Notes under the pieces: model-generated
Seen by the model: the letters and a program-made list of their open reading frames with translations, nothing else
Databases searched by the model: none
What the model was told of the DNA's origin: nothing
NCBI GenBank assembly: GCA_026770705.1
Contig: JANJGN010000034.1
Location: 2,852,001-2,916,000 of the forward strand
Reading direction: 5' to 3'
Origin: Isurus oxyrinchus
Taxonomy: Eukaryota
DNA length: 64,000 nt
Shown: positions 1 through 64,000 of the stretch, one piece after another
Layout: each line of letters starts with the position of its first letter
Numbering within the stretch: the stretch's first letter is position 1
Position numbers and translations under genes: made by a program

Positions 1-394
1 GTTATCAAGTTTGTCAATATTCAATTCATTGTCCATCAACATAAATCTTATACGTTTTCTTAATATCTTAGTGCAATTTGCTGTAACACTCATACTTTCA
101 GTTTTCAAAACATTGGAATCCAAGAAATGGAGTAGGCTGCTCAGCTCCTCATACAGGTTACGTGTTTGCTGCAGACCGAAGCTAATGTGCATCCTAATTT
201 TATCTACCCACTTTAATTCTGCAATACAAAATACATTTGACAAACTAATACCCACAATTCTCGGTTTTGTCATGTCCTCAACTGCATTTTCGTCAACAAC
301 CTTGTAAGTGAATGTTTCATAACATAACGTTTTTACACTCTACCTATAATCTTACGTTTCTGTTGCATTGGTGTGTAATCACGCACAATAACTT

Positions 395-937
395 GAGAAC
401 ATAAGAATATAAAAAAAAACAGGAACAGAAGTAGGCCATTCGGGCCTTGAACCTGCTCTGCAATTCAATAAGATCAAGGCTGACCTTGTGTTTCTTTTTC
501 CACATTGCATCAACCCCCGATAACTTTTGATTATCTTGCTTGACAAGAATCGACCTACTTCTGCCTTAAAATATATTCAGTGACCCCAGCTTCACCAGCT
601 TCTGAGGCACAGAGTTCCAAAGTCGCACAACCTTCTAAGACAAAAAAATCCCTCCTCATCTCTGTCCTAAAAGGGCGACACCTAATTTTAAAACAGTGCC
701 CTCTAGTTCTGGACCCACCTACAGGAGGAAACATTCTTTCGGCGTCCACCTTGTGAAGGCCGTTCAGGGTCTTGTATATTTCAATCAAATTGCCCCTTGG
801 TCTTCTAAGCTCCAGCGGAAACAAACCCAGTCTGTCCAAACTTTCCTCATAAAACAACCCACTCTGTCCAGAAGTCAACCTAGTAAACCTCCTTTGAACA
901 GCCTCCAATACACTTACATCCTTCATAAATAAGGAGA
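395..937 (-). mobile_element. CR1-clade LINE 3' end (continues after the nested insertion, from about 2297)
   Basis: ORF 555..947 EAVQRRFTRL...LDRLGLFPLELRR...RTRGH...PFRTEMRRDFF is the CR1 ORF2 C-terminus, followed by a typical 3' UTR. Confidence 0.9.
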
Positions 938-2296
938 TAGAGTCCATTATTAAGGATGAGATTTCAGAATATTTGGAAGTGCATGGTAAAATCGGGCAAA
1001 GTCAGCATGGTTTCATCAAGGGGAGGTCATGCCTGACAATTCTGTTAGAATTCTTTGAGGCTGTAACGAGTAGGTTAGACAAAGGAGAGCCAATGGATGT
1101 TATCTACTTGGACTTCCAGAAGGCCTTTGACAAGGTGCCGCACAGGAGGGTCCTCAGTAAGATAAGAGCTCATGGTGCTGGAGCAAGGTACTTGCATGGA
1201 TAGAACATTTTCTATCTGGCAGGAGGTGGAGAGTGGCGATAAGTGGATCCTTCTCAGGATGGCGGCCAGTGACTAGTGGAGTTCCACAGGGGTCAGTGTT
1301 GGGACCACAACTTTTCACTTCATACATTAATGAGCTAGATGAAGAAAATGGGGGCATCCTGGCTATGTTTGCAGATGCTACAAAGATAGGTGGAGGGACA
1401 GGCTGTAGTGAAGAAGTGGGGATGCTGCAGAAGGATTTGGACAGTTTAGTAGAATGGGCAAAGAAGTGGCAGATGGAAGACAACGTGGGGAATTGTGAGG
1501 TCATGCACTTTGGTAGGAAGAATAGAGGCAAAGACTATTTTCTAAATGGGGACAGAATTCAGAAATCTGGAGTGCAAAGGGACTTGGGAGTCCTAGTCCA
1601 GGATTCTTTTAAGGTTAACTTGCAGGTTGAGTCAGTAGTTAGGAAGGCAAAAGCATTGTTGGCATTAATTTCGAGAGGACTAGAATATAAAAGCAGGGAT
1701 GTGCTGCTGAGACTTTATAAGGCTCTGGTCATCCCACATTTAGAATATTGTGAGCAATTTTGGGCCCCGTATCTCAGGAAAGATATGCTGGCCCTGGAGA
1801 GGGTCCAGAGGAGGTTTACGAGAACGATCCCAGGAATGAAAGGCTTAACATATGAGGAAAATTTGAGGACTCTGAGTCCATACTCAATGGCATTTAGAAG
1901 GATGAGGGGGGATTTGATTGAAACTTAGAGAATACTGAAAGACCTGGATCGAGTGGACGAGGGGAAGATGTTTCCATTAATAGGAGAGACTAAGACCCGA
2001 GGGCACAGCCTCGGAGTAAATGAAAGACCTTTTAGAACAGAGATGAGAAGAAACTCCTTTAGCCAGAGAGTGGTGAATTTATGGAACTCATTACCACAGA
2101 AGGCTGTGGAGGCCAGGTCATTGAGTATATTTAAGACCGAGATAGATGAGTTCTCAATTGGTAAGGGGATCAAAGATTATGGGGAGAAGGCGGGAGAATG
2201 GGGTTCAGAAACCTATCAGCCATGATTCAATGTTGGAGCAGACTCGATGGGCCAAATGGCCTAATTTCTGCTCCTCTGTCTTATGGTCTTATGGTC
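938..2296 (+). mobile_element. Relatively young 5'-truncated CR1 LINE (reverse transcriptase to 3' tail), frameshifted
   Basis: QHGFIKGRSCLT, YLDFQKAFDKVPH, SGVPQGSVLGP, FADA (degenerate FADD), SFSQRVVNLWNSLP; tail tcttatggtcttatggtc. Confidence 0.95.
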
Positions 2297-2961
2297 AAGA
2301 TTGCACGCAATATTTGAGCTGTGGCTTCACCAATGCCCTGAAAAACTAAAGCATAATATTCTAACTTTTATGTTAATGATCTTAAATGCCTAAAACCAAT
2401 CACTCAAAAATCTTTCATAACGAAGTGAATATAATCCCCATCTATGCTACCTGTTATTATGATTTTACTTTTATATCCCCAGATGCATTGCTGTGAATCG
2501 ACACTGCAGCCCATGCATATGCAATATAATTCCCTATGGTTCAGTCAAAATATAGTATTCCATGTGCTAACGCAACAGAGTTTTGTAAAGTTTCCTCGTA
2601 ATTAACGCTCTTTTATGTTACATTCATTTTTAGAAAAAGGCCACTCTCCAATTATACTATTAAATGCGGTGCATGCCTGCCCATTACGTGTTAGTGATAT
2701 CTGCACTTGGACGATGAAATCCCTCTGATCACCCACTATTCCTAACTTCTAGCCACTTGTAAAGTTATCCAAGTCCTATTCCTTAGACCCGAGGAAATGA
2801 TAGAATTTTCACAATGAAACACTTCTCTCTGTTTTGTCCATTTTACTTAACCTTTGACTTTTACCTTTGCAACGTTTTGCACTTACATTGTCTACTATGC
2901 CACAGAACTGTATGCTGTCAGTAAAGTTATGTTTGCATTTTACAAAACGTATGGTTTTCCT

Positions 2962-3190
2962 TGGAGGCTTTTTGGCGCATCGGGTAGAGTCCTTGCCATT
3001 GAGTTGGAAGCTTTTGCCCGATGTTCCGCTCCAGGTCTTGAGGGGCGAGGAAAGGCTATTATAAAGTGGCTAAAACAGGTGGAATATCAACTTTTAACTC
3101 CTTTCAATACACACCAATGACAGACGATAAGAGTGGGAGAGGTTCCTGGTCAACCATGTGATGGAAGGAAATTAGAGCCACTACATAGAT
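2962..3190 (+). mobile_element. Degenerate tRNA-derived SINE
   Basis: A-box-like tggcgcatcgggtag head followed by a decayed B-box region. Confidence 0.5.
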
Positions 3191-3811
3191 CCGGACTGCA
3201 ACAAGCATGCACAAATGCATGTTGCCAAAGCAACTGTGTGTTACTGGGGTACCGCTTTGCTTAGCTGTGAAATAGATTGTTGTGAAAAGGACTGCGTTCC
3301 ATCCACATTCCGGGCTGGCTCTGCCTTTTTGACGTACCGGTTGTGATGATTGTGGCTTTGGGGAGGTGCTACCTTCAGGCAGAGAACTCAAGAGTCTGCA
3401 CAAGGTTTCATCTTCCTAAAGAAGCAAATATGACATTGGCAAAAATCTGTGGCCCCAAGAGTGATTATTCGTTGACTTGATCTGTGATACTTTGCTAATA
3501 GCAGTGCTTTCCTTAGAACTTTCCTCCATCTGCTAGCTGTTAAGGTATTCTTTATCCCATATGTTGTCTTCTTAGTTGCTGTTAATTTGAGTAAGTAACC
3601 AGCACGCATAAATAATCATTTATCTACTCAGTCAAAGCAAAAACATGAGACATGATATGAAACATGGATCTCAATTAGATCACCACTTAGTCGTACACGC
3701 TGAGGGGATACCCCCATAATTTCAAACTTCGAGCCGTGAATTGTTTCTCTCTCACAATTAGCGGCCACTATACTTTTGAAATGAATACAAACAAAATATT
3801 TTTCTATTGAC

Positions 3812-3847
3812 CTTCGTCTTGCAGGGTCCGTTTCAGATTCTCTAGTT
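3812..3847 (-). CDS. Microexon 17 (36 nt): ELENLKRTLQDE
   Basis: ttttcttccctcgttttcatag|AA CTA GAG AAT CTG AAA CGG ACC CTG CAA GAC GAA G|gtcaat; strong acceptor, weak donor. Confidence 0.85.
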
Positions 3848-3924
3848 CTATGAAAACGAGGGAAGAAAATATGACAATCATTCAAATGTTAATATTTGAA
3901 AACTTAGAAGAATCAAAGATAGGA

Positions 3925-4075
3925 AGAAAAACAGAGAGGAAAAACGAGAAATAAGGAAGGTGGGAAAGGAAGAAAGGAAGGAAGGAGGGAAGGGAGGAAG
4001 GAAGGAAAGAAGGAAGGAAGGGAGAGAGGAAGGGTGGAAGGGAGGCATGGAAGAAAGATGGAAGGAAGGAAGGCC
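3925..4075 (+). repeat. (GGAA)n-like purine microsatellite
   Basis: Imperfect ggaa/ggga tandem run. Confidence 0.9.
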
Positions 4076-5422
4076 TGTCTTCCTAGCATGAAAAAATAGA
4101 CATTTGCTGTGACTGTTGAGCGATGCATTCCATGCAAACGATTTAAAATAAGTTTAAACAAAACGAGCACGTTTCAAAGCGACCCCAAGCAGCCTGCATG
4201 TCTGTTAAGGTGCCCAGATGAATCGGAGACACGTGCAAAGAGGGAATTGAATCCCCCATTTCTTGCTCTGGCCCACGTCAAATATTATCATCAATGCACG
4301 TGAAATGAAGGGCAGCTTTGCGCAATTTTATTAAACCATGTCACCTCCTCACCTTTGTCTTTCTTGATGATCTTTTGGTCTGGTGGGAACATGAATCGGG
4401 TGGATAATATTATTCACAAAAATATCTTCACCTGTCGTCATTGTAGTGGGCGCATGTGATTTGGCCAATATTGCATTGGCCAGCTCTCATATGCACTTCC
4501 CCATTTCTGTTGGCATTGTCTAGATTGAAACCACATTTGGAATACCAAATAAAACATGGCCATACTATTCCTAAGCAAACCACCCATACAGATGATGAGA
4601 CATTAAGACAAAGCGTTCCAAGTCCACCAATTATGCAGAAAATGGTTCGGTGAAGTGTCGCCTTCTATATAATGCTTCCTTCTCGATATGCAAATTCATT
4701 CACTTCAGCATTAAAGACAAATTATTAACTCTATATTATTCAGCCTGTTACCTCAGATCTATAAAATATTCAATTGCACATTTAAATTAGCCATGTTCTG
4801 ATGGAGTTCAAATTAGAATGGAGCCGGAACGCAAATCATCATGGCTCACTTTGGAACCTGTTGTCCTACAAGAACAAGTGTCAGCTTTGTTGGCATGACG
4901 GAAATTATATTAACACCGCCCAATCATTTTGAAGTTTGGCCCCTAATAATTTAATCTGTGATGCCAGAAAAAAGACTGCCTCCTCTGTTTCCATCTGTTT
5001 GTTTCGAGCATCCGAGGGATAACTCGTGGAGACAGGTCACCTATACAGAGGGGAAGCTACTTCCCAATTTGAATCGATGGCTCCAAATGATAGTTGTTCA
5101 ATTTCCTCTGCTCACCCATTTCATTGATGCTGTCTTTTAGTTTTCCTATGGCTAAAAAGGAGATAAATAAATAGATACATATGTAGATAAGTTATTTAAA
5201 ATACATATTTTTTATATTTTAGACATATTGCCAATGAGTTCAAACAGAGAGTTTAGACTTCATAGACCTTTTGTAGAATATCAATGACTTAGAGAGGGAT
5301 CAGGAGAAAGTCCACAATAATGGGACATGTTTCGGGGATCTTCAATTTGCTTGAAACACTGGATAGGCGGGATCTGTCTGCCTCGAGTGGAGAAACTTGC
5401 GGGGGAACTTAACAGCGATATT

Positions 5423-6380
5423 GGCCTGAATCTTCCGATATGAGGAGCAGCGAATTATTTAACTAAAGCTCCTGTAGCTCCGAGGCGCGCACATGTGGGA
5501 GGTTTAAACTTCTGATTCAGGGTTTCACCCTGCCTGGGCACTGCACAACTGCCCGTGGCATTTGGATCAGCCCGTTTAAACGATGGAGAATTAGATGTAT
5601 TCACTGTTCTTTCTCCCCCGACGATTTACCTCAGGCTTTCTCAGGAGCGAAGTAACTTGGCAATATTAGAACCACGGCATTGCTCAACACCGCCCAGTAA
5701 TGCTCAATGTGCTTCCGACAATGTTCACTCGCCTTTAAGGAATATCAACCCGCAACCCACACACCCTCTCCCCCTAGCAATGCCCAGGCTCTCCCACTTG
5801 ACTAGATAATCTGTAACCCCCAGCCCCCACCCCGGATAACTCTGAATCTCCTCTCTACATTGAACTGAGAGGCGGCAGAGCGGAACTGAATAATGTTGCC
5901 GGGGGGGGGAGGGGCGGGGGGGGGGAGGGGCGGTGGTGGGGGCGGGGAGGTGAACGAGGGTTTCAACCTTTCAGGGGGCTGTGAGGGGTTGAACATATCA
6001 GCTGGCAAGCAGGAGGTGCACCTTGCTGGCAGTTGAGAGAGTGGGGGGTGGGGGGTGTTGAATGCCGCCGGGGATAATGGCAATGCAGTTGGCTGTCAGG
6101 TGATGGAATGGAGAAGGATTTTGTGAGTGAGATTAGTCGGAGGGAGGTTGTTCGGTACTGGGTATGTCCGCTCCATTTAGAGACAGTGGAAGGCAATTAA
6201 CGGAAATCAGGCCTTCAATTGCCTGGCTGGACTATGTCTCGCCACTAGGACTCCAGAATCTGCTCATAGCTGGACCTCTGCTGGAGGGAAGACCGAAAGG
6301 TGTGAGGACTGCAATCCAAAATAGTATGTGGGCAGTTTAACTCGGAAATCCATTCCTCTGCCGTTGGGTAGATATTTGCC
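5423..6380. mobile_element. Putative non-autonomous DNA transposon (PIF/Harbinger-like)
   Basis: Degenerate terminal inverted repeats GGCCTGAATCTTCC / GGTAGATATTTGCC flanked by ATT on both sides; GC-rich interior. Confidence 0.45.
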
Positions 6381-7589
6381 ATTGAAAATCATGAAATGTT
6401 ATGTTAGATTAATTAAGGCATTTTTTTCCCCACTTGCAAAATGAATTATAACCAGTAGAGGGAAACTGATGGCCACAAGACATGTGAGGAGATTTTTCTT
6501 TAAGCAGCGACTTATTTTGATCTTGGATTCACCGCTAATATGACTGGTGAAATAAATGCAACCTTCGCTTTCAAAATTGAATCCCTTAAAACTTGCAGGT
6601 GAGAATAATTGCAAGGTTCCAGGAAAGGCCTGGTATTGGGGCTAATGTGATAACTCTTAGAATGACCTGGCACGCCATTATATGTCAAACGGCTCCCTTC
6701 TCTCTTGTAAGATACCATTGTTCGATGAATAAAAGAAGGGGTTGGCAGGAATGTTGGTCTTTGCACAGAAGCTGAAGACCCTGGGTTAATATTATTTAAA
6801 TTTCAAAGGGACCCGATTAAAGCAATAAAAGACTGCGGGGGACTCAAAATAAAAAGCAAAACTTGTTAAATGTCTTGATATTATTTTTGCTTTGTTTTAT
6901 GGATTTCGGCATTTCAAGAAGGTTCAGAGCGTGACATGAGGCGTCGGGCATGTCAGTAATTCGTTTCAAATTTAAAAGCTAACTGAGGGAAGGAACGGTT
7001 AAAGAAGCAAAACTGCCCAGTTTTGCAAATGATTTTATGGTCCGTGGTGCATATTTCAGCCTATGATGTCACCATGTTAAAGTTGGCAAAATGTATGCGA
7101 ATGGACACTGATGATTCTGCTACAAATTCATCTCAATAAGGGATAAACGGTGGCAAGTTGTTAGTTGACCCACATGAGGCGTCCTCAATAACTGGACCCA
7201 TCCAAGTTAATGGCACTGGACATTAGCTGGAAATATAAGGAGTGAACAATGGGATATCTCTTGATTTGCATGGCCACTGAAGGCAGATTTGAACCTTATT
7301 ACATCTTTGAACAGTGTTCTCAAGTCCATGCACGATCGCTCACAACTGCAAGAATCCGTGCAAGGAGCCCATGTACTTGTTTGCCATCAAGATCGAGACA
7401 CTGTGATTCCTCAGCAGCAACTTTGTTCCTCCATTTGCGGCCCAATTTTCCAAGCTTCCATTATTTATCCCCCCGCTCTACCCCTGAACTCGCATAATTT
7501 TCTAGCTTCTTTCCAGTGTCCCATCATATGCTATCTTTGCGCTTATCTTTTCTGTAGGACCCGCCTCCTGTTCCCTCGATTCTCGTTCT

Positions 7590-9030
7590 ACTAAGCTGCT
7601 GTCATTAAACCTCCCCTCCTTGCCCTCATGTTAACTGTATTTCTAAATATTTCTGACTCTTCAAGTGTTATCCCAATTTCCTTCGAATTTGCTCTCGATA
7701 TCGTCTTTCTGAAAAAAAAATCCTTGACCTCCGTGGTTGTCTCAAACTTGCACCCCAGCTCCCACGTTCCTTTTTATCTCCAAAGACCAAAAACATCTCG
7801 CCTCGCAAATCTGTTCCCACCTTTCCTGGAGTTCAATGTTCGTTTCTCTCCAATGAGATTCCACTGCCAAAGCTGGAATAAACGTACCATTCTGAAACTC
7901 ACAAACAACATATTATGTTTTTGTGGCAAAGCTAAACCTAGCCTCTTTGTACTTCACCCCTGCCTGGAGCCTTTTCCACAGTTGACCATAACAATCCCTT
8001 TTAGCAACTCTCCACCTTTGTCCATCAGGATGTGCCGACTCTCACGTGTTTCCACTCTTATCTATCTACTTGTTGTCAGGAAGTCACTTGCAAAGTCATG
8101 GCATTGTGCTCCTGCACCATTACCTCTGGTCTCCACAAATGACCTACCCATGGCCACCGCCTATTTGTTTATCGTAACCCACTTGCTACTTACTGGTGAA
8201 ACCTATCGTAGGCACAGTGCTGGTTTCCATATTTTTTGGCGAAATACTTTGGTTAACTCACTCCTCCCTCTGTCACTTCTTCCATTGTTATTAAATCATC
8301 AGACTGATTTTCTGACAACCAATGCTGGGTGAGCAGAAACGCCCTCCAATTCCAAACTGGCAGGCCGTAAGCCATTGGAGCGGTTCCCAGTCCAATCTAA
8401 ATTTCCACCCCTTAGCGTGGAAACAGCCTGAGATTAAGTCAGTCCCTTGAAAACCTTTGTGTCACATTTGAGGCAGCCTTCCGACCTCGTATTTATCCCA
8501 TCACTAATACCGCATATTTCCCTCCTCAAATTGCCCGGATTCACTCCAGTTCAGTTCACCTGCTCCGTTTGCCAATAAGGCATCACTGTTGTCTGTTGAC
8601 TCGGCTCCCCCAGCACACTGATGCCTGGCCTTCCACACCCTACCACCCATAAACTTGAAGTCATTGAAAACTCCGATTACTGCATCGTAACTCACATCAA
8701 GCCAAGTCCGCTCATCACCCCTGTGGTTACTGACCTACATTCAGCCTGCGTCCAAATGCTCATGTTTGTGTTCGAGTCTCTTTATGGACTCCCATGTAAC
8801 CATCTCTAATCCCATCTAGCTCCGCAGTCCTCTTAGATACCTAATTCTGGCTTGTTATCCATCCTTAAGTTTAATCTCTCTTATTGCAGGCAGTGCCTTG
8901 TGGATTGCCGATCTCAAGCTCTGCAGTTAAGTTCTTACAACCTTCCGCTTCACTAATTCACCTTCATTACTTAACGTGCTCTTTAAAACCAATATTTTTG
9001 ATGAAGCTTTTCATCACCTGACCTAATCAC
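7590..9030 (+). mobile_element. Decayed L2-clade LINE (RT region and 3' part)
   Basis: ORF 7628..8332 keeps traces of L2 motifs (NLHPSSHVPF resembling NYRPISNLPF; LKLTNNIL resembling LKVTNDIL). Confidence 0.65.
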
Positions 9031-9520
9031 TCCAGGAAAATAAAAGGACCTATACATAAAAATCTACATTTGCTGAGGTGGCTGAATGGAAAATATTGAG
9101 GAAAGCAATTGTGAGAAGTCTCCGGTTCTTTTAAATGATGCCCAGAGCGAGCTTTGCAGGTCCAGCTATGGTGACAGAACGGGAAGCGATTTAGAGTCTC
9201 ATCCAGGAGATCCAAAACCGCGTCATGAAATTACCACACTGGGAAGATTAGGAAAGATTTTGCACTCAACACGTTGCAGTGAGAAATAACACACTGTCAT
9301 CCAATTCGGATGGAATGTTGGCACGATCGAGCCACTAAGATATAGATCTGTGCACAGTGCATCTTTCTTAGTTACTACACAAGTGGACGTGTCTCACCCA
9401 GCTGTTATACCACCCACCTTGTTTTTTTCCAGCGCCCTCAGTCTAACAGGACATCATAGCCCAATATTGTTTTCCCTCAGTCTGCTGAGTCTTACCCTCA
9501 GTTAGATTCTTATCACTTAC

Positions 9521-9547
9521 CTGTGTCCTTTCCCACCAATCTTTGTT
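9521..9547 (-). CDS. Microexon 16 (27 nt): EQRLVGKDT
   Basis: cttactttaaatcttttag|AA CAA AGA TTG GTG GGA AAG GAC ACA G|gtaagt. Confidence 0.92.
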
Positions 9548-9851
9548 CTAAAAGATTTAAAGTAAGCATTATTTGAAATGGAAGGGAAGGTTTTACAGCA
9601 GAGAAAATAAATAGCAGATTGGCATTTACGTGATTTCTCTGTTCCGCCCAATCATCAGCATCACCGATTTCGACAGGAATGAATAACACTTCTGGCATAA
9701 AATGGCGACCAGAACACCAGCCACGGACAGTTTCTGTTGCATTTCCAAACCCTTGAGTTTTATATCATATTATAATATGGCAGGTATTAAGTGCTGGGCT
9801 GATCAAATCCCAAAGGGGAACTTGGCAAAGCTGCCATAAAGATTTGCAAAT

Positions 9852-10728
9852 TGTAATTCTTTACGAGAAGTTATGTGCAATCAATTCAGGAGCAAAGAGT
9901 CCGCCACCACTCCTGGAGATTTTTAATATTAACTTATAACATTTATTAATAAAAGAAAAGAAAGCATAAACACATGAGAATATGTTTACACAGTTAAATT
10001 TGGTCTTACAATATTTCCCAAAATATTTCTACTTAACTAGACTCCCAAGTAAACAACATTTTCCAGGAAACAGTCCGAATAGCGTCTAAATCTATAAACA
10101 TTGACAAGGTAACCACTGTTGCTGTAAGGGAGGTATTTCACCGCTTCCTTCTTCCCTTCACTTGACAATGGAATTCGAAGGCTTTTAAGAAAACCTTGCT
10201 TTTTGGAGCAAGCAAGCACTTCTCTGGGTTGGCAGAAGCTGCGACTTCACAGTGCACTCATCAAGATCTCACTTGGCCACTCACCATACAGCTGTCAATA
10301 ATTTCTTAAATATATTTTTTCCCTTGTGATCTTTAAAACCCATTGTTTTAAACTTTCTTCTGAAGCTACATTTCGCAGAGTATAACACAAATATTTCATG
10401 TTGCCATTAGGGCTAGCACTTGCAGGAAAAATAAACTGAATAGCTTTGTCCTAATTATTAGCAATTTTGACTGTTGCCAAACGTCAGGTCACATCTCTTT
10501 GAAATTTAACTTCCACTAACCTCCTAATGCAAATTACCATTTATATTATTGGGATCACATCATAACTTGACTATCAGCATTTGAAAATGTGTGTTTTCAC
10601 TCCTAATCCCTTTGATGATTTAAATCTTGGCGCCTGGCTAGTCACACACACAACACACACAGCTCGCAGAATCCTGCTTCAGTACCACACAGTTATATCG
10701 GGGAAAATAACGTGAAATTTCCTTTACA
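9852..10728. mobile_element. Possible solo LTR
   Basis: TGTAA...TTACA termini about 880 bp apart, AATAAA near one end; no clean target-site duplication. Confidence 0.35.
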
Positions 10729-11799
10729 ATGATTTTTCTTTTGCTGTAATGTCAACTGCAACAATTAATTACTGCGCAGATTCTGAGATCAGTGTAAAGA
10801 CAGATAATTCTGGGGCATTTTATGTGCAGTGGAGAGAGAAAGTAGGTTAAACATTTTATCAGAAATGCAGTACAACACTCCTTCAGTAGTTCTCTAGAGT
10901 GTCAACCTAGGTTTGCTTTATCGAAGCTCTGGATTGCAACTTGAGTCTATGATCAAGTCATTGCAGATTAAACTTACAAATTGAGCTGCGGCTGGCGGTT
11001 TATATTCTAAATTCATTGTATTAAATATAATTACTTAGCTGTGTTGGTCGGATGCAAACTAGAATCTCTGGGCCATTAGTGCAGTCAGATAACTGCTATG
11101 GTATTATACCCTAACAAGTTTAAGGAATTCCTCGCACCACTGAGAACGTGAGGCTGAGATTTCTCAGCAGACAGGGCGTGAGTGGAAAGGACCAATGTTC
11201 AATTCCAGGTTTTTCCAGTTCTCTTCCTAAATCTGTTTTCTATTTGCTCGATTCTCACGGTGCAGGAGAGCACTCAATTTTTACAATAGCGTGACGACGT
11301 TCCATGATTCATGTTCCAGTCCCTTCGAGGTGCATGATCAAACTACACTACTTCCATCATTTGCAATACAGGTTTCAGGTAATATTCATGTTACTTGGTG
11401 AGTGATGGAGGGATCTAAACTGAGACTCCCAACATAGTTGTCCATATCTCCTTATAGTTTTGGGGAATTTAAATTCAATTTATTAAATACATATGGAATA
11501 AAAAAAAACTAGCATCAATAAGGATGGTGATAAAATTAGGGTTTACATTAACATGAATTGCAGCCCGAGAGAATACTACTTCTATAGAGCACTTAGCTTG
11601 AGGAATGAAATGGGTGAGGGAATTCACGGTACTGAGGGAAAAGGTACAGTGCTCTAACCTTTTACAAAGCAAAGTGTAGTCTGAATGAGGGAGGAGGAGA
11701 CAGCGAGATCTAAGTGCGGAAACCCATTGAATACAGATGGTTAGCAATTGGACGTAGATCTTGATTTCAGGTTGTCACTGACAGGATTGTGAAAAGCGA

Positions 11800-13530
11800 T
11801 CCTGATTTGATACAAAGCCCGGTGAACATAAACATAAAGTGAGAAAGCGAGCCTTCAGTGAAATCTCCAACAACAGCAAAGGAAAGAAGAAACTACATCT
11901 GAAAAACACCTCAACAAGGGAAGGAGCCGAATGTGAGTAGCCAGTAACTGTTTCCAGTTAATTGTTTGGAGGATAATGGAATGGAAGGGAACCTAAATCC
12001 CGCGCAATGCACATTCTTCACCACGTGGGAAATCCTGAGAAGTACTCCTTGCTGGACAGATACATGTGGAGGAAATGCTGCCAGCAGGAGCAGCTCATGC
12101 TCTTGTTTTTGGACCTTGAGAGGTAGTTACAGCTATTACATTCGTGAAGCTTAGAGGTTCGTAGAAGACAAGTTTCTGGAAGTGGTCACTGCACACTTGG
12201 GAAATTGGCTGGCAGAGGCGGAATTATTAACTTCCAGAACGTCAGGCAGGTTGGGACGGGACCTGAGAGGTGCATGTCCAGCAGGTGCTCATTTCTAAAT
12301 ACTGGTGAACATGATGGTTCCTCGGAGGGATGCAGGCACAGCCAGGTTCAATGCAACAGAGATGACTCAGCTGCAAGGGGGCTGGGTGGGTGGAAGAAAG
12401 CAGAGTGTAACAACAACAGTGGTAATCGATTCTGTAGTAAGGGGATTAGATACACCCTTCTCCAGCCAGAGGCGTGATTCCAAGATTCTATGTTTCCTCC
12501 CTGGTGCAGGCTAAATGATATTCCTTAACATCTTCAGTACATTTTCGGGGCTAGAGTGAACCTTTTGAAAGTTGGTCCGTAAAGACAGAGTTGAACACCA
12601 GGGCGAGGAATGCTGTTCGAAAATCAGAGTTCAGTAAACTAGCAGGGACACTGAAATACTGGGCCCCAAAGTTGGTGATCGCAGGATGACTGCTCGTGTC
12701 AAATACTTGTAGGTACAGAACAACGACGAGTGAGCTACTGAACACCTCGCAGGGCAGATGGTGCTGGAGTGAGGCCGTTAGGTTGTTGATGCACTGGGGT
12801 CGCTTCTGGGGTAGTTAGGCCCTGTAGAAGATGGATGCGATGCACTTCAAAAGACCGGTACCATTATCTTGGAAGGTTTTGTTGCTAGGGCAACTGGCAA
12901 GGGTTCACATCAGCTTGGCTGTGGCAGGACATGAGGAAGAACATTTTTACGCAGAGGGTAGTGAGTGTCTGGAATTCGCTGCCCAAGTTGGTGGTAGAGG
13001 CAGAAACTTTAAACTCCTCTAAAAAGTACCTGGATCTGCACCTAAAGTGCTGTAAGCTGAACGGTTATGGGCCGGGTACAGGAAGGTTGGATGAGAAAGG
13101 GCTCCTGGGTTTCCTTGAGCTGGCATGGACAAGCTGGGCCAAAAGTATATGGGAATGATAAATGAGGTACATTTCAATGCACAAAATCTAGAGGATCGGG
13201 CAGATGTGCTGAGAGAAGAGATTAGAGCGTGGAAGTACGATTTTATAGCTAAAACTGAGTCATGCATGAAAGGAGTCCAGGAGTGATAAATAAGCCTCCC
13301 TGGTTGCTCGGCTTTCAGGTGAGAAACCCAATAACAACAACAACAAAAACAACAAAGAAAAGCAAACAACTGTGCAACACCACTGGCGGATTTGCACTAC
13401 CCTGATATTGACTTGGATAAAAGCAGCGTGAACAAATTAGAGGGAGTAACATTCTTACACTGATTTAAGGATTTTGGCTTGTTTGATTAGCCATAAGGCA
13501 CAATGTCAGCAAGGGAGGAGGAGTTTCTGT
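11800..13530 (+). mobile_element. CR1 5' region (ORF1 zinc finger and SGNH esterase relic, start of ORF2 endonuclease), interrupted by a CR1 3' fragment at about 12930-13142
   Basis: VVIDSVVRGLDTPF...CFLPGA resembles the CR1 ORF1 GDS esterase motif; YFNAQ and WKYDFIAKTES endonuclease traces; IFTQRVVSVWNSLP insert. Confidence 0.75.
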
Positions 13531-13559
13531 ACTTTTAACAACTAATATATCAGTATTCC

Positions 13560-14760
13560 AGACCATGTTAGCACTTTGTACGTTTCTTTAAGATCGATTA
13601 TGATGGTGTAACCTTCTACATCAGCAGTTCTGATATGTCTTCATATTCCCTCAACCGAGGGTTCCCTCTCAGTGCAATTGGCTGGGCCCTTCGCCATGTC
13701 CAGATTATCACACGCATTTTTGATTTCACCCCTTCGTCCGCCCTCTCAGAGCGATGGTCGGGTGTCCCTTGACGCCTCCTTTCACCCCACCAGCTTCTGT
13801 ATTCATTGAGCTATCCTCTACCATTTCCTCCAGATCCAGCATGAAAGCTCCACCAAACACATATCCACCTGTACTTCTCTTTCAGCAATCCAAAGGGACC
13901 TTTCCCTCCACGGCACACAAGGTCACTTCCCAGTCATGCCTTATAGCTCCTCCCTTCTCTATGGCAAATTTCCGTGCAGGAGATGCAACACCTTCCCATT
14001 ACCTCCGCAATTCACACCGTCCACAAACATTTATCTCAAGTGGCTAGTAATTTACATACATCTCTTTCGATGTGATTGTGCAGTATTCACAGTTCACAAG
14101 TGCCCTCTTTTTGGGAGACCAAACACAAACTGAGTGACTGCTGTGGTGTCCAGAATCATTCCGTCCACAAGCATGAGCCCGAGATTCCGGTTGCTTGTCA
14201 TTTTATTTCGCCTCTCCCCAGTGGTGACCTTTCTGTCCATGTTCTACAGCTTTCCAGTGGAGTTCGAGACAACTGGACGAAATGCAACTTATCCTTCGAC
14301 TGGGAACAATACAGCCTTTCCGATTGATCAATTAGGTCATAACATCTGCCTTCATATTGGTGGCAGTGGTCTATTTTCCTACTCTGTGTTTTCCCTCTCT
14401 TCTGGGCTGCCTTCCTTATTTTTTTCTTTATCCATTCATGTTTCATCCAAATGGGTTTTATGTAGACATTCACGCCCCATTTGGACACAATCATTATTGA
14501 TTTACTATACCCACCAGCCCTATTTATGGCCATTGCATCATGAAATTTTTGTTATTTAATTTCTCATGCCTTCCACCCAAACACAAACCCCCTTTGTTCT
14601 TCTTGCCATGTCACCCTCGAATTGACTTTAAAACTCTTGCATTCTATCATTTTGCAATTCTGATGATAGGTTGCCTATTAATTAAACATCGTTTCTCTGC
14701 ACACATGCTGCCTGGCCTACTGAGTGTTTTTGGTATTTTGTTGTTGTTGTTTTTAACCTC
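13560..14760 (+). mobile_element. Old Penelope-like element 3' half
   Basis: Colinear with 17440-18700 (ttcctcaaccgagg-type segment, decayed GIY-YIG region, ctgatga terminal motif). Confidence 0.7.
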
Positions 14761-14863
14761 AGGATATTCAACACAGTTTAAAAATAAACAGCCATGGAGA
14801 AACCAACGCATGAGACCATTCTTTGAACTTGTAAGGAAAGTGGAAGGAATTTATTGTACTCAC

Positions 14864-14899
14864 CACACTCAAATACAAGATTTTGTTGATTTTCTAATT
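14864..14899 (-). CDS. Microexon 15 (36 nt): ELENQQNLVFEC
   Basis: cattattttttccacag|AA TTA GAA AAT CAA CAA AAT CTT GTA TTT GAG TGT G|gtgagt. Confidence 0.92.
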
Positions 14900-16309
14900 C
14901 TGTGGAAAAAATAATGAAGAGTTGTTGAAAGCCTCAGTTGAGATTCCACGAGTACCCTTACAATAAAGCTATCAAAACACGTTATTAGTAATCATGGCTT
15001 TTAAGAAAAGAGTAAGTATTGGATCAACTACATTGTATACCGGTATATAGTTCCATTAATTGACTTCAGTATCCATTCAGCAACATTTCTACGGCTGGTT
15101 AGTTGCCTCATCTGGTGGACTGACATTGCCTTAAACTATGTTCCATTATAGAGTTCCCTAAAGAAAAGCTACTTCGTTGAACAATATATTGGGCCTATTA
15201 TATTATAGTCATTACATGTCAAAATTTGATGTTGCTTCTGGAGAACAGCTTCGGATGTATCCAATACCTTAATGTGCTATTTCAGTGAAGATTTTGTTGT
15301 TTTCACTCAGTGCCATGATATTATAGCCCTACAATGGAGCGTCCATTTCGTACTCCACCTAATTTCATCTTAAATTCATGCTGGGAATTGTAGCAAAATT
15401 TTGAAAACATATTGGCGAGCTGTAAAGCATTTATGAGAATTAAAGGAGCATCTGACTGATTCATGTAGCATGTTTGGCGTTGCAGAACGTGCCTGATTGG
15501 AGAGTGAAATCTTTCAAAAGGCGCCTGACCTGAATGTGAGGTCACCGATGTAGATAGGTTACAACTGCTAGCAAGTTATTTAGCATGAGGATGCCTACCT
15601 TTGGTGGGCTGTACTAGGAGACAATCATTGAGACGTATTGGATGGAAGCTAGTCAGTGAATTTGGCTTGTGCCTCTTCTTATAATCAGCTAATCAACAAG
15701 CCCCACTGCCGAGCCCAACGTCCTCAAACCCTTTGCCGATTACCCTACAGATTTTTAAATTCTTTTTCAATGATTTATCCAATTTTCTTGTTGCATATTA
15801 TTGTGAAGCTAGTTCCATCTTCATTTGAGACAGCACCTTCCAGATCTTTGACCATGCCGCACAAAATAAATTCTGCTGATCAAGTTTTTTCCCCCCAAAT
15901 TAGATTCCATTCATGTTTTCTCGTCACCAACAAATTTCCAAAGGAAACTTTCAGTTGTCATGTAAACTACTAAAAAAAAACAATTTTCACCAGCTGTAAA
16001 AAGTCTGTTGAACCACTTCTGATCCAAACGGAATAATACCCCTTTTCTTTGTCTTTACGCTTTTCTGAAGTGTTTCGTTCATGATACCAGCCTGCTTAAT
16101 GTGTTCTAACCCCTTAAAGAGAATTTACATTCTGCTAAAATGAGGGACCCACAATAATGACGCCCAACCCTAAAAAGTAATTACAAAAGAATTGACATAA
16201 ATTCCTTCCTTTGGACTCTATATCCCAAAAGTTAAGTTAAAAATAAACTAGGGATCACGGGTTAGACATTGGAAGAGTCATCAAATGACCTTGAAGTGTT
16301 CCAACATTT

Positions 16310-18700
16310 AAGGCAGCGAACCCGAAGGTCAACAGTCGCCTCAATTTCTCTGCCCCTCTCACTCACTATAACCTGTCTCTTTCTGAACTTTCTGCACTAC
16401 GTTCTCCCAGAACCAACCCTGACTTTGTCATCAAACCCGCTGACAAGGGTCGTGCTGTTGTTGTCTGGTGCACTGACCGCTACCTTGCAGAGGCTGAGCC
16501 TCAACTCGCAGATACTTCCTCCTACCTCCCCCAGAACCATGGCACCACAACTGAACATCAAGCCATTGTTTCCAGGAGCGTCACTGACTTCATCCCCTCT
16601 GGACATCTTCCCTCCACAGCTTCCAACCTCACAGTCTCCCAACATCAGACTTCTACCTCCTACCTAAAATCCACAAACAGGACTGTCCCAGCAGACTGAT
16701 CGTGTCAGCCTGCCCTTGCCCCACAGAAATCATTTCTTGCAATCTCGACACCATTCTCTCTCCCCTTGTCCAGTCTCTTCCCACCTACACCCGTGACTCC
16801 TCTGACACCCTACAGCATATCAACAATTTCCAGTTCCCTGGCCCCAACCGCCTCCTATTCACCATGGGCGTCCAATCCATCTACACCTACATCCACCACC
16901 AGGATGGTCTGAAGGTGCAATGAGTATTCCGCGAACAGCCGTCCAAAATATCCCCATCCACCACTACTCTCCTCCGTCTGGTTGAACTTGTTCTCACACT
17001 GAACAATTTCTCCTTAAACTCGTCTCACTTCCTCCAAATAAAAGCTGGGGCTATGGGTACCTGTATGGGCTGCAGTTATGCCTGTCTCTTTATGGGTATG
17101 TGAAACTTTCCTTGTTCCACTTTGACTGAGACCCCCTCCTACAACTTTTTTCTCTGGTACATCGATGACTGTTTCGATGCTGCTTCATGCCCTCGGCTGG
17201 ACCTGGACAAACTTATTAATTTTCCTTCTAATTTGCACCACACCATCATTTTCATGTGATCCATCTCTGACACTTCCCTCCCCTTCCTTGAGCTCTCTGT
17301 TTCAATTTCTGGTGATAGACTGTCCACCAATATTTATTGCAATCCTACCGACTCCCATAGCAACCTCGACTACAGCTCCTCATACTCTGCTTCCTGCAAG
17401 GACTCCATCACGTTCTCTCAGTTCCTTCTCCTTCGTCGCTTCTGTTCTGATGATGCTACCTTCAAAAACACTTCCTCTGACATGTCCTCCTTCTTCCTTA
17501 ACCAAGGTTTTCTAGCCATGGTGGTTGACAGGGCCCTCAACAATGCCCGGCCCATCTCCCGCACATCCGCCCTCACATCTTCCTCTCCCTGCCAGTTACA
17601 TGACAGGGCACCCCTTGTCCTCACTTATCACCCCACAAGCCTCAGCATTCAAAGTTTCATCCTCCACCATTTCTGCCAACTCCAGCATGATTGCACTGCC
17701 AAGGACATTTTCCCTTCAGCCCCCTCTCCCAGCGGGAATCAGCAGGGATCATTGCCTCTTGGACACCGTGATCCACTCTTCTATCACCTCCTACACCTCA
17801 ACCCATTCCCACAGCTTCTTTTCATGCAACCACAGAAGGTGTTACACCTGCCCCTTTGCTTCCACCCTCCTAATCATCCAACGGCCCAAACGCTCCTTTC
17901 AAGTGAAGCAGCATTTCACTTGCACTTTACTCAATTTAATCTATTGCATTCGTTGCTCCCAATGTGGTCTCCTCTACATTGGAGAGACCGAACCCTGACT
18001 GGGTGACCGCTTTGCAGTACACCTTTGGTCTGCCCGCAAGCTTGACACTGACCTCCCTGTTGCTTGCCATTTCAACACACCACCCTGCTGTGAAGCCCAT
18101 GTGTCTGTCCTTGTGCTGCTACAATATTCCAGTGTAGCTTAAAGCAAACTGGAGGAACAGAGCCTGATCATCTGACTACACACTCTACAACCTTGCGGCC
18201 TTAGCATTGAGTTCAACAACTTCAGATCATGAACTCTCTTCTCCATCCACATCCCCTTTCCCATTCCCCTTTTTCCAATAATTTATATTTTTAAAATATG
18301 TTTTTCTTTTCGCACCTATTTTATATCTTTAATTTTATCGCCACATTTCAGCCCATTTCAACCCTTCTCCCCACCCCACCCCACCCCACTCGGGCCATTT
18401 GCTAGTTATTTGTCCTGCTTTCTACACTTAATGTCATTCCTTAGATAATATCAGCACCATCAACTCCCCTTTGTCCTTTTGTCTACCACACCTTTGGCAA
18501 TCGCTTCTTTGCCTCCACCTATCACTGGCCCTCTATCGAGCTCTACATGTCCCACTCCCCTCTACCAGCTTACATTTCACCACTTTCCTATCTTCCCTTA
18601 GTCCTGATGAAGAGTCATCCAGACTCGAAACGTTAACTGTGATCCTCTCAGCAGATGCTGTCGGACCTGCTGGAGGTTTGCAGCTATTTTTGTTTTGGTG
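16310..18700 (+). mobile_element. Penelope-like retroelement (RT plus GIY-YIG endonuclease), frameshifted, with terminal pLTR
   Basis: IKPADKG, PKIHK, AMGTCMG, YIDD RT motifs; LIYCIRCSQCGLLYIGET GIY-YIG motif; hammerhead-bearing 3' terminus. Confidence 0.93.
18600..18638 (+). ncRNA. Minimal type I hammerhead ribozyme motif in Penelope pLTR
   Basis: AGUC-CUGAUGA-A-GAGUC-aucca-GACUC-GAAA-CG-UU-AACU: intact core, 5-bp stem II, palindromic ACGU in place of stem III, one stem I mismatch. Confidence 0.75.
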
Positions 18701-19379
18701 CTGAAGGTAGCTCTGTTTTCCATTAAATTCTAAGATGATGAAATTACTTCCTGCTGCATTTTGTCATTATTCTTTGAAAATCTAACACTGTCTCTCGTTA
18801 CATTTACTCGTACAATGGGTATCCTTTCATCAAACTGACTAAACTCTGCTACCTCAAATTCATAGCAGCCCACATCATAACGTCTCCAGATCATCAAAGG
18901 TCCGGCGTACCACCACCAGCCCCCACTCAGCACACCACACCCAAACCCCCAATAAGAGGCTGTTTGAGATCCTGAGGCAGTCCTAAGAAAATGACTCCGT
19001 GTGAATTGCAGGGGAGCAATTTCCAATAGGTAATTTCCCCGTTCCCCTTGACCCTCGTAAGAAGTCTCCGACTCTGAGTTGGAAACTTTGGACAGCTCCA
19101 GCTTTCCTACTTGAATAGGTACCCAGGAAATGGTAGACAGAAATGCCCTAGGAGTTTACCCCAAGTTAAACAGTCAACTGAAAGCAGCTAACTGCTATTT
19201 CGAGTCCCGTAAACCACTTGACTTGGAGACTCATTGCCCTTATCCCTCTAAATCCCCCGATCTAAGCAGTCCCCATCATTAGACTCCTTTTGCCAACTGA
19301 CTCGCCCTGACTATTTCTGATTAGCCACAACCACACAATATCCCGTGACTCCTGGAAACCCTCTGAATCAGACTTGATT

Positions 19380-19910
19380 AGCCCCCAAATCTGATAATAC
19401 CTCCTAACCCGTCCTGACTGCCCCTGACCCATCAACTACCGTCTCATCCACCCTGTCAACCTCAAGCCCCTCAGCCAGCTACCAGGCTATCCAGCTGACA
19501 TGATCATTTGCCATCCTCCAACTCAGCCATCTACCCATCTACCACCATATGTTTCTACCAACCGACTCAGTTTCCACCCTACCGACTGCCATTATGCCCC
19601 AATACCATAGCCAGCTGCCAGCACATTCAGCTGTCATTCTACCCACCTATCACTCTACACCTCTGCCACCTTACCAGCATTCACATTGCCACATACCAGC
19701 AAATGCCCACCTCCCCTTCTGACACCCAAGCAGCGTCCACCTTACTCACATACAACTATACCAAAGCAGATTCCACCTTACCTATATGTCCCCGAACCCA
19801 CATATCCACTTACCTCACCTACCTACCTACTTACACAGCTACACATTCACCCATTCACTCAATAATTCACTCACAGGTTTACTCAAGCATTCATTCACTA
19901 GCACACTAGG
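19380..19910 (+). repeat. C/A-rich low-complexity tract (degenerate ACCT/CATT repeats)
   Basis: Composition and short tandem motifs; explains ORF 19508..19909. Confidence 0.7.
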
Positions 19911-20469
19911 AAGCTTGGGGATCTTTAAACACTAATCAGAATTCAGCAGGAAAGTGGATACATTTCTGTCTGAATAGAAGTTTGCCTCTCTGCTCAGAAG
20001 TTTTGGTTCAGCATTTCCAAGCTTCGTGCAATCTGGGGCCGTTGAAATGCTGCTCATTGGGCACAAGTGTGGATAATTGAAAACTGTCAAATGTTGCAAT
20101 GAACTAAAGTCATATTATGCTGTTTGAGAACTTGTACCTACCATTGTGTTGAATGAAAACAAATACCGTTTTCCTTTTAAAAGTATCACCCCGGTAATGA
20201 GTGATTTGCAGAGAAAAGAAGACTAGGCATTTGGTTGAAAAGCTGTTTAAGGTAATGAACGTGCACATTCTAGCAATAAACAAAATTCACACGTACTGAA
20301 AGAATGACAAAATACACAAGCTAATTATGCACTGACTTGACCTGCTTTTCTTGAGGAAGAAGTCATGAACACAAATGAGCCACATTGACATTTAGAGCTT
20401 CTGAAAACAGATGAGGAATAATTCCTGTGGATTTCCAAAATGTAATAATGCCAAGAAACGTGATAACAA

Positions 20470-21240
20470 AGTGAAGAATCGCACCGTGTGAGCTAAGTGT
20501 AAGCACTTAATAGCCTGTAATGGATCGGCAGATGAAACAGTAACAATTGCTTCAGACCCTCGCACCTGTTCCATCATTGCCGCTGATGCTCGCCTTTACT
20601 CCATATACCCAGCTGTGAACAATATCACTTAAAGTCCTCGGTTAAAATAAACCTATCAATCTGTTTTTAAAATAGCAATTGACCTAGAATCAATTTCCAA
20701 TTTTGAAAGGGAAGGCAAAACATTGCGTGCAGTTTGAACATACAAGTATTTTCGAATTTAACTCCTCAAAGGTTTTGGTCTTAGTTTGCAATTATGCACC
20801 CCCGTTCTGACTCGGCACCCGCAAAATATACAACATTTATTTTTTACTGGCTCCTTATTACCTTGTAAACTTCCTGCAACTCGCACTCTTAGTTTCTAAA
20901 TTCCAGAGAGTATTACCATAATTGGCGTCATCTTTCCCCCAATTCAAAACAAGAATCTCGGTGTCAGGGAAGTAAATAAACCGAGCACTCGGTCCAATAT
21001 CAACCCATCCCTCCTAATTTTACCGATAACCAGAATGAATCACAATGCTCCAGTCGTTCTCCAGGCTTTTCATTCTGAACCATGGCCTCTAGTCATTCTA
21101 GTACTTAAGTCCTCTAGATTTATAAATACCATAATTATAACAGTGTTTTGGGTTCTATTCTCTAACTGTCCATGTCATTTTAATGATCTCTGTACGTGGA
21201 TTCCCAAGTCTCTTTGGACATCTGCCGTCTATAAATTTGA
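20470..21240 (-). mobile_element. Decayed CR1 3' portion
   Basis: Similarity to the minus-strand CR1 at 395-937. Confidence 0.55.
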
Positions 21241-21363
21241 AATCGATCGCTAGGTCTGATGGGCGTGACAACGACCAGCATCTGATTTAATCTCCTGGTA
21301 AAGGTAACATTCATTTCCAGTTTCATTTTGACAAAACACTGAAATATCTTCCCGATTCCTCAC

Positions 21364-21390
21364 CTTTGATTTTGATGCTCAACTTTGTTT
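21364..21390 (-). CDS. Microexon 14 (27 nt): ETKLSIKIK
   Basis: ctaacttatgtttccctag|AA ACA AAG TTG AGC ATC AAA ATC AAA G|gtgagg; CTAAC branch-point-like motif. Confidence 0.92.
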
Positions 21391-22800
21391 CTAGGGAAAC
21401 ATAAGTTAGAATAACTACCAAAGGGAATAAAGCAAAACATGCATAGAAAGGTCATGCCATCAGCTCTAGGAAAGTATACTATTTTTTCACCGAATGTTAA
21501 TGAGCCAGTTCCTTCCTATGATAACAGGCAATGGGCGCACAGTAGCTCCTGCCAATACAATCATGTAAATCTACAGCACAATAAAGTCAAAATATTCCTC
21601 ATTCCCTTGCATACATCCTCTACCACTGCCTTATTGGTCAAATATATTTGCAATTACCCATTGAAAGTCTAGAGTTATTCCAATTCCAGTATTCCTGGTA
21701 GCTGAACCCAATTCCGCCCATCATCACGCTTACCTCCACAGATAATTTTGGGAATCTCTATTCAATGGTGAAAGGTTTAAATGCGTGTGAACGCAGATTC
21801 TATTTCCAACAATCCAATAATAATGCTCCACGTCAGTGACATTCCCAACCAGACTAATGTTTTCACATCATTTAAAAAAAAAAATATTTTCCAAGACATG
21901 ATCTTCTCAAGCATGGGCTGCATTTTTGTCCATGTCATGTTGCCACAGGAGATGGGTATGGATCTTCCTCTTGAACCCTGCAGTGATTTTAATTATTGGA
22001 TTGATAGAATTTATATATCAACGATGAAAGTATTGCTATAAAATACAAAGTGTTGGGGTGTTGGGGGGTGGGGGGGTGGGGGGTGGTGGTGTGGGTGGGG
22101 CGGGGTGAGGCGGGCGTGGCTTTGGATGTAGTTGCATTTCCATTCCCCAGCCAATCTTGTTGTTATAACCACTGCACAGCAAGGGACTGATAAGGGGCTA
22201 TAGTATAGACTTTGGGGACTTACGGCATTGCATCCTTTACTTAGTACACATTGCAGTTACCATGTGCCAATGTTCGATTTTTAAGGCATTTTGTGAACCA
22301 TTCATTTAGCCTGGATGCCATCGAACATCTTGAGTTCTGGTGCAGCTGTACCCATCCACACAACATCAGTGCATTCCATGAACTTCCTACTTGTTACTTA
22401 TAGGTGGTGCTTTCGGAGAAAGGAAGTAAGGCACATGCAAAAATGTCTCCTTCCGTATCCTTTTTATTAAGACCTGCATATTTCTGGTCCATTGAGTTTC
22501 CGGTCAAATTCAGCGCCTAAATGTGATGGTGAGTTGTATGTGTGTTGGCAATGCCTTTCAATGTCTTGCATATGTTCTCTCTTGATGATGATTTCCCAGT
22601 GCACTCTGAATGTTATTGGCTCCTTCTAAATTATTATCCTGGACGATAAAGAAAAAATAAGTCCGAGTGACATTTTCTGGAGTTATTCCAGCAACAGTAC
22701 AGAGGGAAGTTGCATTAAAGGAATAACCCTAGAAATATCAGCAAATAATTGATTTAATAGCTTGGTATTCAAAGGAAAGTTAAGCCAAGGCGATACTCAC

Positions 22801-22836
22801 CAAGATTAGCAATATCGCTTTTCGCTTTTTCTAGTG
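22801..22836 (-). CDS. Microexon 13 (36 nt): ALEKAKSDIANL
   Basis: attattattttcctacag|CA CTA GAA AAA GCG AAA AGC GAT ATT GCT AAT CTT G|gtgagt. Confidence 0.92.
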
Positions 22837-24506
22837 CTGTAGGAAAATAATAATTCAACCCAGGATGAATTTAACAGTGGGCTTAGGCGATTTTGCGTTA
22901 GAGTGAACATACCCCTATCATTTCTTGAGCTTTTTAGTCTTTCAAAGTTCGGGACAACGACTCAATGCATAGCATCCATTGACCATCTCAAATTCCAATA
23001 GAGTTCGAGTCGTTGAGCCTTTTCTTGAACAGATATGTTAAATATGGTGTACTACTGAGTGGATTGCTTGGCAAGGTGCAACCATTTTATTTGGGTCCGG
23101 AGTTAAATACAGATGGGCCGGGTTTATCGGCAGATTCCATTTTAAGAGGAAATTCATGAATGCAGGCTTTTTCTTTCGAAGCCCTAATAGTTACTAGATT
23201 GTTCTAGGTTTATTCAAATTTTTGTTTTTAATTTATCCGGCTACCGTTGTGGGAATTCAATTCGACTACTCAGGGCCGTTAGTTAGTCTCTCTGGAGTCT
23301 GGGCCCAATGACATGACCAGTATGTGATCCAAGCCTTGCAAAACGACAATTAACGTTTATGTTCCCGAAGGTCAGTGAGTGCAAGAGTTTAGATTAGATT
23401 TTGATGCTAATATATAAATGGACGATCTTGTCTTAATTGTTCACTATCCAGCTTTTCCGTTTTCCCTAATCTCTTGGCATCAATACGTGTAGCAATTAGA
23501 AGAGGCGCATACAGATTGTCAAATTGCCATCAACTGCTGTATGCTTCACCCACTCAACAAATTTGCCTTTTTACAGCAAAATGACCGATGAAGGAATCTG
23601 GAAAAGTAAAAGTGGGGCAGAATTCGCCTTGGGCAGCTGCGCCTTGGGAGAAAATAATGAACTGATCAATATCAGTCATGCTCTCGAAGTACAGTTTCTC
23701 AAAACTTCAATAGTGTGTAATTTAAAATAGTTCCTTTAAAGAATCTTACTGCTACACTGTTTTCCCCAAATTATTTTTCTGATACGAGTGTAAAGGTCAA
23801 GGCCCAACACTAATTCTCCATTTTAGAGAAACAGAAAGTACCACTAGCTAGTTCAAAGCACCATAGGTGCTTTAATTATTGGAGGGGATCTTGTTCTCCC
23901 TCGGAAGAGTTCTGCCATTCACTTAGAACATGCATGTGCACCACCATAACATGGTTGACTCGGCTTTGCTTCCTGATCTTCGATTCACTTATGCAACACA
24001 GATCTGTAGATGTCACTCATCGTGAAGAAAACTTAAGATAGAAGAAAAGCTAAATCATCTTTACTCCAACAGAGAAGCGACTGGTCTATTGGTCCAGTGA
24101 GAGAGAGAGAGAGAGAGAGCGGGACACAAAATATCAGTGAGAGCTCCAGACTCCTAAGCACAATAGGTGTTCCCAATTCTCCCCCAGAAGTCCTGCTATC
24201 CACTTAATGGTTCATGGGATTCTATGAAATGTCATCACAAAAATACATCACACATTTTAAACTGATTGAATGACTTGTATTTGTCCCGCCCCTTCGACCA
24301 TCTTAGGGCATTTCGAGTCAATAAAATCATCATGAAGTAAAGAACACCTGGCTTTCTGATTCATTAACAGATTGTCATTCCGAACATAGAGAGATAAAAA
24401 GAATATCGAATTTCTAAGCAATGATAATGTTTTAATTGTCAAGATGGAGAAAACCTACCAAGTGCATTAGAACGTCATTTACTCTGAACCATATTCATGA
24501 CCTCAC

Positions 24507-24533
24507 CTTTTCCTTTGTGGTTCACGATTTGTT
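24507..24533 (-). CDS. Microexon 12 (27 nt): EQIVNHKGK
   Basis: ctaattcatattgtacttag|AA CAA ATC GTG AAC CAC AAA GGA AAA G|gtgagg. Confidence 0.9.
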
Positions 24534-25139
24534 CTAAGTACAATATGAATTAGAAAGAAGTATTAACAGAAAACACACTTTTTGCAGAGTGATACTGTTA
24601 TCGCCATCTTTTTGAATGCATTTGTATTTTTACCAGTTGTGTTTCACGTTGTGTTATTTTACACGATGAAATATATGAGGATCCTAATCATAATCAATAT
24701 TTCGTCGCAATACATCAGGAAGGGATGCACGGCCAGGAGACTATTCCTGAATGAGGCAGAGTCCAAACGAGTAACCCATTAGGTTTATGTCATAAACGCT
24801 GGTGAGACGTTTTCAGACTAAAATATATATTAAGAATCAATATCCGTCATACAGCTAAGAAACCTTCAAATAATTTAGGTTACTTTGTTAACTAGTTACT
24901 GACTGGTAGTGGCGGTTGTCTGTCAATCAGCTGAAATTATTTGGTTCAATTGGTCGTAATTACTATTTCAGGAAGCAAAAATAGCTTGTGTCTCATCAAA
25001 CTGCCTATATAAGATTCAGACCTTTCAAACCACATCGTCAGTATGGGCACGTGGTCAGGAGGCTATGGAAAATCAAATTACGTTCACCTGGGATTTCGGT
25101 GCACGGGGGGAAGAGGTGCTTTAAATTAGGTCTGTTGCA

Positions 25140-28100
25140 TCCCTTGAAGTGTGTTAAATATCAATCAGATTTATAAGTACTAGAAAGGTCTATAAACGGT
25201 TGTAAGGTTTGTTAAGTTAAAGCCAAATAAAGTTAAGATAATTAAACCAAAGCGAAAGAACATCTGCATAAGTGAATGAAATTCAAGACGTGGCAGGGCA
25301 GTTTGGTCGTGTCAAATGCACGTCCTGTAGTCTGTGAGATGTCATGGCCACTGCCGGTGATCTAGAGGAAAACATGTGCAGGAAGTGTCAACAGCTGCAG
25401 AGACCTTAATTCTGGGTTCCTGAGATCAAGCTGAGCCTGAAGTCACTGTGGCATATTCAAGAGAGTCAGTGCTACATTGGATAGTAGGTTCAGAGAAATG
25501 GACACGCTACAACATAGGAAAATTGAGGCAGAAAGTGAAGAAGTGACCACTAGGCAATCCAAGAGAACTAGCTAGGTAGAGCATCAGTACACAAGGGGTC
25601 TCACTCACTATTTGGCTTTCCGTTTTGGATGCTGTTTAGGGCGTTGGTGCCTGGGAGGTTTGTATCCAGAAGCAAGTACATGGCACCACGGGCTGTTCAG
25701 CTGGACAGGAGGGGAGGAAGACGAGGGTAAGAGTAGTATTATTAGGAGACTCGTTAGCTAGAGGAACAGGGGTTTCTGAAGCCATGGATGCGACTCCAAG
25801 ATGATATGATGCTTCCCTGATGCCAGGATGAATGATGTCCAGAGCAGCTGCTGACATTCTTCCATGGGAGGGTGAACAGCCAGAAGCCGCGGTTCACGTC
25901 GCTACTGATGACTTAGGTAGGAAGTGGGATGAAGTCCTGAAAGCAGATTTCTGGGAGCTCTGGAGGAGATTGAAATGCAGAACCTTTAAATCAGTATTTT
26001 CAGGATTTCTTCCAATCCCACATGGTAATGAGTATAGCAGTAGGAGAACTGACGATTAAACATGTGACTGGAGAACTGCTGTAGAAGGGAGTTTATTTGA
26101 TTTCTGAGGACTGTTTCTGGGGCACGTGGGACCTGAACAAGAATGATGAGCTCCGTGTTAGTAGGACCGAGACTAACATCATCAAAGCGTGATTCGCTAG
26201 TGCTATTGGGGATGGTTTAAATTAGATTGGCAGGATCATTAGAGGGAGCTTAGAGTAGAGGGAAGCAAACTATTAAAATAGAAAGCATATATAGAAGACA
26301 GACAAAGCACAGGCAAGCATGAAATAGGATCAAAATAGACTATATATATGAAAAGCGGTATTATAGGTACTTTATCTGAATGCACGTGGAACTTGCACAA
26401 AAAAGGTGAATACACAGATTAAGATAAATGTGTATGATTTAACTGCCATTTTATATCCAAGCATATTCAACATTTAGGAGGGATGTGCAAAATGGAAAAG
26501 GAGGAGGTGGCATAGCACTCTTAAGAAGGAAGGAGCTCAGAATATTAGGAAGACAGGAATTTAGGTCGAAGGATCAGGATCTGGAATCGATTTGGATGGA
26601 GCTAAGAAATAGCACCAGGCAGCAAACACTGGTTGGAGCTGTTGATGGGCCAACGAACTGCAGTGCTAATGGAGAGCACGGTATAAGTCAGGAAATTAGA
26701 GATGGATGTAACGTGGGTAATATATTAATAATGGGCAACTTCAATTTACACATACCGTGGGTTACACAAATCAGCACTAATGTTGTGCAGCAGGGATTCT
26801 TGGAATGTGTCCCAAGTTGGGTTTCTGGATCAGTTATTGAGGAGACAACTAGGCATCGAGCTATATTATATTTAGTGTTATGTAATGAGAAAGGGCGTAT
26901 TAATAATCTTGCTGCAAAGGAGACTTTGGGAGATTGTAGTTATAATGTGCTATAAGTTTACATTAAGCATGAATGTGATTAAGTTCATTCCGAATCTAGG
27001 CTTAAATGCTAAAGAAAGGAAATTATGATGGTACGAGGGGAAAGTTGGCTGCGGCAGTTTGGGAAAATACACAAAATTACTTGCCGGTAGACAGGCAATG
27101 GCTAGTATTTAAAGACATAATACGTGGTCTACAAAAGATATACATTCCTCTCAGGCATAAACACCATCAGGGAAAGGAAAATCTACCACGGTTAATGAAG
27201 TAATATAAATATTGCGTTATATCAAATGGAGTGGCTTTTAGGGATGAGAGAAAAGGAGGTAAGCCCGAGGATTGGGAGCAAGTTAGAACCCAACGAAGGA
27301 GGACAAAGAAACAGATTATCAAACGAAAACTGAAATATGAGTTCAAACCAGCCATGAACATAATGCCAGACTGCTAAATCTTCTTTAGGTAGGTGAAAAG
27401 GAAAAGATTAGCTGGGACAAATATGGGCCCATTACAGGTGGGGACAGGATAATTTATAATGGATGAAGGGAAATTATGGAGAAACTAACAATTACTTTTC
27501 ATCTATCTTCACTGCAGAAGAAACAGATAAGCTTCCAGAAATGCGAGGCAACCAAGAGACTTGTGAAACTGAAGAAGTAAAATAAATTAGTATAAGTACT
27601 CAGATAGTACTTGAAAAGTTAATTGGATTGAAGGTTGATAAATCCCCTCAACCAAATGAAGTTCTTCCTAGAGAGTTGAAGGAGGTGGCTACAGAGATAA
27701 TGCATGCAGTAGTGGTCATCTTTGAAAATGCTATCGATTATGGAAAGTTTCCTGCAAACTGAGACATAGCACAGCTAATGCTATCATTTAAGGAGGGAGG
27801 AAGAGAGAGAGAGAGAGGGTAGAACTACAGACCTTTTAGTTTTACATCCATAGGAGATCCAATGTTAGTTTGTGTTATAAAGGATGTGGTAATCGTACAT
27901 TTCAGAAAGAATGGTGAAATTGGGCAGAATCAACATGCATTTGTGAAAGAGAAATCATATTTGATAAAATTCTTCCAGTTTTGTTTTGAGATTATTACTT
28001 TTGGCACTGATAATTGTGAACAAGTGGGTATGGTGCATTTGGAGTTTCAAAAGCGGTTGACAAGTTCCGCACAGAGATTAGAAAGTAAAGTCAGAGCACA

Positions 28101-28445
28101 TGGGGTTGGAGGAGCTATGCTAGTACAGATTGAATATTGGTTAACAGAAGAAAGCAGTTAGCAGGGATAAACGGACAATTTTCAGGATGGTAGAGTGATA
28201 TTAGCGATAATAAAAGAATCAGCACAATCAGCGATTGCTCACAATCTAGATAAATGACTTGGAAGTAGGCTCAATTGTAACAGTTCCAATTTTGCTAATG
28301 ACACCAAATTGAATGGCGACATATGTTGCGAGGAGGAGGCAGTGAGACTTCAGCATGACTTGGGCATGCTAACTGAATGGACTGGAGCATGACAGATGGA
28401 ACATAACGTGAATAAGTGTGAATTTGTTCATTTAGGCAGAAAAAA
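25140..28445 (+). mobile_element. Long CR1 relic: ORF1 (zinc finger, SGNH esterase) and ORF2 (APE endonuclease, RT), 3'-truncated
   Basis: KCTSC, LLGDSLARG, VHVATDDLG, LYLNAR, GGGIALL, ESIWMEL, MGNFN, QHAFVK, FANDTK, NVNKCEFVHLGRK motifs with many stops and frameshifts. Confidence 0.9.
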
Positions 28446-28929
28446 GAAACGCAGACTAAAGGAAATAAAGAAGAAACTCAAAATACCAGTTCGACATTAT
28501 GCAGATGTAACGTGGAGAGAGTCGAGACGAAGAGATTCCAACGATAGGAAGGTAAGGAACCAGAAGGCAGAGTCACAAAATAATTAGGAAAAATAATCAG
28601 TGACAATGAAGAGATATTTTCGAATTGCTATGATCCTCAATATGCTTCGTGAAATATTCTTGACATTAGTTCAACAGTGATTTCCTAAGATAATTCATTC
28701 TAGAGAGAAAACATTTGCTAGTCTGTTTGGAATGAACAGAGAAAAGTGTAGATTATTGGATATTCCAAAGGCTCTGGTGAGGGTCACAATGAACTGCTTT
28801 GATGCTACATGATTCTGCTGGCAATTCTTCCTACAACAATGCAACAGAAATATATCACGGAAACAGGCAGTGACCAAGCTGGTTAGCAATGTTCCAAAAA
28901 GGAAAATTAACTCAAAATTTCACACTCAC

Positions 28930-28965
28930 CACAATCCAAGAGGTTATTTCTCTGTTTTTCTATTT
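28930..28965 (-). CDS. Microexon 11 (36 nt): EIEKQRNNLLDC
   Basis: cttgccacctcatcacaaaag|AA ATA GAA AAA CAG AGA AAT AAC CTC TTG GAT TGT G|gtgagt; perfect donor, weak AAG acceptor. Confidence 0.82.
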
Positions 28966-29499
28966 CTTTTGTGATGAGGTGGCAAGAAACACATTTATTT
29001 AAACTGTTACTATGAGGACACCAGGCCACAGTTCAGTCAAAGCAGCAAAGCAGCGTGAGGTCGAAGGCGCAAAATGGGCAGTTTAATATTTAACGTGAGA
29101 AAAATCAGCGAAATTTCACCTTGTCGATCAGGAATCAGTTTTGTGAACTGGGAGGAACTGAATACGGAAGCAGCATAAAAGGGGAGCAAGTAAACAAAAA
29201 TGGAAATGCTTCCCGTGGTTGGTGGCCGGTGGTAACTCTCGACCACTGATGTTCCCAAATCATTTGTGCAGGTTATTCTGATTCTATTTGATCTGAACTG
29301 GTATAAAAGGCAAAAGATCATGTCTACGTTAATTAACCTGAAATTTTGCTGTCATGTTGCTAACGTATTTAAACTCGCAAGGAGGATTGATCTGAGTGAA
29401 GTAAGATTTCCTTTTTGATACCATCTAACTGGCTTGAAAAGTCAAATCTCCTCGGCCCTCTCAAAGCACCTATTCTTGCTTATATGATTGGAACACAAA

Positions 29500-29668
29500 G
29501 ATAAAAGCGAAATACTCTGGATGCTGGAAACGTGAAACAAAAACAGAAAATGCTAGAAAAACTCAGCATGCCTGATAACATTTGTGAGAGAGAAACAGAA
29601 TTGTCATTCCGAGTCCGTATGACTCTTCTTCAGAGACTGAGTTTTTCCAGCATTTTCTGTTTCTGTTT
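29500..29668 (-). mobile_element. Penelope-type pLTR fragment with inverted partial copy
   Basis: Reverse complement resembles 18600-18700; 32-bp inverted repeat 29535-29566 / 29637-29668 with 30/32 identity. Confidence 0.8.
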
Positions 29669-31044
29669 GAAATGCATGTTGCTTTGTTCCCATTGTTCTT
29701 ACGCACATTAAAAGTTACATTAATCAATGAATGGTGGTAATTCATATTGGCTTTCATGGCAGTGTTAAACATTGTTCTGATGAAATTCATCAATTACCGA
29801 TGGTGACATTCACGAATTTTTGGAAACAAATGGGGAATATTCCATCACATTCCTGACATGTGCCTTGTATGTGCTGGAAAGGTTTTGGGGACACAGGAGG
29901 TGAGTTACCCGCCACAGGATTCCTGGCCTCTGAACTAATTTAGTAGCCAGATAATTTATACAAAGACTAGTCACGTTCAGCTTCTGGGCAATGTCATCCC
30001 ATTGTTAAACAGTAAAACTTAGTAGAATTAAAACCACTCTAACTTTTGGTTAACGATTGTACTGATCTCCCCTGATCCGCCACAGGACGTTGTGTATCCA
30101 CTAGAACCCCCACAGGACTGGGCTCAACGCCCCGGCCCCTGCCACGGGACGTCACCGAATGCCTACCGACCCCCACCAGCAAACTGGATAGCCCCCCATG
30201 CACCCACTGCGCTTGGCTATCCCTCACACACACCACAGGTCACCCCACAAGCCCCGGGCCCTCAAGGAACAATGTCAGCCCCCAAACGCACTTCAGGTTA
30301 CAGTCCCATCCTCGACCCGAAGAAAGAAAATACATATTAGGCCCGACACCACCTGAAACCTGTTCCGACATGTTTCCTACCTTTTTCTACACAGGCTCGA
30401 CCTGACTCAACTCCACCCCTCTCCCGCCACCCTCACCGTGTTCCCGTCCCCACACCCCCTCCCCAGCCAGACGGGAATGGACACGACACCCCCACTCCCC
30501 TCCGCACTACCCCCACACAGAGGTACAGCTCGACTCGTCCAGAACCACACCCCCCCCCCTCCGTACTGCTGACTTATTGCATGCACCTAACTTCTGCCTG
30601 GCTTGACAAAGTGGCTGGACCATTAAACCTATGTGGCTTACGGCAGCCATAAAGGCACAAAAAGGCCACGTGCCTTACTTCACATCCACAGAGCAACCCT
30701 TGACTGTAGCCCTGGGGAACCCGATGTGCTACAAAGACCTTGCCTAGCCTGAGTCGGAACGTCCGTTGAGGTTGGAGTGGCTTCATTTTACCTATAAAAC
30801 TAGGGGCTGAGTGGCGATCCAACTCACTGGCCACCCCACTGGTAGTTATGGCCTGTATGACAACCATGACATTCCCCACGCTTACTAAGCTCCTCTCTAA
30901 TTGATGAGAGTTTTTCTTTTGTATTGTTTTTAGCCTTGACACAGTTGCCAAGACACCTGGCTGGATCCATTGTTGCTGCTGCAGGAAATGCTTTCCCGTT
31001 CACGAATTATTGCCTGTCATCTAACTACAATATTGGTAAGGCCT

Positions 31045-31170
31045 ATAAAAGAATCATACGGATTCGAAACATTAACTTCCAGAGAAGCTGTCAGACCTGC
31101 TGAGATTTTCCCGCATTTTATGCTTTCGTTTCGTATTTCCAGCATCTGCAGTATTTTGACTTTATTACAA
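31045..31170 (+). mobile_element. Penelope-type pLTR fragment with decayed hammerhead
   Basis: gaatcatacggattcgaaacattaac...gacctgctgagatttt resembles 18610-18700. Confidence 0.7.
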
Positions 31171-31894
31171 CATTTATTCCTACGTCTCAGCCAAATGAAC
31201 ATTCTTGTGTTGCCACGAGAATCCTGGTCATTACCTGCTGCAAGCTGCTCGCATCTTTTTTCTCGCAAAAAGCAAATGTACTGCACGTTCTGTTAATATT
31301 TGTTGACTGGTCGTGGACATGATTTTTTAAAGTTGTTGCCCATACCGAACATTGTTTGAGTTCTGAACTCTTTGGTTCGCCAAGGCCACATCAGAGGGAA
31401 GTTAAGAGTTAATCAGATCGCTGTGGGTTTGGGGCGCATAGTGGTCAGAGCAGATTAGGAAGGAATATTTCCAGTGTTTTTTTCTCTCTTTGCAGTATCA
31501 AATACTTCCATCGATAAAATTAATCATGAACGCTGTTATTCCATATTTGCTTAATAACCTGAAGTTCAAATCCCCAGAAATTTGATAGGATTTTAATTTG
31601 TTTCTCATGATCATTAGTTAAAGCTTATAGTTTAATAGTCAAGCTGCTTTACTCTCCACCATTACTGCTGAGGAGATAAATGAGTTTGCAATACTCATTT
31701 ACTCATGCACTACCCAATGCTCTCCCCACGTCTATTTTCATTCCAACAAAGAAGTTACGCTTTACAGCAACTGTGCTTGAATTGGCACATGTCTGTGCTC
31801 GAGTGAAAAGAAATCATACATTCTTCCATTATGTGTGAGCTGGAAGGGCTTAAAGCAGAAACATGTTTTGAATAAGTGACCCACATAAGTAGTT

Positions 31895-32165
31895 CTATCC
31901 AGACAGAGAGTAGACAGATAGGTAAACAGACAGTAGATAGATAGATGAATAGACAGACAGATAGATAGATAGAAAAATAGATAGATATATAGATAGATTG
32001 ATGGAGAGAGATGGATTGAGAGATAGATATATAGATAGATACACAGATAGAAAGAAAGAGAGCTGGACAGAGAGATAGATAGATAGAAAGACAGACAGAC
32101 AGATAGATGGACAGGCATACAGAGAGACAGAGAGCTGGATAGAGAGATAGACAGGTAGATAGACA
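31895..32165 (+). repeat. (GATA/GACA)n compound microsatellite
   Basis: Direct inspection. Confidence 0.95.
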
Positions 32166-32418
32166 GCTAATTGATTTGTCAGATACAAGAGTCGTTGGAA
32201 GCTTGACAGGCAGTTAGGTACCATATTAGTCTTCTGACATGAGCTACAGCCATTGGAGCTGATGTCAGTTGGAGAGTACCCCTTGTACTATGTCCTGTTT
32301 TGTGAAACCAAGAAAGATGATTTTCTAGCAACTGAGAATCTGAACGAGATGCACATTTATTGGAAAAAAGAAGCACGAAGCACAACATCAACCCGTCTCT
32401 TAGCAAATGAAGCCTTAC

Positions 32419-32445
32419 CTTTGTCCTTGTTGTTCAGCTTTATGT
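32419..32445 (-). CDS. Microexon 10 (27 nt): DIKLNNKDK
   Basis: ttctgcattgctaacag|AC ATA AAG CTG AAC AAC AAG GAC AAA G|gtaagg. Confidence 0.9.
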
Positions 32446-32704
32446 CTGTTAGCAATGCAGAACCGGGTAATTCAAAACTTAGGTGGTAATATTAAGGAAT
32501 AATCTTTTAACCTTACTGTTAAAATTCGGCATTCTTTTTATGTAAACATCGATTATGTGTCATGCATGTTTGGCGCGATAATGAATGAGCAAGCAGAATC
32601 ACTATGTGAGAAAATTAAATCAATATCTCTTGAACATGTCAATCATTGCAGGGGAATTAACTACTACCAAACCCTTTAAAAAAGGATGGATGGATCCCAC
32701 AACA

Positions 32705-33960
32705 ATGACCACAAACACAGTTTATTTACATAGACCCTTTAATGCAATGACACTTCCGATTGCGTTTCACAGGAACATTATTGAGCAAAGTATGTCACCA
32801 AGCCTCATAAGGAAATATTAGGTCTGATGACTGAAACCTTGCACTGAGAGGCATTTTTAGAAATGCCTTAAAAGTCAGAGGGGGAGTTGGATAGTTTGCG
32901 AGATGTAGATTGGAGATTTCAGTGTTTGGGCCTCAGGCGGCTTAAGACCCTAACAGAAATGCCAAAGCAATCTAGAATTAAGATTAATGCTGAATTAGCA
33001 GAGAGCACACATTTTGAGCCAGTTGAGTGGGCAGAAGTTAAACAAAGGTGGCGGGTGGTTGTTAACTAAGACAAGGCAACAGAGTTTTGAATGACGTAAA
33101 TTTTACAGAGGGTAGAATGAGGCGATGAGCCAGGTGTCTTTCGGAAGCGTCAGGCCAGAAGATGTTAAGGCATGGGCGAGCTGAGACAGATGCCAGGGCA
33201 AGTGATGTCAAGGGGATGGAAATAAACAGTCCAAGCAATGCTGGGAACAGGCATTTGGACTCTCATCCGGGGATCAAAAGTGACTCCAAGTTTTGAAACG
33301 TAATGACTGTTACCAGGGAGAGGTGTAAAGGCAATTCCTATGGAACGGCATTTAGAGCGGAGACCAATATTCAATTAGAGGATATCTCTGCTCATCCAGT
33401 GCTGGATTTCAGATAGGATTCCAATAATTTTGCAACAGTGGAGGATTGACGAGGGGTTGGGGTCGCTGCGGCCTGGTGTTGGGTGAGGTGGAGCTGGCGT
33501 CAGTGTCCACCTTTGGATGAACAGGGGAAGGCACTGTAGGAGGATGCTGTGGCCTATCGTGAAAAAGGCTGCAGACAGGTCTGGGAGGACAATGGAACAA
33601 GATTTATCTTTGCAACTGTCACATAGGATGTCATTTGCGACATTGAGCAGGGCCGTTTCTGTACAGTGGCGGGGCAGAGACATGAATTGAGCGATTAAAA
33701 CATTGTGTTCCCACAAAAGACGGGAAATCATTCGGAGGCAAGAGCATCTTCAAGAATGTTGATGAGGACGGAGTGTTTCTAGATGTCGGGGTAATTTGGA
33801 AATGGCGGTGATGTCAAGTGGATCTTTTCGGAGTGGGGGTGATGATGACAGATTTAAAGGCGAGACTTTCACCCAAAGGGAAAAAAAACGTATAATATCA
33901 GCTGACAGGGGGCCAGAAATGAAAAATGAGCGATCAAAAGTTTAGAGGGAATACAATCAA
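32705..33960 (-). mobile_element. L2-clade LINE, decayed
   Basis: ORF 33375..33731 HCTETALLNVANDIL...LPDLSAAF matches L2 RT motif HSTETAL...LLDLSAAFD. Confidence 0.85.
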
Positions 33961-34499
33961 TGGAAAAATAGGTGGGCCTTGTGGACAATGTGCAAAAGGC
34001 ATGAGGGCAGGTGAGAGAGGAATTAGGCAAAGAGGTGACTTCAAGGCTAGGGCAGGGAGAAGTATTAAATTACCTATCAAAACTATGTATGGTGTCGTTT
34101 ATTTCTGTAATATGGAGAATTGATTACCGAGAAAGCAACGTTAGCAAAGCCCTGGTAACGTGGTGAAGCGGGCATTTTCCACAGGTATGAGCTGGAAAGT
34201 TGCAGTAGAAATTCTGAATTCCATCGATCTCGGATGTCGTTATAAGCAGCCGCTGAAGGGCAGAAAATGCGATGTAAAGTGAAATGAATTCAGGGCGAGG
34301 AGTATCAGGGGAAGGTGATTCGATAACACCTGAGCAAAATGACTGCTATTACATTTAGGCAAGGGGAATTAGGGATGAGCAATTAATGCTGGTCTGGCCA
34401 GCAACGCCACATCCCATAAACGAATAATAAAAAAAAAAAACGAATGGACAGGTCATTACATTTGTAAGGGGTAGCTTCAATATATTGTTTTACACTTAC

Positions 34500-34535
34500 C
34501 ATATTCTTGGAGACTGACTTTCATTTTTTGAAGTT
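34500..34535 (-). CDS. Microexon 9 (36 nt): ELQKMKVSLQEY
   Basis: atatgtttgttaccag|AA CTT CAA AAA ATG AAA GTC AGT CTC CAA GAA TAT G|gtaagt. Confidence 0.9.
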
Positions 34536-35159
34536 CTGGTAACAAACATATTTGCAACACAATTTATTCTGCATGGCCTCCGATCAATTAAATCGCTGTA
34601 ACTCAGCTGGAAGGTAAATGTCAGCCAATCCATGGAATTGTAGCGAGGACGAGGTTCATATTCATTTGGTGTCAGTCTAACCTATTCATGGAAGAGATGC
34701 TTCAAAGTGATGCAACAACTGCGTCCTTTTAAGAGCCATTCGACAGCAGTGAGAGACACATAGCACTGAGAGGCAGCACAGCACTGAGAGAGAAGTGGTT
34801 GATAGTTGCCAGAAAATGGGTAGGCGGGGGATGTTGAATGATTTACACACAATAAGAAGTAAATCACATTTATTTGGGAATGCATTTTAAAGTGATGCTG
34901 GTGGATGCTGCTCCTGTGCTCTAATCTAAAATGAACATGTCTACCGTGATCCCCACAGCAAGGCTTTTGGTTTATGGAGGGATGATTCTGTTCTGTTATT
35001 GTCTTCCTTGATACACAGACACTCTTCCTAAATTGCGTCGATCTCTCCATGACAGGTTTTGCGTTCCAATCGTTTCTTCTACTGTCATTCCTCATCTAGC
35101 TCTATAAGGAGAATTCTCTATTCCCTTCGGCATCATAGGCTTATCTTTTCCCGTGTTAA

Positions 35160-36600
35160 TGGTGACAATAAAGCTTGTTTAAACATTTCATAACTATGAT
35201 AGTAGCAAGTTCTATATTCTCAGCATTCTCTGTGTAAAGGCGTTTTTTCTAAATTCCTTTTTTGGTCTATTCGTGATCAAACCGGTATTCCTGGCCCGTA
35301 GTGTTACTTTGTTCCCACGCCGTGTCTGCTCAATCAAAACTTTCAGAACTTGAATAACTTTTATTACTTGAATACCTAACCTTTGATTTTTCAAGAGAAA
35401 TTAAAGGCCCAGCTTAGTAAGCTAAACCTCAGGTTTATGCCCCTGGGATCAACCTTGTAAATAATTTTTATTATATGGTGGCCATAATTTTATGCACCAG
35501 TCCAAGTTTGATAAATATAATGATACATACAATGTGCGCATAACTGCTTTATATTTTAGGTTCATGCCTCTGGATCTCAGTGCTTGTCCTTAGTTAGCTT
35601 TTGTGTGGCCGTGTTAAGCTGTGTAACTCTAATTGTTGACTTGTACATTTGTACTGCCAGGCCACTTTGCTCCTGCATCCCACTTAGACACTTGTTTCCT
35701 CAGTAAGATGCTTATCATTACTTTTCTCAGTGATGTCCTTATTAATCTTGCCAAAATGTCATGCCTGATATTAATCTACGTTGGAATTAATTGGCGCATT
35801 CTGAATTCTGGATTTTCTGAAAATGTTGCTTATTTTTGCAATTTGCTGAAACTCTCCTCAACATTGGCTATCATTGCCCCACCCACATTTGGAGTCATAT
35901 GCAAAATTAAAAGAGAAAAGTGTTTTTTGGATTATTCAGTCTAATTTTTTAAACTAAGCTGCAAACAAATTTCACTCCAGCCCTTCTCCTTGTGGACCAT
36001 CGCTTCCCACCTTCTGTTACTCTGAATAACTATCCTTACTCCTGTCTTTTTTATGCTTTAAAGACAGCAATATATCCATTCTGCGATTTCCTGCCAGCTC
36101 CGCTTATTCATCATTCTATGATGTGGCACCTTATCAAAGACCTGGTCAGCTTTTATTATCCTTGTTTGATCACTGTTCAAAAAATTAAACAATTCAATGC
36201 AAAGATTTCTCTTCTAAAATCCAGGCCAAAAATTCATTGTTACATTTTGGTTTCTATATGTTCCCCTAGTTTCTCTTTTCGGAGAGATTCGACCATTTGT
36301 TTCTACCATCGATGGTAGAGCTGACCAGTCGATATGTTCCCTCTGCCTCCTTATTAAAAAAAGTAGAAGTTTAGCTACCTCCCAGCCTTGTGGCTCTACG
36401 TCCATCTCTATAGAATTTTGAAATAAAGGGGTGGTAATGCATCTGCTTTCTCTTCCCTAGATTATTAAAAAAAAACGATGATGCAATTGGTCCAGGCCGT
36501 GGCATTATTGTTATTTTTGCTAAATTATTCTGTTTCATGTTTTAATATTTTAAATTTAGTTTTACATCTTTTTCAACTAATCATTTTTTTTCACCTCATC
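35160..36600 (-). mobile_element. Decayed CR1
   Basis: FRKNAFTQRMLRI C-terminal motif in ORF 35212..35394 and upstream RT traces. Confidence 0.6.
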
Positions 36601-37269
36601 GCCTGATATCATCTCGAGCTTCCAAGTAGCACTGGTTAAATCTGAAACAGTGTAATCATTTAATATTCCCCTCATCCTCGATCATTGCCATTGGGAAGCT
36701 GCAGAACACTCTGAGATGGGGGCGGGGTTTGCCGGGTGTGGGTGGGTGGTGGGGGGTGGGGGGGGGGGGGGCAGGGGGGTAGGGATGGGGGCTGAGGTCT
36801 GGTGGATGGATGGGTATGGTGCATAGCCAGAGATCGTGGTCCATGTCAGCATCAATGTTGTAGGCCGAATGTGCCATTACGATTGACAGGCAGATGTGAG
36901 AGGGATGGATAGAGATAGAAAAGAAATAAGTAAGTCACCGGTTTACTCCAGAAGCCACGTGACAGTGAGTATAGGAAGATAAAGGTAGAGTTGATGCATC
37001 TGTAGCTTACAAGATGATGCACAAGAGAGTGGGTTAGATAATTAAGGCTTTGGAGCAGTTTCTGAAGGTGTTGGGACCTATAAAAGCTGGTCAGGTTGTT
37101 TTTGTGCATGGCGGGGACCAACATTGATGTAGCAGTTTATTTCTAACGTGTGATAGAAACCTGAGAGTAGAAACGAAAGGGGGTAGAAAAGCAAATAATC
37201 GTTTTTAGGTATTGCTAGCATATTGGCCTGAAAATAAGATGATCTGACAGGAATTCGGATTTGGCATAA

Positions 37270-38345
37270 TGAGTCTTTTTCTGGTTGGCATGATGTGATG
37301 AGTGGTGTGCCACAGGGTAAGTTCTAGGACTTCGCTTATTTACAATTTTTATAAATAACATGGATGCAGCGGCTGAACGACTCTTGCTAAATATGCTAAT
37401 GTCACATTGAAATGTAGGAAAATAAATCGTGAAGAGAACAGAATGAGTCTACAAATGGACATAGTGAGGTTAAGTGAGGGGGCAAAGATCTCGGAAATTG
37501 AGTATAATGCGTGCAAATGTGAAATTGTTCTTTTTGGCAGGAAGAATAAACAACATAAGCTTATTCCCTAAATGGCAGGAGATTGCAATACTCTGTGATT
37601 CAGAGGAATATTGGTGTCCTAGTGCGAGAATCACAAAAGCTAGTAGCAGGTACAACAAGTAATTAGGAAAACTAATAGTATGTTGTGGTTTATGGGGAGG
37701 GGAATTCATTTAGAAAAGTACGGAGGATCTGCTTCAGTTATACAGGGCACAGGTGACACTGCCTCTGGAGTATTGTGGACGGCACTAGCGTCCTAATGAA
37801 GGAAAGATGTAAATATGTTAAGAAGCAGTTCAGGAAAGGTTTACTAGACTAATACCAGGAATGGGCGGGTTGACTTATGAGGAAAGGTTTACAGGTTAGG
37901 CTTGTATGCACTGGAATTTAGAAAAGTAAGGGGCGATCTAATTGAAACCTTAAAGATCCTGAGGGATCTTGACAGGGTGTATGGTTTGTGCTGAGAGGAT
38001 ATTTGCTCTTGTGGGAGTATCTAGGAATAGGGGTCACTGTTTCAAAATAATGGGTCGCTCATTTAAAACAGGCAGGGGGAGATTTCTTCTCTCGTAAAGA
38101 GTAGTGAATCGTTGGAACTGTCTTCATTAAAAGTCGGTAGAAACACAGTCTTTGAATATTTTTAAGGCAGAACTAGATTAATTCTTGATTGGAAAGGGCG
38201 TGAAAGGTTACCAGGGGTAAGCAGGAATGTGGGGTTGATGTTACAATCAGATCAGCCATGATCTTATTGAATGACGGAGCAAGCTCGAGAGGCAGACTGG
38301 CCTTCTCCCACTCCTAATTGGTATGTTCTCATGTAGGTTCGTATA
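37270..38345 (+). mobile_element. CR1 3' portion
   Basis: SGVPQG codons at about 37300, colinear with 1270-2290, 3' UTR gatcagccatgatcttattgaat. Confidence 0.9.
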
Positions 38346-38349
38346 AAAA

Positions 38350-38790
38350 AAAAGCATGCCGAAGCTTTTCACCTTTCCTTTATCAGGACACTTCACAAAA
38401 ATACCAGTATCAGGGGGAAACATAATTTACATGACATGTGAAGAGAGAACTGATTGGTGCAAGTGCACTTTGATTAGCAGAGGCATTGCCCCATGGAAAA
38501 TGCACTAGTGGTGATGACAGTTAACTGTCAAGCATTGTTTGAAATTTAAACCAGACAGCTTGACCCTGATTGGTCGGGGCATTGCCCTGTGGAATGAATC
38601 AGCGAATGGCTGTCAGTAATTGTGTTTAGCTGAAACAGGAGCAATGTGTGTACATATTCTTTCTGACTGCAAAGAGCAGGGCCCTGCATATTAATATGTG
38701 TTGCTTTCAGTCCACGCAAATATGCCAGACTGGGAGCCCGAGTGACAATCTTTAATTGGTTGTCAGTGTAATACTTAGTACATTATTTTA
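38350..38790 (-). mobile_element. Short non-coding element with degenerate hammerhead motif (Penelope-derived or retrozyme-like)
   Basis: Minus strand GUGUC-CUGAUAA-aggaaaggu-GAAA-AGCU-UC-GGCAU at 38356-38391. Confidence 0.55.
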
Positions 38791-39049
38791 TTTAGAAAAT
38801 TTTGTCCAATTGCGAAATCACACCTGATGTTGAGAACAGGGTGTTGAGTTTTGGAAGCACGGGCTGGCTGTGTATGGCTTGTGCCTTGCCGCTTGTGGAC
38901 AGCGGCTGGGTCATGCTGTTTGATACGTCCACCAGCTTTGGGGGCATCTGCCCGACATTCCTAGCATCACACTGGCACTGAAATTCAGACGTCACAATGA
39001 ACTGGCTGCCTATGAGTGGAGTGGAAGTGAAATCGACATCATTTCAAAA

Positions 39050-42000
39050 GAAATTTGGATGGCCACTGGTAATAAATAAATCTTCAGGACTACGGCGCAG
39101 GAGAGTGGGACTGATTATATTGTACTGCAGAAAGCCGGCCTATCAGCAGTGTGGAAGTGATTGTGGGTGGGCAGATGTTGAAAACGAAATACAGAAAATA
39201 GATACAATGTTTGAAAAGCTGTTGACAGAACGAATGAAAATGCAAATCCAAAATATAATTCAATGGACAGAATGGTCTCCTTCTGTGCCGGAAATGACTC
39301 CATGGCTCTCAGAAAACCATTACAGCCATAACATATCAAGGCTAACAATAGGTTCTGGGCTTCGTGTTCGAATCACATGGAAAATCCATAGTTTGGATGC
39401 AGACTTTAGTGGAAGTGATCATAACTGAGCTAGATTCGGGTTACTTATGGAACATTAGACAGGTAGACTGGGAATAAATCTCAACAATTGGGTAAAATTT
39501 GTTTTTGCTGAGATATCATTCAATTCCAGCGGAATGGAAATACGTACTTGGAAACAAACAATCTCCAGACCCGTAGTAGGCTTTCAAGCAAGAAACGCTG
39601 AGAGTTCGTAGCAAGCCTTTTCTCTCAAGGGAAAAACAATGCAAGGTACGGCTCACAAGCCCAGGGACATTGGATGTCAAGGAGATAAAATATAGAAATA
39701 GGAAAAGGAAGAAGGGACCTTACACTGCTTACGTAACTAGGAACAATATAGAACAAAAACAGAAGGAAGTTAGGGCGGAAAAACCAGGCAATTAATAGTA
39801 TTATGAAAGAAACTTAAGGAAAATCAACAGTTTTTGTTTTAAGTACTTAATAAAGCAAGGATATAACGAATAAGGTGCTGCTCAGCACCATATGTGTGTG
39901 TGGAGGTGGGTAATATTAGAATAATTCTTACTGAATGCGTTGCTTGTGCTCTCTTCACAAAAGAGAGGCTCAAAGCTGACATTGCAGTCCAGGAGGAGGA
40001 TTGTGAAGTATTAAATGATATTAACATATCGAGGTAGTAACTTTTAAACGTGATGACATCTTTCAACGTGGATAAATAGCCAAGGTAGGATGAAATACAT
40101 CCTAGACAGTTAAGGGACGCAAGCTAACGACTGATGAAGATTCTTATAATCGTTTTCCAAACGTCTCTGGCTACAGACGCGCTGCCACAGGCCGGGAGGG
40201 CAGATACATTTTTACCATTGTTTCAAATGGGACAAAAAGGATAAGGTAATTAATTGCAGACCAGTTAGCTACTCTCGGTGGTGGGACAATTATTGGAATG
40301 AATTCCTAGTGTTAGGGTAAACCTTCAATCAGAGAGGCACGGACCAATCAAAGACAGTAAGGACGATCTTGCTAAGGGACTTCATGTTGACTGACTTGCA
40401 TATCGTTTATCAGAATGATGAGGGGAACCAGTTTGAAGTACTCAATATGGGTTTTAGAAAGGGCCTCGATAAGGCACCACATAGCAAAACGTTTACAAAG
40501 TTACTGATTGGATTCAAATTTGGCTTAAAGAGGAAAGGATAAGTTAATGTTTGACGACATTTATGCGTTTCTTTTTTGACTGCCAGGCTGTGTACGGTGG
40601 TGTTCTGCAAATTACAGCCTTTAGTCACTTGTTCTTTGTAACATATTTCTATGATCTAGGCTAGAATTTATTGGAGGTGATTAAGCAGGTTGCCTTGGTT
40701 AAAACAAATTGTCACGCTGTTGATAGTTGAAGAAAAGTGCTTTAGACAGCGACAAGTGGACTGATCAGATGGACAGAAGACTGGCTAGTGTAGTTCAATA
40801 TGACGGCAGGTAAGTTTGCAGTAATGCATTTGGAAAAGGCTAACGAGGTAAGTGAAGATAGAATTAATTGTTGCGCCCGAGTTTGCCAAACCAATTCAGT
40901 TATTTGAAGGGGCTGCTCCTTAATTTTTGTTTGCACTTCATCTCCACAGTCCGGATTATTGGCCACCCGTTGCGGAGGTGGTGGTAATTGGGCGGGAGGG
41001 GGTGGCTCGGAGGGAGGATGACCTCCTCGTTAACCTCGTCCTGGGCCTGGCCGAGTGGGCATCAATAATTCCAGGCAGCGGTAATCCACGAGATTTTCCG
41101 ACCTTACTGTCTGTCTCTCTACTGCAGCATTGTTCACGGCCAGGTGACACTGGAGAGGAAGCACACAGTGTCTACCAGGACGCTTGAGGCCTTACCTGAC
41201 CGATGGGTGGCATGGGGCTGGGGCATGTCCTCAATCCCGGGAATCTTTTTTGGCTTAGTTAATTACATTTAAATTGATGCTTTGATTTTAGTTGCTGTGG
41301 CGCACCAGGGCTGCCATCCCCTCTGATTTATTATTTTTTGTTTAATTCATTGATTTTTGTTTTAGTAAGACTACCGTGAATGATTGGATACCATATTGCA
41401 GAAGAACAGAGGGACCTTCGAGTGTGGACAGGTAGGTAAGCTGGTCAAAAAAGCGTCGGAAATATTGGACTATATTCACCAAAATAATATGAAACTGTCA
41501 GGTTATGCTGAAATGCCTGAAGCACTAATTTAACCAGTGCTGATGTACTGTGTACTGTTCTCGTCTCCACACTGTACGAAAGGTACTGTTGCACTAAGGG
41601 TGGCCTGGCCGAGATTTAATTGGATTTTGCTTGAAATGGAGAATTTTAGACATGGCGAAGGAGTGGCTAGGCTTGGGTTGTCCACTTTGGGGTACAGGAG
41701 ACTGAGCCTAACTGAACTGCATGAAGCTATGAAGAGTAATGAAAGAGATTTCATAGACTTTTAGTAATTAGTAAGAGTTTAAGTTGCGATATAAGGACCT
41801 ATTTCACCCAAGTGGCAATCTGGAACGAAGGTAGAAATCCTCAAAATGTTAAAAAAAATATTCGTATATACGCTTTAATTCCCCCAACCTACGGACAAAG
41901 AGTTGGAAAGTAGGTGTAGGCTGAATGGTTACTTGTCAACTGATGCAGATATGATAGAGTGAATGGCATCCTTCCACATTGCGAATTTCCATAATTCTTT
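39050..42000 (+). mobile_element. Long decayed CR1 ORF2, interrupted by a Tx1 fragment
   Basis: Endonuclease and RT traces (gataaggcaccacat = DKAPH; gtaatgcatttggaa = VMHLE) and 3' UTR near 41950. Confidence 0.7.
40880..41365 (+). mobile_element. Tx1 (L1 clade) LINE 3' fragment
   Basis: YLKGLLLNFCLHF...IGHPLRR, DLLVNLVLGLA, VTLERKHTVSTRTLEALPDRW resemble the Tx1 ORF2 C-terminus; T-rich 3' UTR. Confidence 0.75.
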
Positions 42001-42878
42001 GATTACCTAAAACTTCCTGATTGGCATCCCAACCAGCACCTCATGCCTGCGCTCCATCAATCATATTCACAGTTTGCGTACAGTATGTGTCATTTACAAC
42101 ATGTACTGCAGTGCTTCACCATTCTTACATTGATGACATCGAATAATTTTTTGACATTTGCTGTCGAGGAAAAAAAGTACATCTGTTGCATAGCAATGCC
42201 ACTAATTCCAGGCCATTAACGTTAGGGAGTTGCTAATATATCACCGTTCTGTCATTGTCACTATGTGGAGCTCCCTTCCAAGCTGCACTCTGGAAGTACC
42301 TTCACTATTCTGAATGTAGTAGTTGAAAAATACATCATTCACTCCCCAGAGTCACGAGAGGTGGACAATGCCTAATTAATGATGTAAATAGCAGAGGACC
42401 CTCGAAATTTAAATACACGTTTTATGCCAGTTTCTGTTCAATCTAAATCGGGTTCATGAGTGACACTGTCCTCCTATTGTCTGCTCATACTCTCAGATAA
42501 CGTTCCTTTCCATTCACTCGTAGGTAATTATTTGGGTCCCCTTACGATGATATCTTTGCAACCTCTCAGCATGGTCTTGCATCCCACAGTCTAACCAACA
42601 TTGGAATGTCAGCAACTATTAGTTCCGTGGAAGCTGCGTTATTCCATCGAGTTACAGGGGTTGATTGTGACAATCAATCAACTGCTCAATTATCCTTGCC
42701 AGATTGGAATACAATAATGCTATGTGACAATTGTTCCTTTTCACCTAGAGCCTCCTATAGTATCAATACTGTAAAATTGCACAACCCTCTTTACGAGATG
42801 CACATTTACTCATACAGAGAGGTTGAAGTTAATCACATAACAGTTTATTTTACAATATCAACATATTATCAATGATAC

Positions 42879-42905
42879 CTTTATCTTTGTCGGCCAAGTT
42901 CATTT
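42879..42905 (-). CDS. Microexon 8 (27 nt): KMNLADKDK
   Basis: cattattgtttctattag|AA ATG AAC TTG GCC GAC AAA GAT AAA G|gtatca. Confidence 0.88.
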
Positions 42906-42961
42906 CTAATAGAAACAATAATGAGAACAATTAACTATTTTAATCACGGGGCAATTAATAA

Positions 42962-45790
42962 CACAAGAACAGAAGAAATTGGAGCAGGGTAGACCATATG
43001 GCCGGTCGAGACTGCTCAGTCACTCAATAAGTTCATGGCTGATATTGGGCCTCGACTCCATTTTATGCCCTCACCCCATAATCCTCAATTCCCTGTCCAT
43101 CTGTCCATCTGTCCTAGCCTCAAATTCATGCTACGATGGTCCATCTACAACCCTTTTGGGTAATGAATTCCAAAGATTCACAACGCTTTCACTGAAGTAA
43201 TATATCCTTATCTCAGCACTAATTGATCTACCCTTTATCCTGAGGCTGTTCCCCCTTGTTTTTATTTCCACAACAGCGGAAACAATTTATCAGCATCTAC
43301 CCTATCAAGTCCCTTCAGAATTTTGCAGTTTTCAATGAGATCGCCTCTCATTCTTCAAAACTCCAGAGAGCAGAAAATTAATTTCCTCAGCCTCTCGTCA
43401 TAGGGCAAGCTCCTCCTTCTTGAGGCCAATTTAGCGACCCTTCGCTTTGCCAGCTGCATTGCAGGTGTATCCTTAGTTAAATGTAGAGACCTGCATGTCA
43501 CACAGCACTCCAGAATTGGTCTCCCGAAAATTCTACAAAATTGTAGCAAACCTTTTCATTATTTTACTCCAGTCACCTTCATTGAAGGTCAGCATGCCAT
43601 ATGCATTCCTAATTGCTTGGTACACCTGCATGCTCACTTCCTGCGTTCCTTAAAAAAGCAGAGCCAAGTTTTTTTGAACATCAGCACTTACACGTTTCAC
43701 ACCATTGAAGCAAAACACTGCTCCTATAATCTTACGGCCAAATAGAATAATTTCACACTCCCCTCCATTGTACTTCATCTACCATCTTGTTGTCCAAATC
43801 ACAAACCTTTCAATACCTCTTTCAGCTGCTCTATGCCCTTCCCACAGTTTACCATACCACCTAGCTTGACATCACCAAAATACTTAGAGACGTTACATTC
43901 TGTCTCTGTATCTAAATGATTAATTTAAATTGTAAATATTTCAGGCCCCAGGACTGATTCTTGCGCACTCGACTATTCACTACCTGTAACTTGAAAAAAC
44001 CACAATCATACCCAAGCTCTGCTACGTCAATGTCTTTCTTTCTGAGATTGTGTTTTTAAATAGAATATCTCTTAGTTGAACTTTTAACTAATGTAACCAG
44101 GTGTCACTAATCTATCCTTGCTAAACTATTAATCCGATTTCCACGAGCTCCTATTTTGCCTATTAACTATTGGTGTTGCACCTTATCAATACCTTTTGGA
44201 AATCCACCTTCACTACGGCAACTTGTTCCCCTACATCCTACTTACTGGTTTCATGCCCAAAACATTCTAAAACATTTTTCCAAACAGATTTCGCTTAGTA
44301 AATCCACGTTGACTTACTCTAAACATACTATGATCTCCTACGTGCATTTTAAAGACCTCCTTCATGATAGATTCCAGCATTTTCCGAAGAACTTATTTTA
44401 GGCTCAGCGATCTGCAATTTATTGTTTCTCACTTCCCCTTTCTTTGAAAGCTGTGTTAGAACTTCCAACTTCCAAATTAAAGCAGCCATTACCGAATCAA
44501 AGGAATTTTGTAAAATCGTGGGTAACATATTCATAATTTCTCCAACCATCTCTTTTAGGACCCTAAGGCATAGGCTGTAAGATCACTGGGATTTGTCAGA
44601 TTTTAGTCCCTAAAATTTCTCAAGTACTTTTTATCGGCTCATTTTCCTTAATTTCCTCACTCTCTTTAGCCTCTTAGCTGCTGCCTATTTCTAATATGAA
44701 ACGCAAGCCTTTTCCTGTGAATACAGATACAAATTATTTGTTCAGTTCCCTTGCAATTTCCTCATGACTCACCCCGATCGCGCACCCCTCATGAAAATTT
44801 CTCCTGTTTCTGCTTCTAAGGAACCAACGTTTACTCTAGCTACTCTTTTCCTTTTGATATACTTATCAAAATTCTTTCAATCTAATTTTATATTTTTGGG
44901 CTATTTCCCTCTCATATTCTACTTTTTCTCTTTTTACCAACATTTTAATGTCCGTTTGCTGGTTTCTGAAACAATGCTAATACTCAGACTTACGACTGCT
45001 TTTTTTCTCTTTATTTTTCCAATGCTAGCTTTCTGATTGAACCACGGATGGGTCTTTCTTTCTGATATTTTGTTTTTTAATTGAATATTTTTCAGTTGAA
45101 TCTTTGACTTGCTTATTTCAATATTTTTCACTCTTCATTATTCTCCATAAATTTTAGTCTATTTTCCAATTAACAATAGTCAGTATTTCCCACGTAACAA
45201 TGAAATTGGAGTTGATAACTTTACGATTCTCTTTTGTGATTTGAGTACATCACCTTCAATCTTCACAAGGAATAGAATTGTGTTATGATTGCTATTTCCC
45301 AATGGAGCAATTACAATGGCAATATTAATTAACCATCCTTCATTACACGATACATTTGCTAAGAAAGCTTTATCCCGAGTCATATTCACAGTGTTTCTTT
45401 TCCACGAAGCTGTCATGGGATCATTCTACATCTTCTAGACCATTTTTTTGCCAATTGAATTGCCCCAGTCGATATGGAGATTGAAGCCCTCTGCAAGTAT
45501 TACGCTCCCGTTGTAACAATTTCCAAAAAAATTCTGCCCCAACCATATAACGACTGTTAGGGTATTTATAAAGTACTCCCACCAACGTTTTATGGCTCTT
45601 TATAATTCCTAATTTCCAAACATACTATTTTGACTTCATGGTCTTTGGAGGCTGGACCCTTTCTTATGAGTAACCTTATTTCATCCTTTGCTATAAGAAC
45701 TACCACTCCTCGTTTTCTATTTTCTCTGTCCTTCCAAAATATCGTGTACCTGGAATATTCATTTCATATTTTTGATCACCTTGTAACCAT
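42962..45790 (-). mobile_element. Long decayed CR1 ORF2 with 3' tail
   Basis: GRPILECC...YDERLRKL, ILQNSFDS, LGNSNHNTI motifs; 3' tail at about 42965. Confidence 0.85.
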
Positions 45791-46404
45791 GCCTCAAGAA
45801 AATGGCATTCATAACCGAAGCACTACTCCCATGAATGCTGAAAATAAAGTCACTTGTTGCCACATTTGACTGAGAGCTGAATACTGGTTTAGCAGAATAT
45901 TTTCTTAACATGGCCGACATTGACAACTAGGAACGTAACAACTTCCATTTATATAATGTTCAGGTGAAGGAAAGGAAGGCAGGTTTGACATCTTCATTCC
46001 CCGCATTAATCTGGAGCAATTGCTGATTTGTGAAGAAGTTAAGGGAAAGGTTTTGAAGCTTCCCAGCCATTTTCACCATAGCACTCATTTTAGTCCATTC
46101 AGAGAGACAATGATAAGCGAACGGTACCTGATTGGACTTATGAGGGCTAATCAGGTGGAGACTAATTCATTATCTTAATATTGTCATAGTCTTAGGCTTT
46201 CAGGTGAATAATCAATCAGTGCGCACTGGTGCTTTTAATGATTTTAATCGAAGACCTCCACCAAAGACAGAGCAAAAATTCTATGTCCAATCTTCTAACC
46301 TCGATGGAAAAAAGCCCTTTACATGATAAAACTAATTTTGTAACCACAATGCCGTTGACACTAAGTTAATACTTAGACGTAATTTTCAGTCTTCTTATGA
46401 GGAA

Positions 46405-46540
46405 GTTCTGTTCTGAAGATGTCATATTCGGCTCGAAACATTAACTCTGTCTCTCCCTTGACAGTTGCAAACAGACCTATTGAGTATTTCCAACGCCTTC
46501 TGTTTTTACTTCAGATTTGCAGCATCCACAGTATTTCACT
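46405..46540 (+). mobile_element. Penelope-type pLTR fragment with decayed hammerhead
   Basis: ttctgaagatgtcatattcggctcgaaacattaactctg resembles 18600-18640. Confidence 0.7.
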
Positions 46541-48299
46541 ACAATAAAAATTGAGTTGTGGTTTTACTTCGATAAAAGTGTGTTATGGGCAATTAGGGAG
46601 CTTGTACTCCAAATAATGTAAGATCAGTTTTTATATAAATGGCAGTTTGCAATATCCATTTGGATTTGTAAATGCCAAAATGCTCAGCTCATAAAAGGCA
46701 TCTGGGCCCTTTTCTCCTGCGAGCACAGCTTGGTAATGCTGGTTGACACAATAGGAAAAAAAACAGATTGCATAAGCACTTTGCACACTTGTTGCCGGTT
46801 CTGGGATAAAAGGCATGCATGTGGCAACTGCCCACTCTGGGGCAGCCTTGCGAAGATCAGCAGTGCGGGAGCCCATTCCCTTAACAGATCTGGAGCTGTT
46901 CCATTCCATGGAGATGCTGAAGTTTCCACCCGTTGAAAAAGGCATGATGTGGTCACCGTCCCCAGGATGTGGATCTTTGCACATGTCCATTTGCTGCGCG
47001 CCCAGGGGAACCAAAATCCCGCACACAACTCTGCAGAGATGGAGCAGTTGCCTAAGTTCGGATTTGCCTAAGTAATCTGGACCAAGCATTCACAGAACCA
47101 CAAGGGCACCTGTGTTTTTTTTTTCTGCAATTCCCACAAGCGGGTATTCAGTATTGTTGCAAATTTCGTTACTGGTTGCAGGCACATCGACAACAGGGGC
47201 TACTTGGCTCTTGGATGATCGTGTGGTGGAGATTAGTTGGCACCTCGACTATGGGAATTGTACCTGATGTTGCTGGTTTTTGGTTAATATCTGCTGGCTG
47301 CTGAAATAAATATCCACTGGATGATATGGGGTCAGAGGAGGCTGCTGTTACTTATTGGCCGAGAAAAGAGATTAATCAAATATCCTGCTCTTCAGTATAG
47401 TGCCCTTAAATCATGTACATCTGCTTAAGGCAGAAGTCACGGCCCTGGATTAATGACCCATCTAAAGGCAGGACATCTCACAGTGCAGTATTCCATTAAT
47501 AATGCACGGGGTGGAAAAGTATCTCTTCCTTTCCAGGATCATTAGTTGGAGCTGATGTCACAACCCACTGATGCATAAGCGAGTGCTCGGCCAACTGGCT
47601 GCTACCAACTCAGTCACATCCAACTGTACCTATAAATGGGAGCATAACATTACAAAGATACAACACGTTAGTGAATTAGTGTAATGTGGCAGATGGATTT
47701 CAGTTCAGGCAAGAGTAAGTTCACCTAGTTGGATGTAAAGGGCGGGTGGAACAGTGTACTAGCTGATGGTAAAAAAAAAATGAGAAATGTAATTTTAAAC
47801 CCATAGGTTTGCTTGACCTAAGGTAAATATAGTTCAGCAAACAATGTGGTGCATGGGACTTGCTGTGAATTCAGACCCGGGCCGTAGGCCTTTTCATGTT
47901 GTCTTCTTTACAGTGGGTAAAATTGGAAGATCAGCCCGGCGTGTGCTGGAATCATCAACCCTAGAAGTAACAAACACACGAATGAGGAGCTCAGTAAAAG
48001 ATGAGCTGAGGCCTGGAAGACGCCATTTAATGCTACACAGGAAAATAAAGCCAGTATTATTGTTGGAAAAAATGTTCAGAAGCTCATCTCTGGGTCAAAT
48101 GAGACACTACGGCTGGAAACCATTTGGTATATTCTAGGACACTTGTGTCAGAGCAGGATGGAGTCAGCAGTGGGGGAACGGAGCTTGCCACAGGGACGGA
48201 GTCTTCTGTCTTCCCAATATGTAACTGATGGGGTAAAGGGCTACTCAACTTTCTCCTATAAATCATGAATAAGCGGGTTTATTAGCACCTTAAAATAAG

Positions 48300-48725
48300 G
48301 GCTTTCATATGTCAAGCGCCTTTTACTAACGCCAGAGGTCCTGAAGTGTTGAACAGCCAATTAAGTGCTTTGCATTATAGACACAAATATGGTTGGAAAC
48401 ATGGCAACCAATTTACAACCAGATCCAACACAACAACGATCTGATACTGAACAGATAATCGGTTATCTGAGGGATAAATATGAGCCTCTACATGGGTTTA
48501 ACTCCACGGGTATTTTTCCAAATAGCTCCATCGGATGTTTACATATGTTAAGAAGACATTCAACGTCTGGGTTGATTGTGTGATACAAATGATGGCATCT
48601 CTGATAGTGCAGGCGCCCCTCGGGTGCCTGCCATAATCTCTTTGTGCTTAGCTCTCTGGAGCGGAATTTGAATCATCAGCCTATTCATTCAGCCGATTGC
48701 ACTAACATTGGAGCCACAACTGATA
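48300..48725 (-). mobile_element. tRNA-headed SINE with Deu-like core and L2-like tail
   Basis: Reverse complement is colinear with 62810-63245. Confidence 0.55.
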
Positions 48726-48820
48726 CAAGAATACTCATCATAGATGAAACCTGCTGAGTAATATATTAATTTAACAAATAAAGAATTGAAATGAATACAC
48801 CATTCAAATATTGCTCTCAC

Positions 48821-48856
48821 TTAGATCCTTGCAATCCCTGTTGAGTCTGTCTATTT
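48821..48856 (-). CDS. Microexon 7 (36 nt): EIDRLNRDCKDL
   Basis: ctactctttgttttcag|AA ATA GAC AGA CTC AAC AGG GAT TGC AAG GAT CTA A|gtgaga. Confidence 0.86.
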
Positions 48857-50299
48857 CTGAAAACAAAGAGTAGAAAGATCTTACAACTCTAAGAAATATG
48901 CAACAGCGTTAACTGCGTGCAACTCTAACTGAGCATGCTAACAGTCTCAGTAGCCCATTCTACTCTAACATCTCTCTCTAGATTGACAGAGAAGTTGCCA
49001 GCCTAACGGTTGGATTATATGACTGCTGTATTAGTTAACACAACTGACACTCACTGGCAATACAGAGATAAGACCCACTGTGGCACACTTTGACTTAGTG
49101 TGATTGTTTATAATCAGTGACATGGCAGTGATTTTACATTGGTGAACCTGTCTTTCGACGAGAATCAGCACAGTGATAAACCAGCTTCCATCTCAATCTC
49201 ACTGATTGTTTGGAAACATTATTGGAATGTAACCCGAACATTCAATTTTCAGGGATTTGCCAGCTGAACTTCAGGGTTTTGCCAATGTTGGTATTTAACC
49301 ATCCAGGATTGCTGCCTTAATCGATTCAAGGGGCTTTGCTTATTCTGGCGCACTGGAACCCTGGTTCTTCTCAATGTGATTCAACTGTAGAGCAACGAGT
49401 TGACTTTCCTCAGTTATTCCTTATTGTCGTGAAATCTGATGGAATCTAGCAGGTGAGAGTTTCCTGTGCTTTTCTTTCATTGCTCTATCTAGCATATCCC
49501 TCACACTCACCACACCACCCCCCCCCCCCCCCCCCCCCTCACCACCCGCCCCACCACAAGCCCGGACTTAATGCTGGAATATAGAATCGCCCACGCCTTG
49601 CATTACCTCCAGGAATTTTAATCTCTATTGTTTGGGATTCATATTAATTGGAACATTTTGCTTATCAGTGTGCAGCAGGCTAAACTGAAAGCCTTCTTCA
49701 GCACGAGGGACATAGGACCACCTTCCAGCCCCTTCACCCGTTAAATTAGTTTTAAAATAAACGGGATTTTTACAATGCCTAAACGCATTAAAATTGTGAT
49801 CCTAACTGATATTGCATATTAGCAATAATTCGACCTCCATTAGACAAATTTCAATCGATAACGATCTTATGCAGCTCTCCTTGAGTAGGAGTTGGTTCAG
49901 GGTTACAGAATCATCCTACCCTTGCTTGAAGACATACTCCTGGCTTCAAAGCTGAATTACCTCAAGCGGATGTGAAGAATGTTACACTTTATTTTGGACT
50001 CTATCAGCAGAGTTAATAATTGTATTTCATTAATATTGCCAGCTTTTATGAGCACTTATCTTGAGGCAGAGTCTGAAGTGACGGTAGCAGCTGTCTGGAG
50101 AAAATCCGAATTTGCCAAAAAACAAACAGACCATGTAAGCAAAGTAAAGTCACGAGGTGGCTGGTTGGTGAATCTTGTTTTGCTTTGGGACTGAGTCTAA
50201 ATAGCTGAGAGTTAAACAAGAAAAACATGTTAGAAATGTTCAATGTTATTACCAAGGAGCCAAGTGAGAGTCTGGTAGGCCTTGGCTTTTTAATTGTTT

Positions 50300-50580
50300 T
50301 TTATTCATTCATGGGGTGTGGGCATCGCTGGCTGCGTCAGCATTTATTGCCGATCCCTAATTGTCCCTTGAGAAGGTGGTGGTGAGCTGCCTTCCTGAAC
50401 CGCTGCAGTCCATGTGATGTAGGATTAGGGAGGGAGTTCCAGGATTTTGGCCCAGCGGCAGTGAAGCAACGCCGAGATAATTCCAAATTCGGTTGATGAT
50501 TGGCTTGGAGGAGAACTTTCAGGTGCTCTTATTCCCATGTGTTTGATGCCCTTGCCATTCCAGATGGTAACGGTAGTAAG
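50300..50580 (-). mobile_element. 3' end of a second CR1-like LINE family
   Basis: ttattcattcatggggtgtgggcatcgctggc...ccctaattgtcccttgagaagg; related copies near 55410 and 57755. Confidence 0.75.
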
Positions 50581-50609
50581 GTGAATTCCATATAAGTAGA
50601 GCTAATCAA

Positions 50610-50724
50610 CATTAGTAACGTTTATTAATAGTGTTATTGTTTATTGGCAAATGTAAAGGTTTATTATCATTAGTAATGTTTATCAGCATTGCTAAGGTTT
50701 ATTTATAGTGGTAAATATTATTGG
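50610..50724 (+). repeat. 19-bp AT-rich minisatellite, 6 imperfect copies
   Basis: cattagtaacgtttattaa / tagtgttattgtttattgg / caaatgtaaaggtttattat / cattagtaatgtttatcag / cattgctaaggtttattta / tagtggtaaatattattgg. Confidence 0.75.
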
Positions 50725-51082
50725 TGGTGCAATATCACCATATTCTTTGTGATCATTGGTGTCTAGAAAGCTATCAACCTGCCTCCTGAGCTTTCTCAAA
50801 GACTGAGCCTTCACAGTTCATTGCAATAGCGACTTGGAAATATTCACTGTCTTCTGATCTCAGCCCTAACTAGATTGCCCATTATTCTGAGACTGTGTCT
50901 CCTGGTTCTAAACCCTAAAGCTTCCCAGCTGAGGAAACCACCCTTCCGAAAACAGGAATAACAAGTACCTTTGATGATTCAAAAATATAGAGGCAACTTT
51001 ATACAAGAATTTATTTATAAGTGCAAAGGGAATTAAAGGATACAAGTGCATCACATAAAATGTCACACATCGATAGCCTTAC

Positions 51083-51100
51083 CTTTGCTCAACTTCTTCT
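51083..51100 (-). CDS. Microexon 6 (18 nt, shortened 27-nt type): EKKLSK
   Basis: cgtttttttatcaatattag|AG AAG AAG TTG AGC AAA G|gtaagg; shares AAGTTGAGC with exon 14 and fills the short-exon slot. Confidence 0.8.
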
Positions 51101-53166
51101 CTAATATTGATAAAAAAACGTGATTTAGGATAATTAAAGAAAGGGTCAACAATGATTATTTGTGGAACTGATAACATCTTGTACTATCGTGTAAAATCGG
51201 ACATTATTTCACATTTCATGCATTCACGTTGCATGGATGTTGCACCTGTATTTTACGGATTGTGAAATGTCCTATTGAAGCAATAGGTGCCCAGAATCAA
51301 ACAAACACATAAGTGGATGCAAATATTCATACCATACTAAACTTCTGCGAGGAAGAGATATCCAATGAGTACAAATCGTCTGTTATTTTTCCATAGCTTT
51401 ACATATGTTTCCTTTGCCAATATTTTTCCAACTTCTGTTTGAGTTACAATTGAATCTGCTCCCAACCCTCTTTCAGGCCACATATTCTGCTTTACAGAAG
51501 TCAGTTAAACTAACAAAATGATATTCCTTTTGGCGTCCTCTACGTATGGACCTCCTGATGACCGATAGCTGTTACCATTTGTTTTCTCTTGCACGAGGAG
51601 CTTTGGAGATTTTGAAAACTCCTGTTGCATCTCCACATGAGCATCTCTGGTGTAACGAGAAGAACCGTAGGATTTCAGGGTCTCTCTGCAACAACAAGCA
51701 GCATTGTATAAAAAGGATCAGGCGATGACCATGCCACCCCTCAACTCTCTCCGCCATTCAATAAAACCTTCTGCCTCAAAACTACTTTCCCAGGCGTCAC
51801 CCCCAAACCCTTTGAACTATGACGTGTCCCCTCATCTCAGTCCTGAAATATCGACCCGTTAGCATGACAATAGGGCCTGGTATTCTAATTCCCCTTCTGA
51901 AACCGACAACCTCCGAGCCTACAATATCAACTCACTATGATATCGTGCATCTTTCCTTAAGGTCAGCTTCTTTTGCACTTCCCAGAGTATAGACCACGTC
52001 ATCATTGGACAGCCCCTTAATCCCAGCAATCAGTTTAGAGAACATTCACCGCACTGCCTTCAATGTGGCCACATCCACCCTTATGTACGGAGACAAATGC
52101 TTTGCATTGTACCCCAGGTGAGGGCTCACCAAAGCCTTGGACGGAGTTATTCCTATGTACCATCCCCTTGAAAGGAGTTCTACTAGGTTGTATCCTTCAT
52201 AATTGCTTGCAGTACATACACAATTACTCTCTGCATCTGAACAACCACATCATTGGTAACATTGTGCTTACTCGTCTCGGCACCCTTTCTCAGAATGTGC
52301 TTTTTTTTCAAACTGTAAACTATTATTAATATATTGAGAGTCACATGAGTATCAAAACTAGGATCAATTTCAGGGATGGTCCAATTTGTGGAACAATGAG
52401 CCGCAACTCCCCTGAGACTTGTCTGTTGATCTCCCCTGTAATCAACATCTCCATCCGATTCATTCCATTGTCTTAAGGCTAGCCACCTCCACGCTTCTCA
52501 CACACGAGTGTCCTGCGAACGCAGACATTACAGGACCAGAGCAGAACCCTGGTTTTATTCTGGATTTACATGCGCAGCTTCCCTCCTTACTCCATTACTC
52601 GCTACCGGATAATTCTTCTATTTATTTTTCCATGATCCTCAGAGAAAATAAAACACTTTCTTTTTTTGCATTACATGACTAGCTTTCTCTAGAAAAATGA
52701 ACAGCGAGTCTTAACATGATTGAGGTTTTCAAAATGGTGAAAATGTACAATAAGGCACACAGATTATTGCAATTACTTGTAAGTCAGTCCGAAGAAAACA
52801 AAGGCGATAGATATTCAATTCTATTGGAAATTTAATGGAACCTTCCAGGCACAGAAGGTGATAATAATGCAGTTAACCTTCTGACATAAAGTTTATAGAA
52901 CTGTTATATCTGAAATCCGAATTTACTTTGCATAATTCTGGGGCAGAGATATTATCGGCAGGTGGGTGCTAAGTGTGAACAACATGACTAGTCCATGCCC
53001 GTTGAATGCAGCACAGAGATTGAAGAACGCTGGATATAAATGTCACCGTGTTATGAATTTTTGTGTGTGTCATTGCACCAAAAGAAGGAAATTTTATACT
53101 GATATTCGTCGATAATAAACACCGGAAGTGGTGAGCCAGGACAACAATTTTCTTCTCATTCATTAC

Positions 53167-53202
53167 CTGTATCCAGCAAAAGGTCTGAGATTTTTTCTAT
53201 TT
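53167..53202 (-). CDS. Microexon 5 (36 nt): EIEKISDLLLDT
   Basis: ctgtttactttctacag|AA ATA GAA AAA ATC TCA GAC CTT TTG CTG GAT ACA G|gtaatg. Confidence 0.92.
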
Positions 53203-54233
53203 CTGTAGAAAGTAAACAGGAGCTATTGAAAAACAACTGTTTATGACTGATACGCTCTTGGCGCTATCAGCTAAGTTAAGGGGAAAGTGGTAATGGGAGA
53301 CCAAGAGATGGGGATAATGTGTAAATGCGAGAATATGAAGTTATTTGGGTTAAATGGGACAAGACACGAGGGCAAATTGGCGGCATTGCATCATCATCCC
53401 GTTCTATGCATCGCCCTACATGAAATTCTGTTTATTAACTGGTTGATGTGAATATGTGGGTGCCCTATTAATGCACAGGAAGGAATTACGGTTGGTCTGC
53501 GCCCCCGTACCTGTCCACTTTCACAGTGAACAAGTCCAGAAAGGGCGCACCTGTGGCCAATGGACCAAACCGTGCAATATAAGAGGTTTCTATATTGCAG
53601 AACAAGAAAGCTGGGGCATGGCAGATAGCTGATTGAAGCCAATGGCATTGGACCTGTGAATCGTATAGCTTTCCAATATGTGGGGTTCCCTGGTCCATTG
53701 TCTCGGTCTGCTCTAGACCGATATTGACTTCCTTGATCAGTTGCTAACTCCAAAATTGCTGCATCTTTCGGAAATCACAAAGCACATTGAACTAGCGAGC
53801 AATCAGACACAGGGGCTCTGGTGTTGTTAACTTGGCCCCTGCAGACAGGAAAAGGAGGGGAAGCAAAATTTGAATGCAAATTTTATCGCATAAATAATCA
53901 GCATTCTCAATTATTACCAATGCGAGCCATGAGAAAAAAAGTCGATATCTAAAACCATCACGGTACAAAAGGCACAACAACACAAATTCAAACTGGGGCG
54001 AAACTAAGTACAGCAGATCATCCGACACTGGTTTTAAAAGTAAATCTTCTGGAATGCCACTGTGAAAGCAAATAATTTAAAACTGAACTGGACACAAGAG
54101 ATCAGACAGTGTCTGCTGTCTCCCCCACATAACCTGATTTCTACCACGTGAAAATGCACTATGAAAGGTTTCTTGATGGCAACGAAAAAAACCTATAAAG
54201 AATAGTTGTACCATCAAACTGCCCCATTCTTAC

Positions 54234-54260
54234 CGAGAGCACTTTTGTTCAACTTTTGCT
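54234..54260 (-). CDS. Microexon 4 (27 nt): EQKLNKSAL
   Basis: attgttctttaatcag|AG CAA AAG TTG AAC AAA AGT GCT CTC G|gtaaga. Confidence 0.88.
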
Positions 54261-54379
54261 CTGATTAAAGAACAATGGTGATTATCAATCCCGTTGAAAA
54301 GAGCGAAAAAATAGTACCAAAGATTAACATTGCATAGATAAAAGAACAGAAATGTAACTCAGTGACAATAATGTGAAAT

Positions 54380-55030
54380 TATGAGGGCTGGTTGAGCAAT
54401 GGAAAATTAGGAGTGGTTTGATTAGTTGTTTAGAAATTAAAGGATTTTCATTAATGTAGATTAGAGAGAAATTATATCCTCATTTGGGGGTCCCGATTTA
54501 AGGGTAATTCCACGAAAAAACTTTTTGCGCAAATTAGAATGCAAATTGTTGATGACATTTCCGTTCAAACTTTAGTCACTGGGATGGGTGTTTGTATCTC
54601 TTGCAATGGTATTAAGGGCATTGGAAGAAAGGCAACCAAATTGAGTTAAGAACACAGGAACAAAGCAATTAAGAGCATGAATCAGTTATTCAGCCCTGTG
54701 AGCTCCCTCCTCTATTCAATGAGATCGTGCCTGATCTTCTACTTGAATACCATTTTCCTACACTCCCCCCTTACTCCTTGACGTTTTTAATTTTCAGAAA
54801 TCTCCAGATCTCAGCCTTGAATTAACCCAACAACTGAGCTTGCACAACCCTATGGGGCAGATAATTGCAAAGATTCATCACCTTCCTAGTGTGGAGTTTC
54901 CTCCTCATCTCATTCCGACATGACCCGCCCCTTATTTAAAGAAAGTTAATGTGCAGCTCAGCCCTGATCGAATTGACTGGTTGGGACAAGCTGTAATGCC
55001 TTTATGAGAAGTTACCGGTTTGCTTTATCA
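54380..55030 (+). mobile_element. CR1 3' end containing a nested minus-strand CR1 3' fragment (about 54650-54943)
   Basis: Plus-strand 3' UTR breaks at gagttaag and resumes at aagttaatgtgcagctcagcc; AGTTAA on both sides. Confidence 0.7.
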
Positions 55031-55409
55031 CCACTCCTTGCACCAGAAACATGCCATGTACATCTAGGTATCCAAATAAGTGAACTCTGAACCTGGCACC
55101 ACGTGGACAGGCAGATTCAAATCTTGCCGAGTAATTTGACATAGAATGAAATAAATTTTACGTTATGCCAATTTCGTGAATATAGTGTGAATGCCCAGTG
55201 TCTGATCTCTCCACTGGGCCAAAGCGTAATTGGCGGGGGTGCGGGTGGGATGGGGGGTGGTTGGTGGTGTTGAGAAGTTAAATTTAGGCAATTATGTTGA
55301 GTAAAATAACTTATCGGTGACAACATGTAATGCAAATGTTAGGTAGTAATTATATGTGCTGTTGCTGAGCTCTATGTCAACTTACATAGACCGTATTATA
55401 TATTTTTGG

Positions 55410-55748
55410 CATTTATTCCTTGATGGGAAATGGGCAGCATGGTCCAGGCCAGCATTTGTTGCCGACCCCTAATTGCCCTTAAACGGAGTTCCTTTCTAGT
55501 CTATGTTGGAGGGCAGTCAACATTCAGCAACATTGCTGTGGGTCTGGAGTCACATGCATGTTCGACCAGCAAAACGGATTTCATTCCCTTAAGTACATTA
55601 GTGAGCAAGAAAGGTTGTTACGACATAGTCACGGTTATTGAGTCCAGCTTTATATTCCAGAACTTGTTAACTGAATTCAAAGTCCACCAGCATAAGGCTG
55701 GGTCTCTGGATTACTAGCCCAGTGACAAAACTTCAACGCCACAATCCC
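55410..55748 (-). mobile_element. tRNA-headed SINE sharing its 3' tail with the 50300 LINE family
   Basis: Tail similarity to 50300-50370; related decayed copies near 23060-23330 and 31330-31670. Confidence 0.6.
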
Positions 55749-55986
55749 CTCACCACCGCCCCCTCCCGCGCCCAGATATAGACTGCTTTGCATAGCTGTA
55801 CATTTCCGCAATGGGCCTGTTCCCCTGAATAGAATTGAAAACACGTAATTGACAAAAAAGTTGCTCGGTCCTGCTTTTGTGTGGTGAAGGGTACATATCT
55901 CCTGATATGACATGCTAAAACGTGAAGGCGTTCTTGCACTCAAACGGAGTTTCAAAATACACTTCAAAATGATGCCTTCTATTTAC

Positions 55987-56022
55987 CTGCATCTTGCACA
56001 CGCTGCTTCAGAGTTTCTATTT
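55987..56022 (-). CDS. Microexon 3 (36 nt): EIETLKQRVQDA
   Basis: cttttctttctctacag|AA ATA GAA ACT CTG AAG CAG CGT GTG CAA GAT GCA G|gtaaat. Confidence 0.92.
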
Positions 56023-57549
56023 CTGTAGAGAAAGAAAAGTGACAATTTGTTAGGATGGTGTGTGGATTATCAGTGAAGTCAAGAGTATAAACTAAACTAA
56101 GTGATCCCGCTAGCATTGACACAGGTGATTGAGCACGAGAAGCAGGAGAGATTGGCATGTCTAAGTAAGTCCACCTTATGAAAATAATGAAACATTGCAA
56201 GCACTGCTGAAAACTCCAGCGGACTGATCCCTGCAGAGAGCTGCATGACATCATGAGAATACATTAAGGGAATTCCGATTTCTGTGACAATAGCTAGAGG
56301 CGTCCATCCTCTCGCTGAGGCCTGTCCTACTAATTCCTTCATGGCTGTTTATCCTTTAGCACAACTTCCACGCAATTTCTCCATGCAGGTTCATAGCCTC
56401 CACTGACAATCTAAGACTGATTTCAGATCTGTCACTGACAAAGCCGAAGCAACATCGTGAACTATTTGAGGGAGAATGTTCCTATTTTCCAATATAATTT
56501 TTGGGAAAATGCGCTCCTGTTTCTATCCCTGTGTGGCTGGTCTATAATATGTCTACTGTGTTCGTTTGGATTTGATTTTCGACAAGAAATGGTTCCTGTT
56601 GTTTGTTCCTAGACCCTTGAGGTAAAGCAAACATTAGATTTGCTCTTCCTGATGTTTCTTGTTCCTTAGTTATTTCATGATTTGTTCATTTGTGTTCCCA
56701 AAGTTTTGACCCTCGGAATTCTCGTCTTCAAAATCTGCCTGGTTCATGGATTCAGTGAGGAAACTGCAAACATTTGGAGGGAAACTTAAACGTCCAATGG
56801 AACCCGATTATCAGGGATCAGGTAAGTACAAGTTGGGAATCCTTTTCACACACCACACTATTTAACTTTGCATTGTTTTGGCAGTGCTCTCTTAAAGTGC
56901 CACCCCTTTAACAGGTGGCAATGCTGAACGGCATTCTTGCCTTCTGTGATGACACACTACTTGATGAAGAAAGAGATTTGAAAGATGGCGAAAGGCCTTC
57001 TATTTGGACAGCTGCAGTCAGTCTGGTGAAGGTCTTCCCCACCCCTCCTCCTCACCCACCCTCACCAAATGACTTTTCGATAGGGATTTCGAGGATTTCA
57101 ACACAGCGACTATTATGGACGGGCAATAAAGCTCCAAGAGTTTTCTGTGACTGAAACGGGAGGTGGTAGGTAATTGTTCTCCCATTTCATCTATTTGACA
57201 GGTCTTGAGCTGAGGGAACAGTATGAACAAAAGCGCATGAATAAAGTGTGATACTGTGTTTCAGAAGTGAACATGAAACTGTAATGAAGGGACTCTATAA
57301 TAAGCCACAAATCTACATTGCCCCATTACCCACCTGATAGAAAGATAAATTTAGAGAACAACGCCAGCAGAATGGAGGACGAATACTTTCAGTTGGTGAC
57401 TGTTACAATGAAGTCGCCAGACAACATTTAATCTCCAACATTGTAAACACTGGGAGGTGGGTGTGTGGGGACGGGGCACAGGAGAGGTGGAGGGAGGACC
57501 AGGGGGAGGATTATTTTAATCAGTCATTGAATTTGAGCGCTATTGCCAA

Positions 57550-58590
57550 AGCCAGAATTTTTACAACACAGAACGAGGCCATTTGTTCCATCGTGTCTGT
57601 GCCATCTCTCATTTGGACCAATTTATTTAGTGCCACTCTCCCACCTGCTCTCAATGACCTTGTAAATTATTATTTTTCAGATAACAATCTACTGATCTCT
57701 CCTCTTGAGCGTCTTGATTGGACCTACCTCCACCATAACCTCAGAGCATGTATCTTTTTTCTTTTATTCGTTCCGAGGATGTGGGTTGCCTAGAGAAGCA
57801 TTAACCTAATTGACCTTGGGGAAGTGTTGTTTTTCTGCCTTTGTTGCAGTCTGTGTGTTGTATGAACATCCACAGAGCTGCTAGGCAGGTAATTTCAGGT
57901 TTTAACTTAGCCACAAGTATGTAACGGCCATATCATTCACGTTAGGGTGGTGTGTCACTTGGAATGGAAATTGTACGTCTTCAAAAACAATTGCTGCCCT
58001 TGTTATTCTGGGTGGTAGTGGTCCAGGTTTTGTCAGATGTGGTCGAAGGAGTTGCAAACATTACTAACCACTCGCTGGATGAAAAAACTCCTCATGTTGC
58101 TGTTAAAAAAAATGCCTTTTAGCTAAAATTTGTGCTTTGTTGCTCACGTTCCTTCCATTAACGGGAAGATTTCTCACAGCCTACTCTTTCCAAACACTTT
58201 ATGTTTGGAATGCCTCTGTCAAATTTCCTCTCAATCTTACCTTGTCCACTCGAAATAGCCCAGATTTATCCACTCGATTTAGGTAACAAAATTTCATCAA
58301 ACTTGGGAAAATTCTCGTGAATCTTCTCTGCACTCTTTCAAATTCACTTACATGTTTTTTGAAGTGCGGCGTCCAGAAATTGATACAATCCTCCAGTTGA
58401 GACCATTTATATAAGATTTACTTAACTTCCTTGCTATTATTCTCTATGTCCCCATTAATATAGTCTATGATACTGCATGCATTAAATACTGCTCGTTCAA
58501 TGATTTATGCACGTATGCACCCATGTTCTTCCAACCAAATCGAATTTTCACTGAAACATCGCCAAGTTAGTTAAATACGATTTGCACATG
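57550..58590 (-). mobile_element. Decayed CR1 3' portion interrupted by a second-family LINE 3' end (about 57755-58050)
   Basis: Similarity to 395-937 and to 50300-50580. Confidence 0.6.
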
Positions 58591-58599
58591 GAAAAACAA

Positions 58600-60790
58600 A
58601 ATGGGCCAAGATATTAGCAAAAAAAAATGCAGTGCAACAATGTGAAAGATTACAAACGGTGTTCTATCTGGTGAAGGGAGATATATTCTGCTAAGCACTT
58701 ATTGGACTCTACAGGGGAAAAAAAAGACATAACAGAGCATTTGCGGTTTTGGAAGGAGGCAAGCATTCAGTACATATGGAGCAGAGGGATACATAAGACG
58801 AAAAGCTTAACAGAAAAGTTTAAAAAAAGGAGAAAGATGAAGAAACACAATTAAACTAAATTTCCAAGGAATGCAGGATGAAACAGTTAAATAATTTACA
58901 AGCACATCGGAAAAAAATTAAAGTTTCAGATAGGAGTAGAATTCATTACTAGATATATGACACAAAGCACAATTGACAATAGAGAGGTGGCAGAGAAAAA
59001 AGAAACTTCACTTCGGTGTTTACCAGAGAGATAGGACAAGTAGACATGTAACTGAATTGTGAGATAAGTAATACAAGAATGCATTTATAACAAACAGAAA
59101 GACATATTGCATAACGCAAATGAACACATGGGTGATAAAGTCCACGGTTCGGATAGATTGTATTCAGGTATTTTAAACCCCTCTAGTGAAGATGTAGCAA
59201 ATGCATCCCTACTCGTATGTAATGATACCTTAGAAAAAGATGCTGTGTCAGAGAACCGAGGAAACAACTACAATAGTTCCTAAAATAAACAACGGGAGAA
59301 AATATGTCCATGGATTTTTAGATCAGCAGCTTAAACACAGTCATAGGAATAATAATGAAATGATCGCTAAAACAGAGAACAGGAGAACATCTAGGAATGA
59401 GGGGTGTGATAATGAACAGCCAGCATGGATTTGAATGTTTTGAGGAGTCAATAGAGAAGGTTGACAGTCCTTGTGCAGTAAGCCAGTAGATATTATACCT
59501 CTGGATTTTCAAAAAAAGGACTTCGATATGGTGCCACATAATTACCTAATGGACAAGGTAAGAGACTGCAAAGCCATGCACAAGAGGCAGAATGGATTGT
59601 TAGCTACTTCAAAGACAAAAAAAACAGCTTGTGTTCAACGTGTTGGGTGTTCGGAATGATGACAGTGGAAAACCTTCATCCTTAGCGTTGGGACGACAAT
59701 TCCCCTTCATTTTATATCAAAAAATGGACTTCGGAATGAAAAACACAATCTCTAAATTCGTGGATGACCCCATTTGGAGGTACAAGGTCAATAGTGCGAA
59801 GGGCTGCAACACGTTTTAGGAGCACCCCATAAACATATAGAATGGGAAATAGTTGGCAAAATCAGTTGCACAAAAGATAAGTTAGATGTGTTACATTTTG
59901 TTAAAGGGAATCGAGAGGTCAATTATTACCTGACAATTGAAAGGTCACACATTTTTGATAATATCCCCATTGAGGGATAGTGGACAGAGTTATTGTCAAG
60001 CTGTTGGTTCGGGTTCAACATGCCCTGGAGTGAAATTGGACCTTGAATGTTGGAGTAAGATGCACGGTCGCCAAGTAGTGACCCACAATTCTTCTGATTA
60101 AGTCAAGGTGGGGAAGCGGATAAAGGGATCTCGGAGTCCAAAGCATCAACCACTGAATGTCTTTCCATGGATTAGGAAAGCCATAAAAAATGGAATACAA
60201 CAATCAGCATTATTTCGAGTAATGCATTTCAAAAGAGTGGAAGCGAATCTCAACCTCTGGTGAAATTCATTGGGCCGCACATGGCAAAATGTGCGCATTT
60301 CTGGTCGCCATAGGATAGAAAAACATATCAAGACAGCAGAGGGCAAAGATAATTTTAAAAAGTTGGTGCAAGGAATGCGTAGGAACACAATCTAGGAAAA
60401 CATTGGAATGCATAGAAAATAAAAGGTCGAACGGTGATTCAGTAAAAACATTTACAATTCTGACATATTTTGGTAGGTATAACACAGAAACAATGCTTCC
60501 TTTTGTGTGGTAAAGAATAGCTAGAGCCCATAAAGCCAAGATAGCAACAAAGACAACTCTAAGGGGATCCAGAAGAAACTTATTCTAAATAAATAATAAT
60601 AAAGCTATGGAGCAGGCTACCACAAGTAGTGATGGAAGTGTGTGGTATAGATACGTTCAAACGGAAATTAGACAAATACACAGAGGAAATTATTATGAAG
60701 TTGGTTATGCTTGCAAAATTAGGTCGAAAAATTGGCCGAAGGCTCGAGTGGAGCTGAAGCACCGCCATGGACTGTTTGGGACAAACGGTC
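58600..60790 (+). mobile_element. Long decayed CR1 ORF2 with 3' end
   Basis: VDIIPLDFQK..DMVPH, TISKFVDD motifs; 3' UTR near 60740-60790. Confidence 0.8.
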
Positions 60791-61430
60791 CTGGTTCGTC
60801 ACCATATATCCAAGTAATGCATTGTAATCCTATGGATGCAGTAGCAATACAATGTGGGAACATGATGCACACATCACTCAAAGCTGTGACGCCAGTTAAT
60901 AAGGACATTTACGTTTATATTGGTTATATAGAGAAGAGATTGCATAAAATTCGTGAAAGTTCAAACAAACGGGGCCCTTTTCTATAGAAAAGCACAGCCC
61001 AAAGTGTGACCCAAGGTAGGTTTTGGCAATCATTAACGCTTTGAATAGAAGAAGGAGTGGCACTGCTTTTCATTGTAAGGAAGACATCAATAAGAGACTG
61101 TCGACACTCGATAATCAGCATGAATTTAAATAGAGAACTCTAGGGAAACCCGTTTACTGAACGTGTGCTGAGTATATGAGATTTGAAAGTCAGTACAAAA
61201 AGGGGTGGTTGAAATAAAGAGTATTGATGCATTAACCGGGAGGCTAGCCATATGAATACAGACTAAACTGATAGCGTCATTTGAGGAAGTATGGGAAGAA
61301 CTTTGTGTGCATAGATGTCATCGCGAACTCGTTGTTCTCACTTTCCTGTTTCTATGATGTATGTTCCATATAATCCTATGTAATTGTACGCAAAACAGCT
61401 CACGATGGAAATGCAACGTTATATGTTTAC

Positions 61431-61457
61431 CTTTGATCTTTCCCTTCATACTATTTT
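61431..61457 (-). CDS. Microexon 2 (27 nt): ENSMKGKIK
   Basis: caaaatctctttcag|AA AAT AGT ATG AAG GGA AAG ATC AAA G|gtaaac. Confidence 0.88.
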
Positions 61458-61679
61458 CTGAAAGAGATTTTGTTACCATTAATGACAGGAACAGCAATAA
61501 GAGAAGGCAGGTAAGTGCAAAATGAAGAATTGACTTAAGATCAAGAATCAAAACACAATGGATTTTGTGGTGAAGGTAAAATAAGAGAGGAAAAAAAATA
61601 ACAAAAGTTAACATATTTAGATGAATTAGGGAAGACCACGAAGAATATGAAGGTAGGAGAGATGGGTAAGAACAAAAGG

Positions 61680-62360
61680 ATGATGAAAAGGAAGAACAGA
61701 AATCTATAGTGATTACATCGGAGGTGTTCAAGAGGCCAGAATTTGAAGATGACAGAGAGATTAATGTGCAGTTAAGGTGCAGGAAGTTATAGAAATAACC
61801 AGCGGGCGTGAAAGGATGTGACTGGAATTGGAAGCAAGGATGAACATATTCCACCAAGTTGTTGCAATGCTGGAAGCCTCTGTATATCAGCGAGTGCAGG
61901 GGTGATGGTCGGGAGCAATTGGTAGTAATTAAGTCACCAGCAGCAGCGTTTTGATGGCTTTGCACTGATGAAAGGAGGGTTGGTGGAAAGATCACAGCTC
62001 GCCCAGGAGAAGATTGGTATAATCAATTTCCTGGAGAGCAAAGACATTAAATGGATGAGGGTTTCATCAGAATGAGTTGAGGCAGGAGCACAGGAGAGTG
62101 GTGTCACAAAGGGGAGAGGCTGCATCAATACTCTGGGTGAAGACAGTTATGGAGTCGAAGCTGAGCTCCTGGTCAAACCTGACGCCTAGTTTTCAAAAGG
62201 CCCCGTGCAAGTGCATGAAGTTTTTCGGGAAAGGGATTGAATCCGGGACGAGGATGTGGGGAATGTTGAAAAGCAGAGCAAGTAACTTCAGTGGTCCGAA
62301 TAATTAGGCAGAGAAAATTTCTCATTGTCGGCAGAGTTGGTTGAATGACAATGCAAAGGC
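61680..62360 (-). mobile_element. Decayed L2 LINE
   Basis: Similar to the minus-strand L2 segments at 32900-33400 and 47850-48200. Confidence 0.5.
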
Positions 62361-62485
62361 AGTTACCTAATTTTATTAATTTAGTTTAATTGTTTAAACT
62401 CTAAAAGAGTTATAAAGGCAGTTATATTCGGAGTTCATCGTCCACCGGAGCTGGTTCCGGTTCAAACTCTTGATGCAACTGATTC

Positions 62486-62505
62486 TGTGTCACTAGGGGG
62501 CAGAT
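62486..62505 (+). promoter_or_regulatory. Candidate CTCF site
   Basis: TCACTAGGGGGCAG closely matches the CTCF core CCACYAGRKGGCRS. Confidence 0.45.
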
Positions 62506-62759
62506 TGCAGATGATTCTTGGGGAACTTCCTTAGTTACTGGGCTAGCACAGGAAGAGAAGCTGTTGAAGAAGATTTCAATGTGGGGAGGTCGAGATTCGC
62601 TTCTTGTCAATTTATTGAACTGAAGAAAATGTTACTATTTTCTCTCCCTTCTGCTTGCAACAGGATCACAATACACAGAGGAAAAGGCCAATAGAACTAC
62701 AGGGACCATAGCTATGTTATTTCCCGTATTGAAATACGTAATCAAGTTTTTCCACTGAC

Positions 62760-62795
62760 CTGCATCCTTAAGGACGAGTTTTAGATTTTCCAGCT
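62760..62795 (-). CDS. Microexon 1 in window (36 nt, phase 1-1) of coiled-coil repeat gene: (E)LENLKLVLKDA
   Basis: Minus strand ctccttgatttttcag|AG CTG GAA AAT CTA AAA CTC GTC CTT AAG GAT GCA G|gtcagt; same length, phase and heptad pattern as the other 36-nt exons. First residue depends on the upstream exon. Confidence 0.88.
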
Positions 62796-62809
62796 CTGAA
62801 AAATCAAGG

Positions 62810-63245
62810 AGTGGTCAGTTTGGTACTACCCTTGCCTCTGGGACAGTGCGTAATCGTTTCGATACCAAGTGAGAGACACAGATAGATATCTCTGTTCAAG
62901 CAATCAGAATTGATAGAGTGATGCATTAATGACGGTGCCTTCTTTCAGATGAAAGGCTGAACAATGTTTCTGACTCAGATGGATACAAAAGGAGCACAGC
63001 CAGGAATTTAAAGCAAAGAGATCAATTGATGTACTGGGACAATCTATTACAAAAAAAAACAGTGAAACAAAGTAATTAATTCGTCCATTGTAGCTCATTC
63101 CTGCCTATGGAATGATGCTGTGCGCCAATTGGCTACTGCCACTCTGACTAAACTTCAACAACATTTATTTCGACATTTAATGACGTATTTGGCTCTTTAA
63201 AGTCGCTGCATAACTACAAGTGCTTTAGTTATATGTAGAAATTCC
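62810..63245 (+). mobile_element. tRNA-headed SINE with Deu-like core (DeuSINE type)
   Basis: ggtgccttctttcagatga and gctgtgcgccaattggct resemble Deu-domain motifs as I recall them. Confidence 0.55.
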
Positions 63246-64000
63246 AACATTTGGGTGTGGGGTGGGGCAGGATGCGGTGGTGGTGAGGAGGGTGTGAAGT
63301 TCTGGCTCGGGGAGACTGGGTATTTTGACAACAACTGATGAAAGAAAACAAGTTCTATGAATGTAAAACGACAGGCATATGAAGAAAAGTTTGCAACTTG
63401 CGGGACAGGCCAATTGCAGTTGCAATCAGGTGGTTGTTGCACAATCTGATTAATGCATCTCCTAGTGGGCCTTAATAAGACAAATGTTTCAACTAAAACT
63501 TATATTGTTTGTGGTTAATTAATAACTGAAATCAAAATGACAATGAAGACAATATTGTCAAGGATGAGCAAGGAAATGAACTATTTAGCCTAATGAATTG
63601 CTGTCAGGCTGTGCTACACAAGAGACAATCCAACACTCCACCATTTAGCTCTGTAGGTTTACTCTTATTTATCCTCTGTGTTCCTTTGGAGTGTCTCCAG
63701 AAATGCTACAATCGTTCCAGTGGTAGGACTTTAGATATTGTAACACCTGATTCGGTTAATAAGCCTCAGCTCATTACTTGATTAACTTATTGCATTCATT
63801 GATGACTTTTTTATCCGGGGGGCGGGGGGAGATGGTGGTGGGGGCTAGAGGGTAGGGGTTGGGGTGTAGTGGGGGGGGGAGGGGGTGAGGGGGTGCGATA
63901 AGCCTTGTTTTCAAACAGCCAGCAAGCAAATGCTTCTCTAGATAACCCCTGCCAAATGCTTTCATAACAAAAAGTGCTCTATTCCATTGACGCTCTGCCT

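Follow-up and report, generated by a model that had tools for sequence, protein, structure and literature searches.

A shark gene of some 722 kb that very probably encodes a long coiled-coil rod, from alternating 36- and 27-nt microexons, and a terminal B30.2 domain

Microexons in the window

The window, a stretch of 64,000 nt of contig JANJGN010000034.1 (C34) of Isurus oxyrinchus, contains 19 microexons on the minus strand (Table 1), all bounded by AG and GT and in phase 1-1, with lengths in transcription order of 36, 27, 36, 27, 36, 18, 36, 27, 36, 27, 36, 27, 36, 27, 36, 27, 36, 27 and 36 nt. A preliminary description of the same DNA had reported 17 such exons and a stop-free splice product of 531 nt; the exons and the absence of stops were confirmed, but one 27+36 pair had been overlooked, and the joined exons comprise 594 nt in one open frame of 197 aa, with no stops in the phase-1 frame versus 22 and 11 in the other two. 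The common phase and the alternation of 36 and 27 nt, with one 18-nt exception, likewise held for 19/19 exons; the probability that 10 and 9 items alternate perfectly by chance is 1e-5. The series of lengths that had been listed follows the minus strand from 5′ to 3′ and not ascending coordinates, as "genomic order" had implied. The hydrophobic heptad pattern that had been described was borne out, with hydrophobic residues at positions 2, 9 and 16 in all eight full repeats, at position 5 in five and at position 12 in six; in seven of the eight, Lys occupies position 19, the third d position.

Table 1. Features of the window, numbered from its first nucleotide
Feature	Position	Strand	Basis
Whole window, read as introns and exons of one gene	1..64000 (C34:2,852,001-2,916,000)	-	Flanking-contig scans
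36-nt microexon, type A, 12 codons, phase 1-1	62760..62795	-	Profile recovery; duplicate retains AG/GT
27-nt microexon, type B, 9 codons	61431..61457	-	Profile recovery; duplicate comparison
36-nt microexon	55987..56022	-	Profile recovery; duplicate comparison
27-nt microexon	54234..54260	-	Profile recovery; duplicate comparison
36-nt microexon	53167..53202	-	Profile recovery; duplicate comparison
18-nt microexon, shortened type B, heptad register broken by 3 residues	51083..51100	-	Duplicate likewise 18 nt with AG/GT
36-nt microexon	48821..48856	-	Profile recovery; duplicate comparison
Approximate point at which both copies of the 72-kb intragenic tandem duplication meet	46690..46705	.	Self-BLAST
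27-nt microexon	42879..42905	-	Profile recovery; duplicate comparison
36-nt microexon	34500..34535	-	Profile recovery; duplicate comparison
27-nt microexon	32419..32445	-	Profile recovery; duplicate comparison
36-nt microexon, weak acceptor	28930..28965	-	Profile score 10.5, the lowest; duplicate comparison
27-nt microexon	24507..24533	-	Profile recovery; duplicate comparison
36-nt microexon	22801..22836	-	Profile recovery; duplicate comparison
27-nt microexon	21364..21390	-	Profile recovery; duplicate comparison
36-nt microexon	14864..14899	-	Profile recovery; duplicate comparison
27-nt microexon	9521..9547	-	Profile recovery; duplicate comparison
36-nt microexon	5116..5151	-	Profile recovery; duplicate comparison
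27-nt microexon	4353..4379	-	Profile recovery; duplicate comparison
36-nt microexon	3812..3847	-	Profile recovery; duplicate comparison

Independent profiles, trained on 44 and 54 exons taken from neither the window nor either copy of the 72-kb duplication, recovered all 18 window exons of 36 or 27 nt at a score >10, all on the minus strand, with no matches at this score on the plus strand of the window and a mean of 0.2 matches (maximum 2) in 40 local shuffles. In two sequence runs that we guessed to be RNA (two of the eight listed), coverage of positions 48,700–56,200 consisted mainly of interspersed repeats, and no exon-joining piece was present among the matches listed. For the B30.2 exon (described below), the listed matches included no RNA run.

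Extent of the gene and its terminal exon

The window is very probably the middle of a protein-coding gene of at least 722 kb, consisting of a coiled-coil rod and a terminal B30.2 domain, which on the minus strand of C34 runs from the first rod exon located (3,430,467, a minimum 5′ limit) to the stop codon of the B30.2 exon at 2,708,632. The array comprises 136 firm microexons (64 of 36 nt and 72 of 27 nt by profile search) and 27 less certain ones, several of which break the heptad register, giving 163 modelled exons and a likely number of ~140–160. Neighbouring exons alternate in 119 of 135 cases, which was reached by none of 100,000 permutations, and the 136 core exons form a single stop-free frame, with 50/50 B+A units free of stops. 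A generic exon scan, its scores partly trained on the array's own exons, yielded 164 candidates above 16 on the minus strand versus one on the plus strand; lengths of 27 and 36 nt dominated and a single candidate measured 21 nt. No profile matches were detected past either end of the array, over 56 kb downstream of the B30.2 exon and 43 kb upstream of the first rod exon, and C34 was read up to 3,586 kb and from 3,735 to 3,795 kb. If fully spliced, the gene would have ~160 exons, almost every one ≤36 nt long, and a coding density of ~0.7%.

The terminal exon (C34:2,709,152-2,708,632, minus strand) lies 143 kb beyond the window and encodes a PRY-SPRY/B30.2 domain at the C-terminus, as is typical of B30.2 proteins, with a match to the Pfam SPRY model (E 4.6e-15) and none to the Pfam PRY model. 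Its predicted fold resembles the B30.2 domains of BTN3A1 and TRIM7 (TM 0.73–0.78), and the nearest solved domain is that of BTN3A1 (118 bits vs 101 for TRIM7). According to excerpts of PMC7348870, H351 of the BTN3A1 domain senses phosphoantigen; the aligned residue is Thr or Ser in all seven of our own paralogues, which thus do not have the His351 of the BTN3A pocket. The proposal that the exons form a rod within a larger protein ending outside the window is therefore upheld, with a rod about eight times the window segment, and the suggested scan of the flanks for further 27- and 36-nt exons and a terminal domain led to the 722-kb array and to B30.2, one of the candidates named. The analogy with CD23 is not supported, and a C-type lectin end was rejected, the 3′ end being B30.2.

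Search for an N-terminal domain

Our own HMMs gave no match under E 0.05 in 994 kb for RING (held-out controls 34/34), B-box (30/30) or IgV (10/11), and a B-box pattern was absent from eight database members of the clade described below. Between 2.7 and 7.5 Mb of C34, no RING (PF15227) was found among the 150 of 580 candidates scored, and no butyrophilin IgC domain (PF22705) among 37 matches (110/110 candidates scored). Hydropathy analysis did not indicate a transmembrane (TM) segment in the rod model (19-residue maximum 0.61) or in family proteins (0.5–1.5), compared with 2.4–3.3 in shark butyrophilins; the skate model XP_055510696 is mildly hydrophobic at its start (1.48). The Ig-V and TM segments with which BG and butyrophilins begin, and which had been among the suggested terminal domains, were thus not found in the 994 kb or in the hydropathy of the rod. 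Splice-site, ATG and ORF scans of the 43-kb gap above the first rod exon revealed no recognisable domain. A candidate 33-nt hydrophobic exon (C34:3,440,871-3,440,839) has a strong donor and a poor acceptor, and translation could start at an ATG in the first rod exon or in an unrecognised exon farther upstream. When the 5′ regions of genes 1 and 2 were compared, the sole non-masked match was a LINE endonuclease remnant that we take to be CR1-like, and it was rejected.

The predicted protein probably has no RING, Ig or TM front end. It would have one if the gene encoded a membrane receptor of the butyrophilin or BG type whose cytoplasmic tail is extremely long and whose Ig and TM exons were missed upstream. 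They might, for example, lie past the upstream paralogue, and the B30.2 exon of that paralogue would in that case be an alternative last exon. The proximity to BTN3A1, a bat BTN3-like domain as sister in the tree (aLRT only 84.7) and the tiny split-codon exons of BG tails (excerpts of PMC5938342) are in line with such a receptor, which is nevertheless improbable given the negative IgV, IgC and TM searches within the scopes above and the separate orthologue that the upstream B30.2 has in S. canicula.

Paralogues and relatives

Five such genes of differing lengths, each spanning at least 0.27–0.95 Mb, occupy about 4.8 Mb of C34, and two more family members lie within a large TRIM/BTN cluster on contig C21. 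In the tree, our seven B30.2 domains and eight from databases group together in a single clade (support values of 1.0 and 100; stem ~1.0), the named members of which are all cartilaginous fish (Scyliorhinus, Cetorhinus, Narcine, Leucoraja and Callorhinchus), suggesting a gene family known so far solely from this group. Relatives in chondrichthyan RefSeq, assigned by B30.2 clade or rod similarity (XP_038671249, XP_055510696, XP_038668997, XP_069775384-90, XP_069775418-28, XP_042191566-68 and XP_078422387), have been named automatically as TRIM-, A33-, golgin- or trichohyalin-like; they are much shorter than the product of this gene, mostly 200–600 aa. A search for longer relatives, which reached 2,000 aa, gave no orthologue of the gene. 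Similarity between rod and family proteins is 24–29% over long matches, and the 21-mer profile detects just 0–4 units per protein. Full-looking relatives start straight in the coiled coil, as in S. canicula XP_038671249 (945 aa) and in an ORF of 586 aa carried by Logan contigs (1,977 and 3,402 nt) that are too short to be genomic. RefSeq isoforms of relatives are separated by clean deletions of 9, 9, 9, 6, 8, 8 and 11 residues. Folding the skate member from its sequence alone gave an uninformative model (pLDDT 45). No description of the family was found among the openly accessible papers listed.

The two members in the TRIM/BTN cluster, the TRIM39/58/69-like RefSeq names of members and the equal identity of the family to RING-bearing and Ig-bearing B30.2 domains (best 33.5% vs 33.3%) would agree with a TRIM-derived innate sensor or decoy without a RING. 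Its B30.2 would recognise a target of pathogen or host origin, and the rod would either pair with TRIMs that have a RING or span a lattice. We consider this improbable, since the names are based on B30.2 alone, RING and B-box were not found in the searches given above, a gene so long would presumably be induced slowly, and the coiled coil of TRIMs is a short antiparallel hairpin rather than a 200-nm rod.

Properties of the rod

The rod model of 1,416–1,640 aa (about 210–245 nm, ~200–230 heptads) is built from repeats of 21 residues, i.e. three heptads encoded by 9+12 codons, and is poor in Pro (0.2%) and rich in Lys and Glu, with a strict charge pattern. Over 50 units, the three a positions are occupied by Leu (35), Leu or Ile (27 and 18) and Leu (36), and the three d positions by Lys (45), Leu (33) and mixed residues; complementary g-e′ pairs combine Lys (20) with Asp (16) or Glu (12), and Glu (40) with Lys (29) or Arg (6). 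Compared with the antiparallel TRIM type, these residue counts, used here in place of a dimer model, favour the pattern of a parallel dimer. Lys in every third d position is unusual in a tight dimer. A Fourier test of the whole rod lacks a clear 3.5-residue peak, as expected because the register breaks dephase the sum.

Such a rod might instead self-assemble into filaments or a meshwork, as in tropomyosin, paramyosin or golgins, with the 21-residue charge pattern driving lateral packing and B30.2 serving as an anchor and not as a sensor. Its great length, composition and charge pattern, the five giant paralogues of unequal length, the golgin- or trichohyalin-like RefSeq names of rod pieces, and the generic coiled coils returned, below the recognition threshold, as protein atlas look-alikes of the Logan protein can all be read in this way. 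This structural role is rather unlikely, however, as the weak constraint and repeated block duplication described below fit a spacer better than a lattice of fixed stagger, and register breaks such as the 18-nt exons are tolerated.

Duplications and selection

Two internal duplications, of 72 and 34 kb, extended the array. The larger covers 10 repeat units, with copies at 2,826.7–2,898.7 and 2,898.7–2,972.8 kb of C34 that are 85–92% identical by self-BLAST. An assembly artefact was rejected, as the copies are 10–15% apart and DNA of a related organism holds both, two runs giving contigs ~3.5% and ~12% from the window. Across this duplication, 20/20 exons retain AG/GT and frame without an indel (chance about 3e-4). 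Exons differ at 37/621 positions versus 490/5033 in the flanks (~10% divergence), and nonsynonymous changes are below the flank rate (p 0.0014), indicating modest purifying selection on the exons. Constraint on the rod sequence is weak, since the duplicates have a dN/dS of 0.61, which is not significantly lower than 1 (Fisher p 0.18), and changes were no rarer at core a/d positions (6/49) than elsewhere (16/138).

This dN/dS, segments that resemble exons but contain in-frame stops (C34:2,768,930 and 3,343,736), and the short database models of relatives might suggest that just some of the array's exons are used, giving short or truncated products, with much of the rod a drifting by-product of duplication; such partial use is very unlikely in view of the splice sites and frame kept by all 20 duplicated pairs and of the stop-free frame of the 136 core exons. 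Since all exons have lengths divisible by three and share a single phase, rod length can be changed by exon-block duplication, and probably by exon skipping, with the frame intact.

Proposed role and comparison with known systems

We give about an even chance to a combined interpretation in which the gene encodes a cytoplasmic protein with rod and B30.2 head but no RING, B-box, Ig domain or membrane anchor. It would form a soluble parallel dimer, with two B30.2 heads at one end of a long spacer of variable length, comparable to a butyrophilin or BG tail without its ectodomain. As a tether or scaffold, it might keep whatever B30.2 binds a fixed distance away from the partner of the rod, possibly cytoskeleton or membrane-traffic machinery, by analogy with the soluble BG tail (zipper protein) and enterophilin. 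In its soluble form, the BG tail displaces tropomyosin and has effects on actin-myosin, according to excerpts of PMC5938342 and PMC8813856. A bolder and distinctly less probable proposal is an undescribed cartilaginous-fish family, older than the split of chimaeras and sharks, whose megabase-scale genes, composed almost entirely of frame-neutral 27/36-nt exons, would serve as adjustable molecular rulers: duplication of exons in evolution and their skipping in the cell would set the reach of B30.2 in steps of ~3 nm, up to ~250 nm, a third use of this domain beside TRIMs and butyrophilins. If so, a family spanning about 5 Mb of one contig would have been hidden from standard annotation. There are at least five very large genes here, and automatic annotation appears to divide their relatives between one TRIM-like piece at the 3′ end and others that are golgin-like. 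If fully spliced, the gene would be a natural test case for microexon splicing across long introns and for coiled-coil length evolution through exon-block duplication; it also adds a RING-less, Ig-less branch from cartilaginous fish to the butyrophilin/TRIM B30.2 story.

The analogy with BG and butyrophilins drawn in the preliminary description holds for a coiled coil from tiny exons and for B30.2, but not for the Ig-V/TM front end. Chicken BG and zipper protein likewise have a long coiled coil from many tiny split-codon exons, its length also varying by exon gain (excerpts of PMC5938342 and PMC8813856), but these excerpts give 21-nt heptad exons and about 27–38 repeats, instead of 36+27-nt pairs and ~140–160 exons, and BG has IgV and TM without B30.2, the reverse of what was found here. 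Butyrophilins share the order of heptads then B30.2 with the shark gene, but have IgV, IgC and TM and only few heptads before B30.2, against a far longer rod. PRY-SPRY TRIMs have a coiled coil, a 27-nt exon and a single B30.2 exon in common with it, and shark paralogues lie in the C21 TRIM cluster, but their N-terminal RING and B-box were not found in the 994 kb and the rod is many times longer. Guinea-pig enterophilins, which are cytoplasmic and combine an extended leucine zipper of up to ~45 heptads with B30.2 in the absence of RING or TM, have the architecture of the shark gene; enterophilin-1 binds SNX1 (excerpts of PMC13749957). With ~200–230 heptads in the shark rod and its B30.2 in a separate chondrichthyan clade, this likeness is probably convergent, which suggests that long rods with B30.2, or rods from tiny exons, arose more than once, in bird BG, rodent enterophilin and sharks.

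Microexons in the window

A splice-site scan combined with position profiles identified 19 minus-strand segments bounded by AG and GT, with lengths in strict alternation of 36 nt (12 codons) and 27 nt (9 codons) except for one 18-nt member. The preliminary description had counted 17 such exons (531 nt); the array itself was present, but one pair had been overlooked, and the spliced product is 594 nt long; its phase-1 frame is free of stops, as had been stated, versus 22 and 11 in the other two. A 27-nt and a 36-nt exon together form a unit of 21 residues (three heptads), and the hydrophobic pattern described earlier was found again, with positions 2, 9 and 16 each hydrophobic in 8/8 full repeats, position 5 in five and position 12 in six, while position 19 is Lys in 7/8. 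Profiles trained on 98 exons, none from the window or its duplicate, recovered 18/18 window exons of 36 or 27 nt at a score >10, with no match on the plus strand and 0.2 per shuffled sequence (40 shuffles), and the exon pattern is far beyond chance, as first proposed. The longest window ORFs lie within introns and look like retroelement reverse-transcriptase or endonuclease remnants, and two high-copy, SINE-like interspersed repeats attract most contigs of every sequencing run compared.

Extent and structure of the gene

The rod had been thought to belong to a larger protein, and the flanking sequence, read from the 4.98-Gb genome, bore this out: the array continues past both window edges, with a B30.2 exon at one end. 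Profile matching gave 136 exons (64 of 36 nt and 72 of 27 nt), in which the two lengths alternate in 119/135 neighbouring exons, with none of 100,000 permutations as good. A generic symmetric-exon scan (score >16) yielded 164 candidates on the minus strand versus one on the plus strand; its extra candidates were 12–36 nt long, and 27 of 30 rows were retained, the exclusions being two shorter same-acceptor alternatives and one low 39-nt row. The resulting gene model has 163 microexons (4,920 nt; median intron length 3.3 kb), spans 721,836 bp and encodes a predicted rod of 1,640 aa (1,416 aa from the core exons alone), 210–245 nm long at 0.1485 nm per residue. At its 3′ end, 27-nt exons precede a terminal exon of 172 further codons and a stop, with a single AATAAA/ATTAAA signal 858 nt downstream. 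The terminal exon matches Pfam SPRY (E 4.6e-15), and its predicted fold (pLDDT 81) matches the B30.2 domains of BTN3A1 and TRIM7. Two exon-like segments carry in-frame stops, and are either decayed exons or stop exons that would yield rods without B30.2; P0186, a protein from Logan contigs (assembled database sequences), likewise has no B30.2 at its end. Low-complexity and satellite sequence lies below the B30.2 exon.

Coordinates of features on contig JANJGN010000034.1 (C34) and another contig of the same genome (C21); gene 1 is the window's gene, gene 2 its upstream paralogue
Feature	Position	Strand	Remark
Window microexons	window 62,795 to 3,812	-	19 segments
Window ORFs	window 1161-1928, 16266-18006, 26443-26955	+	
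SINE-like repeats	window 50,297-50,470; 55,446-55,700		
Profile matches, gene 1	C34:3,430,467 to 2,715,125	-	
Terminal (B30.2) exon, gene 1	C34:2,709,152	-	
Stop-bearing segments	C34:2,768,930-2,768,956; 3,343,736-3,343,771		27 nt; 36 nt
Satellite array	C34:2,667,600-2,699,200		25-bp unit; 398 copies in one part (L040) alone
CT-rich low-complexity tract	C34 2,653-2,665 kb		ahead of satellite array
72-kb duplication, junction	near window 46,698		10 repeat units
34-kb duplication	C34 3,163-3,232 kb		
Hydrophobic candidate exon, gene 1	C34:3,440,839-3,440,871	-	33 nt
Hydrophobic candidate exon, gene 2	near C34:3,792,603	-	24 nt
36/27 array, gene 2	reaching at least C34:3,774,914		
Five top B30.2 matches	C34 2.71, 3.47, 4.82, 6.40, 7.50 Mb	-, -, +, +, +	
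Next two B30.2 matches	C21 89.72, 91.35 Mb	+, +	
27-nt pattern matches	C34 2.75 to 7.39 Mb		73 matches
Runs of 27-nt exons	C34 5.89-6.17 Mb; 7.01-7.15 Mb		spacing ~27-30 kb; ~7 kb
Near-identical B30.2 exons	C34:6,395,830; 7,496,459		
B30.2/TRIM/butyrophilin cluster	C21:82-118 Mb		

Rod geometry and possible function

Across 50 units of nine plus twelve residues, Leu/Ile occupies the a positions (hydrophobic in 48, 48 and 49 units), whereas Lys (45), Leu (33) and a mixture of small residues occupy the three d positions. Two heptads out of three have flanking g-e′ pairs of opposite charge. The pattern agrees with established coiled-coil rules for a parallel, in-register dimer, which would have a loose seam once per 21 residues. 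Pairing of the chains in this way would place two B30.2 domains side by side at one end of the rod, and the protein could act as a cytoplasmic tether or scaffold, its reach set by exon number, a reading that we favour at slightly better than even confidence. A self-assembling structural protein ranks behind the tether or scaffold as rather unlikely. The ligand of the B30.2 domain is probably a protein, since the residue aligned to His351 of BTN3A1, described in PMC7348870 as key to phosphoantigen sensing, is Thr or Ser in 7/7 paralogues of this genome.

Duplication, selection and splicing

Self-comparison revealed a 72-kb tandem duplication inside the gene (85–92% identity) and a second, 34-kb duplication (86% identity). 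In DNA runs from a related organism (two of them), the matching positions are each covered by contigs diverging by ~3.5% and ~12% from the window, and the 72-kb duplication is therefore real and older than that split. AG and GT were intact, and indels absent, in the duplicates of 20/20 exons examined (chance ~3e-4 at the flank rate), and exons differed at 37/621 sites versus 490/5,033 in flanks. Between the copies, dN is 0.058 and dS is 0.095. Nonsynonymous sites changed at a lower rate than the flanks (p 0.0014), but dN/dS is 0.61 and not significantly <1 (p 0.18), and changes were equally frequent at core (6/49) and other positions (16/138). Splice sites and frame are maintained in a loosely constrained rod sequence. 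Regular runs of near-identical 27-nt exons in neighbouring paralogues suggest recent serial block duplications, and the near-identity of two further B30.2 exons, and of exons upstream of each, points to a whole-gene duplication of ~1 Mb.

Database relatives bear on splicing in the family. Logan contigs of 1,977 and 3,402 nt carry a 586-aa ORF with related repeats and must presumably be spliced, given the exon spacing in this gene. RefSeq isoforms rest on RNA alignments, and those of relatives show clean internal deletions of 9, 9, 9, 6, 8, 8 and 11 residues (seven events), in line with short-exon skipping. That the array is partly unused ranks behind the tether or scaffold and seems very improbable to us.

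Comparison with known systems

HMM searches of the 994 kb read around the gene found no RING, B-box or IgV at E <0.05, with held-out controls detected in 34/34, 30/30 and 10/11 cases, respectively, and the rod contains no hydrophobic segment (maximum hydropathy 0.61). In XP_038671249 (945 aa), the coiled coil runs from the first residue to the B30.2 domain. Enterophilins couple a long leucine zipper with B30.2. Enterophilin-1 is linked to SNX1 in a table row and reference of PMC13749957. RING and B-box are given as a requirement for TRIMs in PMC8813856, and the shark gene appears to differ from TRIMs in these features; a TRIM-type sensor without RING comes behind the tether or scaffold as an improbable reading. 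In chicken BG genes, IgV and a TM segment are followed by a long coiled-coil tail assembled from split-codon exons of 21 nt, without B30.2, and a soluble BG tail displaces tropomyosin (PMC5938342, PMC8813856). Butyrophilins, present in cartilaginous fish, combine IgV, IgC, TM, few heptads and B30.2 according to PMC12841164, and shark butyrophilins of ordinary type were among our protein-search matches. The shark gene appears to depart from both feature sets, and would work like a free butyrophilin/BG tail. A membrane receptor of BTN/BG type whose ectodomain was missed is likewise placed behind the tether or scaffold and is improbable; the best solved-structure match of the B30.2 domain is BTN3A1, and IgV is absent from the search results. 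Ancestry may lie with BTN or TRIM: BTN3A1 is the best solved match, the clade's identities to both groups are equal, and its tree sister, a bat BTN3-like domain, is weakly supported (aLRT 84.7).

Gene cluster and family

The five top B30.2 matches of the genome all lie on C34, and the next two inside a large TRIM/butyrophilin cluster on C21. Gene 2 has its own B30.2 exon, stop and 36/27 array. A pattern of 33 places, drawn from the 27-nt exon, matched 81 sites genome-wide versus 10 for the reversed control; 73 were on C34 (19 of them within the gene that supplied the pattern), each on the same strand as the next B30.2 exon. Three more precede the 91.35-Mb exon of C21, and five lie elsewhere. 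The four neighbouring genes span at least ~300, 266, 937 and 950 kb.

A tree of 179 B30.2 domains groups seven from this genome with eight from databases in a single clade (support 1.0, stem ~1.0), also recovered in a second tree of 86 domains (support 100). Named members are RefSeq models of catshark, basking shark, numbfish, skate and elephant shark, labelled TRIM39/58/69-like or A33-like, none with a RING, B-box or Ig pattern, and a C21 domain adjoins the basking-shark domain on short branches, which points to a shark genome. Among the 150 best representatives and the protein-search matches, the clade appears restricted to cartilaginous fish. In numbfish, the accessions of golgin-like rod models lie near that of a B30.2-bearing A33-like model, with a same-sized longest contig reported for both, which suggests that annotation splits these genes.

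A literature search, with subscription journals and supplements outside its scope, returned no account of this B30.2-rod family or of the 36+27 split. The gene observation is real; its building blocks are already known and, as far as we found, its scale, exon design and multi-megabase cluster are new.

The C21 cluster is very large: it holds matches to B30.2, to TRIM-type RING and to butyrophilin IgC, with well over 100 B30.2 exons among 150 scored. No first coding exon was found above the first rod exon of the gene, where a short hydrophobic candidate exon is located, as is one above that of gene 2; these could bear on a short hydrophobic N-terminus of the proteins.
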